Shown piece by piece: positions 1 through 64,000 of a stretch of 64,000 bases of DNA. Numbering within the stretch: position 1 is the first letter of the stretch; each line of letters starts with the position of its first letter. The stretch lies in sequence record OM456492.1; one strand, written 5' to 3'. The translations under genes were made by a program, and so were the position numbers. Below the pieces are notes generated by a model. It made no database searches and was not told where the DNA came from. It saw only the letters and a list, made by a program, of their open reading frames with translations.

Positions 1-419
1 ATGCAAACAATCTTCCCATATCCATCGAGTTCTATACGTGGAGAAATCGTGATGGTGCCTGCACGCATCACTTCAATCGCTAACGCTTTGAGTGGGCCGT
101 GTGGTGTGAATTCACCGCGGAGTTGAAAGTAACCATCGACAACGCCATAGCAGACGTTCGATACATAACCGCAAACGCGTACGAGTTCAATACAACGTAT
201 CCGATCAATGGCGGCCTTTACTTCCCCGAACGATTGACACGGTTTAATCACAGGCGCGTCGAATTCACAGAAAACGTGTCCGCGACGTAATGCTAACGAT
301 ATCGTTTCGTCGGGACGGGCCGAGTCTTTAAATTCGTCGCACGGTATAGACAGTATCAGTCCACTCGCGGATGCCACGGTTTGTGCGGGTATTTCCTTAA
401 CCTCGGTTTGTAGTTTCAT
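1..419 (-). CDS. Prohead protease (T4 gp21/phiKZ gp175, peptidase S80)-like paralog, probably degenerate; runs off the window
   Basis: Not in the ORF track; manually translated from ATG at 419, open to the window edge. Contains GHVFCEFDAP, IDRIRCIELVRVC, LRGEFTPHGPL and TISPRI, resembling the GExGHP / RxxxI..VC / GxxxPxGP / FSxR blocks of S80 proteases. Confidence 0.55.
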   Translation of the reverse strand, partial: MKLQTEVKEIPAQTVASASGLILSIPCDEFKDSARPDETISLALRRGHVFCEFDAPVIKPCQSFGEVKAAIDRIRCIELVRVCGYVSNVCYGVVDGYFQLRGEFTPHGPLKALAIEVMRAGTITISPRIELDGYGKIVC

Positions 420-423
420 TTAT

Positions 424-510
424 TCACTCGATAATTAATGGGGTTAAAATCAAATCCATGTAACCTAGGGTCAATAGCGCCACTATCTCAATCGGCGTTA
501 AATTCTCCAT
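424..510 (-). CDS. Small hydrophobic peptide (28 aa, MENLTPIEIVALLTLGYMDLILTPLIIE)
   Basis: Manually translated; GAGG SD; TAATG overlap with the upstream stop; fills the gap in a tightly packed operon. Confidence 0.5.
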   Translation of the reverse strand: MENLTPIEIVALLTLGYMDLILTPLIIE

Positions 511-719
511 TAATTTTCCTCTTTGAGTATCATGGCAACCGCTTTACGACACGCATCCACCGCATCAGGATAAGTGTCACTGTTCGGGTCCACACGGTCA
601 ATGCACATCCTGAACGTGCTGGTTGCGGTCTCTCGACGTTCCGCAGTACGAGTGCTGGTACTGATTGCGATATAAATACAAAACAGCACCGCCGCGGCGA
701 TAGGCCAACGTAAGTTCAT
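510..719 (-). CDS. Small membrane-anchored protein with a Cys pair
   Basis: N-terminal hydrophobic helix (WPIAAAVLFCIYIAIS); TGATG coupling to the upstream gene. Confidence 0.75.
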   Translation of the reverse strand: MNLRWPIAAAVLFCIYIAISTSTRTAERRETATSTFRMCIDRVDPNSDTYPDAVDACRKAVAMILKEEN

Positions 720-1417
720 CAGTAATCCCCCGTTGCCCCTATTGCAGTCGCTACTTTACTGACAACCTCGTCAACCGGAAGCACCACCTCGTCTTTCTTG
801 CTCACAATCTCTGGTACTTCTTTGACATGTTCAACGGTCACGTCAAACTTCCGAGTATAACCGACAAGTAACTTTGCCATATCTGCACGACTAACGAACT
901 GTTGTTCTTCCGACAGATGTAACGACGTATCAAGTAGTCCAGAATGCATGAAGTTTTCAATGAGCTGGTCTTCTTCCGCTTTGAAGTCGTACCGCTCGTT
1001 CGGTGCAGCCACAAATGCATAACCGAAATACTTCCCCTCTTCCTGTTCAGGGCGTAACGATTTAACTAACTCCTCAGCGTGTTCGCAGAAGTCCGCCAAA
1101 GTATAATCGTCAAGTGTGGCAACTGCGGTTTCTGTTACAATTTCACCGGTGTCGAGTTCAGTGAGGTGCATCACCCAAAGATGCCATGGTCGCGGTTGGT
1201 CGAACAGCCCACCGACTAACATATCTGTGGCGATGGCACGAATACGAGGACTTGCCGTAAAGTGAAAACCACGGCCCGCGTACGGCCCGAGGCGACGAAT
1301 CGAACTGCCGATAAACGTGATACGATTCAGAGCGTTTTCAGCGACGGTGTGTGCCGTACGTTCTGTGGCAACTTTCGGGTTATACTTTTTGTTACGGGGT
1401 TTCTTTTGCTTAGCCAT
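719..1417 (-). CDS. Hypothetical phage protein with basic N-terminus (KKPRNKKYNPK)
   Basis: 232-aa ORF, TAATG-coupled in the operon. Confidence 0.85.
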   Translation of the reverse strand: MAKQKKPRNKKYNPKVATERTAHTVAENALNRITFIGSSIRRLGPYAGRGFHFTASPRIRAIATDMLVGGLFDQPRPWHLWVMHLTELDTGEIVTETAVATLDDYTLADFCEHAEELVKSLRPEQEEGKYFGYAFVAAPNERYDFKAEEDQLIENFMHSGLLDTSLHLSEEQQFVSRADMAKLLVGYTRKFDVTVEHVKEVPEIVSKKDEVVLPVDEVVSKVATAIGATGDY

Positions 1418-1887
1418 TAGTTAAAAACCTTTTTGCAAACTGTGTGGAATACTTTACGAACTTCACGAAGGGATTGTTCGGTGTGCAGATAACGATACGT
1501 TATCTTCCACGCGTTATACGTGTTTTTCAGGGTGATTTCGCTGAGGTCATAAACGAAATCATCATCAGGGTACATGAGTCTCGCCATGGATAAATCCCAC
1601 AATGGTGGAATATCCGCTTTCATTAACTCAGCAACTAGCTCATGCGCTTTGTGCTCAAAGCCAACACCAAGAACAAACACTACATGGAACTCCCCTGGCG
1701 AGTTCTTTTTAGAATATGGTCCGTGTCCATGACATGACCACATTGTCGTCGCGCCGGGGTAACGGCAAATAACTTCACACGCATCCCGTACCCCACGCTC
1801 AACCCAACCGTTTACGAGCGCTTCGGATGCCCGTAGTTTAAACCGATCCAAAACTTTCAGATCCACGCCACCGTATAAAACTGGCAT
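1417..1887 (-). CDS. TYW3-like fold protein (intact SCxG motif)
   Basis: KLRASEALVNGWVERGVRDACEVICRYPGATTMWSCHGH matches the TYW3 N-terminal pattern KxxAxxxLxxGxVDxxIxxLxxxINxxxxxxTxSSCSGR by eye; SD GGAG. Confidence 0.55.
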   Translation of the reverse strand: MPVLYGGVDLKVLDRFKLRASEALVNGWVERGVRDACEVICRYPGATTMWSCHGHGPYSKKNSPGEFHVVFVLGVGFEHKAHELVAELMKADIPPLWDLSMARLMYPDDDFVYDLSEITLKNTYNAWKITYRYLHTEQSLREVRKVFHTVCKKVFN

Positions 1888-1915
1888 CTTTAATTCTCCT
1901 TAAGGGTGTCTTCAT

Positions 1916-2368
1916 TTAATGGTTGTGTTCTGTAAAAATTGCAAGTGCGAGCCAGTGCTCCATCACGCTTTCCATCACATCTGGGTCAGGCCGATAGTTG
2001 AGTCTAAACGTCCAGCTTGGATAACAGAGATTCGCGTTGCCTTCTTGACGCAGCCAAGTAAAGTTTAACTGAAAACGTTTCCCGTATTCGTGCGGCTGCC
2101 ATCCTTCTAATAAATGATTAATGTCTTTAAGACCTGCCTCGGTGGCCACAAATGTTAAGCTGTGGTGTCTACGTGTACGTAGCTTGTCTCCGTCTTTGCG
2201 AACTTCTCCCGTGAATGCCCAAACGGTTGCGATATTCGGCCATTCGCTAAATGCCCTAATAATTGCACGCGTTTTAACATCGACTGGTTTTTCAGCATCC
2301 AGCGCCCGGATTGTGCGCTGCTTGTACGCGGCCAATTCCGCATCATTGACGACTGAACATTGAAACAT
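1916..2368 (-). CDS. Paralog of the 1417-1887 protein, motif degenerate
   Basis: KQRTIRALDAEKPVDVKTRAIIRAFSEWPNIATVWAFTGE aligns with the neighbour; shared C-terminal YxxW-x-(I/F)-x-x-x-Y block. Confidence 0.65.
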   Translation of the reverse strand: MFQCSVVNDAELAAYKQRTIRALDAEKPVDVKTRAIIRAFSEWPNIATVWAFTGEVRKDGDKLRTRRHHSLTFVATEAGLKDINHLLEGWQPHEYGKRFQLNFTWLRQEGNANLCYPSWTFRLNYRPDPDVMESVMEHWLALAIFTEHNH

Positions 2369-2401
2369 GGTATACCCCCAAAGGGTTAAAAATAAAAAGA
2401 A

Positions 2402-2427
2402 CCCTACCTAACCGAAGTTAGGTAGGG
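2402..2427 (-). terminator. Intrinsic terminator, cUUCGg loop
   Basis: 11-bp stem CCCTACCTAAC-TTCG-GTTAGGTAGGG followed by a T tract on the minus strand. Confidence 0.9.
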
Positions 2428-2433
2428 GACTAT

Positions 2434-2739
2434 TTAAGCGACAACGCGTTTGCGTTTATCGACGACTTTCTTGGTTGCTTTCGCTGCCTTCTTACTGGCA
2501 GGGATAGTATCAACCGGGGTGTCGGCTACCAAGGCACGCTCTACACCGTCTGCACGTACGACGCGCAGATTCTTCGCCTGTGGTAAGCCTTTGAAAGTGA
2601 TGGTCAAACCCGCGCGGAGACCTTGATACAGAAACCCTTGCAGGTTCAGTTTCTTGGCGGTTGCAGTGTTCTCACAACCTTTCTCCACGTACAGCAGAGT
2701 CGTACCTGCGCGTTTAACAATTGTGTATTGTTTAGCCAT
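2434..2739 (-). CDS. Small basic protein with Lys/Ala-rich C-terminal tail
   Basis: 101-aa ORF, SD AAGGA; ends ASKKAAKATKKVVDKRKRVVA. Confidence 0.85.
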   Translation of the reverse strand: MAKQYTIVKRAGTTLLYVEKGCENTATAKKLNLQGFLYQGLRAGLTITFKGLPQAKNLRVVRADGVERALVADTPVDTIPASKKAAKATKKVVDKRKRVVA

Positions 2740-2770
2740 CTACTTTTTCCTTTCTTTACAGTTAGGTTCA

Positions 2771-2793
2771 GTAAAATAACATCTATCTGAAAA
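2771..2793 (-). promoter_or_regulatory. Class B phage promoter-like motif
   Basis: Minus strand TTTTCAGATAGATGTTATTTTAC; related copies at 11044, 30895 and 31152, all intergenic and upstream of minus-strand genes. Confidence 0.65.
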
Positions 2794-2801
2794 GTCGTGC
2801 G

Positions 2802-3116
2802 TTAGACCATCATCTCTAAGCGCACATACTCTTTACGGCTAGGATGTACCTGCGCCATAATCCGATGATGTACACGGTCGATGAGCAACGTTTCGTTTAC
2901 ACGCGGAATAAACCGGAATACGTTTAACGGTAACGTGAACTCAACACCCGTCACAATATTAGACAATGTTATCAGTTCATCGCCGATGCTTTTAACTTCC
3001 GCAACCACAGAACGATCGTGTACCTCACCACCTAACGGGGGTGTGAACGCCCGAATAAAACGGACGTGCAGTTCCTGGTGCGTCAGTGTGGTCTCAATGG
3101 GGTTTAGGCTCGACAT
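2802..3116 (-). CDS. Hypothetical protein
   Basis: C-terminal part of ORF 2802..3278; start moved to MSSLNP (3116) to minimise overlap with 3094..3411. Confidence 0.7.
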   Translation of the reverse strand: MSSLNPIETTLTHQELHVRFIRAFTPPLGGEVHDRSVVAEVKSIGDELITLSNIVTGVEFTLPLNVFRFIPRVNETLLIDRVHHRIMAQVHPSRKEYVRLEMMV

Positions 3117-3411
3117 GAAGCTGTCCTGGGGCATACGCGGTACCTTTTTCATTGGTTGTGTTAGCAACGCACCACATCCACTGCTTAGTTTCTTTGTCTT
3201 GCCAAGAAAACAAGATAGAACCCTCGCGGATTTCAGACGCATCAACTTCGGGATGGAATAACATGAATTCGTTTTCATCGTCGTCCATCACGACATACTG
3301 TCCTTCTTCCATACGGTCGAAGTTAGCGACACCAACGGTAAGCGGTTCCGCGTCGACAGAAAGAGTCACTTCACGTTTTGGCAGGTCACGATGAATAGCA
3401 CTTAACCACAT
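3094..3411 (-). CDS. Hypothetical protein
   Basis: 105-aa ORF with GAGG SD. Confidence 0.75.
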   Translation of the reverse strand: MWLSAIHRDLPKREVTLSVDAEPLTVGVANFDRMEEGQYVVMDDDENEFMLFHPEVDASEIREGSILFSWQDKETKQWMWCVANTTNEKGTAYAPGQLHVEPKPH

Positions 3412-3476
3412 TCTCTTAATTCCTCTTTACGTGGGTTGTTTCACATAAGTTAGTGGACTGATGTAAATAAAAAGGG

Positions 3477-3502
3477 ACCCCCTTACCCGTGGGCAAGGAG
3501 GC
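3477..3502 (-). terminator. Probable intrinsic terminator
   Basis: G:U-containing stem GCCTCCTTGCCC-AC-GGGTAAGGGGGT then TTTTT on the minus strand. Confidence 0.65.
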
Positions 3503-3507
3503 AAACC

Positions 3508-3990
3508 TTACAGTTGGTTTTCTTCGCGGTCGTCTGTCAGGACGGCTGCGCAGATAAAGCGCGCGAGTTTCAATTTCGCAGCCGCTGTCTCCTCTGCAGA
3601 CGGATTCGGGTCAACCGGCGCAGCCAAATCAACATCTGCCAGCTCTTCCGCGTATTTCTCAGCAGCTTCATCGAAGCCTGCACGGATACCTGCCAAAAGG
3701 TCTTGTACTTCATCGCTTGGCACAGGACCATCGATAAGAATCTTCTGAGCGTCAGACGGTTCCACATCAGCAAAGTTCATTTCGTTTAACATGCCAATGC
3801 GTTCTGCGTTAGAGGTGATGAGTTGTGCCAACAGTTTTTCAAAACGGTTGATATGCTCATCGTCCAACGGTTGACCGGTCAGTAGCTCGTAGTAGCGGGC
3901 CATAAGTGTGTTCGCGTCGGCCCCTTCCTCATGACGCACGCCTAAATCAAAATCGTGCTGAGGGAGCTGACCTAATTCGATCATATCCAT
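3508..3990 (-). CDS. Acidic hypothetical protein
   Basis: ORF 3508..4002; SD GAGG favours the MDMIELG start at 3990; TATGACCC motif just upstream. Confidence 0.85.
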   Translation of the reverse strand: MDMIELGQLPQHDFDLGVRHEEGADANTLMARYYELLTGQPLDDEHINRFEKLLAQLITSNAERIGMLNEMNFADVEPSDAQKILIDGPVPSDEVQDLLAGIRAGFDEAAEKYAEELADVDLAAPVDPNPSAEETAAAKLKLARFICAAVLTDDREENQL

Positions 3991-4012
3991 AGTTAACCTC
4001 AACGGTATTTAA

Positions 4013-4020
4013 GGGTCATA
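4013..4020 (-). promoter_or_regulatory. TATG late-type (nvRNAP) promoter core, TATGACCC
   Basis: Identical 8-mer at 15882-15889 and 38990-38997, TATGACC at 14552-14558 and TATGAC at 43712-43717, each just upstream of a minus-strand start; phiKZ late promoters have a TATG core. Confidence 0.55.
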
Positions 4021-4030
4021 CAATGGCGAA

Positions 4031-4309
4031 TTACGCCGTTACCGGAACAGGGGTGATTAACAGCTCCCCTTCCACCTCACGTAGCTGATAACCGTACATG
4101 ACGTTGTAGGATTTAATACCGTCGCGCTGTTTGGCTTTCGCGACGAGTTTTTCTAACACGCGACTATGTGCACGAGTCATTTCTTCTTTCGAATAAACGA
4201 CTTGGAGTACGTGCTGTTCGTCAATGACGGCACGAAACTGCATCACATCACCGTCTTCAACGTTGTAAACGACTTCTTTAGACTTCGACACTGTACGATT
4301 AATTTGCAT
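4031..4309 (-). CDS. Hypothetical protein
   Basis: ORF 4031..4321; SD GGAG favours the MQINRT start. Confidence 0.8.
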   Translation of the reverse strand: MQINRTVSKSKEVVYNVEDGDVMQFRAVIDEQHVLQVVYSKEEMTRAHSRVLEKLVAKAKQRDGIKSYNVMYGYQLREVEGELLITPVPVTA

Positions 4310-5111
4310 TATCTTCTCCATTACTAGTTTTCAGAGTACGTCCGTACACATAACTTTCGGGCAGCCAACCGTTTTCTAATAACCACATTGCGGCAGGCCC
4401 CCCAGTATATTGGTGGTAGGTGTAAATCAGTTCATCCCCCACCGGTAATTCAGACTGGATACAGTGCATCAACAGCCCGAACTCCTCTCGGCTTAGAGTA
4501 ACCACCCCTTCTGCGGTAAACCATCCACCGATAACCCAGCGATGCCCACGGTGCGAAAGCACTGTCAACTTGTAGCTATCAGCGTTTCGCCACGACATCA
4601 GCCTCCCGCCCGTAACGAGCGTTGAGTAGATAGAGCTTGTACCGTAAAGCATCCTAACCCAATCCAAGAACGCTTTCTTACTATCGAACAACGAACTAAC
4701 GTCCCCACAGAAATCCTCATCGTGGCTAGGCACCGATGAATTAATTTTGCGATAGTTTACCGTTTCGCAACAAAAGCCCATGCGTCCATATTCGTCCCCT
4801 TCAGAACGAGTAAAATGCATCGCGTAGTTACACCCCGCTGAGCGGAGTAAAGCATCCGCAAGCGAGGTTAACTGGGCGTCTAAAGCACGAACCATGTTGA
4901 TAACTTCTAACATGTATCCGTGGTCCAGACAGAGCACGATCGCGTCTGGCGCAACTGTGTCCCGACTGAATACTTCAAAGATTCGGTAGTAAAGACGACG
5001 TTCATCTTGTAACGTGGAAGGATCGATATCATTTAACAACGATAACGCTTTACGGTCTTCCAACCACGTTCGGTCCAGAATCCTCTCCGTGCGTTCGATA
5101 ACTCTCAGCAT
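4299..5111 (-). CDS. Hypothetical protein
   Basis: 270-aa ORF, SD GGAG. Confidence 0.85.
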   Translation of the reverse strand: MLRVIERTERILDRTWLEDRKALSLLNDIDPSTLQDERRLYYRIFEVFSRDTVAPDAIVLCLDHGYMLEVINMVRALDAQLTSLADALLRSAGCNYAMHFTRSEGDEYGRMGFCCETVNYRKINSSVPSHDEDFCGDVSSLFDSKKAFLDWVRMLYGTSSIYSTLVTGGRLMSWRNADSYKLTVLSHRGHRWVIGGWFTAEGVVTLSREEFGLLMHCIQSELPVGDELIYTYHQYTGGPAAMWLLENGWLPESYVYGRTLKTSNGEDNAN

Positions 5112-5120
5112 ATTCTCTCC

Positions 5121-5924
5121 TTACGCAAGGGTGTAATGATGCGTGATTACACGATACTCTAACCCTTCGATAGAAGGAAGCTCGTGCTCTATCGCAACAC
5201 CCATGTTGACCTTCTTACCTTTCTGTCCCGCCAAATGCAAAATGGCATGGTAGTGTTTTAGAAACTCTACCGAGTAGGCAATCGGGTCAAAAGTTTGGCA
5301 GCAGAATTGCTCAGTAATGATGCTCTTCGGGAACTCCTTATAGAGCATTAATGAAAACGGTTTCTGGCCGTGCAGCCCCACAAACGCAGAGACAAAACCA
5401 TTTGCTAACTCGCCCAACATCTCTCGCGTTCCTGCGTCTTTTAGCGTAGGTCGCATCAGATAGCAAATATCTTGGGTTTGTTCTAATGACAATGTCTCCA
5501 ACGGGACAACTGATGGGTCTGACGTAAAACCGTATTTCGGACTAACAGTAATCTCCACACGTTTCGTTACAGCTTCGAACCCCAGACGCTGGTATAGTGC
5601 TGCGTGTTCGGTGTCGTGCGGGAAACAGGTAATATCGAGCATCTGCACTTCCAGGAGTCGCGTTAAACGCTTCCACTCGTGGAACAGGGGCTCGGAGAGC
5701 ACGTGCAGCTCGTAGATGTAGTAAACAGTACCTGAACGACATCCACGAAAATACATTTGCGCGCGACCGCTATTGCTCAACACTAACCAATGATCGTCTT
5801 CTTGGTCTGCGACGGGTCGCAAATCTTGAATCCGTTCGCGGAGTTGCCCCAAGGTGGTCAATCGACCACTAAACTCTACGGTCAGGTCGTTTTTGTCCAT
5901 ACCGTATAGATTAAATAGTTGCAT
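5121..5924 (-). CDS. Divergent GNAT-fold protein
   Basis: YIYELHV (beta-4-like) and DTEHAALYQRLGF (GNAT motif B-like); the acetyl-CoA R/QxxGxG loop is not evident. Confidence 0.55.
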   Translation of the reverse strand: MQLFNLYGMDKNDLTVEFSGRLTTLGQLRERIQDLRPVADQEDDHWLVLSNSGRAQMYFRGCRSGTVYYIYELHVLSEPLFHEWKRLTRLLEVQMLDITCFPHDTEHAALYQRLGFEAVTKRVEITVSPKYGFTSDPSVVPLETLSLEQTQDICYLMRPTLKDAGTREMLGELANGFVSAFVGLHGQKPFSLMLYKEFPKSIITEQFCCQTFDPIAYSVEFLKHYHAILHLAGQKGKKVNMGVAIEHELPSIEGLEYRVITHHYTLA

Positions 5925-5933
5925 GTTGGTACC

Positions 5934-6752
5934 TTATAAGGTGCCGATTAGCTCTGTCACCGCTTTACGCTTATTCGCATCCGCAGACATATATCGACCT
6001 ACCTGAACTTCGCGCCAAGTAAAGCCGTAATAAATATCGCGTGTGAGTAACGTATCTGCGTTTGACAGAACGACCTTATTGCCATCGGCAGCTTGTTGTT
6101 TTAAAAGTTTCGCTAACTCGCGGTGGTCAGCTTGTGAAAATTCTTTGCTGTGATACTGCGCGTGTTTAGCCGTATCCGAAAGTGGGATGTAAGGCGGGTC
6201 AGCGTATATCACAGCGTTAGATGGGCACTTATTTAGGATGTCGCGGAAGTCCGCGCAGAGCAATTCGACGTTGGTTTCCGAACAACGTTTTGCCCACGCC
6301 AGAATTTCCTCTTCAGGGAAATAGACACCGTTCGGGTGTTGACCATAGGGCACGTTAAACCCACCCGACTGATTGTATCTGCACAAACCATTGTAACCAT
6401 GACGTGTAAGATACAGGAACATCGCGGCGCGCTGGAGATTAGGTTTCCCCGTGGTTGCTTCGCTGTTAAATCCCTCGCGTCGTTCCATGTAGAGACCGCG
6501 GTCCGTCCCATTTGCAAAGAGCGCCTTTGCTTCCAGAATCAGCGCTTCCGGACGATCGCGCGCCATGGTCAGTAACTCGATTAAGTCCGGGTTCGTGTCG
6601 CCGAGAATATAGTTCGGGTATTTAGTGTTTAAAAACACTGACCCTGCACCCACAAACGGTTCAACGAAATACTCAGCATCTGGAAGCACCTGTAGCAGCT
6701 CGGGAAGTACGCGACTCTTACCACCCATCCATTTTAAAATTGGTCTTATCAC
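5934..6752 (-). CDS. dam: DNA adenine methyltransferase (Dam/D12 family)
   Basis: PILKWMGGKS, FVEPFVGAGSVF (SAM binding), YNGLCRYNQSGGFNVPYG and catalytic IYADPPY; GTG start. Confidence 0.95.
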   Translation of the reverse strand: MIRPILKWMGGKSRVLPELLQVLPDAEYFVEPFVGAGSVFLNTKYPNYILGDTNPDLIELLTMARDRPEALILEAKALFANGTDRGLYMERREGFNSEATTGKPNLQRAAMFLYLTRHGYNGLCRYNQSGGFNVPYGQHPNGVYFPEEEILAWAKRCSETNVELLCADFRDILNKCPSNAVIYADPPYIPLSDTAKHAQYHSKEFSQADHRELAKLLKQQAADGNKVVLSNADTLLTRDIYYGFTWREVQVGRYMSADANKRKAVTELIGTL

Positions 6753-6758
6753 CCGTTA

Positions 6759-7757
6759 TCATCCTCTCATGCCAGATTGAAACATATCACTAATAGTCAG
6801 CCTGGTTGTAGTCTCCACCGGAATGCTAGGTTCTTCTTTCAGCACACGATCGGTGCGGTTCCCATTCACCCGTTTCCAGCTAATAAGTTCAGGATCGCGT
6901 TTCAGCGTTAGTGTACGTAGTACCTGCTTGCAACGTAAGATGTTGCCATACAGGTGATTTGCTGGATCATTATCAGCAGCTGTTTCAATATAGACTTGGT
7001 CGGAATGACGTTGTGCGAAATCGAATAGCGCGCCCATTAGCCGGCGGCCAATGCCACGTTTACGGTGTGTAGGTGCAACGGTTAAACCAGAAAGTTCAAC
7101 GACGCCTGGTGTAACCAAGCGCATCTGGGCAACACCGACGATATCATGACCGTCTCGCCAAATTGCAGTCTCCACATTAGCGTGCTGAATTCTTGCTATT
7201 ACTGTTTCTGCTAACGGACCAATGTGCGTATAGTAGCCACGCATATCGTATTCTAGCTCTTCGCAAATTGCACCGCTAATCAAATTCAGGATAACGTCTT
7301 TATCTTCCTTGGTAAGTTCTGCGTATGCATCACCAGAAATAATCTTGATTTCCGGTGCGGTGATTACTTTGTCAAACAGTTTGGAATGACATGCCCAAAC
7401 GATATCTGAAAGAACAAACCCTTTTTCGACCAGTTTTTGTTCAACATCGTCAGTAGGTGCTGGACACGACATATATTCGAATCCGGTATGGTCGAGCACA
7501 AGGGCCAAACCAACTTTATCGAACGCCCCAGGTACAAACTCCTCAAAATAGTGACAGGTTAGTGTAGGGTCACCGTGTCGATAGGTGGCCACTAAATAAC
7601 CCTCCCAGGTTTCTTTATTCTTCACCACGTAAACAGAATAAGTCTCGTCCTTTAGAAACTCTTTTAGGCGGCGTGCTCGTACAGTATCGGTACCGACGTT
7701 ATTTCGGAACTCGGCAGTGCGGATGCTGGTGCGAAACAATTTAGCCACAGTTTTCAT
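6759..7757 (-). CDS. Two-domain GNAT acetyltransferase
   Basis: C-terminal domain LTVAPTHRKRGIGRRLM (motif A) and NDPANHLY; N-terminal half has a degenerate GNAT-like LVEKGF; start moved to MKTVAK (SD GAGG; a terminator lies in the extra 5' part). Confidence 0.85.
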   Translation of the reverse strand: MKTVAKLFRTSIRTAEFRNNVGTDTVRARRLKEFLKDETYSVYVVKNKETWEGYLVATYRHGDPTLTCHYFEEFVPGAFDKVGLALVLDHTGFEYMSCPAPTDDVEQKLVEKGFVLSDIVWACHSKLFDKVITAPEIKIISGDAYAELTKEDKDVILNLISGAICEELEYDMRGYYTHIGPLAETVIARIQHANVETAIWRDGHDIVGVAQMRLVTPGVVELSGLTVAPTHRKRGIGRRLMGALFDFAQRHSDQVYIETAADNDPANHLYGNILRCKQVLRTLTLKRDPELISWKRVNGNRTDRVLKEEPSIPVETTTRLTISDMFQSGMRG

Positions 7758-7818
7758 TGTAATGCCCTCAAAAGGTATTGCTGTCACAACATGAGGATAA
7801 TGCGTAAAAAGACAAAAA

Positions 7819-7844
7819 ATTAAGGGGTCCGAAGACCCCTTAAT
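7819..7844 (-). terminator. Intrinsic terminator, cUUCGg loop
   Basis: 11-bp stem ATTAAGGGGTC/GACCCCTTAAT plus T tract on the minus strand. Confidence 0.9.
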
Positions 7845-7846
7845 GA

Positions 7847-8503
7847 TTACAGTTCCGGTTTGGAGGCAAGCGCCGTCCAAGTTTCGGAATGTTTGACACT
7901 GACGTGCGCTAAGCGATTCACCATGAACGCAAATTTGTCCATATGCTTCTGCACTTCGTTATCAGTCAGATTACCAGCGATAACTTTACCGTCTTTGGTC
8001 AGCACGATATAGCCGTGGTTGTTGTCTACCGTAGTGAACGCCACATCAATCGTAACCGGGTACAGTTTCACCAGCGTCGGCAGAATATGACCAACACGAT
8101 CGGCCATACCCGCAAGCTGGCCACAAAGGTCGGCTTTATCCTGCATGAACAAACGCAACATCGCTACTGCAAACACCGGATAGATATTTTCGATTTGCGT
8201 GTCGTAACGAGACAGACCGATAACTTCATCACCGCGGGTCAGCACCATGTTGTTCAGATGTGCGCCTTTATAGATGGTAAAGCGTACGTCGCTACCAAGG
8301 TTAACCGCAACGATTTCCTGACCAAGGTCAATCGGATATTCGCGCTCGATGTGAATTGTTTTCAGACGCTCACTGATCGGTACAATCACATCCGGCTTCG
8401 GAATGCTAGATGTATGCGTGGATTCAGTGGTGCGCGTTTTTGTGGATTTAACCACGCTGCTTGCCATTGAATCTTTTGCTACAGTTTTAGGGGCCTTCGC
8501 CAT
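7847..8503 (-). CDS. Hypothetical protein with Ser/Thr-rich N-terminus
   Basis: 218-aa ORF, SD AAGGAG. Confidence 0.85.
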   Translation of the reverse strand: MAKAPKTVAKDSMASSVVKSTKTRTTESTHTSSIPKPDVIVPISERLKTIHIEREYPIDLGQEIVAVNLGSDVRFTIYKGAHLNNMVLTRGDEVIGLSRYDTQIENIYPVFAVAMLRLFMQDKADLCGQLAGMADRVGHILPTLVKLYPVTIDVAFTTVDNNHGYIVLTKDGKVIAGNLTDNEVQKHMDKFAFMVNRLAHVSVKHSETWTALASKPEL

Positions 8504-8535
8504 GATATACTCCTTAAGGTTTACACTAGTTAATC

Positions 8536-8916
8536 CTAGAAAGCTGCTTCTGGAAAGTCGTGTTCAAATGCCCGACGGTCATTCTCTACACGGTTTAAAT
8601 GTGTCGGTAACGACACGCAATTATTACAGATACAAAGTTCTTTATCCCCTTGACTGGGGTCAAAGTCGTACCATTTCCATTCAACGGTATCTCGTTTCGG
8701 GAAGGTACCTTTGCAGTCGTCGCAGACCACTTCTTCCGCCGCAATTGCAGCCTGCAATTTTTCCCAGCAGTCTTCGCACATGTAATACGTTTCGCGGCCC
8801 CATGGGTCGCACTCTGCCGTATAACGTGGAGCTATAGAGCCCACTTTAAGATGTTTACATCGTTCATCCTCTTCCGTCATCACGCGACGGGTGATACCAT
8901 TTACAAACCAATTCAT
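8536..8916 (-). CDS. Cys-rich putative zinc-binding protein
   Basis: CEDC, CDDC and CNNC pairs plus additional Cys/His; SD GGAG. Confidence 0.75.
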   Translation of the reverse strand: MNWFVNGITRRVMTEEDERCKHLKVGSIAPRYTAECDPWGRETYYMCEDCWEKLQAAIAAEEVVCDDCKGTFPKRDTVEWKWYDFDPSQGDKELCICNNCVSLPTHLNRVENDRRAFEHDFPEAAF

Positions 8917-8927
8917 ACGTTTGCTCC

Positions 8928-9293
8928 CTACATCACTGCAGAAGGTTTACGTGCCATGACTTTAAGTCCCGTATCTCGTACCCGGATAGGACAATTATTC
9001 ATGTAATCAATGCAGGATTCTATTTTGAAGCTGTGTCGACATTTACCGTTGATGGAACGGTAGACGATTTCGTAATTCAGGCGCAGTGTATCAGCAACAC
9101 GCATCAACGTTTCAATAGTCACGGCCTTCTCACGTTCATTTTTAATCGCAGATATTTGTGACGGTGAGCAGCCTACTAATAACGCGATGTCTTTCTGCGT
9201 AACGTCCTTCGCAGTAACACGCGTAATAATGTAAGAAAGACGAACCAAAAACGTTTTCTTTGCCAACACAACGGCTTGATGTTTAAAACGCAT
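8928..9293 (-). CDS. XRE/Cro-family helix-turn-helix regulator
   Basis: VTQKDIALLVGCSPSQISAIKNEREKAVTIETLMRVADTL; first gene after an early-type promoter. Confidence 0.85.
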   Translation of the reverse strand: MRFKHQAVVLAKKTFLVRLSYIITRVTAKDVTQKDIALLVGCSPSQISAIKNEREKAVTIETLMRVADTLRLNYEIVYRSINGKCRHSFKIESCIDYMNNCPIRVRDTGLKVMARKPSAVM

Positions 9294-9296
9294 TAG

Positions 9297-9323
9297 AATA
9301 CTCCTTTAGATTAATAGTCGATT
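9297..9323 (-). promoter_or_regulatory. Conserved 27-nt 5' leader/RBS element
   Basis: Minus strand AATCGACTATTAATCTAAAGGAGTATT, identical at 37926-37952; 2 mismatches at 45619-45645. Confidence 0.8.
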
Positions 9324-9343
9324 AGAGAGTTTAACGACAACTC

Positions 9344-9369
9344 TCACTAAGGTAATATATATCTGAAAT
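9344..9369 (-). promoter_or_regulatory. Class A early (vRNAP) promoter, TATATTAC core
   Basis: Minus strand ATTTCAGATATATATTACCTTAGTGA; TATATTAC is the phiKZ early promoter consensus; 26-bp copies at 37974 and 46477. Confidence 0.85.
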
Positions 9370-9425
9370 TTAGTGGACTGGAAGCAAAAAGCATAGGACT
9401 GTTCTGATCTGTAAAAAAGACAATA

Positions 9426-9453
9426 CCCTCTTACCCGAAGGTAAGAGGGGTAC
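9426..9453 (-). terminator. Intrinsic terminator, cUUCGg loop; identical 28-bp copy at 36041-36068
   Basis: CCCTCTTACC-CGAA-GGTAAGAGGG on the + strand with an A tract upstream (U tract on minus). Confidence 0.9.
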
Positions 9454-9455
9454 AA

Positions 9456-10079
9456 CTAACCTGCCAGAATACGTTCAACGATACGTGCGGCTTGTAACGC
9501 TATATCGTCGTCAGCCGTAACGCGCATCAGCGGGAACTTATCGCCGCCATCTGTGGTGATGTGGAAAGCAAAACGGTAATGGTCGCGTAAGGCGTCCCAA
9601 TCGGTCTGTGAGCGCAGATACTTCGCTGTCAGTACCTCATCATCCCAGTTCTTGCCCTGGGCTTCTGCGCGCTTCTTAAAGCGTTCTGTGGCGGTTTCGT
9701 AGGATACATCGGTTGCCACGTAAAGTTTCGGTGCGTTAATGTGGTCTAACACCCGCGAACGGAAAACTTCCCCTTTACCATCTACGCCCTGGTAGACAAT
9801 GGTCGATTGACAAAAACGGTCAAAAATAACGACATCGTGCTCTGGTACAACGAAGTCCATCGTGTAATGGAAATCCAGACACATCGCTTTGGCAATACGT
9901 TCATTAGAGGCGTGCTGGATAACCAGAGAGCGTGCACTAATACCGGCTTCAGTGGTATTCGTCGGGTGATTGACGATGATGGCATTAACGCCAGCGGAGC
10001 GCAACATCGCTTGAATCGTTTTAGCGAGTGTTGATTTGCCAGAAAAATCTGGACCATCCAGCGCCACTGAGTTTAACAT
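9456..10079 (-). CDS. tmk: Thymidylate (dTMP) kinase-like P-loop kinase
   Basis: VALDGPDFSGKST P-loop, VVIFDRF (DR motif), HPT after the P-loop; start moved to MLNSVAL. Confidence 0.85.
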   Translation of the reverse strand: MLNSVALDGPDFSGKSTLAKTIQAMLRSAGVNAIIVNHPTNTTEAGISARSLVIQHASNERIAKAMCLDFHYTMDFVVPEHDVVIFDRFCQSTIVYQGVDGKGEVFRSRVLDHINAPKLYVATDVSYETATERFKKRAEAQGKNWDDEVLTAKYLRSQTDWDALRDHYRFAFHITTDGGDKFPLMRVTADDDIALQAARIVERILAG

Positions 10080-10155
10080 TTTATTCTTCCCCAAAAGTTT
10101 AATTAATTGTAGTGGTGTCACAATATAGCGACCAAACGTAAAGAAAAAAATAAAA

Positions 10156-10177
10156 CAGGCACCCCGAAGGATGCCTG
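10156..10177 (-). terminator. Intrinsic terminator
   Basis: CAGGCACC-CGAA-GGATGCCTG hairpin with a long T tract on the minus strand. Confidence 0.8.
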
Positions 10178-10190
10178 ACATTAGATGCTA

Positions 10191-10949
10191 TTACTCGATA
10201 GCCTTGTGGTTCTTCATTTCTGGTGTCCAGGTGTGTTCAATCCATGCTTCGATGACCGGCTTGATGCCCGGACTCTTGAAGAAAGCATTTAATGACGGCC
10301 ATTCCCCTAACGCGTACTTGTTAGTGAAATTGAGCGACATTACACTGAAGCCTTCGCCTTTGTTAAACAACGCAGAAGGGGCCAAGGAATAAGACAACAT
10401 GGCCTGCGGCGTATCCGATTCGGGACGCAGCAGTGTCATGCGGCGGGTAACACGCAGTTCAATATCGTTGAAGTTAGCCCGGAGGTCTTCTTTAAATTTG
10501 ACACTGCGGAAGAAACGATTTCCTGTTTCGGATGCTTTATTTACCAATCGCTCGGTTTGCATCACGTCTTTAAAATACGCATTGATGCATTCTTCAATGA
10601 AGACATAGCGTGGTGCAGCTTCACGCAGTGCTTCTAAGTCGAACTCTTTCCATGCGGGGATGAGTTCAGGCTTACGGGCGATGTGTTTAAAGAACATCCT
10701 GGCTGAGACTTCGCGCAGTGCTTTCAGCAACCCGCGAATAACATCTTCCCGCGTTGCGTTAGTTGCGAAGAACTCAGTCGTGCCATGTACAACGGTACCG
10801 CCTGTTTTAGCGCTGATGAGCTTATGCTCTATCATAATCGGCATCCCGCCCTTACCGATCATCTCTTCGTTATACAAAAATACATAACGATATTCGCCAC
10901 AGGCAGTGGGGACGGACAGGAACTCTTTCTTCGTAGTATTAACAGTCAT
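10191..10949 (-). CDS. Hypothetical protein
   Basis: 252-aa ORF behind a structured leader and class B motif. Confidence 0.85.
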   Translation of the reverse strand: MTVNTTKKEFLSVPTACGEYRYVFLYNEEMIGKGGMPIMIEHKLISAKTGGTVVHGTTEFFATNATREDVIRGLLKALREVSARMFFKHIARKPELIPAWKEFDLEALREAAPRYVFIEECINAYFKDVMQTERLVNKASETGNRFFRSVKFKEDLRANFNDIELRVTRRMTLLRPESDTPQAMLSYSLAPSALFNKGEGFSVMSLNFTNKYALGEWPSLNAFFKSPGIKPVIEAWIEHTWTPEMKNHKAIE

Positions 10950-11043
10950 GGTATTTCTCTCTTAGTTTAAGTTGGTGAGTTTTAACCGACTCACAACGGC
11001 TTCTAGCATATGCTAAGGATGAAACGTAAATTTTGTACGTCTC

Positions 11044-11068
11044 CCTAAAATAATATCTATCCGAAAAA
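11044..11068 (-). promoter_or_regulatory. Class B promoter-like motif
   Basis: Minus strand TTTTTCGGATAGATATTATTTTAGG. Confidence 0.7.
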
Positions 11069-11079
11069 CAATAGAGTCG

Positions 11080-11101
11080 ACCCACTCCCGAAGGAGTGGG
11101 T
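11080..11101 (-). terminator. Intrinsic terminator, cUUCGg loop
   Basis: ACCCACTCC-CGAA-GGAGTGGGT directly after the stop of 11107..11706. Confidence 0.8.
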
Positions 11102-11106
11102 ATAAC

Positions 11107-11706
11107 TCACTGATGATCAACTTTCGGTTCAGACCACTCGGGGACTGGCGGAAGTTTAATATCAGTTGCGTATTCTGAAGGCACTGCGAGTGTGGTAAAG
11201 CCACGACATGCCAAATAGTGCTGCATTCGTGCTGCCTGATTCGGTGTGTCGGTGATCACCAAATGGGTCTTACGCATAAGTGCGAGTACCGCCTGTCCTT
11301 CTTGCGGCGTAGGTGTACGTGGATGCTTACTGATAATGCTCATTAACCAGTCACGCGCAATACCACCTATATTACAACTGGCCTCGCGCAAATCAACCAC
11401 ACCTTCACCTTCACCCACCACCTGTTTGGTAGAGTTAGGATAAAAGCGATACGGTGCACGACGACGCTTACGACGTACTTCTGAAATAGCACGTCCAAGT
11501 ATCATCTGTGCGTGTTTAACACTACAGCCGTCCACCGGTCTACGCATGTTCGTTACTAAACAGGCAATTTCTAACACCTTGCCGATTTGATAGCGACGCT
11601 TAAAGCCATGACGACTTATGTCTACGTATTCTGGAAGATTGCCGTTTTTATTGATGTTTGCAACCGTAATCAAAAACAGCGAATCGAGAATCATCTCAGA
11701 CATCAC
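11107..11706 (-). CDS. Hypothetical protein (Arg-rich patch)
   Basis: 199-aa ORF, SD GGGG. Confidence 0.8.
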   Translation of the reverse strand: MMSEMILDSLFLITVANINKNGNLPEYVDISRHGFKRRYQIGKVLEIACLVTNMRRPVDGCSVKHAQMILGRAISEVRRKRRRAPYRFYPNSTKQVVGEGEGVVDLREASCNIGGIARDWLMSIISKHPRTPTPQEGQAVLALMRKTHLVITDTPNQAARMQHYLACRGFTTLAVPSEYATDIKLPPVPEWSEPKVDHQ

Positions 11707-11715
11707 AGTTTCCCC

Positions 11716-12087
11716 TTAAAACCCCGCAACGACTGCAGACATAAAGTCATGAACGACTTTACGTTGTTCTGCAAGCGGGTAGCCAAATTTAGTAATGTCG
11801 TGCATCCACCGTATTTGGTGGGTCCGACCATCGTGACGGAATGTGGAGCGCAGTACCAGGAAATAATCCGCACTGACTCGGAAATGTAACGAGCAGCTGC
11901 CATGTTTGGCTCGCACGGTCAACTGAATACGCTTTACGCCGTCGCCTAGATACTTAGCGTCGATGTCGACCTGGTCAACCTCTGGTACGGTCCGTAAGGC
12001 TTGCGCGACGTCTTCCAGGTCCCCGTTCTTGCTCACATTAGCGCCATGGAGCGCTGCGGTACAGAGTTGAAGCTCTCGATAGAACAT
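11716..12087 (-). CDS. Hypothetical protein
   Basis: 123-aa ORF, SD GGAG. Confidence 0.8.
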   Translation of the reverse strand: MFYRELQLCTAALHGANVSKNGDLEDVAQALRTVPEVDQVDIDAKYLGDGVKRIQLTVRAKHGSCSLHFRVSADYFLVLRSTFRHDGRTHQIRWMHDITKFGYPLAEQRKVVHDFMSAVVAGF

Positions 12088-12641
12088 CCTTCTAGTCTCC
12101 TGTCCCTCCCATAGTTCAAGGGATTTTTATAATACCAATCTTCATGCACAGGAGTCACGCGGATATACCGGCTGTAAAACAACAAGTATTTGTAGAAGGT
12201 ATCAATACTGACGTCTTTGTCCACTGATAAAAAATAGTTTAAAGACGGGTCGTCTGGGAACGACACAAAGATACCGGTGAAGTGCGTATCGGCATAGGGG
12301 CCATTAAACGGCGTCACTTCACACTTCAGGCAAGGTAAACCAACCTGAAACGCGTTCTGTCCTGTCCAGTAGATTCCGCGAGTTGTTGCGTCGCGTGTTT
12401 TCCCATCGGGACGACAAACAATCCCTGCCATAAAACTGGACCGTTGACTTGAGTCGGCGGCATTTAAGAACCGGATTATTCTGTCTACTGAAAAATATTT
12501 TAACGTGCCGGGTGGTATTTGCCAGAACTGTCCCATCGCACGTACCACCTTCCAACCAGGGCGATTTCTTGCCCCAAAACGCTTTACACAAAAAGTATAT
12601 CGCGAGCCAGTCTGATGCGGCACGCTGCGGACAGCTACCAT
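12033..12641 (-). CDS. Hypothetical protein
   Basis: 202-aa ORF, SD AAGGAG; 55-nt overlap with the downstream gene. Confidence 0.7.
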   Translation of the reverse strand: MVAVRSVPHQTGSRYTFCVKRFGARNRPGWKVVRAMGQFWQIPPGTLKYFSVDRIIRFLNAADSSQRSSFMAGIVCRPDGKTRDATTRGIYWTGQNAFQVGLPCLKCEVTPFNGPYADTHFTGIFVSFPDDPSLNYFLSVDKDVSIDTFYKYLLFYSRYIRVTPVHEDWYYKNPLNYGRDRRLEGCSIESFNSVPQRSMALM

Positions 12642-12642
12642 G

Positions 12643-13110
12643 TTAAAGCTCCTTTACCATATCCTGGTATTCAGTTCGGAATCCGAAACGTTCATAAAAC
12701 GCAATAGCACGGTCGTTATTACCGAGCACGTTAAGCTGCATCCATGCACAGCCTTTTGATTTGCCGTAATTTTCTACGGCTTCAATTAACTCATGCCCGA
12801 CGCCTTGAGAGCGAACCGATTCGTCTACAAAGAAGTTATATACCCAGAGGAAACGTTGTCCCTTTTTGGTGTAGCCAAAGGTGATGAAGCCCACAGCCAC
12901 ACCACGGTCATCAACGGCGCAAGCGCACAGCGTACCTTCACCCCAAACCTCCTCCAGTTTTGAGATTTGATTAAACCCTTCACGACCGTTTAAGTCGGCA
13001 AGTTTTATTTTCTGATCGTCGTATAACTTGTTGTGTAGTCCTAACAAGTCCGCGTAGTATTTCTTTCCATACGGAGAGTTGGGCTTGGTGACAAAAACAA
13101 TTTTCATCAT
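12643..13110 (-). CDS. GNAT acetyltransferase
   Basis: VYNFFVDESVRSQGVGHELI (motif A) and LNVLGNNDRAIAFYERFGF (motif B). Confidence 0.92.
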   Translation of the reverse strand: MMKIVFVTKPNSPYGKKYYADLLGLHNKLYDDQKIKLADLNGREGFNQISKLEEVWGEGTLCACAVDDRGVAVGFITFGYTKKGQRFLWVYNFFVDESVRSQGVGHELIEAVENYGKSKGCAWMQLNVLGNNDRAIAFYERFGFRTEYQDMVKEL

Positions 13111-14240
13111 TTCACCTCAGCCAACGACTGTTTTGTCCACTCCATTAGACCCTCCGCCACACGTACCAATGCTGTGGTAAATGCATCTTCCATCGCCATT
13201 GCATTGCGGTACCGCAGAGTAGCTTCTTTCAGCTCAGCCCCTTCTAGGTTCTTAAGCTCGGACTTCATCGCTTCCACTTCTTCGTAGATACCAGTGTAGC
13301 CCACAACACGGTTCTTTGTTCCGCGTGCTGCAATAGATTTGATAAGTGCTTCCACAGCCTCTATTGCTTTCCCACACTGATGCATATCCAGCGATTTAAT
13401 GGTTTCACCATACTCGCCGTCACGCGCAATTGCCCAACTGACCTTACCACTATGGTGCTCAACCACAACGATATTTCCAGGGACAGGAAAAGCTTCCACC
13501 TTTTTAAAGGGATCGATGATGCCAAGCAACCCAGCAGCGCGCTTAACTGCCCAGTTCGTGGACTTGCTGATTTGTTTTAAGCCTGGCCCTTCGAATGCTT
13601 TGCTTTTCTTCAGGGCGGTGCGTGTGTAAACCGTGTACTTTTGCACGACGCCTTCGTACGCATTTGTTTGTTTAGAAAACTTAACACACGCTTCAAAATC
13701 GGGGCGATCTTCAAAGCAAATTTTAGACGTCCAGCTGCTCGTGTGAACGTCAACTGGAGCGAGTGTTTTGTGGTCATCTAACAACGACATTCGCGTTTTA
13801 AGCTTATTGAGCTTACGTTCCATGAAAGCAGCTTTCGAGGTTATTTCTTTCAAACGGTCGGCTTGCTCTTTCGCCAACGCCTCCGCAAAATCGTAGAAAC
13901 GTAACGCGAGCTTTTTAGAGAGTTTACCTGCGCCCTTTGCGGTTGCACCTAGTCCTGCGCCCACTAACTTTCCAGTACCTTTAACAGCTTTCGCAGTAAT
14001 GCGCCCTGCTACACGATGAACGCCAGCCAGCGGGTCAGTATCAGTCATAAACTGAGCACGCTCCATCGCTTCACGCGATTCACGAGCAACCAACATATCT
14101 TCACCGTCATCGGTTAAGCACCAACGCTGACGAATCGCACAAACCGCAGGGAAGTCGGGCTTAACTCCCAGACCTTCGAGTGCGACCAGGCGATCGTAGT
14201 CGTCAGTCAGGACTTCTAAATCTAAATCGAGCGTCGACAT
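13107..14240 (-). CDS. Probable inner-head (virion) protein with propeptide
   Basis: Acidic N-terminus with VALE and VARES protease-type sites, then an amphipathic/basic body like the 46571-49185 paralogs. Confidence 0.65.
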   Translation of the reverse strand: MSTLDLDLEVLTDDYDRLVALEGLGVKPDFPAVCAIRQRWCLTDDGEDMLVARESREAMERAQFMTDTDPLAGVHRVAGRITAKAVKGTGKLVGAGLGATAKGAGKLSKKLALRFYDFAEALAKEQADRLKEITSKAAFMERKLNKLKTRMSLLDDHKTLAPVDVHTSSWTSKICFEDRPDFEACVKFSKQTNAYEGVVQKYTVYTRTALKKSKAFEGPGLKQISKSTNWAVKRAAGLLGIIDPFKKVEAFPVPGNIVVVEHHSGKVSWAIARDGEYGETIKSLDMHQCGKAIEAVEALIKSIAARGTKNRVVGYTGIYEEVEAMKSELKNLEGAELKEATLRYRNAMAMEDAFTTALVRVAEGLMEWTKQSLAEVK

Positions 14241-14250
14241 CCCCTGCTCC

Positions 14251-14523
14251 TTATATCTGCGTCAAAGTATAGTAATAGTTGCGATGTGGCCAGCGGACGC
14301 ACAAGGCAAATATCTCTCCCGTATCCGGTGTGGTGTAGACCGTCTGAATTGGGTCATTTTCTTGTGGCGCGACTTTCGAATCAAAACCGTGACGTTCCAG
14401 GTAATCGAAAAACTCATCTTCGGTGCCTGGGAACAGACGAAGGCTGGTCACCTTCTTAATGGGTTTTGACGGCGTAGGGAAGAACGCTTCCCACAAACGA
14501 CGAGCTAAACTGGTAGTTTGCAT
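14251..14523 (-). CDS. Hypothetical protein
   Basis: 90-aa ORF, SD GAGG. Confidence 0.75.
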   Translation of the reverse strand: MQTTSLARRLWEAFFPTPSKPIKKVTSLRLFPGTEDEFFDYLERHGFDSKVAPQENDPIQTVYTTPDTGEIFALCVRWPHRNYYYTLTQI

Positions 14524-14553
14524 AATAGCGACCTCTGATTAAAGGCAACGTGG

Positions 14554-15153
14554 TCATAATAAGCACAAGCTCTCAAGCCACAGATGTCCTTCAAGCGCAT
14601 GGTGGTAACAAGGAATACCACACTGCTTAGCGTATTTCACGCCCATGGCAGTACCGCCGGTCGGATTACCTTGCTTATCTAAAGGCGCAGAGTAATAAAC
14701 TGCGTCTACAGGCGTTGCTAAATCATCGCCCATAATTATATTCAAATTACGCCCGTGAAGCGCCCAGGCGAACTCCTGGAGCTTTTCTGGCGCGGGATGA
14801 AGCTTACCTACTATCTCACGATAGCGGTCATCCTGAGGGATTACACGGAACTCTACGTTGGGATTCTGTTTCTTGAGCCAGAGCTTTTTCTCATCGGGTA
14901 GGTAACAAATGAACTCATCGTCCCACGCCACTTTCTTGCCAGTATCTCGGTCGATTGTATTCGCCCACTGTCGGGCAAACCGGAATTGCAATTGGTCAGG
15001 GCCAGACCAACAGCCGCCGGAAGAAAATTGAATCGTGTAACCTTTGGCGTGCAACGCATTAAACCCGCGTAACAACCGCATGTACATTTCAGACATGGTA
15101 TCTTCATCAGTCTTCCGAGAACCGATTACCGCAATTTTATAAATCTTTTTCAT
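14554..15153 (-). CDS. SLOG-superfamily (DprA/YspA-like) protein
   Basis: KIAVIGSRKT, SSGGCWSGPD, LHGRN, TGGTAMGVKYAKQCGIP motifs. Confidence 0.8.
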   Translation of the reverse strand: MKKIYKIAVIGSRKTDEDTMSEMYMRLLRGFNALHAKGYTIQFSSGGCWSGPDQLQFRFARQWANTIDRDTGKKVAWDDEFICYLPDEKKLWLKKQNPNVEFRVIPQDDRYREIVGKLHPAPEKLQEFAWALHGRNLNIIMGDDLATPVDAVYYSAPLDKQGNPTGGTAMGVKYAKQCGIPCYHHALEGHLWLESLCLL

Positions 15154-15207
15154 GGACTTACCTCCTATACGGAGTGGACGATTCGTAAGAAAAAAAAAAA
15201 TAAATAC

Positions 15208-15232
15208 CTACCCTCGCCTTTAGCGAGGGTAG
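15208..15232 (-). terminator. Intrinsic terminator
   Basis: CTACCCTCGC-CTTTA-GCGAGGGTAG plus a long T tract on the minus strand. Confidence 0.85.
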
Positions 15233-15236
15233 TGTC

Positions 15237-15854
15237 TTAAACAAACTCACGATAACGAAAACCGTTAAGCTTCGTGATAGTCACTTCTTCTAACAGCTTA
15301 CGCCCCCAGAAACCAGCCAAATCATATTCCAGACCAGGGAGCGTTGTCTTGGTTAAGTCTTGGCCAATATGGTACGGTAGTGCAATGCGCGTACGTGTTT
15401 CGTAAACAAACGATTCACACTCGTAGACGAGGATATAACGATCAGTCGGGATGTCGTACTCTACATGACACTGCGCAGGGTTTTCCCACGCCTTACTTAC
15501 GATGATGCCACGTTCTGCACAGGCTGATTCAAAACTAGCCATCGCGGCTTCGGACCATACACGCAAATCGGCCGGTTTACCTTTCGACAAATCAAACCAT
15601 GTGAGATGTTTAGGCTTCAACGTGATTATATCACTGAGGCTCAATTTGCGGTAACGTACAACCACATAGTCATCAGGCTTACTCTTATTAGTCAGCAAAG
15701 CACTTACACGGCCGTCCGGTTCCGGTGGGCCATAACTTTCCACCCGTATGCGTTCTGTGGTCAGGGGTGTATAAACAGTTTCAGCATTAAAAGCATTGAC
15801 TAAATCGAGCAAGGTTTGACTGTGATGGTGGTTAAAGTCAATAACAAAAGACAT
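15237..15854 (-). CDS. Probable virion structural protein, paralog of 20153..20680
   Basis: N-terminus VIDFNHHHSQTLLDLVNAFN resembles RIDLSKTPKQILVERINYVF; own TATGACCC motif and terminator. Confidence 0.6.
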   Translation of the reverse strand: MSFVIDFNHHHSQTLLDLVNAFNAETVYTPLTTERIRVESYGPPEPDGRVSALLTNKSKPDDYVVVRYRKLSLSDIITLKPKHLTWFDLSKGKPADLRVWSEAAMASFESACAERGIIVSKAWENPAQCHVEYDIPTDRYILVYECESFVYETRTRIALPYHIGQDLTKTTLPGLEYDLAGFWGRKLLEEVTITKLNGFRYREFV

Positions 15855-15914
15855 GCCTCGCTCCTGGTATTTGATTAAGGGGGGTCATAATACTTCACAG
15901 GAAAATAATAAACA

Positions 15915-15938
15915 GTATAGGGGCCGAAGCCCCTATAC
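15915..15938 (-). terminator. Intrinsic terminator, cUUCGg loop
   Basis: GTATAGGGGC-CGAA-GCCCCTATAC. Confidence 0.85.
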
Positions 15939-15945
15939 GCTGTGT

Positions 15946-16335
15946 TTAGTAATCGTACAAAGGATACCGCGCGGAAATTTCTTTACCTACCCAAAAAGTT
16001 AACCGGTGGCTATTAACGCCGCAGTGTGTTTGTACTGACGGGGCAATTGTCGCTTTAACTTTCGACGAACACGTACCCGCATCTATTGGCTGGTACGTCT
16101 TGCGCTTTGTGTTAACGAGATAAAAGCCACCGCCTGGACACAGTTCAGAACGTCCGTAGTTGACCACGACAAACTCACCACTTTCCACCGTCACGACTGG
16201 TTCATCTTTGTCGCTGAATTTCACAGGTGCGTCAGTTTCCCACATTGGTTTGTATTGCGGGAAGTCCTGAACAGTAAACGCGTATACTGACGTAGTAACG
16301 CAAATTATAAACACAGCTAATACAGCACGCATCAT
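15946..16335 (-). CDS. Exported (periplasmic) protein with signal peptide
   Basis: MMRAVLAVFIICVTTSVYA-FT signal peptide with an AxA-like cleavage site; Cys pair in the mature part. Confidence 0.75.
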   Translation of the reverse strand: MMRAVLAVFIICVTTSVYAFTVQDFPQYKPMWETDAPVKFSDKDEPVVTVESGEFVVVNYGRSELCPGGGFYLVNTKRKTYQPIDAGTCSSKVKATIAPSVQTHCGVNSHRLTFWVGKEISARYPLYDY

Positions 16336-16337
16336 AT

Positions 16338-16814
16338 CTAGTCCTCTTCCAGATAGGGTAGAAGCCAGTCCATTTTCTCCAAACGGTGAATCATGTTGCG
16401 AGTGTTTGGCGATACCTGTAAGGCATCGTGGAACTGTTTTTTGAAGTGATGCCAGTGATAAGAGAAAGGTTTAGTTGGATAGCCCGCTTCCTTGAGAACC
16501 TCTTCCCATTCCAACTTCTGGATAAGGTGTTCGTCAACCAAAACCACAACTAAAGCCTTCCAGGCACTCCGACGAAAATGCCGGGACAACCGATGTTTTA
16601 AATCGGCATAACTTTTTCTTTTACTGGACCGTATTGCTGGTGAAGTCTTACTGTGATGAAAAGAACGTCTCGTAAGATTCAGAATCTTAACAGGAGTACC
16701 CCTAAGCGAACTGTCTGCAATATTCAGTTCATGCTGAGGAACAAGCTCCACACGGCGGATGACGTTTATACGGGTTCCATCCGTATCTCGTGTTTCGTAA
16801 GCAACACGTATCAT
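16338..16814 (-). CDS. Basic hypothetical protein
   Basis: 158-aa ORF in the operon. Confidence 0.8.
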   Translation of the reverse strand: MIRVAYETRDTDGTRINVIRRVELVPQHELNIADSSLRGTPVKILNLTRRSFHHSKTSPAIRSSKRKSYADLKHRLSRHFRRSAWKALVVVLVDEHLIQKLEWEEVLKEAGYPTKPFSYHWHHFKKQFHDALQVSPNTRNMIHRLEKMDWLLPYLEED

Positions 16815-16831
16815 TATACACTCTCGCTCGT

Positions 16832-17317
16832 TTAGACGAATTGACCTTCTGCCATCGAAAGAAAAATGGGAACGCTTTCAGCGTAATGAGTTAAAAGCTT
16901 TTCCTCCGGTGGCGTATGTGACGAAATAACATTGTAGTTCGTCATACGAAAATACCGTTGGCCATCGGCAGCAATATACCATCGGTCAATCTGGAAGCCT
17001 TGTTGGTGAAAGAATCCCAGCGCAGGAATGTTAGTCGGGTGAACACGACAGCTGATGTGTTTACGATCGGAGTTCTGTTGAAGGTACTTAAGCATAAATC
17101 TGCCGACGCCACCGCGACGAGATTCTTCAGGTACAACCATATAGACCAAATGGCCAGGTTCCCATGCCATGATTCCCCGTACGATATCATCCTCAACAAA
17201 CATCGTGAGTTTAATAGGCTCCTCGCGGATACTGTTTAAGTCGCGTACCCATTCAACCAGTTCAGGATAAACATTCGCGGGAATCTTATCCTCGACCACA
17301 TTAATAACAAGCATCAC
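16832..17317 (-). CDS. GNAT acetyltransferase
   Basis: LVYMVVPEESRRGGVGRFML (motif A) and VHPTNIPALGFFHQQGF (motif B). Confidence 0.9.
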   Translation of the reverse strand: MMLVINVVEDKIPANVYPELVEWVRDLNSIREEPIKLTMFVEDDIVRGIMAWEPGHLVYMVVPEESRRGGVGRFMLKYLQQNSDRKHISCRVHPTNIPALGFFHQQGFQIDRWYIAADGQRYFRMTNYNVISSHTPPEEKLLTHYAESVPIFLSMAEGQFV

Positions 17318-17952
17318 TTCTCTCCACTAAGCAGGTATCTGGCTTCTGCCAATGACAGGGACGGTTTTAACAGAATGTGCAGCGGCAGGATTGTTGAACG
17401 GCGAAACTGTGCCGGTGTTTTTGCCAGGTATTCCAGATAGCGATTGACCGACATTTCTTGCCAATCGATAGTAGGACGAACCCAACTTATCTGTAACCAT
17501 TTCCCCAATGAGACGTCACGCTTACCGCGTGGCATAATTATACTTAACTTGTATCCGTGGTCAAACTGACGCGGCGGATGACCTGGCTCCCAAGGAACCT
17601 CGGGACCTAGCGCATCTGTGAGAAACCCTTCTTTAATTAACACATTTCTGATGGTAGCGAATATCCGTCCTCGTTGCGCGGTGATCTCTTTGACGTGTGC
17701 CATGGCATTTAGTTTACGTTTGGTAATCGCAGTAGAAAGAGCACTAACAAATTGCCCCTCGACATACGGCGCGTTCAAACAGCTACGAAACGGCACGACG
17801 TAAAACGCTTCCCACAACACTTCTTCAACTGCCGACAATAACAACGCTTCTTTCTCAGCAGCAGTAAAATCCACAGATAACATTTTAGTAAATGAGCCCA
17901 ATATAGCGCTAAACGGTAGTAGTACAGACCGTTGACGAAACTGTAATTGCAT
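17314..17952 (-). CDS. Hypothetical protein
   Basis: 212-aa ORF, SD AAGGA. Confidence 0.8.
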   Translation of the reverse strand: MQLQFRQRSVLLPFSAILGSFTKMLSVDFTAAEKEALLLSAVEEVLWEAFYVVPFRSCLNAPYVEGQFVSALSTAITKRKLNAMAHVKEITAQRGRIFATIRNVLIKEGFLTDALGPEVPWEPGHPPRQFDHGYKLSIIMPRGKRDVSLGKWLQISWVRPTIDWQEMSVNRYLEYLAKTPAQFRRSTILPLHILLKPSLSLAEARYLLSGEK

Positions 17953-18014
17953 TTTTTATATTCCTTTTGGTCTTGCTTACACAGTAATTTACATAGACGT
18001 AATAAAAAAATAAG

Positions 18015-18045
18015 AAGCCTCTTCTCCCAAAGGAGAAGAGGGCTT
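18015..18045 (-). terminator. Intrinsic terminator
   Basis: TCTTCTCC-CAAA-GGAGAAGA core stem with extension and T tract on the minus strand. Confidence 0.8.
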
Positions 18046-18047
18046 AA

Positions 18048-18620
18048 TTACACTTTAGGTGCGATAGTCTGTTGCTTCGCGTTGCTCTTGTTCAGCTTAT
18101 ACTCAACGACTTTGGCACCAATGGCCATCGAATTGTAAGCAAGCGTCTTAATCGGCCATGTGAAGAACACGGCCTGAGCAAACAAAGGTAAGAACGCCAC
18201 AATCAACACATCCGTCAATTCTTGCGGATAGTGCAGGTGTGTATCCCAGGCCATTGCTGCGGAGACCAGTACGGTGGTAAGCACCAGTAAAGCGATAAGG
18301 ACTTTCTGAGGACCTTTTAAATTCGGCCACAGGGTCAATAACGTTTCTTTGGCAAGCTTTTCATCCATACTCTCCACAGCTGCTTTCGCCTGTGATTCAA
18401 ACGTCTTCGCCATGTTCCCAACCTGTTCAAGAATCAGGGGGCGTAGTGACGTAAGAATCACGTTAGCAGGCTTAGTGACATCAATTACAACATCACTTCC
18501 CAAAGCGGTCTGAGCGGCTTTTTTTAGTCGGGCGCTCTCTTCCAGGCTTAATTTGTTGGTGCCCGCCTGGATAAGAACATCCAACACATCCGTCGAAGCT
18601 TCTTGCAAAGACTGCGACAT
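18048..18620 (-). CDS. Two-TM membrane protein
   Basis: Hydrophobic helices VLIALLVLTTVLVSAAMAW and VLIVAFLPLFAQAVFFTWPI; basic C-terminus. Confidence 0.8.
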   Translation of the reverse strand: MSQSLQEASTDVLDVLIQAGTNKLSLEESARLKKAAQTALGSDVVIDVTKPANVILTSLRPLILEQVGNMAKTFESQAKAAVESMDEKLAKETLLTLWPNLKGPQKVLIALLVLTTVLVSAAMAWDTHLHYPQELTDVLIVAFLPLFAQAVFFTWPIKTLAYNSMAIGAKVVEYKLNKSNAKQQTIAPKV

Positions 18621-18622
18621 CG

Positions 18623-19273
18623 CTATTTCCTCCGGCGTCTTCCTTTCCGCTTACCGGCCTTAGCTTTAGGAACCTTAACCTTGGGCGGAAGGAGACTATT
18701 TAGGTTTAATAAGTTGACCCTGACGAAGATATTACCCACCGCCACGGCATCGATACTGTGTTCATCCAATACCGATAAGTCGCACCTGGTATGGTTTGCG
18801 TAGAGTTTGGTCACCGCTTGCTGCATATGCGATTTATCTGTACCCTTTGCTTCCACACCAACGTACGACTTCACAATAATAGGATTAAACCCATGGAGAT
18901 ATTTTTCGGGAAACACGTCCCAAAGCGTTCGCCGCAACATCAGTTGCAACTCCACCCCAGATTCGTACGCGGAGAGCTTAGCTCTCCGCATGAACGGAGT
19001 TTCGGTAGCGACAAAAGTCGGCCTTGCCAGTTTTAAAAACTCACGAAAGCGTTCTTCTAATTCCACCAAACGCGCATCACGTTTCCCTACACACTCGCCA
19101 AAAGAGCCATTATGCGTAGGGTCCGCAACATGAGCCGTGCCCGCCCAGACAACTTCACCTTGAGGTTGGCCAAATTCCCAGTCGATAACCGCCATCCCAA
19201 GATGGGCAGTACCGGGGTCAACAGCCGCAATCCTCACCATACGGTCGGGTAACCTCGGCTCAGGAATCAGCAT
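18623..19273 (-). CDS. ruvC: RuvC-like Holliday junction resolvase
   Basis: IAAVDPGTAHLG, VATETPFM, EHSIDAVAVG catalytic acidic motifs. Confidence 0.9.
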   Translation of the reverse strand: MLIPEPRLPDRMVRIAAVDPGTAHLGMAVIDWEFGQPQGEVVWAGTAHVADPTHNGSFGECVGKRDARLVELEERFREFLKLARPTFVATETPFMRRAKLSAYESGVELQLMLRRTLWDVFPEKYLHGFNPIIVKSYVGVEAKGTDKSHMQQAVTKLYANHTRCDLSVLDEHSIDAVAVGNIFVRVNLLNLNSLLPPKVKVPKAKAGKRKGRRRRK

Positions 19274-20160
19274 CAGTTAGCTGTCCCTAAGAACCACGGT
19301 GCCGGCTGACCGATACGGATAGTCAGCGACAGACGATCGTTGGTCTGTGCCAGGTTAGTGAACAGGGAGATGTAGTAGAGCGCCTGCACACCGATGGCTT
19401 CGTTATAGCTAAACTGTGAGCCGGTGGCGGATTCACCCGTTTCTGGGGTGTCAACGCCAGAACACAGCGCAATTTCAGAAATAATCGAACTGCGTGGTGT
19501 GCCACGTAGAATAGCCGTAACGTTCATATATTCCTGAACATCAAACTCAGTCCATGGAATCACCAGGTCTGCGCCCGATTCAACATAACGTCCGTCGGGA
19601 ATCTCTACAGTGCCGTCATCGTCATAATCGTAGTCTGGGAGTTCTTTCGGTACTGGGTTCAGTTCCGCATCGGTATAAACAAAATCTTTTACGGTTTCAA
19701 CACCGTTTTCACGAGTGATGTCCAGGTCAGTGGTCTTCACTGCGCGCATGTCGATACGTTTCAGATAATACGCCCAGTAATCCCGCGCGCCGATAGTTTC
19801 ACGAGTACGGAAAGCGTACTGTTTACGTTGCTCATCAGATAAGTCATTATCCAATGTACGCAGTACCAATGGAACGCGCGAGAACATCCCTGATGTAATC
19901 GGGGATTTCGCGACAGGAACAACGTCTGCCACAACATCAGATTGATCAACGATGTGTCCGCGATTACCTACGCACATGTATCCTAAATGCGGACGTGTAG
20001 CACCATCGGGAACCTTCGCGGTCATGAGTTTATAAAACTCGTTCATCGTAGATTTCTGCGGGTACTGCACGTCAGCACCTGTCAATAACGCGGTCGTAAG
20101 TCGCATCGCGTTAAGAGTCACTGTTGACAGTTTACCATCGTAAACTTTGGTGTTAGCCAT
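19273..20160 (-). CDS. Virion structural (baseplate-associated) protein
   Basis: Core-block position next to baseplate and portal genes; YMCVGNRG and ISEIALCSG motifs typical of these tail/baseplate proteins. Confidence 0.65.
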   Translation of the reverse strand: MANTKVYDGKLSTVTLNAMRLTTALLTGADVQYPQKSTMNEFYKLMTAKVPDGATRPHLGYMCVGNRGHIVDQSDVVADVVPVAKSPITSGMFSRVPLVLRTLDNDLSDEQRKQYAFRTRETIGARDYWAYYLKRIDMRAVKTTDLDITRENGVETVKDFVYTDAELNPVPKELPDYDYDDDGTVEIPDGRYVESGADLVIPWTEFDVQEYMNVTAILRGTPRSSIISEIALCSGVDTPETGESATGSQFSYNEAIGVQALYYISLFTNLAQTNDRLSLTIRIGQPAPWFLGTAN

Positions 20161-20680
20161 TTAAAAATTCTCCTGGGCGAAACCCGTCGAGTGCCCGTTT
20201 AGTTACCAGCTGCGCCAGCTTACGGGGAGTTGGGTCAACAAAGGTAATCGCAATCGTGCCTTTGAAAGATAGATGGTGCGGGATTAAGCGCGCCTCATAC
20301 GATTCCATTTCTGGGGTAATCGGTTCAACCATGATGTCGTACGTATCGAGCTGGAGACCCAGCTCGTCAACAATGTACGGAACTAATTCATGGCTCCACT
20401 CCGCTGCACCTTTCGGGACTTCAACCGTTACGCCTTTAAGTAACTTGTTTAAATCCGCGCGAGTCAGGTAAAACTCTTGGGTGCCGTGTACCCCGTTTAC
20501 AAAGCGCGCTGCAACTTTAGACTCCACGCCTTTAGCGCGTCGCTCTGCTCGTGTCAGTGGCCACACCCCACGTGGGTTAAACTCGTAGTTATTTTCACTA
20601 TACGATAACTTAAAAACGTAATTGATTCTCTCAACCAGAATCTGTTTCGGGGTTTTTGATAAATCTATACGGTATCCCAT
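20153..20680 (-). CDS. Virion structural protein
   Basis: Position in the structural operon; paralog of 15237..15854. Confidence 0.65.
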   Translation of the reverse strand: MGYRIDLSKTPKQILVERINYVFKLSYSENNYEFNPRGVWPLTRAERRAKGVESKVAARFVNGVHGTQEFYLTRADLNKLLKGVTVEVPKGAAEWSHELVPYIVDELGLQLDTYDIMVEPITPEMESYEARLIPHHLSFKGTIAITFVDPTPRKLAQLVTKRALDGFRPGEFLNG

Positions 20681-20687
20681 AAGTCTC

Positions 20688-22871
20688 TCACTTTGGTAAT
20701 TGGTCTAGCCGGAAGCCATCCATGTCACGGTCGACCACGCGCTCGGCAAGCGTCCACTCCTCAAATGACGTCCGCACACGGATAACATCGATAGGCGGTT
20801 GTATCATATCGACCACAACATCCTGTTCGACCTTCGCACGGATACCAGGATAGACGTTCATCCGCAACTTAATACGTTGTGGGATTGCCATTTCCTTTAT
20901 CACAGGAGCGACAGGGATGGGTTTATCCGTCGTCATGAATGAACTGCGGCTCACACGCTGCACGTCTGTCAGAGGGTAAACGATATTTGTTGTATCGGCA
21001 GCCTCTGCGAGAATGTCATCCAGAATAGGAATGACGGGGTCGGTAACATCGTAAGTGTCAGAACCCATACGTGCGGCAAAATGGACAGTATAAGACGATA
21101 GCTTCGTCATTAACCGCACCATCGCGCGTTGTATTTCAGCTTGTGAGACAGACGCACGTGTTTCCAGATTAGTGGCCACGTTTAGAGCGTCGGTGGCGAT
21201 GTCCTGCCAGGTTTCCGCGGAGACTAACTCGTAATCAAAACCAAACGTTTTGAAAAACTCGTCGTAATCGCGGTAAGGTAGGTCAAGATCGCACTTATAG
21301 TCACGGTAGTGGTAGGTAAACAGCATTGTGCCGGCAGCACGGTCGGCTAGCTTGTGTCGATTATACGAGTAACGGTAACGACGACGCTTCTGCACCATGA
21401 TTTCGCTGATTTCATCGTACAATTCATCAGCAGACATCAAATTACCGATAACTTCGTGATGTGTGTCCGTGTAATAGTTAATCAACGCATTAAAACGACC
21501 AGGCCATGAGCTTGGCAGATACTGCTCCATCTCATCAAAACCAACCCAGCGTTTAATTAACACGCCGAACACATTCCACACCGGTATTTTATCCAGCGCA
21601 ATATCAGAATAACCTTTGAAGCTCGCATACAAGAACAGCGCCAGCAGCTCTTTTGAAGTGAGCTTTAGCGTGTCCCCGTTCGTTGGGTTAAGAATTTCGT
21701 GATAAATATTGTACTGACCACGTGCTACGATATGCATCCACTCGTTGAACAAGCCGTGCATAAATTCCCAACGTTCAATTGCCTCTGGGTCGATCGCTGT
21801 TACCTCAACCAACTTCGTTGGTAGGTTTGGATACTGCGTCAAACTTAAACGCCGATCAAGGTCATCCTGATAATCAGGTTCGTGAACCGGGTTATTGTAC
21901 GCCAGATTAACTTCTTTTTGGATAATGTCAGTCGTGCTGACAATGTCCAAATCGCGACCTGAATCACGCTCGGTGTAGTTAAGCGACGATTGGTAACCGA
22001 TTGGGAGCGGTGTCAAGTCTTCATCGCTGCCGGTCGTCGGGTCATGAATTTGCTGAGCGACCTTATAACCAACCGCAGGCATACCCCACCCAGTCAATAG
22101 GGTGTCAATCATCCAGGTAAAGATTTCTTCCTTACCGGAGTTACGTTCCCAGTAACGGATATTGCGATACAGTGTGAATTTCTGTTTGAGGGTTAAATAG
22201 GGCATGAACTCGTGCAATTCTTGGTGCGATGCCAAGAACTCGGTCACGTAGTAGGAATGCGTTTCCGTTGTAAACTGTAACCGTTTACGGATGTACATGA
22301 TAAGTCCTGGCCATATCGGGTACTGCTGCATGTAAAAGGCCAGTACGAAACAGTCGTTGTGAACTTTCCAGCCATCCGCCATGAAACGCACATGTGCTGC
22401 ACGAATAAAGTTCTCAATATGTGTAATTAACGACGTCTCCTGCGGTTCAACTAAAGCAGGATCGTAATACAAAATTGAGCAGTCATCGACACGTATCGCG
22501 TATGCAATATCAACGGGATTGAAGGCACCACGAATGTATACTGCATAATCCGGGTACTCGGCGATTAAGTCGTCAATATACTCCGGATTAGAACGATATA
22601 CGTTTGAGGTCTTTTTATGACGGGAGAGGTTCTGCGTCGTTAACTCTATCTGCTCTTGCGTGTCGAGTGACGTAATGTATATCGGCTTGTCGATTGCATG
22701 TCGTTTACCTGCTAAGTGTAGGTAATACCGCCACGTCTCACGGTTCTCGGAAACGAAACCGCCGTTTTTGGTTATTGCCAGGTTCATCTGTTGCGCGATG
22801 CTCTCTGATTTGACAATCAGGGATTTCGCTAACTGGATAGCCTGGTCACGAAAAATGTTAAATCTCTGCAT
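20688..22871 (-). CDS. Baseplate wedge-like virion protein (P2 gpI/T4 gp7-like)
   Basis: LYRNIRYWERNSGKEEIFTWMIDTLL resembles the gpI-type motif; ATG start at 22871 (track used TTG at 22883). Confidence 0.6.
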   Translation of the reverse strand: MQRFNIFRDQAIQLAKSLIVKSESIAQQMNLAITKNGGFVSENRETWRYYLHLAGKRHAIDKPIYITSLDTQEQIELTTQNLSRHKKTSNVYRSNPEYIDDLIAEYPDYAVYIRGAFNPVDIAYAIRVDDCSILYYDPALVEPQETSLITHIENFIRAAHVRFMADGWKVHNDCFVLAFYMQQYPIWPGLIMYIRKRLQFTTETHSYYVTEFLASHQELHEFMPYLTLKQKFTLYRNIRYWERNSGKEEIFTWMIDTLLTGWGMPAVGYKVAQQIHDPTTGSDEDLTPLPIGYQSSLNYTERDSGRDLDIVSTTDIIQKEVNLAYNNPVHEPDYQDDLDRRLSLTQYPNLPTKLVEVTAIDPEAIERWEFMHGLFNEWMHIVARGQYNIYHEILNPTNGDTLKLTSKELLALFLYASFKGYSDIALDKIPVWNVFGVLIKRWVGFDEMEQYLPSSWPGRFNALINYYTDTHHEVIGNLMSADELYDEISEIMVQKRRRYRYSYNRHKLADRAAGTMLFTYHYRDYKCDLDLPYRDYDEFFKTFGFDYELVSAETWQDIATDALNVATNLETRASVSQAEIQRAMVRLMTKLSSYTVHFAARMGSDTYDVTDPVIPILDDILAEAADTTNIVYPLTDVQRVSRSSFMTTDKPIPVAPVIKEMAIPQRIKLRMNVYPGIRAKVEQDVVVDMIQPPIDVIRVRTSFEEWTLAERVVDRDMDGFRLDQLPK

Positions 22872-22882
22872 CGGAGACCCCA

Positions 22883-25624
22883 ATGGAAGATATTAGTAAA
22901 TTAACGGGCGACCCCGCGGTAGCTGCTATACTGCGTAAGTCCACGAGCCCGTCGGCTCAGCAGCAACGCGGTAAGCGTGAAGATGGCGGCGTTACACCAA
23001 CCCGTACAGAACTCACAGGCATCGCGAGTAGCCGCATTCGCACCGTTAAAAATGCCGAACGTATCTTTGATGCGCTCCCTGAGTTAGAGGTCATTGTTAC
23101 CATCGCGACCTCCTCACTCCTGTCCACAAAAGATTTGATTAACACCACGCTGATTTACGATAACGTGGCTGATATCCCGATCGACCTGCGTCAGCAATTG
23201 TTGGAACCTGTGCGTGAGTTCCACGACCACACGCGTCAGTTGCCAAACAAACTGTATCAGTGGATTTACGATGCACTGAAATCCAAAGGCGCGAGCCCGG
23301 TGTTGTTGATTTCAGATACCGGATTCGATGAACTGTTCGGCTTAAAGCCGTCGGTTGCAACCGAATCGTTGCGCCGTAGCCAATCTGACTTCTTTGAACG
23401 TCAGTTGGGTATCCTGGGTAAGATTGGCGGTGAAAACAAACCAAAGGTTGGTGTAGAAAGTATTCTGGGTCGTGCACGTGGCGCTGATAAGCCCACCAAA
23501 CCGCAGACCATTAAACTTAACTTTGCAGCAGCCCCTAACAGCCCGTTTAAAGCAGACGGAATGCTAGCTTCTCTGGATATCGTTATCACCGACAACCCGC
23601 GTATTACCCTGTTGCCTGAGGCTTATCGCCGTGTGGCACAGGAGAATGCTCGTACCGGCCTGTTCGGTCAGTTAGAGCAGTACGCATATGAACAACCTTC
23701 TACACCGACAGGTGCATCGGGGTATAACGCTGACCAGTTCACTGACAGTGAACAAGAGAAGGCAAAACTCGGTTTAATCAACATCGGCGACCTCAACGAA
23801 GCGTACCAAAAAACGCCTGAGCAGAAGCTCTACGGCGAAGTACCAAAAATGAGTTTCTCCGATGCCAACAAAATCGAGTACACGGAACGTTTGCTGCCAG
23901 CAGAATCTACACTCCCGCTCGTTATCGGCGATGACGTACGCAACCCCATAGGCTATCTGGCTATCGTTGACGAAATGGGTAACTTCATTAACTCGCGCTC
24001 TACACTTTACGGTGACGCGAACTTCATGAACTACCTGAACAACGACGGTATGGTGGATTCAACAATCAACCGTGCGAACCTGGGGATGGGTAACACATCC
24101 CGCATCACGCCGGACATCGCTAACCGTTTAACGGCGCGTTATGGTGAGATTGCTGAAGACCAGCTAACCAAAGCATTGGGTGAGGCGTTAGGTGGCGCTG
24201 AAATTAGCATGACTGTGACAGAAACTTTTAGTCGTATCATGTTAGCACGCCATCTGGCAAAACGCCACACGCAGGTTATCTATATTCCTGCGGAAAACCT
24301 TTGCTACTTTGCCACAGACTTCGATGAAGACGGGATCGGTGTGTCTATTACCGAACGTTCGTTCGTTATCTCTACTGTCCGTATGGCGCTGCTGTTCGCT
24401 ACCATGAACTCTGCGGTGTTAAACTCTGCCCGTCACATGCAATACGACATTGAGTTAGCACCAGACGACATGAACGGTCAGAAAACAATTGACCAGCTGA
24501 AAACAGACATCATGAACTCCTATAACCGTCGTCAACCGATGTGGGGGGACATGAACGACACCTGGGCAATGACGACAAACGCAGGTATTGCGTTCAACGT
24601 TATCGGTAACGACTACTACGGTAGTACCAAAGTGTCTGTGTCGGATACCACGCCGGATTACAAATATCCGGATAAGGATTTCGACGAAGGTCTGTTACGC
24701 CGTACTTGCCATATCGCTGGTGTTGACCCTGACCTGGTAATGACCCCGGAGAACATCGAATTCGCTTCACAGATTTTCTCTAAATCGTTGCTGGTCACGC
24801 AACAAGTTGTTAAGAAGCAAGAGATTCTCTCTAAGCCACTGACACGTTATGTAGTCAATGGGATGTTGGCCTCCCCGTCGTTACAATCGGCGATGATTAA
24901 AATCATTGCAGAGTATATCAATGCTAACGGCAAAGGGATGACTACTGACCAGATTACGAAAAAGGTCTCTGAGTATCTGGCTGCCTTCATCAACGGTATG
25001 AAAGTAACCTTACCACCGCCAGACACCTCAGCAGCAGCCTCGCAGATGGAGTTGTTCGATAAACGTACTGAGTTCTTTGAGAAGCTGGCTGATCTAGTTG
25101 TAACGGATGACATTGCTGCGCAACTTCAGCAGGAAGGCATCTCGATGGACCCGAACGATCTGAAGACGATGATCAAATCCTTCTATACGCGCAACTGGCT
25201 GCGTAAACAAGGCATTGAAACTGACTTCTTCGATCTGGTTTACGACGATAAATCTCGTCAAGACAACATCACCATGATGACTGATGAAGCGATGGCTGCT
25301 TCGAAGACGCTGATTCAACTGGCGAAACGCTTTACAGGTCGTCTGGAAACGTTGGCGAAGAATGCTGACCTTGATCCTAATGATGCTTCCGGAGGTTTCG
25401 GTGGCGGTTTTGATGCGGGCGGTGACACCGGTGGCGGTGAGGGTGATCTCGGCGGTGGGGGTGACGATGATTTAGACCTCGATCTCGATACGGATAACGG
25501 AACCGACGGGGATAGTACAGGGGAAACGACTGAGTCGACCGAAACCACGGATACATCCACCGAGGGAACGGAAGGCACAGAAGACGAAGGGACTACCGAC
25601 GACAACCCAGACAACGTCCTCTAA
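22883..25624 (+). CDS. Portal protein
   Basis: 913 aa, divergent from the baseplate gene as in phiKZ-like phages; size matches the recalled ~100-kDa SPN3US portal; VATES processing site; acidic Gly-rich tail. Confidence 0.85.
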   Translation: MEDISKLTGDPAVAAILRKSTSPSAQQQRGKREDGGVTPTRTELTGIASSRIRTVKNAERIFDALPELEVIVTIATSSLLSTKDLINTTLIYDNVADIPIDLRQQLLEPVREFHDHTRQLPNKLYQWIYDALKSKGASPVLLISDTGFDELFGLKPSVATESLRRSQSDFFERQLGILGKIGGENKPKVGVESILGRARGADKPTKPQTIKLNFAAAPNSPFKADGMLASLDIVITDNPRITLLPEAYRRVAQENARTGLFGQLEQYAYEQPSTPTGASGYNADQFTDSEQEKAKLGLINIGDLNEAYQKTPEQKLYGEVPKMSFSDANKIEYTERLLPAESTLPLVIGDDVRNPIGYLAIVDEMGNFINSRSTLYGDANFMNYLNNDGMVDSTINRANLGMGNTSRITPDIANRLTARYGEIAEDQLTKALGEALGGAEISMTVTETFSRIMLARHLAKRHTQVIYIPAENLCYFATDFDEDGIGVSITERSFVISTVRMALLFATMNSAVLNSARHMQYDIELAPDDMNGQKTIDQLKTDIMNSYNRRQPMWGDMNDTWAMTTNAGIAFNVIGNDYYGSTKVSVSDTTPDYKYPDKDFDEGLLRRTCHIAGVDPDLVMTPENIEFASQIFSKSLLVTQQVVKKQEILSKPLTRYVVNGMLASPSLQSAMIKIIAEYINANGKGMTTDQITKKVSEYLAAFINGMKVTLPPPDTSAAASQMELFDKRTEFFEKLADLVVTDDIAAQLQQEGISMDPNDLKTMIKSFYTRNWLRKQGIETDFFDLVYDDKSRQDNITMMTDEAMAASKTLIQLAKRFTGRLETLAKNADLDPNDASGGFGGGFDAGGDTGGGEGDLGGGGDDDLDLDLDTDNGTDGDSTGETTESTETTDTSTEGTEGTEDEGTTDDNPDNVL

Positions 25625-25651
25625 ACAAAAAAAAGAAAAAGAAATAAGGTT

Positions 25652-25675
25652 TACCTCTCCCTTCGGGGAGAGGTA
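25652..25675. terminator. Bidirectional terminator between convergent genes
   Basis: TACCTCTCCC-TTCG-GGGAGAGGTA with an A tract before and a T tract after. Confidence 0.9.
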
Positions 25676-25686
25676 CCTTTTCTTTT

Positions 25687-25989
25687 TTAATCTTCTGTAG
25701 CAGCTTTAGGTTTATTAACCAGTTCGTCGAGCATGATACCAATCGCCAGAGGGTCGTTCTGGAAAGGTTCTAGCTTTTCCAATACCTTTGTATCCTTTGC
25801 TGCTTTTAACGCCTTCAGGAGGCCTTTACGGGCGTTATAGAAGATTTGCCAGCGACGTCCATGACTGATCGCGGTTTTGGCTTTGTGGAAGTCGGCTAAG
25901 AAAGCTTCAGTCGCTTTGTTTTCAGGTAACTCAAAGCGAAAACGCACACTACGCTCAAAATCCATGTTGACAACAATGAACTTTACCAT
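25687..25989 (-). CDS. Hypothetical protein
   Basis: 100-aa ORF, SD GAGG. Confidence 0.8.
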   Translation of the reverse strand: MVKFIVVNMDFERSVRFRFELPENKATEAFLADFHKAKTAISHGRRWQIFYNARKGLLKALKAAKDTKVLEKLEPFQNDPLAIGIMLDELVNKPKAATED

Positions 25990-26023
25990 GCTCGAACCTC
26001 ATTATAGAGCTACTCTATAATAA

Positions 26024-26290
26024 TTACGCCAGCGTAATGTGGTACTTATCAATGTCAGGGAATCGCTCTTTGATCATCCCGCAGAACATATCCAGCACCG
26101 GATCAGTTTTTGCGGCCTTCTCCATCTCAGGAAAAACACTACGCAGTGGCACGCCAGGGTTCTGCCCTGCCGTTTTCTTAAGCTCTTCTTTATACTTTGC
26201 CAACAGAGATTTAACCCCTGTTGTCTTCGGGAAGCCACACCCAGCGACCCCATCGTTTTCAAAATAGATTACTGCTTCAACACTAGACAT
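26024..26290 (-). CDS. Hypothetical protein
   Basis: ORF 26024..26308; SD GGAG favours the MSSVEA start. Confidence 0.75.
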   Translation of the reverse strand: MSSVEAVIYFENDGVAGCGFPKTTGVKSLLAKYKEELKKTAGQNPGVPLRSVFPEMEKAAKTDPVLDMFCGMIKERFPDIDKYHITLA

Positions 26291-26330
26291 TTTAATACTC
26301 CTTTTCACGATAGAATAAAAAATAATAATA

Positions 26331-26348
26331 GGAGACCCGAAGGTCTCC
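26331..26348 (-). terminator. Intrinsic terminator, cUUCGg loop
   Basis: GGAGACC-CGAA-GGTCTCC plus T-rich tail on the minus strand. Confidence 0.8.
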
Positions 26349-26355
26349 GTATTAC

Positions 26356-28032
26356 TTAGTACAACACAGGTGCAGTTTTCTCACCATTGCTCAGAAGCAG
26401 GTAGGTGTGCTGCGGCAGCTGCATTAACACAATTGCATGTGGTACGTTTTCCTGTACTGCTTCGTAGATAGACACAACAGGGTCTGCGGTATTGCCCAGA
26501 GACGCTACCGTAACTACGTCATGTTTATCAACAGAATGGTACATGCCCGGAATCACGATGGTGAACTGGCTCTGAATCAGATTAACCACCTTGCCTGAAT
26601 CGCTCAGCTTGATAGTCAGTTTGCGCAGAGAGTTCGCTACCATCAGGAACAGGTCACGGAACCAGTCTTCATGTTCACTTACACCGTTGTCGCCAGCGGT
26701 TGCAGTGAACAGATCTTTTACGAAGAAATCAATATCGCTGATTTTCCGTTCGAAATCGATAGCGTTGAACTTCGGCACATCTTTACCACGCTTAGTGCCC
26801 AGCGATAACGCATTGTGTACTAGGAACGTGATGTTTGCCAGATATGCATTAGCAAAGCGAGAAATCTCACTGATAACCACTTCTGCTTCACTGCTGTTCG
26901 CAATCGCATATTCGTGCAGCTCTTTCGTGTTCTTACGCAGTTCATCGATCGTACGTTTCACCTTAGCCATGATAGTTTCAACATCTTCTACCAACGCCAG
27001 GTTGTCGAGATCGGATTTCAGTGCGTCGTGCTTAGCAACAAATTGTTTCATACGCTCGCACATATCAGTGTTAACACCGACCAAATACGCGCGATAACTA
27101 TCCCGTGCACGCACAATCAGGTCAGCTCCGTCGTAGAAAACAACCTCTTCATTACCGTTAAAGATATCTTGCAACGGTGTAGCCCAATCACGCGTTTCCG
27201 CGTAAACAGATTGCTTAATGCGACTGTTAGCTTCCTTCGCTGGAATCGACATTTTAAGCTCGGGGGTTTTCAGCTCGTGAAGTGCGTAGTCTTCCATCAA
27301 ATCAATCTCCTGCAGAATGTTGTTAATTGGGCTATTGGTAGTGTCCTTCTCGGTTTCTTCTGTTGCGCCGAGTGGAGAAAGCACCGGGTTATTAACTGTA
27401 GCATTAGACACCGGCATTGGTTGTACAGGCACCGTTGCTGGTTCAGGCTGGGGCTGTTGTGCTGGGGCTGGGACTACTTGCGCCGGTTGTGGGTTCAGGA
27501 TAGGATCACTAACCAGGTTAAGACCTGCACCGCCAGCAATCACGGTTAGTGCCGCATCTGTGTTACCAATCTTAACACCACCAGATGGCGCAGAAGACAT
27601 GGTCAGGCCATCAGTAACACGGACACCGCCAGAACTGTTACCGCCCAGTAACCCACCTGCGTTGCTACCACCACCTAAACTACCACTGCCACCCAAACCG
27701 CCGGACTGCTGAGAACGAATTTCGGCAAGAATCTTACCGACTTGTTCCCAAGCATTAACCAGTTTGGTGTGACGATCGTCGTTATACGCGTCGCCTGCGT
27801 TATGCACCTGCTGATAGGCAGCTGCTTTATACGCGTCGACCGCATATGCGATAACCTGTGCTTCACTACCCCCCTTGGATGCTGCCCATGCCGCAACATA
27901 CGTCGCAATCTTTAACGCCTGATCTGGCGGAATGCTACGGCTGCGCATCACGTTATTCAGCTGCGACAGCACCGCATCCTGATCGAGGTGTTTAACGATG
28001 ACGTTTTTGATTTGTTCAACAGTAATGCTCAT
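26356..28032 (-). CDS. Conserved hypothetical protein with Gly/Ser and Pro/Gln low-complexity linker
   Basis: 558 aa, SD AAGGAG; follows the RNAP subunit gene. Confidence 0.85.
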   Translation of the reverse strand: MSITVEQIKNVIVKHLDQDAVLSQLNNVMRSRSIPPDQALKIATYVAAWAASKGGSEAQVIAYAVDAYKAAAYQQVHNAGDAYNDDRHTKLVNAWEQVGKILAEIRSQQSGGLGGSGSLGGGSNAGGLLGGNSSGGVRVTDGLTMSSAPSGGVKIGNTDAALTVIAGGAGLNLVSDPILNPQPAQVVPAPAQQPQPEPATVPVQPMPVSNATVNNPVLSPLGATEETEKDTTNSPINNILQEIDLMEDYALHELKTPELKMSIPAKEANSRIKQSVYAETRDWATPLQDIFNGNEEVVFYDGADLIVRARDSYRAYLVGVNTDMCERMKQFVAKHDALKSDLDNLALVEDVETIMAKVKRTIDELRKNTKELHEYAIANSSEAEVVISEISRFANAYLANITFLVHNALSLGTKRGKDVPKFNAIDFERKISDIDFFVKDLFTATAGDNGVSEHEDWFRDLFLMVANSLRKLTIKLSDSGKVVNLIQSQFTIVIPGMYHSVDKHDVVTVASLGNTADPVVSIYEAVQENVPHAIVLMQLPQHTYLLLSNGEKTAPVLY

Positions 28033-28063
28033 TGTAAATAATACTCCTTAAGAGATGTAATAA

Positions 28064-29842
28064 TTAGCGGCCGATTTTAGCAATGTCTTCTTCGGTCGGT
28101 CTGATGTACGGGTCCAGTTTAGGGTTCCGCATCATTACCAAACTTGGGTTGGTCTTCATGTACGGGTTGAGGATGTTTGCCTTAAACGGTGCCGACTTAG
28201 GAATATAGTAGACGTTACCACATTCCAGATGCGACGCAGATGCGTGCTTAGTACGGTCGTTCAAGTTAACGGTCTTGCCTCCTTTCTTCGAACGCTTAGC
28301 ATCGGTTTCGGTTTGACCGATGGCGTGCGTAGACACTGCCAATACCATTGATTCTGTAGAGGCGTTGAAGAAACTGATACCGCCGTTGCTCGTAATGGTG
28401 CGCATCACCAGATTGAGCACGATCTGTTTGTTCAGTGCGTCTCGAATAGACTTCGCCGCTGTCTCTGGAGTCCGATGTTCCAACTGCCCCAGCTTCCAAC
28501 GTATTTTCGAGATCGTTGTGGTAAAGCCACGTTGACCCAACAACAGGTAATCGGTTACCGTAAGACGTTTTCCGTACATAGACGGAATATCATCTTGCTT
28601 GGTAAGTCGAGTGCGTACCATCAGCTGCGTGGTATACCAGAGGAAATCAAACATATCCAAATCATCAGGGATGGACGGATCATTTGCCATCAGCTCACCA
28701 CGGAAGGTGCTGTTGACATAGCGTTCACATTCCTGGAAGTGGCTGTCCATACTGCGACTCAGTTCGATATCCGAAGGCTTCAGTCCGCGAATACTGCGGC
28801 CCAACACTTCACGCCAGGAGGCTGCAGAGTTGAGGTTTGCAATATCTTCGTCCATTGCCATTTCATTAATCTGTGTAAACAGCCCCGGTAATGTTGGCGC
28901 ACGACCGTTCTTACTGTTCTGTTTACCTGCGTAGTAGTGCGCTGCTTTGAAGAATGCGGCAGTCGCTACCAGCAACAGATGTTCGTTTTGATCCCAACGC
29001 CCTGCATCGGTGTTAGGCATATCTTCACGTTTAACCAACAGCACGTACTGGATGGTCTTCGCGAGTTGTGGCTCACCAGATTGAATCACCACATACTTCG
29101 TTAAGTCCACATCACGTACTTTAATTGCTGGCCAAATCGCCACATCAACGCCCGCATAACGCTTCACGGCTTGTTTAAAGCCATAACGCCCAAAGAGCCA
29201 ATACATCAGTGGCTTCTCATCTGTGTCGTGTCCAATCTGTCCAGTTGAGACAAACAGATTCGATGTACCTGGCAAGAACAGCTGCTCAGGGCGACCATTC
29301 ACCAGAATCTTCGTTGGTTTCTTACAGAACTTGATAGACACCTTGCGAGTGAAGTCAAAGTTAATAAAGATACCGCCGTGCTCACGACATATACCAGGTT
29401 GATGGATTACAGGTGCTACGTGGTACGTTGTACCATAGTAGTTCATTAAGCCGCCACGACGAATAAACGGCAGGCTCATTGGTCGTTGCACCGGGCGAGG
29501 ATCACCTGGAACTCGGAACGAGGCCATTACCATATACGTGTCAGTGGATGAGATGTTAATAATTGACCGGCCACGATTATTTCGTGAATTGTTATCCGAC
29601 TTCGATAACTTAAAGATAAAAGCTTCAAACGGCGACATTTGGCGACAACCTAATACCGTTAACCCTTCTGGTAATTTCGGGTTATCGATTTCATCATACG
29701 TCAACTCGCGACGTAGAATGGTTGCCACACGATCATGTATCCCGTCTTTAGCTTGTGTGTACCCAACTCCTTCTGCAATTGCACGATTAAAAGGCACTAT
29801 TTCGCCTGCCTCTTTAATCTTCCTAATCGCATCTTTAAACAC
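28064..29842 (-). CDS. Non-virion RNA polymerase beta-like subunit, N-terminal part (phiKZ gp123-type)
   Basis: MSLPFIRRGGLMNYYGTTYHVAPVI resembles beta PLMTxxGTFIINGxERVIVSQL; position after the MCP block; GTG start with GGAGG. Confidence 0.8.
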   Translation of the reverse strand: MFKDAIRKIKEAGEIVPFNRAIAEGVGYTQAKDGIHDRVATILRRELTYDEIDNPKLPEGLTVLGCRQMSPFEAFIFKLSKSDNNSRNNRGRSIINISSTDTYMVMASFRVPGDPRPVQRPMSLPFIRRGGLMNYYGTTYHVAPVIHQPGICREHGGIFINFDFTRKVSIKFCKKPTKILVNGRPEQLFLPGTSNLFVSTGQIGHDTDEKPLMYWLFGRYGFKQAVKRYAGVDVAIWPAIKVRDVDLTKYVVIQSGEPQLAKTIQYVLLVKREDMPNTDAGRWDQNEHLLLVATAAFFKAAHYYAGKQNSKNGRAPTLPGLFTQINEMAMDEDIANLNSAASWREVLGRSIRGLKPSDIELSRSMDSHFQECERYVNSTFRGELMANDPSIPDDLDMFDFLWYTTQLMVRTRLTKQDDIPSMYGKRLTVTDYLLLGQRGFTTTISKIRWKLGQLEHRTPETAAKSIRDALNKQIVLNLVMRTITSNGGISFFNASTESMVLAVSTHAIGQTETDAKRSKKGGKTVNLNDRTKHASASHLECGNVYYIPKSAPFKANILNPYMKTNPSLVMMRNPKLDPYIRPTEEDIAKIGR

Positions 29843-29853
29843 ACCGGCCTCCC

Positions 29854-30858
29854 TCAGAGAATCATCCCAACGAGTGCTACCCCTGCAGCCAAATACGCGG
29901 GAATGGATTTCAAGAACTCCGAGCTATCTTTTCGCTGATAGGCTCGGGACTCGTATTGGTCTTTACGAACATCGGAACGCAACTTAAGCTCATTCGTCTG
30001 GATTGTGTTAAGGGTGTTAATCCTCTCCTTCTCCAGCGCCAGATTATTAAGTTGTGTACGATAATCGAGGTCTTGCCGATTCTTTTTCTCATCGAGATCT
30101 TGCAACTTGGCCTGATACGTGGCTTCCAGCTTCGCACGAACATCTCGCAACTCTGGAATGTTATCGAGCCACCGATAACGCCTCGCTTCATCTTCAGATG
30201 CAAACGCCCGGAACGGGGACATCGGGTCATCGAAAGAGTACATTATCATTTTACCCCCTTCGACACACTCCGCACCACCGATTACCATGTATATACCCTC
30301 GTCGTAATACTTCGATCGAATCGGTTCGACTTCCAACATCGTTGTATAGAACCTCAGCCACTTTAAAGGTGCTGGGTCTTCGTACTTCTGCACAACTACC
30401 ACGCCCAAGGCAAATTCTTTACGATCCCCTCCCGGCTTACCAATAACCTCAGAATCGAGTTTTACTGGTTGGGTAGAGAAAGCCATTCCTAGCTTCTTCA
30501 ACACCACCAAGTCGCCACGCATTAACGCACCGATATCATCAACTACATACATCAGCGTTGTTTCGCCGTTCGTAGTTAATTCCTTACATATCTGCGCATA
30601 CTGCTTTGGCGAATGTGCGTCGCGCAAACCAGATAGGTTAGCACCGTTCGCAAACACCGTATAGGTCACGTAAATCACAATCCCAAATTCCGCCGCTGTG
30701 GTGGACGACGGGGCTAAAACAAAATGCCCGCCACTGAGTTCAGTGACGTAAATGGGAAACCCGGTATTATTTTCGTACGTGATAGTCTTCGACACGGCAC
30801 CACGGTGCATGGGCCGCTGGGTTAGCGTTGGCTGAACGTCTAAATCATAACGGTTCAT
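29854..30858 (-). CDS. Conserved protein with C-terminal coiled coil and hydrophobic anchor
   Basis: Heptad-rich C-terminal region ending AYLAAGVALVGMIL; start moved to MNRYDL. Confidence 0.75.
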   Translation of the reverse strand: MNRYDLDVQPTLTQRPMHRGAVSKTITYENNTGFPIYVTELSGGHFVLAPSSTTAAEFGIVIYVTYTVFANGANLSGLRDAHSPKQYAQICKELTTNGETTLMYVVDDIGALMRGDLVVLKKLGMAFSTQPVKLDSEVIGKPGGDRKEFALGVVVVQKYEDPAPLKWLRFYTTMLEVEPIRSKYYDEGIYMVIGGAECVEGGKMIMYSFDDPMSPFRAFASEDEARRYRWLDNIPELRDVRAKLEATYQAKLQDLDEKKNRQDLDYRTQLNNLALEKERINTLNTIQTNELKLRSDVRKDQYESRAYQRKDSSEFLKSIPAYLAAGVALVGMIL

Positions 30859-30894
30859 TGAGCATCCCAGTAATAATACCAAAAGAATTATTCA

Positions 30895-30918
30895 CGTAGA
30901 TAATATCTATCTCAGATT
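30895..30918 (-). promoter_or_regulatory. Class B promoter-like motif
   Basis: Minus strand AATCTGAGATAGATATTATCTACG; contains the palindrome AGATAATATCT (30898-30908). Confidence 0.7.
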
Positions 30919-31114
30919 ACTTTGGGCACGGGTTCATACCCAGTGCCCGTAACGTAAAAAACTTTAGGGTATTAGACGTCTGGCTATCTACAGGAACGTC
31001 AGCATCGCCCCCGAAACTTGTGGCCCACGAGTTATCCCTGTGCGTACGAACCATAAATCCAGCACCGTCAAACATTGGTGCGGACAGTTTTGATTTCTCT
31101 AAAACGATATCCAT
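30917..31114 (-). CDS. Small hypothetical protein
   Basis: 65 aa, SD AAGGAG, class B motif upstream. Confidence 0.75.
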   Translation of the reverse strand: MDIVLEKSKLSAPMFDGAGFMVRTHRDNSWATSFGGDADVPVDSQTSNTLKFFTLRALGMNPCPK

Positions 31115-31151
31115 TACTGTCTCCTTAAGTTAAAACCGAATGACTCTCTCC

Positions 31152-31175
31152 CTAAGATAATATCTATCTATAATT
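31152..31175 (-). promoter_or_regulatory. Class B promoter-like motif
   Basis: Minus strand AATTATAGATAGATATTATCTTAG; palindrome AGATAATATCT at 31155-31165. Confidence 0.7.
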
Positions 31176-31196
31176 TTTTAGAAAAAAAAAAGAAAA

Positions 31197-31222
31197 AGCT
31201 TACTCCCCGAAGGGAGTAAGCT
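31197..31222 (-). terminator. Intrinsic terminator after the MCP gene, cUUCGg loop
   Basis: AGCTTACTCCC-CGAA-GGGAGTAAGCT plus a long T tract on the minus strand. Confidence 0.92.
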
Positions 31223-31252
31223 AATCTTAGGCAACGTAATCCTTACGGATTA

Positions 31253-33553
31253 TTAGCCGCCAGCGCCTTCACCGCCAACACCTGGCTGGGCAGCGCCGCC
31301 ACCAACATCACCAGCATTACCACCGTCAGTACCGCCGGTACCGTTGGAAGTAGTAGTGACGTTGAACGCCAGTTTCTCTTCCACGAACTTGGTGATACCT
31401 TTAATCCAGATCAGACCAGTGATCGGGCAGTGGCAGATGTGCGCGTTACGAGGCTGTACTGCCAGCTCTTTGCTGGTAGCGCCGTTACGCTGGATGTTGA
31501 TGTTGGTTACCATGATCGGAGACCAGAAGTGGTTACCCCAGTTCAGAACACAGTAAGAACCATCATCAGCGGTTGGAACTTTCAGAACCCACTGCAGGCG
31601 GCGAGTCCAGCTGCCGTCAGCTTCGTTCTTCACACGCCAGCGGTCATCGTTGGTGGTGATAACTTCGTACTCGTAGCGATCGCCCAGCAGACGCTGGTCG
31701 CCCTGAACCAGCAGCAGCATTGCAGCAGTCGGTTCGTCAGTTGCGATAACAACTTTCGGCAGTGCGTTCGGGTCCGCAGTCAGCAGGCGCAGAGCCGGCA
31801 TGAAGCGAGAGTCCTGGATAGCGCGAGTTACCTGGTCACCGATACGCTGTACCAGACCCTGACGGGCGTTGATGAGCGCATCTTTGGTATCCAGAGACTG
31901 GATCACTTTGTCCACTTCGTAGTCGCTTTCGCTGTACCACGGAGCAACCCAGTGACGGCCCAGACCGCGGATAGCAGGTTTGTCCCACGGAGTGATCATG
32001 GACGCAGCTGCGTTCTTAACCGCTTCGGTGTAGGACAGAGTCTGAGTGATAGCCAGCATTTCGTTACGGATGTTAACCGCAGAAACGAGGTCGTCCAGAC
32101 GTTCGGTGTCGTCGTATTCAACGCCAACCGGAGATTTGGTCATGATCGGAGAACCGTACTGCAGTTTGTAGTTCTCTTGTTCCCAAATCGGGTCGAGCAG
32201 AAGGCCCTGGGTTCTCCGGTTCTCGTTGGTACGAGTACCGTCGAAGCGCCAGCCCAGCAGCTCCAGTTTCAGGTTGTCGATGATGACTTTGCCGGTGCCG
32301 CTTTCGATATCAACAGCAGTACCAGTTGCATCGTACAGACCTTCGATTTCCAGAGACGGTGCAGTCACGTCAACACGACCAGAGAACTGACCGTTGGTGA
32401 ACAGAGACATGCTGATGTTCATGGAATAACGAATGGTGTAATCGTTCTGTGCCAGAGCGGCCAGTGCCGGGATTTCAGCACCTTTCCAGTCCAGAGACTT
32501 GGCGTTCAGGGAGAACACAGTGCGACGGAACTGCAGGACCAGCTCACGGCCATCACCTTCAGGAGGACGCTGGAAGGTAGCGAACTGCATGTCGCGTACG
32601 TTCAGTTTGATCAGCGCACCATCTTTCGCTTCTTCGGTCGGCTTACGCACAGACAGCAGCAGGCTACCCAGCGCTGCACCCGGTGCGATTTCGTCGGTTT
32701 CATCGTAACCTTCCTGCACGATACCCGGATGGGCAGACAGCTGGAACAGGTTCAGACGACGCTCAGAGAAGCTCAGGTAGTTGGTCGGATACGCCGGCAC
32801 ACGACCCAGCTGAACGTTTTCGTTTTCGATGATGTCTTCGGATACGAAGAACTTCGCGTTCTCACCGGTTTCCATCACGTAAGGAACGATACGGATAGCA
32901 TCGTCCTGCAGGACTTTGTGGTTAGACAGCGCGTTATGCAGCGGCTGACGGTTGTCTTCAACCACGTCTTTGGTCAGCAGCGCGTTCAGGATACCACGAG
33001 TTACAGTGGTAACTTTGGTACGAACGGTGATGCCGACGTCGTTGGTGTCCACAGTGATGGTCGGGAACAGGGTTTCTGCAAACTTGGATTGAGTTTCCAG
33101 AGCACGCACGTTCAGCGTCCAGGTCAGACCCAGGTTTTTGTCCAGGTCTTTGTTGGTGTAGTATTCGGTTGCGACCAGCGGAGTTTTACCGTAGTCAGCA
33201 GCCAGAGATGCTGCACCAGAAATAGCGATCGGCATATAGCTGGCGTATTCCGGCTTCGCGCTTTCAGCAGCAACACGGGTCATGAAGTCATCTTCGTGAC
33301 CGGCAGCAGCCAGAATCATCGCAGAAGCAACCTGAGCAGCGTGGCTCATGGTTTTGCCAGGGTTTACAGCTTCGTAGTGCTGCTGAGCAGTGTCACGCAG
33401 GTTGGTGAAGCCGGCAGCATTTTTACGTACAGATTCGCCAACGGCTACGGTTTGCCATACGTCATTAGCGGAAGAGCCTGCCTTGGCAGCAGCGACCAGA
33501 GCATTGCCCTGCTGAACCAGCTGGTCCAGACTAGCGATACGGGTATCTTTCAT
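31253..33553 (-). CDS. Major capsid protein
   Basis: 766 aa, extreme high-expression codon bias, N-terminal propeptide with AVGES/AAES/ATE sites, position between the helicase and RNAP subunit genes as in phiKZ-like phages. Confidence 0.92.
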   Translation of the reverse strand: MKDTRIASLDQLVQQGNALVAAAKAGSSANDVWQTVAVGESVRKNAAGFTNLRDTAQQHYEAVNPGKTMSHAAQVASAMILAAAGHEDDFMTRVAAESAKPEYASYMPIAISGAASLAADYGKTPLVATEYYTNKDLDKNLGLTWTLNVRALETQSKFAETLFPTITVDTNDVGITVRTKVTTVTRGILNALLTKDVVEDNRQPLHNALSNHKVLQDDAIRIVPYVMETGENAKFFVSEDIIENENVQLGRVPAYPTNYLSFSERRLNLFQLSAHPGIVQEGYDETDEIAPGAALGSLLLSVRKPTEEAKDGALIKLNVRDMQFATFQRPPEGDGRELVLQFRRTVFSLNAKSLDWKGAEIPALAALAQNDYTIRYSMNISMSLFTNGQFSGRVDVTAPSLEIEGLYDATGTAVDIESGTGKVIIDNLKLELLGWRFDGTRTNENRRTQGLLLDPIWEQENYKLQYGSPIMTKSPVGVEYDDTERLDDLVSAVNIRNEMLAITQTLSYTEAVKNAAASMITPWDKPAIRGLGRHWVAPWYSESDYEVDKVIQSLDTKDALINARQGLVQRIGDQVTRAIQDSRFMPALRLLTADPNALPKVVIATDEPTAAMLLLVQGDQRLLGDRYEYEVITTNDDRWRVKNEADGSWTRRLQWVLKVPTADDGSYCVLNWGNHFWSPIMVTNINIQRNGATSKELAVQPRNAHICHCPITGLIWIKGITKFVEEKLAFNVTTTSNGTGGTDGGNAGDVGGGAAQPGVGGEGAGG

Positions 33554-33565
33554 TTCAAGTTTACC

Positions 33566-34090
33566 TTATTTAGATAAATGACATGCGTACAACTGCGTCA
33601 GCACTTCGTGCGCAGCAAACTGCGTCGACGTACTGAACGTATCATCCACGACACGAGTCTTGGGACGCATATATTTAAAAAGTTCTGCGCAGAACATCTT
33701 TTTCGCAGCGTGGTCTTCACTTAAAGAAAAACCCGGTCCGGATTTAGCTTCTGCAAAAGACGCCACAACAACATCGCCACGTTGTGAGAACACCCAACGT
33801 AAACGACCGTCGAATGATTCCCCATATAAATCAGCAAGGGTTTCATTCGTACCTTTCTCAACCAGGTTTAAGACCTGGTCATAATAAAGAGTCGGAAGTG
33901 CAGGTGGTGCCATAATCGATTTATAAATCGAAATAGGGTCACTCACTGGCAGTATGATGGAACTAAAGCCCGACGAGCAGTCATATAACCAGTTAAAGAA
34001 GCTTGCTTGGAGTTCCTCCAACTTTTTAACGCCAGCCCCTTTATCTATGTTAGATTGAACTTCCCACGGTGGACTAAAACGAATTTGCAT
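33566..34090 (-). CDS. Conserved (probably virion) protein upstream of MCP
   Basis: Start moved to MQIRFSPP (SD GGAG). Confidence 0.75.
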   Translation of the reverse strand: MQIRFSPPWEVQSNIDKGAGVKKLEELQASFFNWLYDCSSGFSSIILPVSDPISIYKSIMAPPALPTLYYDQVLNLVEKGTNETLADLYGESFDGRLRWVFSQRGDVVVASFAEAKSGPGFSLSEDHAAKKMFCAELFKYMRPKTRVVDDTFSTSTQFAAHEVLTQLYACHLSK

Positions 34091-34104
34091 TTTAAGGATG
34101 CTCC

Positions 34105-35667
34105 ATGAATAGTAAAATGATGTTGATAACCGCCTTAGCCGCACTGTATACAGAATCTATGCTGACGGACCCTAGCAAGGATCATGATGTCATAAGAAAA
34201 GTTCTGATGCAGATCAAGCTTCCGGAATATGCGGAAGATGGCGAAGAGCGCTTTGCACTCATCGAGATCAAGGACATTATCACATCTATCATAGACGGCG
34301 GCATGGAATACGACCACGCGAGCGTTATGAAGCGCTTGAAGCTGGCCACCACTCAAGTACGTCCTCTATACGATACGATTACCAAATTCCTCGAAGACGA
34401 TTTGCCCGAGGAAGAAGACAAACGTACCGAGCATCTTAATCGACAACTGTCTCAATATTATTTCCAATTACGTCAATGTTTACAGAGCGTCGAACTCAAA
34501 ACAAAAATGGGTCGCGCGTTCGGAGCATTGAATGGAACTGAGACACGTGTTGATCTGAACACCGCAGTGCTCGAACTCAAAGAGGCGCTATCTACGTTCG
34601 GTGAACGCTCTCATAATAAGATTCCATCATTGGTCGGTGAGCTGGTTACAGATAATCGGGCTCCGTTTGTTAAAGTGTTCGACTCGATTAACAAGAAAGC
34701 TGCAGGTAATGGTTTGCAGACGGGCTGGAAAGCCATTAACCAAATGCTCGGTTGTAACAAAGGGATTACCGAAGAACTGTGGCTAATGCCAGCGTTACCT
34801 TTTAACTGTAAATCTTTGTTCAGTCTCTTGCTGAGCCTATCGATTCCTATCTTCAACACGCCTGAGAAAGTAATGGCGGATGTGAAGGGCACACTGCAAC
34901 CAATTATTCTTGACTTGAGTTTAGAAAACGAACTCGACGTTAACTTAGCTTACGGCTATCAAGCTCTGTACGGTCATTTTGAAGGACAAGTTCCACAGAT
35001 GACCATTTCGCAGGATGCAACCGCTGAAGAGAAGTTAGCACACACAACAGCAATGTCTGATTACCTCTGTGGTAAGATTCGCGCAAACGGTTGGGACTAC
35101 GTTTTCCAAAAGCACACCAACTCCGATTTTAAAGTGCACTACATCAACGACCTTATTCTCGACTTACGTCGTCGTGGTTATCATGTTGTTGGCATTCGCG
35201 CAGACTACTTAGGCACAATCAGCAAAGCAGGACACGGCAACGGTATTGCCGGGAGTGATATCAAAGAAATTTATCGTATTGCTCGTAACATTCAAGTGGT
35301 ACGCAACCGTGGGTTCTTAATTGCCCCACACCAGATTTCCCCAGAAGGTAAGCGCTTAAAAGCGTTAGACCCGGTAGGCTTCTGTAAGAACTTACCTGGT
35401 CGTGGTCTTTACGATAGTTGTTCGAGCCTTGATAACGAGGCCGATGGTGAAATGTATTTTAACAAGCGTGTGGTCAACGGCCATAGCTTCTTAGAAGTTC
35501 AACGCGGTAAACACCGCACCATTATCGATACTAAAGAGTCTTATCACTACACAGTGATACCTTTCCAGGATGTAGGCATCCTGCCTTGGGATTGTGATAA
35601 AGAAGAAACCGTAACAGCGTCGTCTATCAACTTCTTCACCGGTGGAATGGGTGATGATTTGTTCTAA
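34105..35667 (+). CDS. dnaB: DnaB-like replicative helicase
   Basis: SF4 motifs: ALPFNCKS (H1 position), ILDLSLEN (H1a), IRADYLG (H2), APHQIS (H3), SLDNEAD and RGKHR (H4). Confidence 0.88.
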   Translation: MNSKMMLITALAALYTESMLTDPSKDHDVIRKVLMQIKLPEYAEDGEERFALIEIKDIITSIIDGGMEYDHASVMKRLKLATTQVRPLYDTITKFLEDDLPEEEDKRTEHLNRQLSQYYFQLRQCLQSVELKTKMGRAFGALNGTETRVDLNTAVLELKEALSTFGERSHNKIPSLVGELVTDNRAPFVKVFDSINKKAAGNGLQTGWKAINQMLGCNKGITEELWLMPALPFNCKSLFSLLLSLSIPIFNTPEKVMADVKGTLQPIILDLSLENELDVNLAYGYQALYGHFEGQVPQMTISQDATAEEKLAHTTAMSDYLCGKIRANGWDYVFQKHTNSDFKVHYINDLILDLRRRGYHVVGIRADYLGTISKAGHGNGIAGSDIKEIYRIARNIQVVRNRGFLIAPHQISPEGKRLKALDPVGFCKNLPGRGLYDSCSSLDNEADGEMYFNKRVVNGHSFLEVQRGKHRTIIDTKESYHYTVIPFQDVGILPWDCDKEETVTASSINFFTGGMGDDLF

Positions 35668-35675
35668 CGAACACT

Positions 35676-35693
35676 GGGGAGCTTAGGCTCCCC
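35676..35693 (+). terminator. Hairpin after the helicase stop (weak U tract)
   Basis: GGGGAGC-TTAG-GCTCCCC. Confidence 0.55.
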
Positions 35694-35810
35694 TACGGGC
35701 AGTTTATGCGTCCTGCCGAGATCAAAAAAAATACGACGAACTATTTATATGCGTGGAATTACCCGAGTGTTCTAGCACTCGGGTATAATTATTCCAGGCA
35801 AATATTCCTG

Positions 35811-35957
35811 TTATCTCTTGTTGAGTATTATCTCACCTCCTAGTCCTTTAATGGTACGGGTGGAAGTCTGCGGTTGGCGGGTAACCTCTTGCAGACGTTG
35901 TTGAAAAGCGACTTGTTTCAGCTGTTGCTGACGCAGTTGTTGCATAAAGGTATTCAT
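35811..35957 (-). CDS. Small Gln-rich peptide (48 aa, MNTFMQQLRQQQLKQVAFQQRLQEVTRQPQTSTRTIKGLGGEIILNKR)
   Basis: Manually translated; SD GAGG 5 nt before ATG; below the ORF-track cutoff. Confidence 0.65.
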   Translation of the reverse strand: MNTFMQQLRQQQLKQVAFQQRLQEVTRQPQTSTRTIKGLGGEIILNKR

Positions 35958-35983
35958 GTTAACCTCTAGGTGGATGTGAATAA

Positions 35984-36005
35984 GCTCTCTCCTTCGGGAG
36001 AGAGC
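35984..36005 (+). terminator. Plus-strand intrinsic terminator, cUUCGg loop
   Basis: GCTCTCTCC-TTCG-GGAGAGAGC followed by TTTTATTTTCTTTT on the + strand. Confidence 0.8.
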
Positions 36006-36040
36006 GCCTTTTATTTTCTTTTCGGAAAATAAATATAAAG

Positions 36041-36068
36041 CCCTCTTACCCGAAGGTAAGAGGGGTAC
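36041..36068 (-). terminator. Intrinsic terminator, identical to 9426-9453
   Basis: CCCTCTTACCCGAAGGTAAGAGGGGTAC. Confidence 0.9.
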
Positions 36069-36070
36069 TA

Positions 36071-36931
36071 CTACGGTTTATAATCAACTTCGTTGATCTC
36101 ACCGCAAGCCGGACAAGCAATGTTCATTGTCTGCGAAGTGTAGCGATGGGTTCTCGGTACTGTAGCGACATGGTTGCGGTTACAGCCGGAACACGTCCAA
36201 CCGACCACTGGTGCCTTCGATTGTTTCGGGGCAGGAGTGTCTTCTTTTAACAATGCGACTACCGCGTGAAATTTACGAAGTTCTGCGTTAACATGCGCTT
36301 CCCAGTCGGCGTCCAAACGCGCCGTGAACCAACGTTGAATCTTCTGGCCAAGGCCGTCTTGATTTTCTTCTTCATGGGACATCACAAACTTGAGATTTGC
36401 GCGACCCCATTGCACGACGTTCTCTACTTTAATCCCGTCTACGGTGTCGCTGATTGGCGTATAGTTAAAAGTTGGATAGGTGAGATAACAAGCTTCAGCT
36501 GTTGCAAAGACCGTATTGCCTTCAAACAGCGCCATGGCCTCATCGCCCTTAGCATCCTTCTGTGCGGCTTCCAATCGTGGGCAATGGAAACCTTCAAGTT
36601 GCTGGATTTTGGTCGTTAGCGCATTGATACCCTGTAGCACGGCAATGCGCTTTTTGCTGTCTGTGATCGTCGCCATTACCTTGCACAACGCGCGCGAGAT
36701 AGCGCTATACATTGACGTTTTGCGGTTTTCATCGAGGAAACGCTCCTGCTGCTCCAGGTCGTAAGAAGACAGGCCATAGCTCTGCCCTTCGACCAACACG
36801 ACGTAAGTACGACGTTTGTCGCGGTCCAGCTGGACAATGGCCGCGTCGGTTAACGGATCGCTAGCCAATACTTCGTGGTCGGGAGGTAGGGGGAAATCCG
36901 AACTTTTGATAAAATCGGTAATGCTGTACAT
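36071..36931 (-). CDS. Hypothetical protein with C-terminal zinc ribbon
   Basis: WTCSGC...IACPACG. Confidence 0.8.
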   Translation of the reverse strand: MYSITDFIKSSDFPLPPDHEVLASDPLTDAAIVQLDRDKRRTYVVLVEGQSYGLSSYDLEQQERFLDENRKTSMYSAISRALCKVMATITDSKKRIAVLQGINALTTKIQQLEGFHCPRLEAAQKDAKGDEAMALFEGNTVFATAEACYLTYPTFNYTPISDTVDGIKVENVVQWGRANLKFVMSHEEENQDGLGQKIQRWFTARLDADWEAHVNAELRKFHAVVALLKEDTPAPKQSKAPVVGWTCSGCNRNHVATVPRTHRYTSQTMNIACPACGEINEVDYKP

Positions 36932-36933
36932 TT

Positions 36934-37356
36934 TTAGCCCTTAAGATAGTTAATAAAGTCGTCTAAACTAATATCACGGAATGGGAAGTAAACACCTTCA
37001 AGCGGAATCGTGTAGTGTTCACTAATGGCACGTTGCCAATCCAGAACAGTTGCGGGGTAGTTCACAACCTCAAAGTTAGGATGCGTAATTGGCGGAATTG
37101 CGTTGTAAACATAGCCGTTGATATTTTTCGATGGGAACGCTGCACGGAACTTCGGCTCCATGTAGAACATTTCCTCTTTTACTTCCTGGCCTTCCCAGAA
37201 ACGATAGCCACCCTTACCGTCAGGAATATAAATCGCCTTATCTCGCGGTATAGGGGAATCCTTGGATAGCGGAACAAATCGCCCGTACTGGTCAAGAACC
37301 ATCCAGTCAGTGTCATTCTTTAAATACTTTTGGAGCTTTGCATTAATCATTTTCAT
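36934..37356 (-). CDS. Hypothetical protein
   Basis: Start moved to MKMINAK (SD AAGGA; a terminator lies in the 5' extension). Confidence 0.8.
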   Translation of the reverse strand: MKMINAKLQKYLKNDTDWMVLDQYGRFVPLSKDSPIPRDKAIYIPDGKGGYRFWEGQEVKEEMFYMEPKFRAAFPSKNINGYVYNAIPPITHPNFEVVNYPATVLDWQRAISEHYTIPLEGVYFPFRDISLDDFINYLKG

Positions 37357-37374
37357 GTTCCTTAGGCAAAAAAT

Positions 37375-37396
37375 AATACCACCCGTAGGTGGTATT
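37375..37396 (-). terminator. Intrinsic terminator
   Basis: AATACCACC-CGTA-GGTGGTATT plus T tract on the minus strand. Confidence 0.8.
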
Positions 37397-37408
37397 AAAT
37401 TATCTATA

Positions 37409-37597
37409 CTACTTCTTCCCGAGTTCCCCACGGAACTTCGCCAGCTCTTCTTTCCAGTCCGGCTTCGGTAGTGCGCTTTTCGGCCCCACGATAAATGTGC
37501 GTTCTGAGGTTTGTGGATTCACCTCTACTGTTTCGTTATCTTCCACTTCGCGAAGCACGATTCCGTTTTTACCATCGTAATTAACTAAAACACCCAT
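37409..37597 (-). CDS. Small hypothetical protein
   Basis: 62 aa, TAATG-coupled. Confidence 0.75.
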   Translation of the reverse strand: MGVLVNYDGKNGIVLREVEDNETVEVNPQTSERTFIVGPKSALPKPDWKEELAKFRGELGKK

Positions 37598-37779
37598 TAG
37601 TAAATCTCCTGCTGCATTGGAAACACATTACCTGTCGGTGAGACAAGTAAAACTTGCGCGGTAACGTGAACGATTTCTTCTTCGTCCTGACGACGAACAC
37701 CGTTAGTGAGATTATCCCACTCACGTTTAAAACGCGGGTGAGATAAGAACTCGGCAAACTCCGTATCAGAAAAGTCCAT
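37597..37779 (-). CDS. Small acidic hypothetical protein
   Basis: Start moved to MDFSDTEF, TAATG-coupled to the upstream peptide gene. Confidence 0.75.
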   Translation of the reverse strand: MDFSDTEFAEFLSHPRFKREWDNLTNGVRRQDEEEIVHVTAQVLLVSPTGNVFPMQQEIY

Positions 37780-37922
37780 TAGCCGCGACCTGTACACATG
37801 GCAACAGAGTTACCGTTATCGATGCACTTGTTGTAATCTTGAGTTACAGTGATGGACAGTACCGCGAAAGCAACAACTGCAACGATGGCAAAGATGGCAC
37901 GTTTATGGTTACGAGTTAACAT
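37779..37922 (-). CDS. Small membrane peptide with Cys pair (47 aa, MLTRNHKRAIFAIVAVVAFAVLSITVTQDYNKCIDNGNSVAMCTGRG)
   Basis: Manually translated; directly behind the conserved leader (SD AAGGAG) and early promoter. Confidence 0.8.
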   Translation of the reverse strand: MLTRNHKRAIFAIVAVVAFAVLSITVTQDYNKCIDNGNSVAMCTGRG

Positions 37923-37925
37923 GGC

Positions 37926-37952
37926 AATACTCCTTTAGATTAATAGTCGATT
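37926..37952 (-). promoter_or_regulatory. Conserved 27-nt 5' leader/RBS element
   Basis: Identical to 9297-9323. Confidence 0.8.
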
Positions 37953-37973
37953 GAGTTGATAGATTGTCTTCTA

Positions 37974-37999
37974 TCACCTAGGTAATATATATCTGAAAT
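37974..37999 (-). promoter_or_regulatory. Class A early promoter
   Basis: Minus strand ATTTCAGATATATATTACCTAGGTGA, identical to 46477-46502. Confidence 0.85.
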
Positions 38000-38018
38000 T
38001 ATTTTTATTCAGAGTACA

Positions 38019-38120
38019 CCCTCTATAACGCTCTCAAACGCGTTTTGAGAGCTTTTATCGTTTTAGAGGGTCGTTCTACCGTTAGACTAGCTTTAGAAGG
38101 ATGTGAGTGCGTTTAGAGGG
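38019..38120. repeat. Cluster of direct and inverted CGTTT(T)AGAGGG-like repeats
   Basis: Direct copies at 38041-38051, 38059-38070, 38092-38100 and 38110-38120; inverted copies at 38019-38030 and 38031-38040. Confidence 0.65.
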
Positions 38121-38134
38121 CTAAAATAAAGAGA

Positions 38135-38157
38135 CCTGGTCTCACAAGGAGACCAGG
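38135..38157 (-). terminator. Intrinsic terminator
   Basis: CCTGGTCTC-ACAAG-GAGACCAGG after the stop of 38165..38962. Confidence 0.8.
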
Positions 38158-38164
38158 CACACAT

Positions 38165-38962
38165 TTACATCAAATCCAGGCTCTGTGAGACCGCAACTTC
38201 CGGTTCACTGATACCACTGGTCACTGACAATGTAAAGCGACGATCGTTAATCACTTCAACTGCTTCGCTCGCACGCAGTGAATACTTGTCGGCGATTGGC
38301 AGTACACTGTTATCGTTCTGCGGCGGCAGAATCTGTGCCGGGAACGGAATGTACGAGTTGAAAGTGATATACGGACCGACTTGCATCATCGGGAACACTT
38401 CGTTCACGTTATTCGACATCCCTTCATCCGAAGAGATAACGGAGTGACGCAGACAGGCACGCAGACCAACGGTGTACTCCGGATCGCGCGATTCGCCAAT
38501 CAGTGCGAAACGAAACACGTTGAAATCGTAGTCGTCTGCAGCGAAGTGTTCTGGCAGGATACGCTGTACGTATTCAGGGTAAGTGGTCACGTCACCCGGA
38601 ATAACATTCACGGCGAGTTTCTGTGCCAGGAAATACGCATTCGCGAAACCATACTGACCCGCCAGCGCGGCTGAAATCGGTGCTGTGGTTACGCAGTGCA
38701 GGAATAAGTGATAACCCAGCCCGCCTTTATCTTCGATTGCCAGGTCCTTCTTACTCTGCACACCGTCAGCAGTATAAATAACTGCTACTGTCTTATCCAA
38801 CGTCGACGCCATGACAAAATCCAACTGCACCTCACCGCTCTGCGGTAGTACCTTAACCAGGCGATCCCAGAGCTTGGTCGGTTTGGTGAAGTTAGCGGCT
38901 TCATACGCGTCAATGTCGAGAACAGTTTGGCCGGTCATGCGAAAGGTGTGAATCGCTTTCAT
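38165..38962 (-). CDS. Hypothetical protein, high-expression codon usage
   Basis: 265 aa; own TATGACCC motif and terminator. Confidence 0.9.
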   Translation of the reverse strand: MKAIHTFRMTGQTVLDIDAYEAANFTKPTKLWDRLVKVLPQSGEVQLDFVMASTLDKTVAVIYTADGVQSKKDLAIEDKGGLGYHLFLHCVTTAPISAALAGQYGFANAYFLAQKLAVNVIPGDVTTYPEYVQRILPEHFAADDYDFNVFRFALIGESRDPEYTVGLRACLRHSVISSDEGMSNNVNEVFPMMQVGPYITFNSYIPFPAQILPPQNDNSVLPIADKYSLRASEAVEVINDRRFTLSVTSGISEPEVAVSQSLDLM

Positions 38963-39005
38963 TGCAATATTTTCCTTAAGGTTACTTACGGGTCATACTA
39001 GATGA

Positions 39006-40319
39006 CTAAGCTGTAAATTTTTCATCTTTGAGCCAAAGGCTCAGTTGTGATTGGGTGTTATAGCGTCCCGATGCCATCGTTTGACCGTCGATAGCAGACT
39101 GGAACACCTCCCCCACCAACGTGCCGTAGCGGGTATAGACCCCATACTCGTTGGCAAAAACGTATTTTACTGGCATACCGGGATATAGGATACCGTGCGT
39201 TGAACGGTTCCAGGTTGTTTGCACAATCGTACCCAGACTCATCTCTAGTTTAGACCGCTGTGGTTTATCGGTATCACTAAAGTGTTTATCAGGATCGATG
39301 GGTGCGTTAACCACGCCACCGGGATACGCAGCAGGGTCAGCCTGTGCCACAAATTTATCAGGTGTGGTCATACTGATGTCACCAGGCGTAAATGAACTAC
39401 TACGCCCATCCAACACACGTACAGACCCTACCCGGTAACCTGTACCCTGGTTAAGTGCAGCCTGGTCACGGTATTCCAAACTACTGGTGTCGCCGCCACA
39501 AATCAGATAGATAACATTACCCGCGATATCGGTGGTGCGGTCAATGTGAGCAGCCTGTTCACGTGGCAGATTATAGATGACCAGTTTAGGCTTCGTTGTG
39601 TTATTAAACTTCAACGAGTCCCAGGGCCGATACAGATACCAGCGCTGCAAGTATTGGAAGACCCCAATACCTTTGCTGTAAACACCGTAATGGTTCTGCA
39701 GATAATCAAACACGCTTAAGAAGTCTTCGGAGTCCGGTATAACGATATCACGATATGCCTGCTGTTCTTCCTCGTCGTATTCAATTCCTTTCAACTGCCC
39801 CTCTGCAGCCACCCCTTCCGGCAACGTATCCGCCAATATCGAGCGAGCCACTGTTAATCCATCTGTTTCGTGGTAGATGCCGCCCACTTGACGATTACGC
39901 AAAAACCACATCGACTCATCCATCAGCTCCAATGTTACCAAAGCGATAGATTTCTCATCAGACTGACTCAAGAACATCGTCGGTGTTTCCGCGTTGTGGT
40001 CGCGGTTATTTATCACGATGCCGCGGTAGTTAAAGACCCCCGCGATTTTCTGTCCACGACGCAATAACAGCTTTACCTTCAAATCCCCTTCTGCGGACGA
40101 CGTGATCATTCGCATGTGGCTGTAGGGTATAGCCAAGGTGAGATGTGTCAATAAACAGATATCACGCGTAAAGTGACCAGTGTGAATGATAGACAGCATC
40201 TTCAACACCGTCACTGGGGCACCGTGCACCGTGAGGAATATTCCGTAGTCGATAGCCGGTAACCCCCGAGCATTAGCGATGTGACCGTTCGCCATCTGTT
40301 GTAACCGACCAAACGACAT
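39006..40319 (-). CDS. Virion protein, probable baseplate hub (gp27/late-control-D-like)
   Basis: IVIPDSEDFLSVFDYLQNHYGVYSKGIGVF resembles hub proteins; position in the tail block. Confidence 0.55.
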   Translation of the reverse strand: MSFGRLQQMANGHIANARGLPAIDYGIFLTVHGAPVTVLKMLSIIHTGHFTRDICLLTHLTLAIPYSHMRMITSSAEGDLKVKLLLRRGQKIAGVFNYRGIVINNRDHNAETPTMFLSQSDEKSIALVTLELMDESMWFLRNRQVGGIYHETDGLTVARSILADTLPEGVAAEGQLKGIEYDEEEQQAYRDIVIPDSEDFLSVFDYLQNHYGVYSKGIGVFQYLQRWYLYRPWDSLKFNNTTKPKLVIYNLPREQAAHIDRTTDIAGNVIYLICGGDTSSLEYRDQAALNQGTGYRVGSVRVLDGRSSSFTPGDISMTTPDKFVAQADPAAYPGGVVNAPIDPDKHFSDTDKPQRSKLEMSLGTIVQTTWNRSTHGILYPGMPVKYVFANEYGVYTRYGTLVGEVFQSAIDGQTMASGRYNTQSQLSLWLKDEKFTA

Positions 40320-40858
40320 TAGCGACCTCCTCGGGCTCTATAAGCGTACTCAATACGTTTCATAATCGTATCATTAAAACGGTGGAGTTTAGACTCCAGG
40401 CGGACCTGCCCAAATAACGACTGAACACAGTCCGCCATCGTTGCCGTGGGTTTCTTGAAATACCCGTAGCGGTTAGCCACAGGAAACAGTTTCGAAGCCA
40501 GCACATTGAACTGACGCAACCCTTCGATAGGGACTTCCCGGTAAATCAGCGTCGGGTTCTCCAGATAGTTCAGCCAGTCCGCAAGGTGTTCCATAATCCA
40601 CCCGTACACTTTAATCCCGTCATGCGGGTCGTGTACATCTAACGCACCACCGGTCGCTAAATACTCAGCGGCTTCCGAGGGATGCAGATAGATAGGCTTC
40701 ATGTTCAGTAACAACGCTTGTCGTTTCTTCGGGTCTTCTGGCAAGAACAATCCGTGTTCCTGACTGGCGTAGGTTGTGATGGTTGCATATTCCGGTACCC
40801 GGAAGAACACCCACGCTTTAAACAGCATAAATGCTGCACTGCGCTTCTTCTCCGACAT
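40319..40858 (-). CDS. Conserved hypothetical protein
   Basis: 179 aa, coupled in the structural operon. Confidence 0.8.
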   Translation of the reverse strand: MSEKKRSAAFMLFKAWVFFRVPEYATITTYASQEHGLFLPEDPKKRQALLLNMKPIYLHPSEAAEYLATGGALDVHDPHDGIKVYGWIMEHLADWLNYLENPTLIYREVPIEGLRQFNVLASKLFPVANRYGYFKKPTATMADCVQSLFGQVRLESKLHRFNDTIMKRIEYAYRARGGR

Positions 40859-40860
40859 TA

Positions 40861-42216
40861 CTACCTCGCGTATTTCAAAATCACGTAGACCATCGGGACG
40901 TAATAGAACTGACTGTCCTTCGGTAAAGCCAGCACCAATTCTGCTAGACGTGCGGCCACTTCACTAGGTACTGGTTGTTTGTTCAGATACAAGTACAAAC
41001 AATGCTCCAGAACCGAGCTGTACGAGCCGCTATAGAACGTTTCGCTTAACAGGTAGGGTTTATACGTCAACGGCAGAAAAGCCACCATATCCTCGCCTGC
41101 GTTGCCCTGATACTCAGGGAACATAACCGGTTCAAATGCTTCGAACTCTGGCCATTCCCCATCGTACGTTGCCAACTGACGAATCTGTGATGTAAAGAAG
41201 CGCGTTGAACTGAACTGTGACCATGCGATGGTGTTGCGGGTCTGCATCGTTCTGAAAGTGCGCGGGTTAACTGCGCTGCATTCTTTCTCAACGTACGGTA
41301 GTAGTCCTGGCTGTTGATTTAACAACACCGTGAACAGCGTTTCGATATCTTGCACAGGTTTCGGCGGGTGTGGGTAAATACGGATATCTTTACCAACGGT
41401 TCGAAGACCGATAGCCTTCACAAACATCGCCAAGAAGACGTCGTAGTAGCCGCCTGCCTTTAACCCGTCGAGTTTCCAGTCGCGTGGATAAGCAAGAGTT
41501 TCTAAACTGGTATCGTAGAAACGGCGAACAAACGTCGTCTCAATGTCCTTAATGCGGTCTCCCAGCTCCAGGAACGTACGATACTCGTTGGGGGTCAGTA
41601 AGGTATCACCACCGGTCCACGCACGCTCACGGACGTAATGGAGCGTTCTGACGGTACACAGACGAATCGTCTCTGCAATCTGCGGAGTAATCTCGTACAA
41701 CATCGTGTAACGTATCTGATACGTTGCAATTTTGTTGTTCGACATTCGGGTAACGGCAGTGATGTTAAACAGACCGTGTCGATGATCACCTATTGGGGCA
41801 ACGAAAAAGTCGCCTTCATTCGGTGTAATCGACGCGACCAGTGTCGACGTCCCGGTCAGCTCGAAAGTCTTACGTTGTTCGTCCTGCGTACGGTCAAGCG
41901 GCGCGTTAACACGCAACGACAAATTAACAATCTTAAGCAGCTGTTGCGTAGGGCTGTCGTTCTGGGTATCGAACATCGTCTTCGGATCGTTGCGACCCGA
42001 CAGCGCGTGATAAAAATCAACCGGCCATTCAGAACCTTCGTTGTATTGCAGGAGATACTGTTTCGGAATCCTGTCGAAGTCCGTTACCGTGGTGCGGGTT
42101 GGAATCGTTACCAAGTTACTGGCTTCTTTCACCCCGTCCTGCGGTTTATTGATAATCGGAATCTCAGGTTCAACAGGAACGAATTTGGTATCACCCCTCT
42201 TGTTCGCCTTGAGCAT
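40861..42216 (-). CDS. Virion neck/head-closure protein (T4 gp14-like)
   Basis: PNEGDFFVAPIGDHRHGLFNITAV resembles gp14 PxEGDLIYxP...LFEI. Confidence 0.6.
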   Translation of the reverse strand: MLKANKRGDTKFVPVEPEIPIINKPQDGVKEASNLVTIPTRTTVTDFDRIPKQYLLQYNEGSEWPVDFYHALSGRNDPKTMFDTQNDSPTQQLLKIVNLSLRVNAPLDRTQDEQRKTFELTGTSTLVASITPNEGDFFVAPIGDHRHGLFNITAVTRMSNNKIATYQIRYTMLYEITPQIAETIRLCTVRTLHYVRERAWTGGDTLLTPNEYRTFLELGDRIKDIETTFVRRFYDTSLETLAYPRDWKLDGLKAGGYYDVFLAMFVKAIGLRTVGKDIRIYPHPPKPVQDIETLFTVLLNQQPGLLPYVEKECSAVNPRTFRTMQTRNTIAWSQFSSTRFFTSQIRQLATYDGEWPEFEAFEPVMFPEYQGNAGEDMVAFLPLTYKPYLLSETFYSGSYSSVLEHCLYLYLNKQPVPSEVAARLAELVLALPKDSQFYYVPMVYVILKYAR

Positions 42217-43693
42217 TATCGGCTCCTCTGATGGCTATAATCGTGGTATTAAATTGCGTCAACAGGACACGGCGATAGAACTTCGTGATTTCGTCAATCA
42301 CACTTGGTGGTAACACAGGTTTATCCCACCACCAATCCGGGCAATCCCAATCTGGGAATAACCACTCAATAAGCACTTTTGCCGCTTTTGGATAAAGATG
42401 CAGTGGCCATAAGTCCAGATTACGCCAGTCGTGTATTGCCGACTCTGTTAAGTAGTACGCTTTCTCGACATGAACTTCACGGTTACGTAGCGAGAAGACG
42501 CCGTTCTCCCAATGATAGAAACGCGGTTCAATAATTTGACCGTTCTCGAACAATTCCATACGGATAATGCCCGTCTGACCTGTCGGGTCTATCGTGCGAC
42601 AGTGCTCGATATAAGGAACCACGTCGGCATTCCAGACATACGGTAAATCATCGATGCTACAAACCTCAGGGTCGATCATGTTTTCTTCACCGAAGGCTAC
42701 ATCGGTGCCGAACACATGCAGAAGTTTTGCTTTTAGCGGCGAGTGTGTGCGTTCGAACTGTTCTGTCGGTGACAGCAGATACGGCAGGCGTAAGAACTGA
42801 CGGGATTCATTAATCCACCACGTCCCGTCGAGATTCTTCTGCTGTTGGTGACGTTGCACACCTTCTTCATTACTCACAAACGGCGGGTCTATCTCAGGCC
42901 ACCATTCATCAGGCAACGGTGTTTGGTTGATGATGTACGGATAAGTAACCACCACCTCTTCAGGGCGTTGATACGAGAAACGTATAACGAAACTGGTTTC
43001 GTAATGGTTCTCATCGTTATCCCAGGTAGGAGAGATAACATCGTAAACCGTCTCGATACGGGTTGGTGCGTAGCGTACCGCTAAGACATTCTGGCCACCG
43101 GCGACATTGCCTGTGGTGAAAACGTCGGGTGTGAAATGTGCCTTTAGATAGGCTTTAAAGTCGTCGTACTTCGGTACGCGGGTCCCTGCGGCGATATAGC
43201 ATTCGTTCAATAGCTTAAGCGCAGGCTTTGGAATCAGGTAGTACGCTTCGGATTCCGTCATGGTCGAATAGCGACCCATGTCGATAAGTGAATCCAAGCG
43301 GTTTGCCCAACGTAACAATTCGTCACGCGATGGGCCGACACGCCGTAGCGTGATAGTCACGTTATACATTACGCGGACAGGAGCAGCGCGTACTTGGTCT
43401 TCGGGGTTATGGAAGAATGGAATCTCTGCCGCTAACCCAACTTGACGGTTAATGCGTGCACGTTCATCGCGTTCTTCTTCCACTTCGACGTAGACACGGT
43501 TCGGTGCTGAATAGTCCACCGGTGTCTCATCGCCGAGCGTAGAGCCTGGCTGATGGGCGGTGTTGAAGCTATCCGTGAAAACAACACTGGCACGTTCAAT
43601 ACCAGATTCGTTTAGCACACGTTCTACGACGCCGTCGACCACAGCTTTGCGCATGGTCTTGTCCAACGATGGAATTTCAAAATACTGTTGCAT
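42191..43693 (-). CDS. Virion neck/tail-completion protein (gp15-like)
   Basis: 500 aa; adjacent to the gp14-like gene; TATGAC motif upstream. Confidence 0.55.
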   Translation of the reverse strand: MQQYFEIPSLDKTMRKAVVDGVVERVLNESGIERASVVFTDSFNTAHQPGSTLGDETPVDYSAPNRVYVEVEEERDERARINRQVGLAAEIPFFHNPEDQVRAAPVRVMYNVTITLRRVGPSRDELLRWANRLDSLIDMGRYSTMTESEAYYLIPKPALKLLNECYIAAGTRVPKYDDFKAYLKAHFTPDVFTTGNVAGGQNVLAVRYAPTRIETVYDVISPTWDNDENHYETSFVIRFSYQRPEEVVVTYPYIINQTPLPDEWWPEIDPPFVSNEEGVQRHQQQKNLDGTWWINESRQFLRLPYLLSPTEQFERTHSPLKAKLLHVFGTDVAFGEENMIDPEVCSIDDLPYVWNADVVPYIEHCRTIDPTGQTGIIRMELFENGQIIEPRFYHWENGVFSLRNREVHVEKAYYLTESAIHDWRNLDLWPLHLYPKAAKVLIEWLFPDWDCPDWWWDKPVLPPSVIDEITKFYRRVLLTQFNTTIIAIRGADNAQGEQEG

Positions 43694-43744
43694 TAGCTGT
43701 CCCTCGTTGTAGTCATATCACTGGCCTAAAACGCAAAAAAAAGA

Positions 43745-43764
43745 AAGGGAGCCGAAACTCCCTT
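43745..43764 (-). terminator. Intrinsic terminator
   Basis: AAGGGAG-CCGAAA-CTCCCTT plus T tract on the minus strand. Confidence 0.75.
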
Positions 43765-43770
43765 CGTGTT

Positions 43771-44100
43771 TTAGTGGGCCAGCCAAGCTAGCTGCCACTT
43801 CTTACATTTTATTCCGCTGTGTCCAACTGGATTGCGGATAATGTCCATCGTTTGCCCGACAACGAATTCAATCATCTTGTCCGATAACCTTTTACCCATC
43901 GCGATAGAGAGGGCTGTAACTTGATCAGGGCCATCGATGTATGCATAAACCGGCTCGTTGCTGCCGAAAATGAGATAGAAGGAACCCTCGCACACCACAA
44001 TTGACGTCAGTGGTAGAATACAATCGGTATACTCTTTCGCCAGTTCAGCCGCTTTTGGGGTTACTTCCATCACGTAACCTTTAACAGTTTTCTTTTCCAC
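43771..44100 (-). CDS. Hypothetical protein
   Basis: 109 aa, GTG start, SD GGAG. Confidence 0.75.
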   Translation of the reverse strand: MEKKTVKGYVMEVTPKAAELAKEYTDCILPLTSIVVCEGSFYLIFGSNEPVYAYIDGPDQVTALSIAMGKRLSDKMIEFVVGQTMDIIRNPVGHSGIKCKKWQLAWLAH

Positions 44101-44101
44101 T

Positions 44102-44653
44102 TTAAACTCCAGCGATACGATTTAAAATTTGATACGTCCAACGGTGCGTGTGTTTCTGACCGTCGGGTAAATGGGTCATGGTGTAGTCGACTTGAAAAAC
44201 ATCTCTGTCGATTTCTGGGAAGAAAGCATCGGCACCTTCAACAGCGATGTCGATACGCGACAGATAGATACGATCCGCGCGAGCGAGGGTTTGTTGATAA
44301 ATTGATGCGCCGCCGATAATCATCACCTCTTGCTCTTTCCCGGTATCTTTCTCAATACGCTCCAGAGCTTTGATAGCTAAATCAATACTCGTGTGATACG
44401 TCACCAAACGCATGTCGGTGTGTTCTTCCCGGCCACTAATATAAGCTTCTGGGTTACGAGTAACGATTAAGTTACCGCGGTTAGGCAAAGGACGACAACC
44501 TAACGATTCCCAGGTCTTGCTGCCCATGATAACGTTCTTCCCTGTGGTGATTGCCTTAAAGTTAGCCAGGTCGGCAGGCAGACGCCATGGCAGTTCGTTG
44601 TTTTTACCGATGGCGTTGTTGCGGTCCATCGCGACGATAATAGAGAGTTTCAC
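44102..44653 (-). CDS. folA: Dihydrofolate reductase
   Basis: IIVAMDRNNAIGKNNELPWRLPADLANFK, VIMGSKTWESL, LPNRGNLIVT, MIIGGASIY, GADAFFP. Confidence 0.97.
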   Translation of the reverse strand: MKLSIIVAMDRNNAIGKNNELPWRLPADLANFKAITTGKNVIMGSKTWESLGCRPLPNRGNLIVTRNPEAYISGREEHTDMRLVTYHTSIDLAIKALERIEKDTGKEQEVMIIGGASIYQQTLARADRIYLSRIDIAVEGADAFFPEIDRDVFQVDYTMTHLPDGQKHTHRWTYQILNRIAGV

Positions 44654-45024
44654 GGTTTGCTCCTACGGGCTTTAGATAATTCTTTCATTGCGTGGCGTAA
44701 ATAGCGACTAAATTCAAGACGGCTGTACGTGAATGTCACCGGATAGTCCAGAATCACCGACAGTGATACCGTTCTGGCATCCACCTCGACCAACAGACTG
44801 TTCGTACAGCAACCTGCAAACATCCCACGGCCAACCAACGGCCGCTTCAGTCTGATGGTTAGCGTACCCAACCATTCTCTGTTGCCAAGCAGTAACAAGG
44901 CTTCTGCCAGGTCTTCCTCGACTATCGCTAGACAGTGTTCATCGTCTCGTACACGGAGGCGAATCTGCGGTTCTACGTTTATAGTTTCTGTTGTCATCTC
45001 AAATTTAAATTTATCACCCATCAC
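44650..45024 (-). CDS. Hypothetical protein
   Basis: 124 aa, overlaps the folA start by 4 nt. Confidence 0.75.
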   Translation of the reverse strand: MMGDKFKFEMTTETINVEPQIRLRVRDDEHCLAIVEEDLAEALLLLGNREWLGTLTIRLKRPLVGRGMFAGCCTNSLLVEVDARTVSLSVILDYPVTFTYSRLEFSRYLRHAMKELSKARRSKP

Positions 45025-45040
45025 ACAACCCCAAAAAAGA

Positions 45041-45061
45041 AGGTGGCTTGTTAGGCCACCT
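45041..45061 (-). terminator. Intrinsic terminator
   Basis: AGGTGGC-TTGTTAG-GCCACCT plus T tract on the minus strand. Confidence 0.7.
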
Positions 45062-45068
45062 TATTAAA

Positions 45069-45614
45069 TCATTGAACCATACGCTGCGCGTCGTAAGACG
45101 GTGCGAGGTTCACAACACGACCATGTAGAGTTTGCTCTGCTTCGTCTAACAGGTCATCACGTACGAGCGTCTGGCGAATATAGAGTGTTGCACGCACCCC
45201 TTCTGCATTATAAGGAGCGGTGACCATTTTGGTCTGGTAACCATCAATCGTCACCGGAACTCGCTCGCCGCTACGACGAACAAAATGCTCCAACTTACCG
45301 TAATCGTGACTGCAGACTTTAGACATGTCAGACAATCCCGCATCGATTAAGTATTTCCAAAGACCGATGATGGCTTCTGAGCAATGTTTGTTAAGTTCGC
45401 CTTCGACGACAAACTCGTACCCACCGTACGTTAGAATGTGCGTGCCTGCTGAACGACGGTCACATTCTAAAATGAACACGCCCAGACCAATCATAACTGG
45501 ACGTGGGATTGTCATGACACCGGTACTAAATTGCAGCGTAGTAACCTCATCCCAAAGGGGTGATGATTTATCGTTACTTACGCTGATAATATCTTTAAGA
45601 TTGACACGTTTCAT
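45069..45614 (-). CDS. Hypothetical protein
   Basis: 181 aa behind a conserved-leader variant. Confidence 0.85.
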   Translation of the reverse strand: MKRVNLKDIISVSNDKSSPLWDEVTTLQFSTGVMTIPRPVMIGLGVFILECDRRSAGTHILTYGGYEFVVEGELNKHCSEAIIGLWKYLIDAGLSDMSKVCSHDYGKLEHFVRRSGERVPVTIDGYQTKMVTAPYNAEGVRATLYIRQTLVRDDLLDEAEQTLHGRVVNLAPSYDAQRMVQ

Positions 45615-45618
45615 TATA

Positions 45619-45645
45619 AATACTCCTTAAGATTAATGGTCGATT
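45619..45645 (-). promoter_or_regulatory. Conserved 27-nt leader variant
   Basis: Minus strand AATCGACCATTAATCTTAAGGAGTATT (2 mismatches to the 9297/37926 copies), immediately preceded by TATGT. Confidence 0.7.
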
Positions 45646-45672
45646 ACATACGGTTTCAGGCTAACGTAATAT

Positions 45673-46434
45673 TTACGCTGCTGGTTCTTCAGCGGTTTTC
45701 ACTTCAACTGGTTTCATCATAGAGTTCGCACAGTCGAAGATAGCATCCAGGAAACCACGGAACGGCTTCATGGCCTCACGCTGGGCGTTCTGACGTTCTT
45801 CTTCAGCTGCGACTTCTTGCGCCTGAATTTCTTCAGCGGTCAGCTCCGGGTGTTCCGTCATACTTTCTGCCAGCGACATCACTTTCGGCTGCGCATTCCG
45901 AATCGGAATACGGCGGATGACCTTGGTGATGTTCCCGAGCTTCATCCCACCCAGCGCGGTTTCGAACAGTGTACCAAAATCCTGCAGTGGGTCTTCGCTG
46001 ACTTCCAGTACCGCCGGAGTCGCAACCAGACCAAAGGCAATGACCAGTTCAACAGCAGTGTCGGTGACGTGCACAGCGAACGGGGTTTCTTCCATCTGCA
46101 GGTAAGTGTTACCATTATAGGTCACCGGAATGAATTTGATTTCTTCCCCTTTCTTCAGTCGCAGTGTATCGACTGCGGCTTTGTACTGAACTTCGTACAG
46201 TTCCGGTTTAACACCGTCAACGTTATCCAGTGTAAAGAGCAGGTCGCCAACCGCCATACGACGCGGAAGTTTGCGTTTGTTGATTTCGCGCAGCCAGACT
46301 TGTAAGCCTGTGAATTGAATTGGGGACAGTATGATTTTAAAGCCGTTGGTTGCTTGCAGGGTAGCACCGTCGTCTTCGTTACGTTCGATAGAGCCATTAG
46401 CCAGAGTGAGCAGATTGATAGTTTTCATTTTCAT
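45673..46434 (-). CDS. Hypothetical early protein, high-expression codon usage
   Basis: 253 aa directly downstream of a class A promoter. Confidence 0.88.
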   Translation of the reverse strand: MKMKTINLLTLANGSIERNEDDGATLQATNGFKIILSPIQFTGLQVWLREINKRKLPRRMAVGDLLFTLDNVDGVKPELYEVQYKAAVDTLRLKKGEEIKFIPVTYNGNTYLQMEETPFAVHVTDTAVELVIAFGLVATPAVLEVSEDPLQDFGTLFETALGGMKLGNITKVIRRIPIRNAQPKVMSLAESMTEHPELTAEEIQAQEVAAEEERQNAQREAMKPFRGFLDAIFDCANSMMKPVEVKTAEEPAA

Positions 46435-46476
46435 ATTCCTTAAGTGATAGTCGGTTAAAAGATTACCAATGCAATC

Positions 46477-46502
46477 TCACCTAGGTAATATATATCTGAA
46501 AT
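46477..46502 (-). promoter_or_regulatory. Class A early promoter
   Basis: Identical 26 bp to 37974-37999. Confidence 0.85.
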
Positions 46503-46535
46503 CTTTTCTAATCCGAGACAAAAAAAGAAAGGGTA

Positions 46536-46559
46536 AATCCCCCACCGAAGTGGGGGATT
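46536..46559 (-). terminator. Intrinsic terminator, cUUCGg loop
   Basis: AATCCCCCAC-CGAA-GTGGGGGATT plus T tract on the minus strand. Confidence 0.88.
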
Positions 46560-46570
46560 CGCCAGTCTAA

Positions 46571-47830
46571 TTACTTAGACTTTTCGTACGCACCGATACC
46601 GGCGCTGATGTAGCCGTTAACGCCGGCGATCAGGTTTTTCTGGCCAGTTGCAACGCAACGTTCGGTCCAGGAGATGTACTGGTTCGCAACGGTGATTGCA
46701 CGACGTGCAACGCGGACGTTGGAAGTCAGTTCAGCGTTGTCGTCGATCTTCACGCCGTCGATACGTTTCAGCAGCGCCTCAATAGCCCGCTCGTACGATT
46801 CTTGAGCCTGGTTATTTTTGTGGTACGCTTTCACGTTCTCTTCGACTGCTTTACCCAGCTGGTTGAAGAACGCAACCAGAGAAGACAGCGTCTGAGTAGA
46901 CGGAGTAGAAACAGATTTTTCTACGCTGCCTTCAGCATCGATAACGGTGAAGGAAGCTTCCAGGTCATCCCCGTTCACTTTCACGTCAGCTTTACCGATC
47001 TGGTTACCCAGCAGTTGAACTTCGCCCGCTTTGCCTGCAGTGGCTTTGTTAACCGCTGCTGCGAAGCCGCTGTTCAGTTTGCCGCCTTCAACTGCGCTGA
47101 CCATGCTGGTTGCAGCTTTGACCACTGCATCCTGCTCGCCGTAGATGCTGCCGATAGTAGACAGAACACCTTTCAGTGCATTGATGTCGTCACCAACAAA
47201 CTTACCACCGGTGGTCAGGTTCTTAATGAACCCACCGCTAACGGTGTCTTTCTTCTGCTTGCCCAGGCCACGCAGAGCCGCGTCATATTTCTTAGCGCGC
47301 GCCTGAATGGATTTACCCTGGTTGCTGAACTTGAGCCAGCGATCTTTGATTTTACGGCCTTGTTCTTTCAGCCAATCGAAGATACGTTGCAGGAACGCTT
47401 TGATGTCTTCCCACAGGCTTTCACGAGCAACCTGACGGCGTTTACGTGCGCCGTAAGATTCCTGCGCAACGCTTACGCGGTGATCGAATGCCCAACGTTT
47501 ACGGATAGATTCCTGCGCAACGTCCAGCTGCTCAGCAGCTTCGTCAGGCATATCTTCTTCCACTTCCATTGGCTCTTCGCCATCTTCGCCTTCGCCGTCA
47601 GCGGCGGCTTCAGCAGCATCAACTGCATCCAGCTGTGCATCAGTTTCGTCACCGTCTTCTGCCAGCACGTCTGCTTCTGCGTCCAGCTGGTCGATCGGTT
47701 TGGTGTCATGCTCGATGTCAGCCAGAGTACCTTCCACGGACTCAGCCGGCAGCTCGATGCCATCTGGAACGACAGTGCCTGCGCCTTCGACAGATTCACG
47801 AGCGAGTTTACTTTTTACAAAGTTAGCCAT
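46571..47830 (-). CDS. High-copy inner-head/ejection protein (SPN3US gp54-type)
   Basis: Acidic propeptide with ARE/AQE sites; paralog of 47908..49185; strong codon bias. Confidence 0.85.
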   Translation of the reverse strand: MANFVKSKLARESVEGAGTVVPDGIELPAESVEGTLADIEHDTKPIDQLDAEADVLAEDGDETDAQLDAVDAAEAAADGEGEDGEEPMEVEEDMPDEAAEQLDVAQESIRKRWAFDHRVSVAQESYGARKRRQVARESLWEDIKAFLQRIFDWLKEQGRKIKDRWLKFSNQGKSIQARAKKYDAALRGLGKQKKDTVSGGFIKNLTTGGKFVGDDINALKGVLSTIGSIYGEQDAVVKAATSMVSAVEGGKLNSGFAAAVNKATAGKAGEVQLLGNQIGKADVKVNGDDLEASFTVIDAEGSVEKSVSTPSTQTLSSLVAFFNQLGKAVEENVKAYHKNNQAQESYERAIEALLKRIDGVKIDDNAELTSNVRVARRAITVANQYISWTERCVATGQKNLIAGVNGYISAGIGAYEKSK

Positions 47831-47907
47831 CTTTTTCTATCCTCTAGGCGGTACGCCGTGTACCGCCATTAATGATTTGTCAACTGACGTTCAGTACGTA
47901 AAGCGGA

Positions 47908-49185
47908 TTAAGCTTTAGACTTTTCGTACGCGCCAATACCAGCGCCGATGTAGCCGTTCAGGCCGCTGATAACAGTGTTACCAACGTGAGCCACAGCACG
48001 GTTCAGAGTCTGGTAGTTACGCACAGCCTGGTCAGCTGCAGTGCGTGCATTACGCAGCGCTTCCCACTCGCCTTCGTCGTTGGATTTTTTCAGAGCGGCA
48101 GCAGCTTTGGCAGCAGACTCTTCCAGTTTCTCAACGTCAGCGTCGTAGCTGCGGAAGTCTTGCAGGACTTTCTCGAAGCCTTTACCGATAACGTCCAGGG
48201 CAGACGCAGCAGATGCCAGTGCAGAAATAGCCGGAGTAGCGATTTCTTTCGTTTCAGAAACGTCACCCGTCGACAGGAAGGCCACTGCGGTGAATTCCTG
48301 ACCGCCTGCCAGAGTTTTGGTGCCGGTCTGTACATAGGCGTTGCCTGGCAGTGCCAGAACTTTCTGACCGCCTTCGCCGTCTTCGAATTGCGGCAGTGCG
48401 CGCAGTTTCTTCGCAGCGGTACCAAACAGGGCAACGTCAACAGCGCCTTTAGCAGCGGTTGCGGTACCGTCTGAAGTTTTGGTGATCGCTACAGCAGAGT
48501 CAGCCGCCTGAGAGGACAGCTTGTTGATAGCATCTTTCGCTTTACCGCCGGTCAGCTCTTTCGCGATAGCGATAGAGTTGGCCACATCGAATTCACCTTC
48601 GATAGACAGTTTGCTAATAAAGCCACCAGAAATGTTTTCTTTCTTCTGTTTGCCGAGCTTACGCAGCATCTCCTGGTAAGCTTTCGCACGTTTCTGCGCG
48701 GACTTACCAACGTTGATGTACTTCAGTTTCAGCTCTTTCGCTTTCGCGATAACTGCTTTACACAGTTCAACGAAGCGTTCGAACAGATCTTTCAGGGTTT
48801 CTTTCCAGCCTTCCTGAGCAGCTTTGGTCATACCGCGACCACGACGATAGGATTCGCGTGCCAGTTTGGTACGATCGATAGCCCAGCGTTTACGGATAGA
48901 TTCCTGCGCCACTTCGGTGTGAGCGATGGCTTCTTCAGGCATCTCTTCACCGTTTTCGATTTTTTCGTCAGCAGCGTCGATAGCAGCTTCGGTACGCTCG
49001 GTATCAGCAGCCAGAGTTTCCTGGTCACCATCGAGCTGTTCCAGCTGACCGTCGATAGACGCAACTTCTGCCAGCTGAACGTCGATGTTCTCTTCTGCCG
49101 GTTCAACGTTGCTCAGACCGTCGATTACGTCGCCGGTAGCTTCAACGGACTCGCGGGCGAGTTTACTTTTTACAAAGTTTGCCAT
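47908..49185 (-). CDS. High-copy inner-head/ejection protein (SPN3US gp53-type)
   Basis: Same N-terminus (MANFVKSKLARESVE) and C-terminus (GIGAYEKSK) as its neighbour; ARE/AQE sites. Confidence 0.85.
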   Translation of the reverse strand: MANFVKSKLARESVEATGDVIDGLSNVEPAEENIDVQLAEVASIDGQLEQLDGDQETLAADTERTEAAIDAADEKIENGEEMPEEAIAHTEVAQESIRKRWAIDRTKLARESYRRGRGMTKAAQEGWKETLKDLFERFVELCKAVIAKAKELKLKYINVGKSAQKRAKAYQEMLRKLGKQKKENISGGFISKLSIEGEFDVANSIAIAKELTGGKAKDAINKLSSQAADSAVAITKTSDGTATAAKGAVDVALFGTAAKKLRALPQFEDGEGGQKVLALPGNAYVQTGTKTLAGGQEFTAVAFLSTGDVSETKEIATPAISALASAASALDVIGKGFEKVLQDFRSYDADVEKLEESAAKAAAALKKSNDEGEWEALRNARTAADQAVRNYQTLNRAVAHVGNTVISGLNGYIGAGIGAYEKSKA

Positions 49186-49241
49186 TTGTTTCGGTTCCTT
49201 TGGTTATAACCCAATTACACGCCCCTAAATAAGGGGCCCCC

Positions 49242-49799
49242 TTAGGGACGTGCGATTTTTAAAAACACTGCTAACGACGAGATCATATCGGATAACCCGT
49301 TCGGACGTGTCAACCAACGTGCCAGCAGTTCGTGGTCTGCATAAGATAATAGACGCCGGTCAGGCGTGTACGTCTGATGCGCAGTTCCCATCTGGCGAAC
49401 TTGCCCACTACGACCGTAAGCCGCAGCAAGAAGTCGTGAGCCCAGGGAACCGGTTCGCTCTACTTGCTTAGTAGAGTGGATATCGTTCATGTACGATACC
49501 AGAAGAACGGACCACTGTCCTGTTGACACTGTACGGCGTTTACCGTCAAGTATGAACGATGCAGTTTCGTTATAGAACGTATTAAACGTAAAACCGACCT
49601 GCGGATATTCGTCATATAATACTTGTTGGACAGAGTCAGCGCCCATCATGCGGAAATACGGCAGCACGACGGCTGCAGCTTCCAGGGTTTCATGTATCAG
49701 TTCGTCGTCATGAACCAGCACGGGGTTTTGGGTCAGTTTCGCCATGTAGTTTTTAATCAACTTCTCGGCGAGGTTAAAATTCTGGTCATTGTCAAACAT
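49242..49799 (-). CDS. Probable head protein
   Basis: 185 aa in the head-protein operon; SD GGAG. Confidence 0.65.
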   Translation of the reverse strand: MFDNDQNFNLAEKLIKNYMAKLTQNPVLVHDDELIHETLEAAAVVLPYFRMMGADSVQQVLYDEYPQVGFTFNTFYNETASFILDGKRRTVSTGQWSVLLVSYMNDIHSTKQVERTGSLGSRLLAAAYGRSGQVRQMGTAHQTYTPDRRLLSYADHELLARWLTRPNGLSDMISSLAVFLKIARP

Positions 49800-49822
49800 G
49801 AGACTCTCCTGATAATACGGCC

Positions 49823-50755
49823 TTAAACAAGACCGTATTTTTTCTCCAGACGTTCACGTTTGTACTTGAGTTCCATCAAGCGCTTTTCGTGCGCTTCGAT
49901 GAGTTTCTCAATGTGCACGTCCCCTTCACCGGCAGCCAGTTGTTTCTTGTACAACAGAATACGCAGTTCAGTCGCTTTCGCGGCTTCCACGCACTCGTCA
50001 TAACGATCCATTTGCCATTCTGCAATATTCAGACGCACGCGGTAGACGATCGACAGCGGGAACGGGACGGAGGACATACCCAGCGGGTCAGTGGTGTTCG
50101 AACCGAACTGCTGAACCAATTGGCTATATGTCTCTTCGTCAAACACCGCTTCGGGTATCTCAGCGTAGTCTGCTTTCAGTTTGGTAATGGGGGTTGCCAG
50201 GACGCGCACCGCAATACAGAAAGACGTCTTACGAGTTTGCAGATACTGAAGGTCTTTCGGACCGATTCCCTTCACTGCAATGTTCGAGTCTTGTACAGCG
50301 GCAATCTCTTCGGCCGTGATGTAGTTAATCAGGGTGCTAGCGTAACCGACGAAGAATTCGATCATATCCAGCAACTGCAACACGGTTTGTTTGTTGAACG
50401 TTAGAGATGATGTCACCAACGTCTTCCCGATGTCACGGTCGATACACTGCTCCAGGAAAGGTCGCAGCGCCTGTACGTTCTGCATAGACGCGATGACGTA
50501 CTCCAGCATACTTGCGTTACGTAACCCTTTAACTTCCAAACCGGAGCTATGCAGGTACTTAACGATTTCAGTAGAAAGGTCTGCAACAGGCTTCGCTTTA
50601 AATGGCTTACCCTGGATACTTCCTACCAGTTCCTGGAGGTTCTGGAACTGTGGCTCTAACGCAGCAATCGAGTCGCAGTTAGATGACAGTTGATTTTTTA
50701 AGTTGGTGGCTTCGAAGCTCGGCAGCAACATCGCCAACATATTCGGAATCGGCAT
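49823..50755 (-). CDS. Inner-head protein
   Basis: Helical protein in the head cluster; start moved to MPIPNML (SD GGGG). Confidence 0.7.
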   Translation of the reverse strand: MPIPNMLAMLLPSFEATNLKNQLSSNCDSIAALEPQFQNLQELVGSIQGKPFKAKPVADLSTEIVKYLHSSGLEVKGLRNASMLEYVIASMQNVQALRPFLEQCIDRDIGKTLVTSSLTFNKQTVLQLLDMIEFFVGYASTLINYITAEEIAAVQDSNIAVKGIGPKDLQYLQTRKTSFCIAVRVLATPITKLKADYAEIPEAVFDEETYSQLVQQFGSNTTDPLGMSSVPFPLSIVYRVRLNIAEWQMDRYDECVEAAKATELRILLYKKQLAAGEGDVHIEKLIEAHEKRLMELKYKRERLEKKYGLV

Positions 50756-50765
50756 TCTTTTCCCC

Positions 50766-51884
50766 TTACAGTACCGGATTCGCGCCAGCGCGATAGGCAT
50801 CGATGATTTTGTTTACATCGCCGCTACCGGACTTCGCCTTGCTAAAGTCTGATTTGTCGAGTTCCTGAGACCCGGTCTGACCACGCGTATAAATGGTTAC
50901 ACGGTTCCAGGTCTGGTCGACAACCACGTAGTAAACAGTCAGGGTGTCTTTGAACACACGCTGGCGGATATTGTAATCATCGAAGTCTCCGCCCAGTTGA
51001 GCAGTCAGATCATCGATAGTTTCTTGAGAAACCACCATAACCGAAGAGGCGTTGTTGATGGATGGGCTCAGCGTCAGCAGGCCAGACAGCCAGTTGGCGT
51101 TTTTCTTTTCCATCATCTTGCGGTAATAACCGGACTTATCACGGAAGCGGTTCTTACGGTATTCTTCGATGAGGTCATTACACAGCGCGATATCTTTCGC
51201 ATAGCTGAGAGAGCCTACCTTCGCACGCAGTACGCGTTCCCAGAATGTTTTGGTCTGATCGCTGAACGCAATCAGTGTCTTCATTTCATCGGTCGGCAGA
51301 GACTTCACATCAAGACGCAGACGCATCGGCAGCTCAACTTTATTACCGTCACGTTCGAAGGTAACAGAGAACACTTTACCGTTGGACAGGCCTTCTTGAT
51401 CATGCAGGAGCTTCAGCGTGTTGTTCGGCAGCACAGAACCTGCGGACGATTCAGTCGCTACTTTGTTATCGGATTTCTGGCGACGGGATTCACCGACCGC
51501 AAGCCCGATTTTATCGTATGACGGCAGCGTGTGACGGGAGGACTCGCCGATTGCGAAAGACGCTAAGCGAGAACCCGAACGTGCAGCCGCGTCGAGGGCA
51601 TTACGACGGGTGCTAACCTGGTCAAGCGTACCAAGGATATCAACCTCAGGAACACCTACCAGAATTGAGATGGCGGTAAGTTGGTTGCCCGCGAGCAGGA
51701 TTTGGATTTTCTCCAGAATACCTGGCAGGTAATCTAAGCCCAACAGACTTTGTTCAACCAGCGTGGTGTGCTCGTTGTACAGCACAGAGTTGAATTCTTC
51801 CGTCGATTCCGCCCGCTGGCGAAGCAGCATGGGAAACTTAGAAAGAAAGGAGACGAGCGATGTCTCAAATGTTTTTTCTGCCAT
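50766..51884 (-). CDS. Inner-head protein with processing sites
   Basis: AIGES, AVGES and VATES motifs clustered mid-protein. Confidence 0.7.
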   Translation of the reverse strand: MAEKTFETSLVSFLSKFPMLLRQRAESTEEFNSVLYNEHTTLVEQSLLGLDYLPGILEKIQILLAGNQLTAISILVGVPEVDILGTLDQVSTRRNALDAAARSGSRLASFAIGESSRHTLPSYDKIGLAVGESRRQKSDNKVATESSAGSVLPNNTLKLLHDQEGLSNGKVFSVTFERDGNKVELPMRLRLDVKSLPTDEMKTLIAFSDQTKTFWERVLRAKVGSLSYAKDIALCNDLIEEYRKNRFRDKSGYYRKMMEKKNANWLSGLLTLSPSINNASSVMVVSQETIDDLTAQLGGDFDDYNIRQRVFKDTLTVYYVVVDQTWNRVTIYTRGQTGSQELDKSDFSKAKSGSGDVNKIIDAYRAGANPVL

Positions 51885-51906
51885 TTTTAACTAAACTCCG
51901 GAGTTA

Positions 51907-53169
51907 ATGATGAGTAACGAGACCGATAAGAACGATCCGGGGTATGACCCGAATACCGACTACGACAATTCGTATCAAAACCCGAATAATATCGATGCAG
52001 TACCATCGGTCGCCGACTACTTTGACCGTCGACTGTCCGATGCGAAACCCACCACGGCGTACAACGTTAATGATGAGTTATCGGGTTGGAATGACCGTAT
52101 CCGTCTTACGTTAGGTTTGGGTCTGGCTGCGCAGCGTGTGACCAACCCCTACATGGGGTTCAACCATATGATGGCGTCGAACCCGACGCCTGTTAACCGT
52201 GAGTACGGTGGTCTAACCTTTATTACCCGCCCTGACTTCAACTTGTGCTTTGACAACATTGCCAACTCGCGCAAGATGTCGAACATGGCTTCTCAGCCGA
52301 AATCGTCACTCGACTATTCCATTCTGGCAGCGTTAGACCCAGATTTTGAATTGGGGTTCTCTGATTCACCGATGGAAGATGGGCGAAGAAAGAACCGTTT
52401 GGGCACGCCATTCATGAAGGACATTATGTTTGACAATCTTCAGGCATTCATACCATTGCTGAGTACACAGATGCTGAGCCTCTCGGGGATGCCTGACCAG
52501 TCTGTCGATAACTGGATGTCTGAAGAAGGTTTGATGCGCGAACAGTGGGGTATGGTTGACTCCACACATGAAATCAATAACCAGTACAGCATGTCGATGT
52601 CGCTGAACAACCCATACGGTAACCCAATCATGCGAATGATGGGTGTGTGGCTGGAGTATATGTCCGGCATTAAAATGGGTAAGTTCAAACCGAAGATGCG
52701 TAACTCCATCCAACGTCGCATTGACTACCAGTCAAGGATGTACGGGTTTAAATACGACGCACTCGGAAACATTACCCGTTTCTGGACAGCGTGTGTTTGT
52801 TGGCCGATGAACGATAACGCCGGTCAAATGGCGAACGTCGATAACACCAAGCCTCAATTAAATGACGACACCACAATTAACCTCAACTGGCAATGCATCG
52901 GCGCGCGCTTCGATGACCCATTGTACATGGAGATGTTCAACTTGACGGTGTCTATGTTTAACCCGGATATGATGCCGCAACCAGGGAGTGTTGCAGCGGG
53001 CAACTTTATTCCGATTGCCGAAGACCAGCTTGTGCCGATTGCACCACAGCTACTACCGCTGTTCAACTACTACGGCTATCCGCACATCGACTCCCTGCGT
53101 CGTAAGCTGACCTGGTATGTTTATCAGGCAGATTACCAATTCATCCTTAAACGAGCGGGCTTACTGTAA
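51907..53169 (+). CDS. Virion structural protein (tail/baseplate, tube-initiator-like)
   Basis: FIPLLSTQMLSLSGMPD motif; TAATG-coupled to the baseplate wedge gene; ATG at 51910 may be the true start. Confidence 0.65.
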   Translation: MMSNETDKNDPGYDPNTDYDNSYQNPNNIDAVPSVADYFDRRLSDAKPTTAYNVNDELSGWNDRIRLTLGLGLAAQRVTNPYMGFNHMMASNPTPVNREYGGLTFITRPDFNLCFDNIANSRKMSNMASQPKSSLDYSILAALDPDFELGFSDSPMEDGRRKNRLGTPFMKDIMFDNLQAFIPLLSTQMLSLSGMPDQSVDNWMSEEGLMREQWGMVDSTHEINNQYSMSMSLNNPYGNPIMRMMGVWLEYMSGIKMGKFKPKMRNSIQRRIDYQSRMYGFKYDALGNITRFWTACVCWPMNDNAGQMANVDNTKPQLNDDTTINLNWQCIGARFDDPLYMEMFNLTVSMFNPDMMPQPGSVAAGNFIPIAEDQLVPIAPQLLPLFNYYGYPHIDSLRRKLTWYVYQADYQFILKRAGLL

Positions 53170-56129
53170 TGACTACGAAAACGTACGACGCATTATCAAA
53201 AGACTTGCTGCTGATGGCACATAACCCATCAGCAATGCAGTCGTTAATGCTGAACCAGCTCCAAGACGTGCAGGACGCCGACGGGCAAATCCTGCTACGT
53301 GACCCGACCGACCCGGTGGTCTACATGACCGAGGTCGGAATTACGATGGGCCACACCATTATCCAGGGCGATCGGGACACCATTCCGAAAATGTTCCCCT
53401 CTATGGCGCAAACACACGATGATCTGTTCCGTCACATGTCTGACGTGGATTATGTCGATGTTTTTGCCCAGCCATCACAAGCAACCTTACTGCTGCTTCT
53501 AGATGTCGACTCTCTATTAGCGAAGGCGATGCCATTAAACGTGGCAGGTATTCGTAAAGTCGTGATTCCACGGGATACCGTCTTTACTGTTTCAGGTTAC
53601 AACTTTGCCATACAGTATCCCATCGAAATTCGAGTGCTACCGTATGGTACCGTTGATAATCCAGCTTTCCAAGTCTTGTGGATTACCGAAACCCAGTCAC
53701 CGATATCGCCCGTAACCACTAACGCGTTGGACTGGGAACTGACAAGTGTCCCTAGCACACCATCGCAGATACTGGCTATCCGTATTCCGGTGATGCAGTA
53801 CAGTGTAAAGGACGAGAACGATACGTTGTTGGGGCAGAACACGTTTGTGATGACGCGCACGTTCACCAACAAGTTCTTCTACGCACGGGTGTGGAATAAA
53901 CCGTCCAATTCAAACACCTGGACAGAAATCCATCACACGCACAGTCGTGACGTTTACGATCCAAACACACCTACGGCGCTGATTCAAGTCGTTAACCAGT
54001 CCATTCGCTGTACGATACCGTCTATCTACATGGCGAAAAATCTGGTAAGTGGTGAAATCCGCATGGACGTATATACGACCATCGGGCCACTCGACCTCGA
54101 CGTTTCTGCATTCCCGGCAGACGAGTACACCTTCTCATTGCGCGACTTGAACGGTGAATACGATGCGGGATACATCAACCCGTTGAAATCATTCTCCATC
54201 AAAATGCTGGTTGCGGAAGAAGGCAGTTACGCCACCGGGGGGCGTACACAACTTTCGTTTGATGAGTTGCGCGACCGTGTGGTAAATAACGCTGTGGGGA
54301 TTCGCAAACTGCCTGTAACGGAAAAGCAGTTAGAAGCCACCGTGTCGGATTACGGTCTAACGTTATCGAAGCCAAACGATTACGTAACTGGGCGTACTTA
54401 CTTCCTGACTGCGCCGATGCCGGAGTCCACGTTATCTAAAGTGAGTTCCCCTATCGGGACCATCACCGCCCCGCTGTACTTTAGCTGGGATGAACTGGTG
54501 AAACTGCCGACGGTCCGTATTAACGGCAACCGTTTGACGATTGAGCCGGATACGCTGTATCGCTTTACGGATACCAGTCTGCAAATCGATGCGGAGATGA
54601 CCATCCTTGCGAAGACCATGCGTAAAGAAGATTTGGTTAATGCGGGTAACACTAACCGTTACCTGTTCACGCCGTTCCATTACGTGGTGGACATTAACAA
54701 CAAATCTTGCGATGTTCGTATTTACCAACTCGATAAACCGCAGTTGAACTCAAAACGTTTCGTTAGCACCAACGTGACAACGGAGCTGAGTGTTGTTACT
54801 GCGGACTATCAGATTGAGAAAACGAACGAAGGGTACGTTTTGCGTACAGTGACTAAGTCAGAACCGCCATACCAGGCGTTAAGTGATGACCAAGTCTTTG
54901 CGCAGATTTCCTTCTCGCCACGCAACGCAGACGGTAAGTTGGCGTACATCAACGGCACCTTAGTGGGTCGTCAAGGTTCGGAGCGTGTATGGGAATTCTT
55001 GTTGAAAACCAATCTCGATGTTGACCGTAACGATGAGTTGATTATCAACAACACCCGAATCACCACCGAAGTGGATGTGGACACACCTGCACCGTTGTTA
55101 ACCGAGTATAACGTGTTCTACGGCTGTACGGGTTACTACCCCGGTAATTACGAACGCGCTGAAATGGATACAATGATTGTACCGCCTGCGCGCGATGGTA
55201 TTGGGATTACTCATGAGATTTTCAAAATCGAGCTGGGTAAAGCCATGTCCTATTACTGGCGAAAAGCACGTGCAGTAACGGACAGCATCAACTACGAATA
55301 CTACCAGAAGGACGTTCTGGCGTATTGGGAAAAGGATGTTATTAAAACCAAAGAAGATGGTGTAACGCCTGAGTATACGTACGACCCTAATGCTGTTCCA
55401 CCGTTGCAAATCACGTACCTGCATCGCAAAGGCGATCCGAAAATAGACCCGGCCACCGGTGAACAAGAAATCGCACACCACGTTGGGGAGCAAATCTTCG
55501 ACGGGAACGGTCAGCCTATTATTGCGAAACCGCGCAGTATTAAGTTCCGTAGTGAAATGGCTGTCTTTGATGCCCGTTATAAGTTCGCAACCTCGAAAGC
55601 GGTTAAAACGTACCTTGATAGCGTAATTGACAACATCATCAACTATGTTACGGTGGTACTGCCTAATCTGAAACCGCTGCTGTTGGAGCAAACTGAAGGC
55701 TTCTTTGTTCCTATCACCACGATGGGTTATATCGACGTACGTACCGAAGACGGGGTTGTGTCACCACTGCCTGCTGAAAACCAGTTCACTGTCAAATATT
55801 ACCTCACGGCAGCGAACCGCGCAAACAGCGAGCTTCTGGCACAAATCCGGAAACGGACTTCGCAAGTCATTAACGATTATCTGTCAACACATCTGACCGT
55901 TTCAGCAACCGAGATTGGTAATGCGTTACGCACCACGCTTAACGATGCCATTATCGGTGTTGAACTCGACGACATGGGGCCAGATAAAGACCTGCGACTG
56001 TTCACTGTCGTTACCGAAGCGGCACGTGCCACGATTGGTAAGAAGCTCGATATCGAAGCCAATGGCGATATCGGTTTGAAAGATGACATCGTACTGTCGT
56101 ACAACCGTCACGATACCGAAAAAGAATAA
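53169..56129 (+). CDS. Baseplate wedge protein (Baseplate-J/T4 gp6-like)
   Basis: GGRTQLSFDELRDRV...RKLPVTEKQLE matches the GG.D.ES.EELR.R...R.AVT..DYE signature; 986 aa. Confidence 0.75.
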   Translation: MTTKTYDALSKDLLLMAHNPSAMQSLMLNQLQDVQDADGQILLRDPTDPVVYMTEVGITMGHTIIQGDRDTIPKMFPSMAQTHDDLFRHMSDVDYVDVFAQPSQATLLLLLDVDSLLAKAMPLNVAGIRKVVIPRDTVFTVSGYNFAIQYPIEIRVLPYGTVDNPAFQVLWITETQSPISPVTTNALDWELTSVPSTPSQILAIRIPVMQYSVKDENDTLLGQNTFVMTRTFTNKFFYARVWNKPSNSNTWTEIHHTHSRDVYDPNTPTALIQVVNQSIRCTIPSIYMAKNLVSGEIRMDVYTTIGPLDLDVSAFPADEYTFSLRDLNGEYDAGYINPLKSFSIKMLVAEEGSYATGGRTQLSFDELRDRVVNNAVGIRKLPVTEKQLEATVSDYGLTLSKPNDYVTGRTYFLTAPMPESTLSKVSSPIGTITAPLYFSWDELVKLPTVRINGNRLTIEPDTLYRFTDTSLQIDAEMTILAKTMRKEDLVNAGNTNRYLFTPFHYVVDINNKSCDVRIYQLDKPQLNSKRFVSTNVTTELSVVTADYQIEKTNEGYVLRTVTKSEPPYQALSDDQVFAQISFSPRNADGKLAYINGTLVGRQGSERVWEFLLKTNLDVDRNDELIINNTRITTEVDVDTPAPLLTEYNVFYGCTGYYPGNYERAEMDTMIVPPARDGIGITHEIFKIELGKAMSYYWRKARAVTDSINYEYYQKDVLAYWEKDVIKTKEDGVTPEYTYDPNAVPPLQITYLHRKGDPKIDPATGEQEIAHHVGEQIFDGNGQPIIAKPRSIKFRSEMAVFDARYKFATSKAVKTYLDSVIDNIINYVTVVLPNLKPLLLEQTEGFFVPITTMGYIDVRTEDGVVSPLPAENQFTVKYYLTAANRANSELLAQIRKRTSQVINDYLSTHLTVSATEIGNALRTTLNDAIIGVELDDMGPDKDLRLFTVVTEAARATIGKKLDIEANGDIGLKDDIVLSYNRHDTEKE

Positions 56130-56135
56130 AAAGCA

Positions 56136-56161
56136 CTACCCTCTCCCGAAGGAGAGGGTAG
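56136..56161. terminator. Bidirectional terminator
   Basis: CTACCCTCTCC-CGAA-GGAGAGGGTAG between convergent genes, with A-rich and T-rich flanks. Confidence 0.9.
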
Positions 56162-56170
56162 CCTTTTATT

Positions 56171-57904
56171 TTATTCGCCGTCAAGCATATTTTTGCGATT
56201 ATTGCCTTTCACCAACGGGTTACGTTTGGCCAGGTTCAGTATCGTCTGCAGTGTAGCGGCAGCACCGCAACAACGACGCACCAAAGACAGGTTACGTCGC
56301 AAGCCGACGAAGAGGTCTTCGTCACCGTCTGGGGAGAATAACACCATCGAGAGTTCGCGACCGTCGGTGCGCAGACCAGAAGGTTGATTAAGCTCGTTCA
56401 TGATGACTTCGCTAATCAGGTTAACGTATTCAACGTTATCCTTGGTTGCTTTCTGGAACTGCTCCAACACCTTAATCGTGTTATTAACCGCCTTATCCAG
56501 CGCACTGTAGCGGTTCAGGTTAGTCGCAGCGGTGTCGTTGGTAAAGCCTTGTTTACCTAACGTTACCACTACAGCCAGCAGCTCACGTTCGTCACCAACC
56601 GATAACGTGCCCGCTTGGCGCATTTGCTCTAAGCACTCGCGTCCCAAGAACGCAGATGCTTGTGCATTAACCAAGACTTTACCAGGCACGAAATCCACAC
56701 CATCATCATGACCCACTAAACCACGAACTTTGTTTTCTGGAATAACGACCAAAGGTGCAGTAGCGTATTCGAATCCTTTGCGGGAAACGTCGCTGATGAT
56801 GAAGTTCATCGTGGTGTTCAGCTGCGCTAACGCCTGACCGAAAATAAGCGCGGTATCATGTGCTGCTTTGTTAACCTGCTTACCATTGTGCGTGGTGGTT
56901 GAACCTTGCTGATTCTTAAAACCTTCGGCAACACTTGGGTCAATCATCGCTTTAAAGGCACTCTGGAGCGAGCCAAAGTAACCGATAAGTTCACTGGCAA
57001 CATTCGACATCTGATGGAAGTTCAACAGGTTCGGGATACGTACACCGGCTTCGCGAGCAGACTTCGGTAACGCCTGCCAGGCTTTCTTACCCACTTCAAT
57101 CGGGTAGATACCGTACGTCACGTTGTGTTGTAACAGGGTGTCTAACAGATCGTGAATAACCTGCTGGCTTGACTGACGTTTCTTAGTGTAGCCTTTGAAC
57201 AACTCAGTGAACGGCGAACGACCCAGCGCGCTGCTCAAGTCGTTCAGATACTCTTCCGCGTTCATGTTCGTAAACACTTCGTCGGCCATCGCGATAGCCA
57301 AGTTCAGGTTTTCCAGGTCACGACCTTTCAGACCCTTAGAGGCTTCGATGTATGCATCTTTCACTGCGCTGATTTTCAGCTGACCGATGATGGTATTTTC
57401 GGTCTGGGAGAAACTCTCTGCTTTTTCGCCGACTTTCTCAGCGTAACCTTCGCCGTCGAATTCGCCATTACCAGCAAACCCGTTACCGTTGCTGATAATC
57501 CAACCGATGATTTTGATAATCGCGGTCATGATCAGCACAACCAATCCCACTTTACCTGCATTTGCCCAGGATTCGAGCGCAACAATAGTCTCTTTCTGGT
57601 GCGTGCGGGTATAGTTCGAAGTCAGGATTTTGCGAACGGCTTCGGGAATTGTACCTGGGCGAGAAGATTCAACAGCGACAGCGACATCTTTCGACAGACC
57701 TGCGCGACGCACTTCGTCAAGAATCGCGTCAATTTGCAGAATCAGTCGAGAGCCGTAGATTAAGTCAGCTTCGTTGCGTTGCATGTACAGATTGAGCTGG
57801 TTGACAGAATCAATACGCTCGGCCATACGTGAACGCAGGACTTCACCGATCTCCCCCAAACGCCATTTGGGGTGGGTGGCGTTACCTGTCATTTCCATGC
57901 TCAT
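56171..57904 (-). CDS. Head/ejection protein (SPN3US gp47-type) with a hydrophobic helix
   Basis: VAVES and VALES sites followed by VGLVVLIMTAIIKIIGWII. Confidence 0.75.
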   Translation of the reverse strand: MSMEMTGNATHPKWRLGEIGEVLRSRMAERIDSVNQLNLYMQRNEADLIYGSRLILQIDAILDEVRRAGLSKDVAVAVESSRPGTIPEAVRKILTSNYTRTHQKETIVALESWANAGKVGLVVLIMTAIIKIIGWIISNGNGFAGNGEFDGEGYAEKVGEKAESFSQTENTIIGQLKISAVKDAYIEASKGLKGRDLENLNLAIAMADEVFTNMNAEEYLNDLSSALGRSPFTELFKGYTKKRQSSQQVIHDLLDTLLQHNVTYGIYPIEVGKKAWQALPKSAREAGVRIPNLLNFHQMSNVASELIGYFGSLQSAFKAMIDPSVAEGFKNQQGSTTTHNGKQVNKAAHDTALIFGQALAQLNTTMNFIISDVSRKGFEYATAPLVVIPENKVRGLVGHDDGVDFVPGKVLVNAQASAFLGRECLEQMRQAGTLSVGDERELLAVVVTLGKQGFTNDTAATNLNRYSALDKAVNNTIKVLEQFQKATKDNVEYVNLISEVIMNELNQPSGLRTDGRELSMVLFSPDGDEDLFVGLRRNLSLVRRCCGAAATLQTILNLAKRNPLVKGNNRKNMLDGE

Positions 57905-58344
57905 GAAATTTGCCCTTTCAGTTCTGCCATGTAGAAACCAACCACCTCCATAAAGCGGCTAATCCACAGACCGACGGTTTCCCAGATATCTTCCCCGAGT
58001 GCCTGGTTGAAAATCTCACGAACTGAGAAACTTTCCAGAGCTTTAGCGCCGCCATACACGTTGCAGTAACGATTGCAGTACAGACCCACGGTCATGTCCT
58101 CAATCACGCCTAAATCAACACAGTACAGCTCGTTAACGTCAGAGACGATATTACGCATTACCGGACGTAAAAACGTCCCAGCGGCCTCTGCAGCGCCATA
58201 TTGGCCATTGTCAGCCAATACCGCGTTATACGCCAGTGAGAAAGCAACCAGGCCGGTCAAAGCACGCTGGGCGTGTACACCTTTCCCTTCGTTGGTACGT
58301 TTGAAATCCAGTACCAGGTTATTTAAAGAAACTTTATGCGTCAT
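57901..58344 (-). CDS. Probable head protein
   Basis: 147 aa, ATGA-coupled in the head operon. Confidence 0.7.
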   Translation of the reverse strand: MTHKVSLNNLVLDFKRTNEGKGVHAQRALTGLVAFSLAYNAVLADNGQYGAAEAAGTFLRPVMRNIVSDVNELYCVDLGVIEDMTVGLYCNRYCNVYGGAKALESFSVREIFNQALGEDIWETVGLWISRFMEVVGFYMAELKGQIS

Positions 58345-58359
58345 GTTAAGTACCCTTAC

Positions 58360-59712
58360 TTAGGAAGAAGTCGCCTGACTAAGCTTCGCAGAAGCCACAC
58401 GCAGGTCATTAGAAAGATAGCGCTCCATCGTACGCTGATAATCCACCCCAGCACGCTCACGGCGACCGCCTGGGGTCAGCGTTTTCATGATGAAGCTAAA
58501 GACGTTATCTTTGTCTTTCACGGTTTTCAGCAATTCGTCGATAGACGCAATGCCCTGCAGGATACGTTTACGGTGCTCATTCGCTTCTTTCGTGGTGCTG
58601 CCTTTTAAGGTGTTCAGCTCCTCCACTAAGTTACGACGCATCGTCTCAAAACGTTCCTGTGGCGGATCGTAGATAGTGTTGCGTGGATCGTTCACAATCA
58701 GGCCGAACGCCACGGAGATAGCCGTGAAGAACAGACCAACTGGATTAGTCGAAGCCACAATCAGCAGCGAAACGTTAAGCATCTCCAGCATCAGATGCAC
58801 ACCGTAGTTCATGTACGACGTGTTCCGGCAGAGATAGAATTGGGACGTTTCGATTTTGTACAAGGCTGACGCCAGGTACGGGGCTGCACCAAAGCGAGCT
58901 GCGAAGTCATCTGCAGCACGTTCCCAGGTACGGTTAGCGAACCCTTCCGAACCGGTAACAAACGGACGCTCAAGCAGAATGTCTGTCACCAGATGCATGT
59001 AGATGTTCTCTTTAGACATCTCTTTGCAGATAGTTTCCGGCTGATTCACTTTGGTGTTCAGCATACGTTCAACGTCTTTTACGACTTTTAAACGCACTGT
59101 CGGGTCTTCTGTTTGCATCATGCGGTTCGCTGCAGCATCCGCAATCAGGTTCGTTACCACCGTACGCATCAAGGTACGGAAGTAGTAGTAGACGTGGCCG
59201 ACCTCATGTAGAATAATCGCCGCGACTTCTAAATCCGTTAACTCGATACCTGTCAGTAGTTTCGGGGTCAGCCAAAGTGGGGACGGCACCTTGCTGAGTT
59301 CGCCTGAAAGCTTCGCATTTTTATCGTCGAACTCGCCGTTCAGCTCGTTCTCTTTTAAGAACTTACTGTAGACATCCAGGTCGGTGTTACCCTGCACCAT
59401 CTTGCGTTGCAGGTCGGCGATGATTGGGTTGTTCGCGTCGAGCTTCGGTGGCTCCACACCCGCAAACACAACGTCCGCCACACCTAAGTCGGACCCGTTA
59501 CGAGGCAGGACTGTAATACCGTTGTTGTCAAAGACCCAGGCAGCAATACCAGAACTCTGATAACCCGCTGGCGAGAAGTCGCCCGCATCACGGAACTTAC
59601 GTACCACTTCCGCCAAAGAGGCGAGTTTCTTTTTATCTTGGAATCCGATGGACTCCGAGGCCACGGCTTTCGCGTCGGCCAACGAGGTTATGTGCTTTTG
59701 CCAGTGTCCCAT
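58360..59712 (-). CDS. Virion HEXXH zinc metalloprotease-like protein (M48-type)
   Basis: IILHEVGHVY, downstream WERAADDFAARFG (ExxAD), hydrophobic hairpin VSLLIVASTNPVGLFFTAISVAFGLIV, VASES propeptide site. Confidence 0.7.
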   Translation of the reverse strand: MGHWQKHITSLADAKAVASESIGFQDKKKLASLAEVVRKFRDAGDFSPAGYQSSGIAAWVFDNNGITVLPRNGSDLGVADVVFAGVEPPKLDANNPIIADLQRKMVQGNTDLDVYSKFLKENELNGEFDDKNAKLSGELSKVPSPLWLTPKLLTGIELTDLEVAAIILHEVGHVYYYFRTLMRTVVTNLIADAAANRMMQTEDPTVRLKVVKDVERMLNTKVNQPETICKEMSKENIYMHLVTDILLERPFVTGSEGFANRTWERAADDFAARFGAAPYLASALYKIETSQFYLCRNTSYMNYGVHLMLEMLNVSLLIVASTNPVGLFFTAISVAFGLIVNDPRNTIYDPPQERFETMRRNLVEELNTLKGSTTKEANEHRKRILQGIASIDELLKTVKDKDNVFSFIMKTLTPGGRRERAGVDYQRTMERYLSNDLRVASAKLSQATSS

Positions 59713-59782
59713 TTAGACGTTCCTTTTAGAAAATACGTTACCCACAAATCAGTATAGCAGACACCATATTTGAGAGTAGACC

Positions 59783-61567
59783 ATGGAAATCAATACCTAT
59801 TACGCACCCGAGGATGTCATCGCTAAAGAGTGCAAGCACGTCGCTTATGCGACGGACGAAGAAAAAGAAAATGACTTTGTCCTCATCAAAGAGGTCATCC
59901 ATACTAAGGATGGCAGGCTTATCCCGCGCTTGGTAATGCGTGAGAATTTAAAGCGTCCGGTGTACGTTACCCGTGAAGAATATCGTAACCACCAGGAGAA
60001 AAAAGAGTTCGAAGAAAAAGGAAAATGTCAAGAACTCTGGACTACTGATGCGCAGATGGCGAAGACGTTGCAGATGGGTTTAGGTGCACGTTTCCCTGAC
60101 CCGAAAAAGAACCTGCGACGTGTTTGTACTAGCCCGTACGTTTATTGGGCTGACTTACCGATTACCAGCTGGATTAAACAGAAATACTTAAAGCGTTGGC
60201 CAAACAACATCAGTCCTAACCGTCTTTGCGTATACGACGTGGAGACCAACGAAATGGACGGCACGAAGGAACCGTGGATCGTGTCATTTATCTTAGACGA
60301 CGAAATCCATTTCTTTGGTGCTAAGAACTACATGGACCGCATCGGTAAAAACGCGGAAGAAGTCATTCTCAAAAAAGCGCAGGAACTCTTAAGCAAAATC
60401 GAATTCGATGAGAAAGACAAAAAGACTGGCGAAAAGGTGACAAAGACCAAAGACATTATCAGTGGTTATAAAATCTTCACCTATACCTGCGCTACGGCAG
60501 GGCAGTGCATCGTCAGGATGTTCGAAGAAATTCATCCGCGTCTTCCTGATTTGCTGGTCGCATGGAACCACCAGTTCGATATTTCACGCATGTTAGAAAC
60601 CTTGCAGAAAGAAGGCATCGATCCACTGGGCGTCTTTAACCATCCGGATGTGCCGGAGAAATACCGTCGTCTGTGGTTTAAAGAAGACCAGGCGAACAAA
60701 AAGACAGAATCCAAGTCACTCACCAAAGCACCGTCACAACAGTGGCACGTACTCTACTGTACTGCGTCTTTCTACTGTGTGGATGCCATGGTGTTATTCC
60801 GTTCGTTGCGTGTCCACGAAGGCCAACGTCCTTCGTACAAGTTATCTGCCATACTGTACACCGAACTCGGTTTACACAAACTCGACATTCCTGGCCTGCC
60901 GTATGAAGATAACCTGCAATGGCACATAAAAGCACAACGGGACTACCCTGCCGAATACGCCGTATACAACATGATGGATAACTTGTTAATCGTGTTGTTG
61001 GATAAGAAGACAAACGACTTGTCTTCGGCAATATCCATTCTGGCAGGTTTCTCGATGTACGATATCTTCCCGTCGCTACCAAAACGTATCTGCGTGGCTT
61101 TTACCTATTATCTGTATGACAAAGGATACGTCATCGGTTCCGTAGGGTCTGCAATGCGTAACGATTACGATGAAGAGGTTATCGGTACAGACGGTTGGAT
61201 TGTTACCCTGACAGCATGTATGAATGCTGAGAACGGTCTGAATAACATTCTGGAGGAGATTGACGAATATTACTCTGCGTTCCGTGGTCAAACTGCGGAT
61301 GCGGACTTAACCCAGGCCTACCCTTCGGCCACAAACATGATGAACCAGTCTCGTGAGACCACACTCATTGAACTGCTGTCCATCAATGGGGTTAGTGAAG
61401 AGATTCGACGTCGCACGGGCGTCAACTTAACTGCTGGGCGAGTTAATGCCATGGAAATAGCGACAGACTTCTTCTGCTTACCGGACAAAGACACTGTCCT
61501 GTCTACGTTCTTACGTAAGCAAGGGGAAGTAGTGACAGAGCCTATGGAGTACATCTGCGGGTTCTAA
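59783..61567 (+). CDS. Family-B DNA polymerase, exonuclease + motif A subunit (split polymerase)
   Basis: ExoI VYDVETNE, ExoII AWNHQFDI, ExoIII YNMMD, motif A DADLTQAYPS; no motif B or C. Confidence 0.88.
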   Translation: MEINTYYAPEDVIAKECKHVAYATDEEKENDFVLIKEVIHTKDGRLIPRLVMRENLKRPVYVTREEYRNHQEKKEFEEKGKCQELWTTDAQMAKTLQMGLGARFPDPKKNLRRVCTSPYVYWADLPITSWIKQKYLKRWPNNISPNRLCVYDVETNEMDGTKEPWIVSFILDDEIHFFGAKNYMDRIGKNAEEVILKKAQELLSKIEFDEKDKKTGEKVTKTKDIISGYKIFTYTCATAGQCIVRMFEEIHPRLPDLLVAWNHQFDISRMLETLQKEGIDPLGVFNHPDVPEKYRRLWFKEDQANKKTESKSLTKAPSQQWHVLYCTASFYCVDAMVLFRSLRVHEGQRPSYKLSAILYTELGLHKLDIPGLPYEDNLQWHIKAQRDYPAEYAVYNMMDNLLIVLLDKKTNDLSSAISILAGFSMYDIFPSLPKRICVAFTYYLYDKGYVIGSVGSAMRNDYDEEVIGTDGWIVTLTACMNAENGLNNILEEIDEYYSAFRGQTADADLTQAYPSATNMMNQSRETTLIELLSINGVSEEIRRRTGVNLTAGRVNAMEIATDFFCLPDKDTVLSTFLRKQGEVVTEPMEYICGF

Positions 61568-61583
61568 AACAAAAAAAGAAAGG

Positions 61584-61607
61584 CCTCTCTACCCTAGGGT
61601 AGAGAGG
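61584..61607. terminator. Bidirectional terminator (perfect 24-bp palindrome)
   Basis: CCTCTCTACCCTAGGGTAGAGAGG with an A tract before and a T tract after. Confidence 0.88.
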
Positions 61608-61616
61608 TACTTTTAT

Positions 61617-62117
61617 TTAGCCGCCAAAGGCGTGCATAACCAGCGAACGGAGGTCCGGGTCGTTCAAGCGACGGGCCAGACGGTCAACATCGTTGGTATC
61701 ACGGAAACGACCTTTATCGGCGCAGCGTGCGTAACGAATCAGCATGTTAATAAAGATAACGAAGACTTCACGCTCGTCACGATTCGGGAAGTTCTCACTG
61801 ATACGGTTATTAGCAGCCGGTGCGTAGAAAATACCGTTACGGTGCTTATTAGCCGCTTCTACAAAGGCGTAGAAACCATCCAGGAAGGCCTGACCGCGCA
61901 GTTTAAACAGCTCACGGAAAGAGTGATGCAGCTTATTATACGCATCTTTCTCAGCCTGGGTACCAGATGCTTTACGTGGGCCGGCGTTGTTACCTGCTTC
62001 ATCGAGCATCGTGGTGATCAGTTTAACACGATACTGGTCGTCGTTGCTGTAAGAAGCGCTATCACGGACCACGCCTTCTGTACGTGGGTCAAGGGTAGTA
62101 GTGTCTTTCTTAGTCAT
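61617..62117 (-). CDS. Conserved hypothetical protein
   Basis: Start moved to MTKKDTT (SD AAGGA). Confidence 0.8.
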   Translation of the reverse strand: MTKKDTTTLDPRTEGVVRDSASYSNDDQYRVKLITTMLDEAGNNAGPRKASGTQAEKDAYNKLHHSFRELFKLRGQAFLDGFYAFVEAANKHRNGIFYAPAANNRISENFPNRDEREVFVIFINMLIRYARCADKGRFRDTNDVDRLARRLNDPDLRSLVMHAFGG

Positions 62118-62130
62118 GAGGAAACAATCC

Positions 62131-63429
62131 TTAGGTGATGTGGAATTTAGGGATGTACTCTTTAACCACGGTTTCACGACCGTGCATCGCACCCATTGCA
62201 GTGGTCATAACGTTCGAGAAGCCGGAAGAGATATCCGCAGCGATTGCCCGTGGCTCTTCTGCTTTGTGTGCAGAGGCGCACGCCGCACAACAGTCTACGT
62301 GACCTTGCTGACATAAGATGGGGCGTCGGAGTCGAACAACTTTACCAAATTGAGTTTTCAAATACTCTTCGGTGAGTTGGGTAACCTTACCGTTAATCAT
62401 CGCATTCATGCCGACATAACGCTTGTAGTTATACTGGTTAATTACAAGCGCATGGGTCAGTTTTGTCCCGCAATCCCCAGGTACGATTTTGTGGTTCTGG
62501 AAAATCATCTGGATGATACGTACCTGCTCACCACCTTTGGCGGTTTCCGCACCACGCATGAAAGAACCTTCACGAGTGTCATTGAATTTCTCAATAAGGT
62601 ACTTCATCCCAGTCTGGTCGACTTCCATCAAACTCGTTGGGATTAAGGTAAAGTCTGCCCCTTCTTTAAAAGCGGTCTGAATACCGTACATCAGCATCAG
62701 CTTACGGCGTCGCATACGTGCTTTGGGCGAGCTGTAAAACTCAACGGACTGGTCGCCACTCAACCACTCTTTATCAAGTTCGTCGAGAGCTTTTTCAATC
62801 ATAACGATAACCGCAGGGTTATCCAGTTCGTCTTTGTGCTTTAACAGCAACGCATCACGCACCTTATACGCATCAGGATGCGTTGTAAGGCTTCTAATAG
62901 TACCAGTTGGGGCTATCCCACGACACAGCGGAGCAAGCTCGTGTAGACCCCCTACAAAGCGTCCTATCATGTATGGCCGAATCGCGTCTTCGTTGTCTGG
63001 ATCGGTGTCATCGTATTCCACACATCGTTCGTACATCTCCTCACGGTAGGCTAGCGGGTCACGGGACTCTGCCAGATACGGGAGACGGGTACCGAATGCG
63101 TAATAGATAGCAATCCAGTTAAAGACATAACGACCCACAGTGGTCGGGATAGGGCCAGCTAAGCCTGGATACATCTCAGGACGCAATTCAAACTGCTCTT
63201 CCGGCACGAACAGCTCTTCATCTTTTTTGCACCCTTCAATCGGCACCCACTTGGTTTCTTCGTTTTCCCAGTAGTGGGGCAAGCCGTCAATGTAGTTCAG
63301 GTCATATTGCTCAGGTGGCTCACCTTTTTCATTAAAGATGGCCACGTTGAAAACCGCAATACGCCACACCAGTCTACGCCAGGCTTCTGCATTACACGCA
63401 GCGACCAAGTATTCAATCTTGTTCATCAT
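62131..63429 (-). CDS. Virion RNA polymerase beta'-like middle subunit (phiKZ gp80-type)
   Basis: GDCGT and RRPILCQQGHVDCCAAC zinc-binding motif like beta' RSPLTC...C..C; bridge-helix-like GSFMRGAETAKGG. Confidence 0.88.
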   Translation of the reverse strand: MMNKIEYLVAACNAEAWRRLVWRIAVFNVAIFNEKGEPPEQYDLNYIDGLPHYWENEETKWVPIEGCKKDEELFVPEEQFELRPEMYPGLAGPIPTTVGRYVFNWIAIYYAFGTRLPYLAESRDPLAYREEMYERCVEYDDTDPDNEDAIRPYMIGRFVGGLHELAPLCRGIAPTGTIRSLTTHPDAYKVRDALLLKHKDELDNPAVIVMIEKALDELDKEWLSGDQSVEFYSSPKARMRRRKLMLMYGIQTAFKEGADFTLIPTSLMEVDQTGMKYLIEKFNDTREGSFMRGAETAKGGEQVRIIQMIFQNHKIVPGDCGTKLTHALVINQYNYKRYVGMNAMINGKVTQLTEEYLKTQFGKVVRLRRPILCQQGHVDCCAACASAHKAEEPRAIAADISSGFSNVMTTAMGAMHGRETVVKEYIPKFHIT

Positions 63430-64000
63430 CTACCTCCACGTCCCCATTGGCGTATATGACTTTCAACGCTTCCAATCCTTTCCGCAAGATTTCTCCTGCC
63501 GGGACGTTGTCGACGTTCAACAAGGCAAGGTTCTTTTCTAAATCACCGTAAGCCCCGTCAAACTCCGCATGAGGAATAATCGATAAACCTACCGCATACA
63601 TCGTCAACAAGTCAATTTCGCTAATGTCTTCTACGCGAAACTCTAACGACTGCTGCACCACCGTTAAGTCTGGCTCAGCAGGCAGATTCATAAAGACAAA
63701 CGCTGACGGGTTCTCAGGGAACAACCGCAAGTAAGTGACGATACGCTGTTGACGCTCATCGTCGCCGTTTCGTTTCTGGCTTTCCAACGACTCTGCTGCT
63801 AAGAAGTTCTCCATCACGGTAAGCACGCGTGGGCTGACAACGGTAATCAGGTCTTCGAAGTGCAGGTTTTCGTCACCGTAAACATAACGACACATGTTCT
63901 CCAGGATATACTCTGGCGTCTCACCAGAGGAGACAATCCCGTAAAGGGCGTCGCTGTCTTCGAACTCTTCGAAGGCTTCTAACACACCGTGAAGGATGCG
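63413..64000 (-). CDS. Probable virion protein, 5'-truncated by the window
   Basis: Frame is open to position 64000 (RILHGVLEAFEE...); AAES motif. Confidence 0.7.
   Translation of the reverse strand, partial: RILHGVLEAFEEFEDSDALYGIVSSGETPEYILENMCRYVYGDENLHFEDLITVVSPRVLTVMENFLAAESLESQKRNGDDERQQRIVTYLRLFPENPSAFVFMNLPAEPDLTVVQQSLEFRVEDISEIDLLTMYAVGLSIIPHAEFDGAYGDLEKNLALLNVDNVPAGEILRKGLEALKVIYANGDVEVDDEQD

Follow-up and report, generated by a model that had tools for sequence, protein, structure and literature searches.

Gene organization at the locus

The DNA analysed here, called the window throughout, is a stretch of 64,000 nucleotides. Over its first 5 kb it matches Salmonella phage SaP7 (OM456492) with 100% identity and SPN3US with 97.9%. 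These two jumbo phages, each of 240 kb, are related to phiKZ and are placed in the genus Seoulvirus; SaP7 is a member of the SPN3US species. Two neighbouring genes on the minus strand are of interest. ORF B (positions 1916-2368, 150 aa), the orthologue of SPN3US_0113, is the upstream gene and is separated by a 28-nt spacer from its paralogue ORF A (positions 1417-1887, 156 aa), the orthologue of SPN3US_0114, which codes for a compact TYW3/Taw3-like protein. In GenBank both are labelled as hypothetical proteins in SaP7 as well as in SPN3US. Both genes of a phage that is about 97% identical are covered at high word depth by contigs from two small transcriptomic runs, which cannot show transcription, strand or level and were not counted as evidence. 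Between ORF B and an upstream gene of 101 aa there is an intrinsic-terminator-like hairpin of 11 pairs followed by a T run (positions 2402-2427, minus strand), detected by a consensus scan only. Since this hairpin lies upstream of ORF B, a new transcription unit consisting of B, A and the genes that follow may begin here.

The downstream gene (positions 719-1417, minus strand, from the ORF list and the sequence) codes for a protein of 232 aa that matches phrog_6965, a family of unknown function, with an E value of 5e-93, and its ATG overlaps the stop codon of ORF A (TAATG). The N-terminus of this protein is very basic and the protein has no match in Pfam or NCBIfam. The gene is syntenic with the TYW3-like genes in several related jumbo phages but it is separated from the pair in the metagenomic phage L012, and it is regarded here as a case of synteny. 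No informative domain was found beside the family in distant phages, and the neighbourhood gave no functional clue.

The window opens inside a gene (positions 3-419, minus strand) whose SPN3US orthologue is named 'head maturation protease' in RefSeq and whose homologue in a related contig, L007, carries the Pfam domain Peptidase_S80. With this assignment as the prohead protease gene, the TYW3-like pair is only about 1 kb away from it. At positions 419-510 close relatives have a gene of about 1.76 kb for an HslU/ClpX-like AAA+ ATPase, located between the prohead protease gene and a small gene of 69 aa; it is carried by Salmonella phages MET_P1_082_240 and SPLA3 and also by Erwinia and metagenomic relatives. 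SaP7 and SPN3US have only about 90 bp at this site and thus the gene is missing from, or was never acquired by, their lineage. Upstream of the pair two ORFs of the minus strand overlap within positions 2802-3411, one of 158 aa (2802-3278) and one of 105 aa (3094-3411). The RefSeq record of SPN3US has two short genes there (8802-9116 and 9094-9411 of locus L001) and the SaP7 annotation has the second one only, which shows that gene models vary between records.

Paralogy of ORF A and ORF B

The initial annotation, made from the sequence alone, had described the pair as tandem TYW3-like genes, one with an intact and one with a degenerate motif. Both ORFs were found, on the minus strand, at the positions that it gave, and both motifs are as it had described them. 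In each protein two helices followed by V-E (A) or V-D (B) at residue 30 precede the motif, which at residues 48-55 reads T-M-W-S-C-H-G-H in A (positions 1723-1746, minus strand) and T-V-W-A-F-T-G-E in B (positions 2204-2227, minus strand). Thus A keeps T-W-S-C-G-H whereas B is without the Ser, the Cys, and the His. Pairwise BLASTP of A against B gave nothing. Both proteins, however, match phrog_7413 over their full length (E values of 4e-56 for A and 8e-59 for B), and a profile-profile comparison of the two sets of orthologues with hhalign gave a probability of 95.7% and an E value of 8.9e-9; its 138 columns bring the two motifs into register. By these sequence comparisons A and B are true paralogues. 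In PHROGs phrog_7413 has neither a function nor a link to TYW3; this link is added by the present analysis.

The pair is therefore real, as had been claimed, but it is not a recent tandem duplicate. In a quick maximum-likelihood tree A groups with its orthologues and with P0026, P0029, and P0030 (support 89) and B belongs to another clade, which has a long stem (support 99), and this separation indicates that A and B are old paralogues. The dN/dS ratios among Seoulvirus genomes are 0.07-0.29 for A and 0.04-0.37 for B, that is, both are under purifying selection. For B this means that it is a working protein and not a decaying gene.

Probable homology to TYW3/Taw3

TYW3/Taw3 is a rare class of SAM methyltransferase, class IX, for which a single reaction in a single pathway is known, the N4-methylation of the tRNA-yW precursor in the synthesis of wyosine/wybutosine at G37 of tRNA-Phe, and it is found in archaea and eukaryotes (PF02676; PDB 1TLJ, 2QG3, 2DRV/2IT2/2IT3, and 2DVK). 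Searches with A and B themselves in Pfam, PDB sequences, NCBIfam, and PADLOC were all blank, and neither protein matched the Pfam TYW3 model at E<=1. The case for homology comes from predicted structures and from the family of relatives. The AlphaFold2 model of A has a pLDDT of 78.6 and a pTM of 0.76, with a pLDDT below 50 in the motif loop, and the model of B, built on an alignment of 40 sequences, has a pLDDT of 93.4 and a pTM of 0.88. The model of A was compared with 48,161 PDB representatives. Foldseek gave weak and mixed matches for it, with TYW3 entries at ranks 3-20 (E 0.07-0.25), and VIA-align was needed to separate them. With the model of B the top four Foldseek rows were chains of PH1069, the best having a probability of 0.98, in line with TYW3. 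The predicted structures have the TYW3 fold, which is recognized by an N-terminal extension and a RAGNYA domain with an SHS2 insert.

An exhaustive HMM search of 1.84 billion representatives yielded 49 relatives with the consensus ID..I.......N..P...TVWSCSGH. PF02676 was matched at E<=1 by 25 of the 39 aligned members and every other family was matched by at most one of them. The best of these matches (E 9.6e-6) spans profile positions 6-49 only and scored 25.5 bits against a cut-off of 27, so that no relative reached the gathering score; likewise, the matches to the NCBIfam Taw3 models were sub-threshold (15-17 bits against a cut-off of 200). When profiles of the family were compared with PDB sequences the best matches were PH1069 and AF_2059 (E 0.007-0.03), the alignment being D..I..L...N......T.(W/S)SCSG with conserved Asp, Ile, Leu, Asn, Thr, and S-C-S-G shared, and in the HMMER alignment the end of the family block, TvWSCsG, lies opposite TtSSCSG of the same two proteins. 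In a language-model atlas, which provides leads only, a TYW3 cluster was the first Pfam-named look-alike of A and also of B. The sequence similarity is confined to the first 50 or so residues and for the remainder the relationship rests on the predicted structures. Taken together, the fold, the family profiles, the sub-threshold matches, and the atlas make it very likely that A and B are distant homologues of TYW3/Taw3.

Conserved residues in comparison with genuine TYW3/Taw3

Four features have been used to define the TYW3 class, namely the fold, an Asp in the N-terminal part, the signature (S/T)xSSCxGR, and a His that ends a strand (PMC5311493). The Asp, the Cys, and the Arg are indispensable in yeast TYW3, and docking placed the Asp and the His at SAM (PMC5311493). 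The archaeal SsTaw3 showed no activity in vitro and gave no co-crystal with SAM (PMC5311493). The phage family has in common with TYW3 the N-terminal helix pair with an acidic residue starting the second helix, the spacing of I, L, and N, and the T-x-x-S-C-x-G loop in the same place. The phage proteins are about 150 aa long compared with 190-210 aa for TYW3, some 40 residues shorter. For their secondary structure the models predict, in this order, two helices, four strands, a helix, two strands, and a final helix, and they suggest that the SHS2 insert of TYW3 (strand-helix-strand-strand) has been reduced to a beta-hairpin.

Conservation was calculated over the 36 members that are not of the B type, using the numbering of A. 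Position 30, which HMMER places on the TYW3 Asp (D25 in SsTaw3, an essential SAM contact), is acidic in 100% of them (Asp 78%, Glu 22%); B has D30, and in A and its orthologues the residue is E30, a conservative substitution. Thr48 (83%), Ser51 (86%), Cys52 (94%), and Gly54 (92%) correspond to the Ser/Thr, the second Ser, the Cys, and the Gly of the TYW3 motif, respectively. Two positions differ, Trp50 (89%) being the first Ser in TYW3 and His55 (97%) being the essential Arg. Hence neither protein has the strict TYW3 motif; A keeps the Thr, the second Ser, the Cys, and the Gly, and B keeps the Thr and the Gly only. Arg19 (92%) and Tyr124 (94%) are near-invariant residues that are the phage family's own. 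As for the TYW3 His (H73 in SsTaw3, where a RAGNYA strand ends), a His occurs 13-14 residues past the motif in A (H68) and in B (H68/H69, where strand 62-67 of the B model ends), but the candidate counterpart column is not invariant: of 39 members, 20 have Tyr and 13 have His. Among the signature residues of the family R19, E30, T48, W50, S51, C52, G54, H55, Y124, and W127 are intact in A. B retains R18, D30, T48, W50, G54, Y116, and W119 and has lost Asn41, Ser51, Cys52, and His55, the motif changes S51A, C52F, and H55E falling on positions that are 86-97% conserved in the family.

The description of the proteins as TYW3-like thus holds for the fold and for distant homology but not for strict membership, which is contradicted by the change of Arg to His, the sub-threshold Pfam scores, and the lack of a wyosine pathway. 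The phage proteins are a new branch and not orthologues of TYW3, and because of the Arg to His and Ser to Trp changes in the motif the chemistry may differ from that of TYW3.

Distribution of the family and history of the pair

The relatives form 49 clusters at 50% identity. Among cultured phages the carriers are enterobacterial jumbo phages only, with Salmonella, Escherichia, Proteus, and Erwinia as hosts; the other carriers are large viral contigs, 94-272 kb in length, and on one of them a phiKZ-type capsid domain is present. The family is confined to large phages. No relative turned up when 185,579 prokaryotic species genomes were scanned with the pattern WSCSGHTxxE, although this is a weak negative because the pattern is narrow. 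In the literature on TYW3 and phages, on PF02676, and on MTHFR together with TYW3, no account of such a phage family was found. This phage branch of a rare class of methyltransferases would be new, the TYW3 homology being very likely and the methyltransferase activity a tentative assignment.

The arrangement and the state of the motif vary between genera. In Seoulvirus the upstream copy is of the B type with a dead motif (W-A-F-T-G-E) and the downstream A is intact. In Erskinevirus (Asesino and phiEaH2) the upstream B-type copy reads W-C-N-E-G-Q and the downstream A reads W-A-C-Q-G-H. In the Wellingtonvirus phages Wellington and pEa_SNUABM_11 and in the metagenomic L012, an intact copy of the A-side type is upstream and a B-type copy that retains Cys, Gly, and His (L-C-C-(A/G)-G-H) is downstream. 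Machinavirus (ChrisDB and Caitlin) has a B-type gene, W-S-C-E-G-L, with no downstream copy and no A-type neighbour within the 5.4-10.5 kb stretches read. The B-type motif therefore forms a graded series across the relatives from intact to dead. Two intact copies stand in tandem in L009, an unrelated metagenomic phage whose pair is independent of the others, and a single intact copy is the rule in the other large phages sampled. From these patterns it follows that pairing is recurrent but not obligatory and that the combination of an enzyme with a dead paralogue is specific to the SPN3US lineage.

Proposed function and alternative explanations

The explanation that best accounts for the results as a whole, to which we assign a probability of about 0.5, is that A is an enzyme on a TYW3 scaffold, with a SAM-dependent methyltransferase as the leading candidate, and that B is its dead paralogue. 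The proposal in the initial annotation of an enzyme and a pseudoenzyme fits in that B is without exactly the putative catalytic residues and yet is under purifying selection. The parts of this explanation are not equally secure. That B is inactive for the chemistry of A is likely. The binding of SAM by A is slightly favoured, and for A being a methyltransferase the odds fall a little short of even. By analogy with docked SsTaw3, SAM would be held in the cleft of the N-terminal helices, and Cys52 together with His55 would modify a nucleic-acid base, methylation being the likeliest reaction. The substrate would be an RNA base, DNA being less likely, held on the exposed beta-sheet of the RAGNYA domain, and it would differ from the wyosine precursors since the host has none and since the essential Arg of TYW3 is systematically His in the family. 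In Seoulvirus the dead paralogue B would still bind SAM through Asp30, or nucleic acid, or A, and would serve as a binding or regulatory partner. Overall, the pair points to an activity of jumbo phages that is undescribed and probably SAM-dependent.

Whether the putative catalytic loop carries out methyl transfer at all is the point on which the first alternative turns. The replacement of the TYW3-invariant Arg (PMC5311493) by His55 would create, next to Cys52, a dyad of nucleophile and general base, these two residues being among the most conserved in the family, and Trp50, in place of Ser, could stack on a base; the protein could then be an enzyme with other chemistry on the TYW3 scaffold, for example a hydrolase, a transferase, or a base-adduct-forming enzyme, and not a methyltransferase. 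This is unlikely because every member retains the acidic residue which in TYW3 touches the sulfonium of SAM, because no part shared with TYW3 is better conserved than the N-terminal helices whose cleft holds SAM when it is docked, and because the structure searches gave no similarity to any Cys-His hydrolase fold.

A second alternative keeps SAM and gives up catalysis, so that the proteins would bind SAM or SAH as a sensor, a sponge, or a regulator in the manner of the C-terminal regulatory domain of MTHFR or of DUF6919. These domains resemble the phage proteins in their two-sheet alpha/beta fold, which is not a Rossmann fold and yet serves to bind SAM or SAH, and the regulatory domain of MTHFR binds SAM and dimerises (PMC11701544, PMC13001107). 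The atlas look-alikes of B include viral clusters (Uroviricota and Nucleocytoviricota) with PF21895 MTHFR_C and PF21897 DUF6919, one atlas cluster mixes TYW3 with MTHFR_C, and B retains Asp30 without the Cys. Members of MTHFR_C and DUF6919, however, bind SAM allosterically as regulators and not as enzymes and are not known to have a Cys loop, and their structural score is far weaker than that of TYW3. Neither family was matched at E<=1 by any of the 39 members, and the combination of a profile match with conserved SAM-pocket residues that marks these domains is absent. In addition, the near-invariant Ser-Cys-x-Gly-His loop (86-97%) looks more catalytic than ligand-binding. We consider this alternative quite unlikely as an account of the family. 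From the atlas clusters, TYW3, the SAM-binding regulatory domain of MTHFR, and DUF6919 may belong to one structural superfamily with many viral members.

That RAGNYA domains often bind RNA or DNA without catalysis (PMC2034487), and that B has been conserved though without the motif, would be accommodated if the proteins were non-enzymatic nucleic-acid binders with a structural or metal-binding Cys/His loop. This is improbable, as the motif is near-invariant outside the B clade, there are too few conserved Cys/His ligands for a metal site, and the conserved residues match the catalytic centre of TYW3. The idea that the pair is an authentic TYW3/Taw3 of the wyosine pathway, acting as a methyltransferase on imG-14 or yW-86 of tRNA-Phe, has only the resemblance in fold and motif in its favour and is very improbable, because the TYW1 Wyosine_form domain was sought and not found in the near-identical SPN3US genome (two radical-SAM genes about 40 kb away are in a tail-fibre context), no tRNA gene was found in the window, the motif Arg is lost with scores under the Pfam and NCBIfam cut-offs, and the hosts are bacteria, in which, according to a statement in PMC4417183, wyosine derivatives do not occur.

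On balance, a probable SAM-dependent enzyme with a dead paralogue is the preferred explanation, at about even odds. Its heterodimer version is another matter. That A and B form a complex, as the initial annotation had considered possible, is doubtful, and the occurrence of the B type without an A-type neighbour in the Machinavirus stretches counts against an obligate complex. In the most extended form of the proposal, which we regard as rather improbable, this branch of the TYW3 class would install a novel base modification on host or phage RNA with B as the heterodimer subunit of A. A modified purine in the anticodon loop of tRNA, for instance, could shield tRNAs from host anticodon nucleases, and in Seoulvirus the dead B would be the substrate-binding or regulatory subunit beside the active A.

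If the preferred explanation is correct, then a compact and diversified branch, carried by large phages whose bacterial hosts lack the wyosine pathway, would be a second, unrecorded use of this scaffold. It also gives a testable function to a conserved pair of 'hypothetical' genes in SPN3US, a model system with amber-mutant genetics, and the Arg to His and Ser to Trp changes and the intact-to-dead series of the B type are natural variants for work on the mechanism.

Other gene copies in related genomes

Two further observations were made on related sequences. In L010, a 226-kb contig from a Salmonella sample, an ORF of 154 aa (5462-6001) lies upstream of an intact A-type gene and matches the family profile weakly (E 1.5e-4) in its C-terminal half only; by this match it could be a B-type paralogue in a further state of erosion. 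In assemblies of Salmonella and E. coli isolates 484 near-identical copies of the L010 A-type protein occur, on contigs of about 224 kb. Among the Salmonella phage SPFM records (LR5359xx; hits H62, H71-H80, and H104-H117) about 12 genomes have both genes in 2-5 pieces, with annotated proteins truncated to 88-156 aa, and in other SPFM genomes both genes are intact with 90-98% identity. The broken SPFM genes look like frameshift sequencing errors rather than real gene decay.

Follow-up and report, generated by a model that had tools for sequence, protein, structure and literature searches.

A Dam methyltransferase gene within an array of predicted tandem-GNAT paralogues in an SPN3US-type giant Salmonella phage

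The window analysed here, 64,000 nucleotides of record OM456492.1, is 100% identical to Salmonella phage SaP7, an SPN3US-type giant Salmonella phage and member of the species Seoulvirus SPN3US, and 97% identical to SPN3US. Three consecutive minus-strand open reading frames (ORFs) correspond to gp104, gp105 (dam) and gp106 in the SPN3US numbering, and the gene that follows corresponds to gp107 (Table 1). In agreement with the preliminary description, the ORF listing and the sequence place 6 bp between the gp104 stop codon and the GTG of gp105, and 9 bp between the gp105 stop codon and the ATG of gp106. This tight spacing is not peculiar to the trio, as gp107 is also 9 bp away from its neighbour and genes are closely packed along the entire strand. 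The GenBank annotation places the gp105 start at an ATG located 24 nt inside this frame, and the first gap would then measure 30 bp. The GTG start is better supported, because TIGR00571 aligns from residue 2 and the orthologues keep the N-terminus, which is the same in SPAsTU, pEa_SNUABM_29, phiEaH2, ChrisDB, Kwan and Huxley. For gp104, the sequence GAGGG stands before the ATG. A longer gp104 ORF, with a TTG start and extending up to position 7880, was rejected because it crosses both the stop codon of the previous gene and a terminator.

Table 1 Features of the gp104–gp109 region, in positions of the 64,000-nucleotide window.
Feature	Position	Strand	Details
Hairpin terminator, 5' boundary of unit	7819..7844	-	11-bp stem, UUCG loop, T-run; just past gp103 stop
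Motif TTGTGACA.CA.TAC	7775..7789	-	between terminator and gp104 start; TTTACG before motif
gp104	6759..7757	-	332 aa; ATG start
N-terminal half of gp104	7353..7757	-	~residues 1-135; putative degenerate GNAT-like domain without CoA motif
C-terminal half of gp104	6858..7340	-	~residues 140-300; canonical GNAT domain
Acetyl-CoA pyrophosphate-binding motif RKRGIG of gp104	7047..7064	-	residues 232-237; Q/RxxGxG type
gp105 (Dam)	5934..6752	-	272 aa; GTG start
DPPY catalytic motif of Dam	6189..6200	-	residues 185-188; invariant in 7 orthologues
gp106	5121..5924	-	267 aa
Halves of gp106	N-half 5535..5924; C-half 5124..5534	-	predicted tandem-GNAT fold
gp107	4299..5111	-	270 aa; 9 bp after gp106
gp108-like small ORF	4031..4321	-	overlaps end of gp107
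gp109-like ORF	3508..4002	-	final gene of six-gene unit
Hairpin terminator closing six-gene unit	3477..3502	-	strong, UUCG loop

Terminators were called by a consensus of a hairpin followed by a T-run, which may not hold for the phage's own RNA polymerases. The unit that they bound contains six genes, gp104–gp109, rather than three. Of the co-expressed module put forward in the preliminary description, co-transcription is likely, given the two strong flanking terminators, but the six-gene extent of the unit speaks against a dedicated three-gene module. Upstream of gp104, the motif listed in Table 1 has only two exact copies in the window, the second of which (10109-10123) precedes the thymidylate kinase gene in the corresponding position. 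This motif is kept only among SPN3US-level relatives and may represent a promoter of the phage or an element of a 5' leader. A scan for sigma-70 promoters returned 13 matches, compared with 17.7 in shuffled sequence, and was set aside as irrelevant for a phage with its own RNA polymerases.

The central gene of the trio, gp105, encodes a D12-class Dam (PF02086, E = 2e-53; TIGR00571, 255.8 bits relative to a cut-off of 114.85) that scores below the equivalog cut-off for enterobacterial Dam itself (245 vs 441 bits). Its match to E. coli Dam (2g1p, E = 7e-58) compares with a much weaker one to T4 Dam (E = 3e-9). Relative to E. coli Dam, the FxGxG AdoMet motif, the DPPY motif and the NGLCRYN recognition/DNA-contact stretch are conserved, and the AdoMet motif is both intact and invariant among the orthologues. 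Over residues 119-126 of E. coli Dam, the two aligned sequences do not differ, which suggests specificity for GATC. No restriction endonuclease was found beside Dam: the flanking genes, gp103 and gp107 have no nuclease domain in Pfam or NCBIfam searches, so that gp105 is not part of a type II restriction-modification pair with a neighbouring cognate endonuclease. The best PADLOC model for gp105 is likewise an orphan methyltransferase, and from its sequence the protein is expected to be an orphan Dam-family N6-adenine DNA methyltransferase specific for GATC. This same tetranucleotide is strongly counter-selected in the phage genome. In the window, GATC occurs at 116 sites versus 224 ± 15 expected, and its observed/expected value of 0.37 is the lowest of all 256 tetranucleotides.

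In gp104, an acetyltransferase domain is readily recognized. The protein matches PF00583 (Acetyltransf_1) with 55.1 bits (cut-off 20.7; E = 1.1e-14) over residues 194-270 only, it matches phrog_8663 in PHROGs, and its best NCBIfam match is RimI. Among PDB sequences, the family profile aligns with VipF in the C-terminal GNAT domain, and with further GNATs. The Pfam, NCBIfam and PDB profile matches together span approximately residues 180-282, and the intact CoA motif is confined to the C-terminal half. Across the family, G237 and R238 are invariant, whereas motif position 4 is R instead of G in the Erwinia-phage orthologues. Based on its sequence, gp104 is probably an acetyl-CoA-dependent N-acetyltransferase. 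The N-terminal half has no Pfam match, and the order of its predicted secondary-structure elements is compatible with a GNAT fold at low confidence. This half is proposed to be a degenerate GNAT-like domain, mainly because the Kwan orthologue of gp104 matches gp106 structurally over its full length. The AlphaFold2 model of gp104 itself, prepared from a six-sequence alignment, is poor (pLDDT 44.7), and its top Foldseek match is likewise a tandem GNAT. The tandem architecture of gp104 is thereby predicted from the BFVD model of the orthologue, with the Foldseek match of its own model as weak corroboration.

Unlike gp104, gp106 found no match in Pfam, NCBIfam or the PDB sequences. An AlphaFold2 model from a 13-sequence alignment (pLDDT 89.2, pTM 0.77) agrees with the BFVD models of its orthologues (TM 0.85-0.96). 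The top Foldseek matches of this model in the PDB, led by VipF, MAB_4324, 3tt2, ORF14, MshD and Eis, are all tandem GNATs, with E values down to 2.5e-10 and a probability of 1.0. In the family alignment, a conserved Gly-rich CoA loop after the fourth strand is absent from both halves, and in the model the second domain has no fourth helix. Gp106 is thus predicted to be a tandem GNAT by fold, with no CoA motif that can be recognised in either half. The polar residues R122, E205 and H263 are nevertheless conserved in at least 90% of the family alignment. Such residues are unexpected for a purely structural protein, and residual catalysis with another donor may be possible. A profile search of 1.8 billion proteins returned 11 representative clusters only. 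A search for more distant loci with a five-sequence alignment of gp106 returned only 4 IMG/VR loci, among them one metagenome contig 42% identical to gp106. Because the family is confined to one clade, it offers no independent genomic context outside that clade.

Structural comparison probably extends this fold to the neighbouring gene. The phiEaH2 orthologue of gp107 (gp030, UniProt J7KKF1) is 47% identical to gp107, and the BFVD model of this orthologue matches the AlphaFold2 model of gp106 with an E value of 3e-8 and TM of 0.46-0.48, which makes gp107 a probable third tandem-GNAT-like paralogue. For gp104, the BFVD model of Kwan gp131, its orthologue, is the best match of the gp106 model outside the gp106 family (TM 0.65, E = 5.6e-15). 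At the sequence level, a full-length hhalign comparison of the gp106 and gp104 families is colinear and weak (probability 5%, P = 0.007). Comparisons between the four half-proteins of gp104 and gp106 gave nothing, including that of gp106 with the gp104 GNAT domain, and sequence profile comparisons of gp107 with gp106 and with gp104 are not significant. As these sequence-level tests are weak or null, the paralogy is drawn from the predicted structures. They suggest that gp104, gp106 and gp107 are structural paralogues and that the simplest view of the dam "sandwich" is an array of paralogues with Dam inside. The identities assigned earlier to the trio hold: one gene encodes a Dam, one a GNAT whose motif is intact, and gp106, by structure prediction only, a degenerate GNAT fold. 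The picture of two GNAT-fold genes around dam requires amendment, however, as both flanking proteins are two-domain (tandem) rather than single GNATs.

The distribution of these genes was compared among related phages; the fragmentary proteins of SPFM1, 5-10, 12, 14, 15 and 20 (n = 11 records), which match in many small pieces, were taken as assembly noise and left out. Dam, gp106 and gp107 are adjacent and kept in every lineage examined. The Dam–gp106 gap is at most 9 nt everywhere, with a 4-nt overlap in ChrisDB; this invariant adjacency and overlap are compatible with a real Dam–gp106 partnership. In Erskinevirus (5 of 5 records), gp104 was not found genome-wide, whereas Dam, gp106 and gp107 are kept. 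In the SEGD1 record, gp104 is split by one frameshift, which could be a sequencing error. The co-conservation anticipated for the cassette thus applies to Dam, gp106 and gp107 but not to gp104, which the other three can evidently do without. Erskinevirus also has no gp103, and where gp103 was considered as a further paralogue, its positional counterparts align poorly. Between Seoulvirus and the Machina/Wellington groups, identity is 54-57% for Dam, 25-30% for gp106, 26-30% for gp104 and 18-26% for gp107. Gene order is kept across the neighbourhood, from the thymidylate kinase gene through a helix-turn-helix gene to the downstream small genes, in all genera examined. With collinearity extending over the entire neighbourhood, the fact that these genes are adjacent lends little support to coupling. 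Synteny across Chimalliviridae, which had been suggested as a check, is not borne out at the family level, as the cassette occurs only in a single clade of jumbo phages of enterobacteria. The virion mass-spectrometry studies of SPN3US that were examined make no mention of gp104-107, and literature searches on SPN3US gp104-107, phage tandem GNATs and Dam in Chimalliviridae gave nothing bearing on the locus.

The account that we somewhat favour is that of a six-gene non-virion operon in which an array of GNAT paralogues and a borrowed Dam are combined with no chemical coupling. In this account, gp104–gp109 would form a terminator-bounded, non-virion operon of a nucleus-forming jumbo phage, with gp104, gp106 and gp107 as diverged two-domain GNAT paralogues that most likely arose by tandem duplication. 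Dam, which is of the enterobacterial host type, was most likely acquired horizontally before the Seoulvirus/Erskinevirus/Machinavirus/Wellingtonvirus split. As expected from its family membership, it would act on phage DNA and methylate adenine at N6 within GATC. The remaining GATC sites are probably kept fully methylated by Dam, and full methylation would protect them against host activities that target GATC in the unmethylated or hemimethylated state. In gp104, cofactor binding would fall to the C-terminal half, and the degenerate N-terminal half would contribute to the acceptor site in the manner of MshD and VipF; the acceptor is most likely a protein amine, of host or phage. Gp106 and gp107, without a CoA-binding signature, most likely serve in binding or regulation and not in catalysis. 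Gene history and shared expression timing, not methylation-acylation chemistry, would then account for the sandwich. The module coupling adenine methylation to acylation that the preliminary description envisaged shows no sign at this locus, in view of the paralogue array, the six-gene unit, the loss of gp104 and the collinear neighbourhood.

The same arrangement can be read as a working module for DNA modification: a protein with a GNAT fold would acylate adenine in a Mom-like manner, or acylate m6A/GATC sites, and the hypermodified base then carried by virion DNA would block restriction. The genes are indeed adjacent, tightly spaced and probably co-transcribed. Phage Mu Mom is a GNAT-fold adenine-N6 acyl modification enzyme that has been described as having no CoA site, like the predicted GNAT fold of gp106. 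Mom-family GNATs also occur in other jumbo phages (PMC7824862). Against this reading, the same review notes that DNA-modification systems are generally few in jumbo phages of the nucleus-forming group 1. Hardly any credence is given to this reading. No Mom is found among the Pfam or PHROGs matches of gp104, gp106 and gp107, the top PDB fold matches or the best 50 BFVD structural matches of gp106; the fold is tandem, and the structures closest to it belong to acyltransferases that act on proteins and small molecules. Moreover, Erskinevirus lost gp104 yet kept Dam, and the strong avoidance of GATC suggests that this site is still a liability rather than fully masked. A role for gp106, perhaps with gp107, as a pseudo-GNAT accessory subunit that alters the activity, specificity or location of Dam, for example by its delivery into the phage nucleus, with gp104 unrelated, is distinctly unlikely. 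The persistent Dam-gp106-gp107 block, retained even in Erskinevirus without gp103 and gp104, the close or overlapping Dam-gp106 junction and the conserved polar residues of gp106 despite its missing cofactor motif are all consistent with such a role. However, the collinearity of the region makes adjacency unspecific, and sequence divergence is much faster in the gp106 family than in Dam. Dam-type enzymes, E. coli Dam among them, act alone in their hosts, and neither a fusion nor an independent co-occurrence is seen, the gp106 family being confined to the clade. The proposition that gp106, with or without gp107, works directly with Dam, either as a new kind of accessory subunit or as a CoA-independent transferase that puts an additional group on adenine, is a long shot; if true, Dam, gp106 and gp107 would constitute an unrecognised DNA-modification system of nucleus-forming jumbo phages.

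It is also conceivable, though unlikely, that all three GNAT-like proteins are active transferases on host targets, serving takeover or counter-defence on the model of phiKMV Rac and AcrVA5, with gp106 and gp107 using another donor, such as the aminoacyl-tRNA of Fem-type tandem GNATs. Among the Foldseek matches of gp106 are FemX and two peptide synthases that depend on aminoacyl-tRNA, Sbb17 and Sba18, but the TM to FemX and Sbb17 is only 0.38-0.41, below that to CoA-dependent tandem GNATs. The conserved R122, E205 and H263 would suit catalysis, and jumbo-phage GNATs are predicted to modify host proteins, for example RNA polymerase and ribosomal proteins (PMC7824862). On the other hand, Dam alone matches in PADLOC (methyltransferase models), with no match for gp104, gp106 or gp107 and no anti-defence match. 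Neither AcrVA5 nor GNAT toxins of the TacT/AtaT/ItaT type appear in the PDB sequence searches (E up to 1) or among the top fold matches.

Dam and gp104 are already annotated in GenBank. What is new is the prediction that gp106 and gp107, listed as "hypothetical", are tandem-GNAT-fold paralogues of gp104 without a cofactor site, together with the placement of the Dam gene inside a paralogue array in a phage for which GATC is the most avoided tetranucleotide of its own genome. A concrete annotation is thereby gained for three orphan families of SPN3US-type phages, and Erskinevirus, without gp104, provides a natural comparison set for any role in DNA modification. If there is no such role, the locus would represent an ordinary paralogue expansion of host-modifying enzymes plus a borrowed host methylase.

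Among known systems, E. coli Dam (2g1p) is matched by gp105 over its full length, with the same motifs and, as here, no neighbouring restriction enzyme; gp105 differs in being phage-encoded, in a phage that strongly avoids GATC in its own genome. The likeness to phage Mu Mom is limited to the broad superfamily fold and to the notion that a GNAT-like protein may have no classical CoA site. The locus proteins are two-domain and are set apart from Mom by the names of their database matches. Kinship with Mom, AcrVA5 or tRNA-acetylating toxins, considered in the preliminary description, finds no similarity in the Pfam, PHROGs, PDB, BFVD and Foldseek searches. With respect to toxins, no small DNA-binding antitoxin gene is present among the ORFs neighbouring gp104 and gp106, which are themselves two-domain and not single small GNATs. 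Rac of the phiKMV type and similar phage GNATs, which acetylate host proteins, are likewise phage-encoded and come from non-structural gene blocks (PMC7824862), but they are single-domain and show no specific similarity to the locus proteins. The GNAT of the SPN3US-type phage SEGD1 given as an example in the same review (AMR59843.1) lies outside the locus, as judged by accession range. The closest resemblance in architecture is to VipF of Legionella (6wqc, 7wx5), the M. tuberculosis mycothiol synthase MshD (1ozp), MAB_4324 of M. abscessus (7q3a) and ORF14 of the clavulanate pathway (2wpw), which have two GNAT domains per chain of approximately 270-340 residues, as predicted for gp104 and gp106. 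These tandem GNATs match gp106 with TM of only 0.45-0.52 and 10-14% identity, and gp106 differs in having no CoA loop. MshD is reported to have a canonical cofactor site in one half only, and in gp104 the canonical cofactor site is likewise found in one half.

A 4.4-kb stretch around gp104, gp105 (Dam) and gp106 shares 100% identity with Salmonella phage SaP7 (OM456492.1) and 97.3% with SPN3US. The latter is the type phage of species Seoulvirus SPN3US, and in its original numbering the three genes correspond to SPN3US_0104, 0105 and 0106. The initial picture of this locus was confirmed and refined: a host-type orphan Dam lies within a lineage-specific array made up of three paralogues of predicted tandem-GNAT fold, inside a six-gene operon. 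In agreement with the preliminary description, the ORF listing and the sequence place gp104, dam and gp106 consecutively on the minus strand, with 6 bp between the gp104 stop and the GTG of dam and 9 bp between the dam stop and the ATG of gp106. The next gene, gp107, starts 9 bp after gp106. No strong terminator hairpin is present on the minus strand between the hairpins that follow gp103 and gp109, which delimits a unit of six genes, gp104-dam-gp106-gp107-gp108-gp109. Co-expression of gp104, dam and gp106, as previously proposed, is plausible, although these three genes do not form a separate unit. Five long T-run hairpins cut the minus strand of the window into short units, and the loop is TTCG in four of them. 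Exact copies of TTGTGACA.CA.TAC, which forms part of a longer motif, occur at only two places in the window, one upstream of gp104 and the other upstream of the thymidylate kinase gene. The motif is a putative phage promoter or leader, with conservation limited to SPN3US-level relatives.

Positions of genes, hairpins and motif copies in the window
Feature	Coordinates	Strand	Remark
gp103	7847-8503	minus	218 aa
gp104	6759-7757	minus	ORF listing
gp104 C-terminal tail	6759-6860	minus	
gp105 (Dam)	5934-6752	minus	ORF listing; GTG start
gp106	5121-5924	minus	ORF listing
gp107	4299-5111	minus	probable third tandem-GNAT-like paralogue
Single-domain GNAT	~12643-13107	minus	154 aa
T-run hairpin	10177-10156	minus	
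T-run hairpin	9449-9426	minus	
T-run hairpin	7844-7819	minus	strong; directly after gp103 stop
T-run hairpin	3502-3477	minus	strong; directly after gp109 stop; loop CACG
T-run hairpin	2427-2402	minus	
TTTACG-N14/15-TTGTGACA.CA.TAC	7775-7789 and 10109-10123	minus	directly after terminator T-runs

By sequence, gp106 has no match in Pfam, NCBIfam, PADLOC or the PDB and matches only one PHROG, which is unannotated; profile searching across 1.8 billion representative proteins yielded a family of only 11 clusters. An AlphaFold2 model of gp106 was obtained from a 13-sequence alignment (pLDDT 89.2, pTM 0.77). The leading Foldseek matches of this model in the PDB are tandem GNATs, all with probability 1.0; VipF (E 2.5e-10), MAB_4324, 3tt2, clavulanate-pathway ORF14, MshD and Eis are among the matches, as are N-myristoyltransferase, FemX and the Sbb17/Sba18 synthases. 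The model and its matches thus bear out the earlier designation of gp106 as a degenerate GNAT, with a double rather than a single GNAT fold. In both halves of gp106, the conserved glycine-containing loop after the fourth strand is absent from the alignment and the model, and the fourth helix is missing from the second half. gp106 lacks a classical acetyl-CoA site, and both gp106 and gp107 are probably non-catalytic.

In BFVD, a library of viral protein models, the gp106 model matches its own orthologues with TM 0.85-0.96. Among the best matches after these are A0A1B2IE00 (TM 0.65, E 5.6e-15) and J7KKF1 (TM 0.46-0.48, E 3e-8), which exact-sequence look-up identifies as Kwan gp131, an orthologue of gp104, and phiEaH2 gp030, an orthologue of gp107, respectively. 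The gp106 model is nearer to the gp104 family than to any solved tandem GNAT (TM ≤ 0.52). The sequence profiles of gp104 and gp106 give a colinear but weak alignment (P 0.007), their domain-by-domain comparison gives nothing significant, and the gp107 profile has no significant match to either. From the predicted structures, gp104, gp106 and gp107 are concluded to be diverged paralogues of tandem-GNAT fold, among which gp104 alone is concluded to retain the cofactor site, in its second half. At the gp107 position, ChrisDB carries two genes, gp123 and gp124 (4798-6356 of that locus, L004), a pair that suggests a further duplication. Four BFVD proteins of ~214 aa (A0A1B2IE03, A0A1B2IDM8, A0A1B2IBG0 and A0A8E7G123), two of them named as Kwan and Huxley proteins, are weak matches to the gp106 model (TM 0.29-0.40), and further GNAT-like family members may be present elsewhere in these phage genomes. 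A separate small single-domain GNAT, annotated as N-acetyltransferase, lies outside the cassette and adjoins an internal head protein gene.

gp104 is clearly a GNAT by its PF00583 match (55.1 bits), which is confined to residues 194-270. The intact acetyl-CoA motif previously ascribed to it is upheld by the cofactor loop, RKRGIG. The AlphaFold model of gp104 is poor (pLDDT 44.7), and its top PDB fold match is VipF, over 287 columns; at the sequence level, the gp104-family profile also aligns with VipF, in its C-terminal GNAT. gp104 probably acts as an acetyl-CoA-dependent N-acetyltransferase, for which a protein would be the favored acceptor. The C-terminal tail of gp104 has a conserved G-x-R-G end in SPN3US-type relatives and is missing altogether from the Erwinia-phage orthologues.

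In a tblastn search of 50,697 phage records, gp106 matched 64 and gp104 matched 59, all of them SPN3US-type phages (including SPAsTU and pEa_SNUABM_29) or Erwinia jumbo phages of the Erskinevirus, Machinavirus, ChrisDB/Caitlin and Wellingtonvirus groups. IMG/VR contributed a single additional locus, on a metagenome contig of 246 kb, with 42% identity to gp106. The cassette is not a feature of Chimalliviridae as a whole. The order gp104-dam-gp106-gp107 is retained in SPN3US, SPAsTU, pEa_SNUABM_29, ChrisDB, Huxley and Kwan. The five records with gp106 and without gp104 are exactly those of Erskinevirus (phiEaH2, twice; Stratton; Asesino, twice); the phiEaH2 and Asesino loci that were inspected contain dam-gp106-gp107 and lack both gp103 and gp104 (L003 and L014). 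Because the closest relative of Seoulvirus gp106 is that of Erskinevirus (43% identity vs 25-30% for the others), the absence of gp104 is most simply explained by loss. In the SEGD1 record (L015), gp104 has no annotation and is interrupted by a single frameshift; either a sequencing error or genuine inactivation in a viable phage could account for this. The neighborhood from thymidylate kinase to the small downstream genes is collinear in all matching phages examined, so adjacency by itself carries little weight. The positional counterparts of gp103 in Machinavirus and Wellingtonvirus align poorly. Eleven assemblies, SPFM1, 5-10, 12, 14, 15 and 20 (LR535901, 903-908, 911-913, 917), align with the locus only as numerous short segments and have seeded protein databases with fragmentary or scrambled gp104 and gp106 (e.g., P0005-P0010 and P0016-P0020).

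The preliminary description had proposed a module coupling adenine methylation to acylation. This coupling is not supported, and the natural loss of gp104 in Erskinevirus contradicts part of it. An improbable reading that nevertheless merits attention is that the invariant Dam-gp106-gp107 trio works together. The suggested GNAT analogies found no counterpart, as neither Mom, AcrVA5 nor a tRNA-acetylating GNAT toxin appears by name in Pfam, PHROGs, PDB sequences or the best 50 PDB and BFVD fold matches listed, and PADLOC has no match for gp104, gp106 or gp107. A comparative review predicts host proteins as the substrates of jumbo-phage GNATs and observes that DNA-modification systems are few in nucleus-forming jumbo phages (PMC7824862). 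The main texts of three SPN3US virion mass-spectrometry studies, and supplements of one of them, do not mention gp104-107, consistent with non-virion proteins.

The window contains 116 GATC sites, compared with 224 ± 15 in dinucleotide-preserving shuffles, and the observed/expected value of 0.37 (second-order Markov) is the lowest of the 256 tetranucleotides. GATC is under-represented despite the presence of a GATC-type Dam gene in the phage. From the mismatch-repair literature, GATC has long been known as counter-selected in enterobacterial phages, and its avoidance by a phage with its own GATC methylase fits this pattern, suggesting a protective role of Dam at the residual sites. Next in depletion among the non-palindromic tetranucleotides is TATG/CATA (observed/expected 0.62). 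TATG-like motifs are late promoters in phiKZ-type phages, and if TATG serves as such here, its depletion could reflect avoidance of spurious promoters.

The identity of gp105 as Dam is firmly established by PF02086 (E 2e-53) and TIGR00571 (255.8 bits, cut-off 114.85). In GenBank, dam of both SaP7 and SPN3US starts at an internal ATG, 24 nt inside the GTG, which removes eight conserved N-terminal residues. Since the TIGR00571 alignment begins at residue 2 and the N-terminus is common to all orthologues compared, the upstream GTG, as first proposed, is the better start. No nuclease gene adjoins dam, for which an orphan methyltransferase is the top-ranking PADLOC model. Identity between Seoulvirus and the Machina/Wellington groups is 54-57% for Dam, compared with 25-30% for gp106, 26-30% for gp104 and 18-26% for gp107. 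From these identities, the host-type Dam, slowly evolving between fast-evolving paralogues, would most simply have been inserted into the paralogue array. The phage enzyme matches E. coli Dam (2g1p) with E 7e-58, whereas the match to T4 Dam is far weaker (E 3e-9), and the AdoMet and DPPY motifs of E. coli Dam, together with the stretch aligned to its DNA-contact residues, are conserved in the phage Dam.

Follow-up and report, generated by a model that had tools for sequence, protein, structure and literature searches.

The three composite intergenic blocks described here are, on balance, best read as copies of a repeated early-expression cassette of SPN3US-type jumbo phages, in which a stabilising hairpin is combined with an extended translation-initiation leader and the repeats would also act as recombination joints. 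They lie in a window of 64,000 nucleotides, the whole stretch of DNA that was analysed, which corresponds to positions 62001-126000 of the record of Salmonella phage SaP7 (OM456492.1; Seoulvirus, SPN3US-like jumbo phage). In its usual order from 5' to 3' the cassette would consist of a terminator insulating it against transcription from upstream, a phiKZ/AR9-type promoter (TTTCAGATATATATTAC-N6-G) read by the RNA polymerase packaged in the virion, a stem-loop of 6-9 bp that opens with the predicted +1 G, and a leader of about 28 nt, single-stranded by prediction, made up of the box AATCGACYATTA, a spacer of 3-7 nt, a strong SD (AAGGAG) and TATT. The leader would end 3-4 nt 5' of the ATG. Every promoter, hairpin and leader element listed in the initial annotation of the window was recovered at its position on the minus strand (Table 1), and the observation as such is real.

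Table 1. Cassette features in the window, in order of transcription within each cassette
Feature	Position	Strand	Remarks
Terminator-like hairpin with T-run, intrinsic type	9426..9449	-	10 pairs, 6 GC, T-rich tail
Class A early promoter 1 (ATTTCAGATATATATTACCTTAGTGA)	9344..9369	-	predicted TSS G 9345, 6 nt past TTAC
5'-terminal hairpin 1	9325..9345	-	GAGAGTT / 7-nt loop / AACTCTC, from predicted +1; 7 bp
Leader copy 1 (AATCGACTATTAATCTAAAGGAGTATT, SD included)	9297..9323	-	predicted unpaired
First gene of cassette 1, 121-aa HTH (Cro/C1-type) DNA-binding protein	8928..9293	-	phrog_7126 5.8e-50; HTH_3
Palindromic stem upstream of cassette 2	38030..38052	.	terminator-like by scan on + strand only
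Class A early promoter 2	37974..37999	-	predicted TSS G 37975
5'-terminal hairpin 2	37958..37975	-	GATAGA / 6-nt loop / TCTATC; 6 bp
Leader copy 2	37926..37952	-	identical to leader copy 1
First gene of cassette 2, 47-aa protein, phrog_8574	37779..37922	-	without Pfam match
Intrinsic-terminator-like hairpin with T-run, upstream of cassette 3	46535..46560	-	11 pairs, 6 GC
Class A early promoter 3	46477..46502	-	predicted TSS G 46478
5'-terminal hairpin 3	46459..46478	-	GAGATTGC / ATTG / GTAATCTT; 8 bp, two G:U pairs
Diverged leader (AACCGACTATCA + SD; AACCGACTATCACTTAAGGAAT...)	46429..46456	-	akin to a variant of one Erwinia-phage clade
First gene of cassette 3, 251 aa, phrog_18643	45673..46428	-	
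Leader-only copy between two cistrons	45619..45645	-	2 mismatches; without promoter or hairpin
Gene after leader-only copy, 181 aa, phrog_12369	45069..45614	-	

The terminator-like hairpin directly 5' of the first cassette closes the upstream thymidylate-kinase unit, and its stem is conserved in Erwinia phage Asesino. A weak ATATTAC relic is seen near the leader-only copy, at about 45666-45674.

SaP7 encodes split beta/beta' RNA polymerase subunits, as in the phiKZ/AR9 group. The 26-nt promoter pattern has three matches in the window versus 0.00 expected in shuffles, the SaP7 genome contains seven class A promoters, all on the minus strand, and no sigma-70 promoter match was found within the three window cassettes. 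The class A core, ATATATTAC-N6-G, is the early promoter pattern of the phiKZ/AR9-type virion RNA polymerase, and this core with its N6-G spacing places the promoters in the virion-polymerase early type. For AR9 the published consensus is AAATATATATTAT-N6-G+1, and according to the same paper transcription in phiKZ and phiR1-37 begins 6 nt past the consensus; in the first 50 kb of phiKZ, TATATTAC is followed by N6-G at all seven such sites. Predicted promoters published for N1M2, OBP and 201phi2-1 run on to ..GTG. Like those of SaP7, the phiKZ/AR9 early promoters have the core ATATATTAC/T and the N6-G spacing and stand at the heads of co-oriented early operons; the SaP7 promoters differ in their longer consensus (TTTCAGATATATATTACCTAGGTGA) and in their small number of only about seven copies. 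By homology with the mapped starts of AR9, phiKZ and phiR1-37, transcription would begin at the G that forms the first base of each hairpin, rather than downstream of the hairpins; for promoter 1 both the consensus and the spacing of the predicted start were taken from these phages and from the phiKZ sequence.

A hairpin is present at 7/7 class A promoters of SaP7. The stems of such hairpins are short and AU-rich (-4 to -9 kcal/mol). Hairpins 1 and 2 of the window fold with -7.6 kcal/mol (z -3.99) and -4.2 kcal/mol (z -3.47), and hairpin 3 with -6.6 kcal/mol (z -5.0) in the sense direction. These folds confirm the hairpins initially described as 7-8 bp long, but stem 2 has 6 bp in the predicted transcript and reaches 7 bp only when position -1 is counted. 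Hairpin 3 had been said to pair on the transcribed strand only, via G:U; the remark holds because the antisense fold is limited to -1.5 kcal/mol, although the opposite strand retains a 5-bp core of Watson-Crick pairs.

In SPN3US and Asesino the stem of hairpin 1 is kept and the loop is different, while the SPAsTU orthologue of promoter 2 has a wholly different stem (GAGAGTTGA/CAACTCTC). The comparison was extended to 65 unique promoter copies, taken from some 20 related jumbo phages and contigs (Salmonella, Erwinia and Cronobacter). Of these copies, 60% have a perfectly paired stem of 6 bp or more with its anchor between +1 and +3, as against 8% of dinucleotide shuffles, and the mean minimum free energy is -5.9 kcal/mol, as against -2.5 kcal/mol. 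About 85% of the anchored stems of this length start exactly at +1 (own count from the promoter list); about a quarter of the 65 copies are without a clean anchored stem. In a covariance-model alignment of 92 hits, which was fitted to the structure and contains sequences related to one another, 93.3% of the stem cells are paired versus 74.3% in shuffles (a level reached by 0/500), double-sided stem changes number 100 versus 30, and covariation amounts to 0.264 versus 0.090, falling to 0.044 or less once the pairing partners are slid out of register. This strong stem covariation among the promoters of relatives upholds the claim of a conserved structure with changed sequence. Over the 65 promoters the sense fold is the stabler one (-6.9 versus -5.6 kcal/mol; sense better in 44, antisense in 21), and G:U pairs are more frequent than A:C (38 versus 20), a modest asymmetry which is in part due to pairing of G+1 with the T-rich 3' flank.

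The hairpin most likely works in RNA. According to the literature, RppH and RNase E require a 5' end that is single-stranded, and structure at the 5' end is stabilising for this reason. When the 5' triphosphate end is base-paired, neither RppH nor 5'-end-dependent RNase E can act on it well, and the first-wave mRNAs would therefore be longer-lived, as in ompA and T7 gene 10. The role of a 5' stabiliser, as initially proposed, fits a stem that begins at the transcription start predicted by homology. Stabilisers of the ompA/papA type likewise have a stem placed at the 5' end or no more than a couple of nucleotides away (predicted in SaP7) and protect against the same two activities; they belong to single host genes with measured half-lives, whereas the role in SaP7 is deduced from position and covariation only. 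In T7 gene 10 the stem starts at +1. Its phi10/gene 10 leader also resembles the cassette in combining a phage-polymerase promoter, a stem-loop and a short leader that is unstructured and has a strong SD of the AAGGAG type, but the T7 polymerase is single-subunit and that of SaP7 multisubunit, the sequences are unrelated, and the SaP7 element, unlike T7 gene 10, recurs throughout the genome with a stem that varies. The T7g10 stem-loop has been reported to stabilise the mRNA, and the 27-nt T7g10 upstream sequence to form a strong RBS.

An action of the hairpin on transcription instead of mRNA decay appears unlikely. The inverted repeat from +1 to +20 might help promoter clearance or strip the nascent RNA off the template, the hairpin might be a promoter-proximal pause or attenuator, or the promoter might include a DNA hairpin, as it does in phage N4. 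The register of the stem relative to the promoter is indeed fixed across all clades, but N4-type hairpins lie upstream of the start, while here the predicted start is the first stem base, and phiKZ promoters of the same class are generally without a hairpin at the start (no stem-loop at 6/7 promoters examined). Since these phiKZ promoters work without such hairpins, the hairpin is inessential to this polymerase family. TTTT follows many hairpins of the Erwinia clade, a strong terminator stands between promoter plus hairpin and leader at record 688, and 201phi2-1 is published to make short 5'UTR-derived RNAs through premature termination; the hairpins nevertheless fail terminator criteria, having too few GC pairs and an inadequate T-run, and the TT 3' of the stem is largely explained by pairing with G+1 and A+2. 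The G:U pairs and the greater stability of the sense fold also point to RNA made from the transcribed strand.

The 27-nt leader occurs in the window as two exact copies and a third with 2 mismatches, versus 0.00 expected; the identical pair, the near-identical copy and the diverged copy of the initial annotation are all confirmed, the last being similar to a variant common in one Erwinia-phage clade (GACTATCAAGGA). With at most one mismatch, the 12-mer box of the leader has ten matches in 240 kb versus about one expected (own calculation, uniform composition), all on the minus strand just 5' of an SD and ATG and mostly 16-19 nt before the ATG. The box precedes the first gene after each of the seven class A promoters. 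Most of the remaining genes in these early operons lack it, and it is also found without a promoter on internal cistrons and after terminators. No hairpin was seen by eye before the leader-only copies, apart from the terminators that precede two of them. The proteins encoded 3' of the leader copies are mutually unrelated. Together with the preceding T, leader copy 1 is identical to its Asesino orthologue at 28/28 positions against a regional identity of about 66%; the probability of such a match by chance is about 9e-6 (own calculation). On account of this cross-genus identity the leader is considered to be under purifying selection: it is conserved well beyond the SD, as first noted, and its copies are not merely recent neutral duplications. 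The leader is most likely an extended translation-initiation region that would enhance translation, its upstream box being probably read by a specific putative partner. Complementarity of the box to 16S rRNA is no better than chance, in contrast to the T7 enhancer, for which pairing with 16S rRNA has been proposed.

Such a partner could also be a regulator. That the box is an operator through which a trans-acting factor shuts off or times the earliest genes is a rather doubtful reading, either as a translational repressor site on the RNA beside the SD, like that of T4 RegA, or as a DNA-binding roadblock just downstream of each early promoter. Identity at 28/28 positions between genera is more than ribosome binding alone should need, the box has a specific CGAC core and not a generic A/U richness, it occurs at the first gene of every class A promoter, and clade-specific leader variants are compatible with co-evolution of a factor. 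The candidate regulator would be the HTH protein of cassette 1, a Cro/C1-type gene driven by one of the cassettes in an arrangement conserved in Asesino; direct inspection of the box, however, reveals no dyad symmetry of the kind usual for Cro/C1-type dimer sites. The promoterless copies keep a fixed distance to the ATG and not to the start site, which argues against a DNA roadblock. T4 RegA operators are a conserved sequence beside the SD or AUG that is common to a set of early mRNAs. The RegA operator lies over the AUG and the SaP7 box upstream of the SD, and the likeness is a lead only.

Hairpin and leader had further been proposed to act as a zip-code, by which a phage or host factor moves the earliest transcripts from the vesicle or nucleus or hands them to ribosomes. 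Although the elements are confined to virion-polymerase early promoters of the nucleus-forming phage group and the leader is conserved position by position, this is very improbable: hairpin sequence and loop are free to vary, the leader is lineage-specific, with other leaders in other clades and none in phiKZ early UTRs, and its presence on internal cistrons and after terminators means that no separate export step is needed at those sites. We know of no export factor or protein that binds either motif. The initial interpretation is thus supported in part, namely for the promoter type, the conserved hairpin structure and selection on the leader, while sequence-specific recognition of the hairpin is unlikely because its loops and stems vary freely.

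Leader copies also lie where gene indels between relatives begin or end, in the manner of T4 PeSLs, a point missed in the initial annotation. In SPAsTU a 144-aa gene lies between two leader copies, in place of which SaP7 has a single fused copy (leader copy 2), and a 135-aa gene lies directly upstream of the promoter orthologous to promoter 2; neither gene has a tblastn match in SaP7. Nucleotide homology between SaP7 and STsAS stops 16 nt past the ATG that follows the leader-only copy, and homology to JN03 and pEa_SNUABM_29 stops at the same SaP7 position. The close likeness of the leader copies is partly due to this location, and recombination among them could account for their high identity within the genome to a greater extent than function does.

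It is conceivable, if somewhat unlikely, that promoter and leader identity is chiefly a by-product of duplication and recombination, the blocks being PeSL-like mobile cassettes in which the leader, the SD excepted, would have no function of its own in the RNA. Unrelated genes preceded by identical blocks of 26-27 nt, one indel with a leader copy on either side and another abutting a promoter, the loss of homology to three relatives right after the leader-only copy, a 'house' leader proper to each clade, and the recurrence of 12 nt of the leader (GACTATTAATCT) as loop and 3' arm of a hairpin in Erwinia-phage-like contigs would all agree with this, as does the published behaviour of T4 PeSLs. 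Yet the syntenic Asesino leader, unchanged between diverged flanks and next to an altered hairpin loop, indicates purifying selection and not recency; gene conversion would have homogenised the hairpins between the identical blocks too, and these differ. Function and recombination are, moreover, compatible with each other.

Preference is given to the functional cassette with recombining repeats. Like the SaP7 cassettes, T4 PeSLs are composite intergenic repeats of about 100 bp in which terminator, early promoter, stem-loop and SD are brought together; both adjoin small genes of unknown function and bound gene indels between relatives. The PeSLs differ in having a sigma-70-like promoter and a GC-rich stem-loop that is itself the terminator, whereas the SaP7 cassette has a promoter for the phage's own RNA polymerase, a separate upstream terminator and a variable AU-rich stem at +1. 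Promoter and leader form near-identical direct repeats and for this reason probably serve as homologous-recombination joints through which early genes would be inserted and deleted, as by the PeSLs of T4.

Salmonella phage SaP7 (OM456492.1; Seoulvirus SPN3US) is a jumbo phage of 240.6 kb, and the window is 100% identical to part of its record, window positions being record positions minus 62000. The record's annotation lists several split RNAP beta/beta' subunit genes, as expected for a phage with a virion RNA polymerase (vRNAP). The 26-nt pattern of the class A early promoter occurs three times in the window, where shuffled sequences give an expectation of none. The whole genome holds six exact copies and one close variant (GATAGATATTAC), all seven on the minus strand. 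An AT-rich consensus of the phiKZ/AR9 type, ...ATATATTA(C/T), is common to many SaP7 intergenic sites. A scan found no sigma-70-type promoter in the three window cassettes (promoter, hairpin and leader), and same-strand terminator-like hairpins lie upstream of two of the three.

According to the AR9 paper, the AR9 early promoter is AAATATATATTAT-(6N)-G+1, and transcription in phiKZ and phiR1-37 likewise starts 6 nt past their own consensus. In the first 50 kb of phiKZ, TATATTAC-N6-G is present at seven sites. The published predicted promoters of N1M2, OBP and 201phi2-1 have ...ATATTA(C/T)...GTG in common, and reviews, which attribute the AT-rich block to the virion RNAP, put it at about -10. 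In sequence, the SaP7 class A core matches these early promoters of phiKZ-related phages. All seven SaP7 copies have, as a feature of the sequence, a G at position 7 after TTAC, and from the alignment with phiKZ-related promoters we infer that +1 is the G of ..GGT-G-A... No transcriptome, transcription map or 5'-end data for the SPN3US group were found in the literature searched.

The G placed as +1 by homology is the exact first base of a hairpin 5' arm (9345, 37975 and 46478). Each window promoter is directly followed by an inverted repeat; hairpins 1, 2 and 3 fold at -7.6, -4.2 and -6.6 kcal/mol (z-scores -4.0, -3.5 and -5.0). Hairpin 3 depends on two G:U pairs and reaches only -1.5 kcal/mol on the opposite strand. 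The initial annotation had noticed these promoters with their adjoining hairpins and the G:U pairing of the third on the transcribed strand; both observations are confirmed, and the pattern reaches far beyond the window, to seven promoters and ten matches of the leader box in the SaP7 genome. A stem of 6-9 bp stands in the same register after 7/7 class A promoters, with at least five different stem sequences. Ahead of leader-only copies, which have neither promoter nor +1 hairpin, no hairpin was seen in SaP7 apart from terminators before two of them. Since the hairpins track promoters and not leader-only copies, promoter and hairpin are separable from leader and Shine-Dalgarno sequence (SD). 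As intrinsic terminators or attenuators the +1 hairpins were rejected, with 0/3 in the window passing the scan and energies of -4 to -8 kcal/mol. No Rfam family matched at gathering score within the 64-kb window.

Coordinates of promoters, promoter-like sites, leader copies and small SPAsTU genes
Feature	Sequence	Coordinates	Strand	Basis
Class A promoter 1	window	9344-9369	-	26-nt pattern match
Class A promoter 2	window	37974-37999	-	26-nt pattern match
Class A promoter 3	window	46477-46502	-	26-nt pattern match
Leader, 27 nt, exact	window	9297-9323	-	sequence match
Leader, 27 nt, exact	window	37926-37952	-	sequence match
Leader-only copy, 2 mismatches	window	45619-45645	-	sequence match
Diverged leader copy	window	46429-46456	-	sequence comparison
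Class B promoter-like, GATAGATATTAT-N6-G	window	11050-11061, 30900-30911, 31157-31168	-	
Class B promoter-like, outside window	record	135821, 139564, 140980, 223453		
Small gene at/near cassette, 135 aa	SPAsTU (L181)	3584-3988		
Small gene at/near cassette, 144 aa	SPAsTU (L181)	4085-4519		
Small gene at/near cassette, 94 aa	SPAsTU (L181)	5075-5359		

By BLAST the element is present in 71 phage records (Salmonella 33, Erwinia 31, plus Cronobacter, Escherichia, Proteus and Vibrio). Pattern scans of IMG/VR delivered 65 unique promoter instances, which come from some 20 genomes or contigs of jumbo phages; the scans were rerun with a stricter pattern after marine-phage coding sequence with the same 21-mer had flooded the first scan. 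This 21-mer, AGATATATATTACNNNNGTGA, occurs in more than 80 small marine viral contigs of IMG/VR (L006-L125) within a conserved coding sequence, a coincidental match unrelated to the promoter. Anchored at +1 to +3, perfect stems of 6 bp or more occur in 60% of the 65 instances and in 8% of dinucleotide shuffles, and the mean minimum free energy is -5.9 vs -2.5 kcal/mol. About 85% of the stems of this length start exactly at +1, a position itself set by homology.

A covariance model built from eleven copies with an 8-bp stem and a 4-nt loop recovered 92 sites. In the resulting alignment, which is fitted to the structure and consists of related sequences, 93.3% of cells are paired (74.3% in shuffles), 100 cells are changed on both sides (30 in shuffles), and the covariation score is 0.264 (0.090 in shuffles, of which 0/500 come up to the observed score; 0.044 or below when the partners are slid). 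Covariation across relatives had been proposed initially as a check, and it bore the structure out. Three to five Watson-Crick pair types are represented at each of positions +3 to +8. The stem is swapped outright at one orthologous promoter, from GATAGA/TCTATC in SaP7 to GAGAGTTGA/CAACTCTC in the Seoulvirus SPAsTU. In the +1 hairpin, structure is conserved rather than sequence.

Folding is better in the sense strand than in the antisense strand (-6.9 vs -5.6 kcal/mol; sense better in 44 cases, antisense in 21), and 38 G:U pairs stand against 20 A:C pairs, their antisense equivalent. This strand asymmetry modestly favours RNA on the transcribed strand. N4-type promoters have a DNA hairpin upstream of the start; as the homology-inferred SaP7 start is the first stem base, the SaP7 hairpin would lie downstream of it. 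We regard action of the hairpin at the transcription level as unlikely.

The +1 hairpin is not general to all phiKZ-like phages: it was not seen at six of the seven phiKZ promoters in the first 50 kb, and the seven together average -2.7 vs -2.35 kcal/mol in shuffles. At PHIKZ054 of phiKZ, the nuclear shell protein gene (L180 45568-45610), a hairpin of 10-11 bp is predicted at +1 (-8.8 vs -4.1 kcal/mol in shuffles).

A second group of promoter-like sites, class B, is similar to the predicted N1M2/OBP-type promoter. A +1 hairpin, GAGACGTA..TACGTTTC, comes after the site at window 11061, most other class B sites have none, and at record 140980 a leader box follows directly. At record 612-693 (L001; the same in SPN3US, L147:8428-8502) a strong GC-rich terminator separates class A promoter and hairpin from leader and ATG; this placement predicts either an attenuator or a small early RNA, about 50 nt long, that contains two hairpins. 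At record ~150500-150586 (L004:3500-3586) two degenerate promoter-like sites in tandem, CAGATTGATATTATCTATGTGA and GGCAGATATTATCTCTGCGA, precede a gene that has a leader-like ACTATTAAGGAATATT in its ribosome-binding site (RBS) region. Just upstream of the leader-only copy, AAATATTAC at window 45666-45674 overlaps a stop codon; this may be what is left of a class A promoter, though the likeness is weak.

The leader includes the box AATCGACYATTA and a spacer. All four leaders of the initial annotation were recovered: the exact copies at 9297 and 37926, the one at 45619 with two mismatches, and the diverged one. The box, AATCGACTATTA, has ten matches with at most one mismatch in SaP7, whereas by our calculation 2 x 240.6 kb should contain about 1. 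The ten all lie on the minus strand directly upstream of SD and ATG, in most cases at a distance of 16-19 nt from the ATG. It is present at the first gene after 7/7 class A promoters and, without a promoter, at a few internal or terminator-preceded genes, and it is absent from most other genes of the same operons. The leader is predicted to be unpaired in all seven class A 5' UTRs, six of which are 50-55 nt long; among 58 instances with an assignable start codon the UTR measures mostly 44-64 nt.

The downstream genes are unrelated. One encodes an HTH protein and the other three encode proteins whose function is not known; the four belong to different PHROGs and have no Pfam domain in common, and likeness of the leaders through paralogous genes was rejected. 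The box might serve as operator for a regulator of translation or transcription, possibly for the HTH protein encoded in a cassette; we consider this doubtful. As a 16S-complementary (epsilon-type) enhancer the box was rejected: its best Watson-Crick run of 6 nt is equalled by 90% of shuffles, and the box:16S duplex shows no excess (-9.7 vs -10.4 ± 1.7 kcal/mol in shuffles, with E. coli rrsH as proxy). An antisense partner for the leader inside the phage was also rejected, since plus-strand matches with two mismatches occur in about the chance number.

Erwinia phage Asesino (Erskinevirus) retains the order thymidylate kinase, terminator, promoter, hairpin, leader and HTH gene. The hairpin loop differs from that of SaP7, a 40-nt indel lies upstream, and 28 consecutive leader positions are identical. 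Alignable DNA of the region is about 66% identical, and by our calculation the chance of 28/28 is about 9e-6. This identity against the regional background refutes the possibility, raised at the outset, that the leader copies are recent neutral duplicates. One Erwinia-phage clade has a shorter relative of the leader, TTGACTATCAAGGAAT; the CR5-like clade has ACTATCGTGGAG, and other clades have unrelated recurrent leaders. As leaders vary by clade, the exact leader is a clade-level "house style", whereas promoter and stem are general. Judged from these alignments, the leader is under selection, yet lineage-specific. Twelve nucleotides of the SaP7 leader, GACTATTAATCT (window 37930-37941 and 9301-9312), equal the loop and 3' arm of +1 hairpins in two Erwinia-phage-like contigs (L058, L133), which hints that leader and hairpin halves may share ancestry.

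SPAsTU is about 75-77% identical to SaP7 around cassette 2. Its orthologue of that promoter drives a 144-aa gene, followed by a promoter-less leader copy and a 47-aa gene, and a 135-aa gene adjoins the promoter on the upstream side. In SaP7 a single cassette is joined directly to the 47-aa gene, and 37914-37965 aligns with both SPAsTU leader copies, a double alignment that carries the signature of direct-repeat recombination. Up to GGAGTATT the SaP7 leader is like the first of the two SPAsTU copies, which places the joint near the ATG. The 135-, 144- and 94-aa SPAsTU genes have no tblastn match anywhere in SaP7. One of the three is annotated as 'putative DNA ligase', which is doubtful for a 135-aa protein. 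SaP7 nucleotide homology with STsAS, JN03 and pEa_SNUABM_29 stops 16 nt past the ATG behind the leader-only copy; as a second indel boundary this is only suggestive, since the following gene may just have diverged strongly. Repeat-bounded indels thus number one clear case (SaP7 vs SPAsTU) and one suggestive case. Cassette recombination as the main source of copy identity is possible but less likely than not, and is compatible with the other readings; to the double alignment in SPAsTU stands opposed the leader identity in Asesino.

Two further candidates were discarded. An apparent 1.3-kb insertion of SPN3US against SaP7 is none, since the two agree in gene order; BLAST probably joined a piece of a similar neighbouring gene. 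The "split" cassette of SPFM10 (L179, record 177358-178279) consists of cassette and flank pieces in shuffled order in a record that looks scrambled. The shuffling resembles an assembly problem rather than biology, and several SPFM records give 29-30 BLAST pieces.

Among known systems, the T4 promoter-early stem-loop cassette (PeSL) is similar in that the SaP7 cassette is a composite repeated intergenic unit of promoter, stem-loop and SD, and in that gene indels between SaP7 and a relative are bounded by cassette repeats. The PeSL promoter is sigma-70-like, whereas that of SaP7 is of the vRNAP type; the PeSL stem-loop is a GC-rich terminator/attenuator, whereas SaP7 terminators are separate and upstream and the variable stem is not a terminator. 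In lambda nut (boxA + boxB) a conserved loop is read by a protein, whereas loops of the SaP7 type vary in sequence and in length (3-12 nt). Hairpin and leader box may jointly form a recognition code for a dedicated phage factor, but we hold this to be quite improbable. The factor would be virion-delivered or made first and would mark first-wave transcripts of the virion polymerase, so that these might be loaded onto ribosomes selectively, escape an RNA purge induced by phage or host, leave the early infection compartment, or be shut off at a set time; drift of its specificity between clades would explain the "house" leaders.

With +1 placed by homology, SaP7 stems would begin at the 5' end, like those of ompA and T7 gene 10, and as in T7 gene 10 the cassette combines a phage-polymerase promoter, a stem at the predicted +1, an unstructured leader and a strong SD. 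The 5' stem-loop of T7 gene 10 stabilises the mRNA, and a 27-nt sequence upstream is a strong RBS. Both RppH and RNase E acting by its 5'-end-dependent pathway require single-stranded 5' ends, which explains the stabilisation of ompA and papA by 5' structure. Given this layout and precedent, the most likely reading, which we favour somewhat, is that of a 5'-stabiliser hairpin with an extended translation-initiation leader; the start site, the effects on decay and translation and the nature of a box reader are its deduced parts. The stabiliser of the initial annotation thus fits the +1 stem, but the annotation missed the recombination suggested by the leader-bounded indels, and the export zip-code that it proposed is very improbable. 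The jumbo-phage transcription literature searched contained no mention of the +1 hairpin or of the conserved leader.

Nucleus-forming jumbo phages have a genetic model in SPN3US. For phages of the SPN3US type the cassette predicts exact early start sites, first-wave mRNAs with a base-paired 5' end in these enterobacterial phages and not in phiKZ, and a conserved 28-nt leader with a putative reader. A stabiliser role, if true, would show how a phage shields its earliest messages at a time when its own proteins are presumably limited to virion-delivered ones, and would provide compact portable promoter, stabiliser and RBS parts for engineering such phages. The leader-bounded indels carry the T4 idea of a "mobile regulatory cassette" to an unrelated phage family with its own polymerase and bear on the exchange of accessory early genes by jumbo phages.
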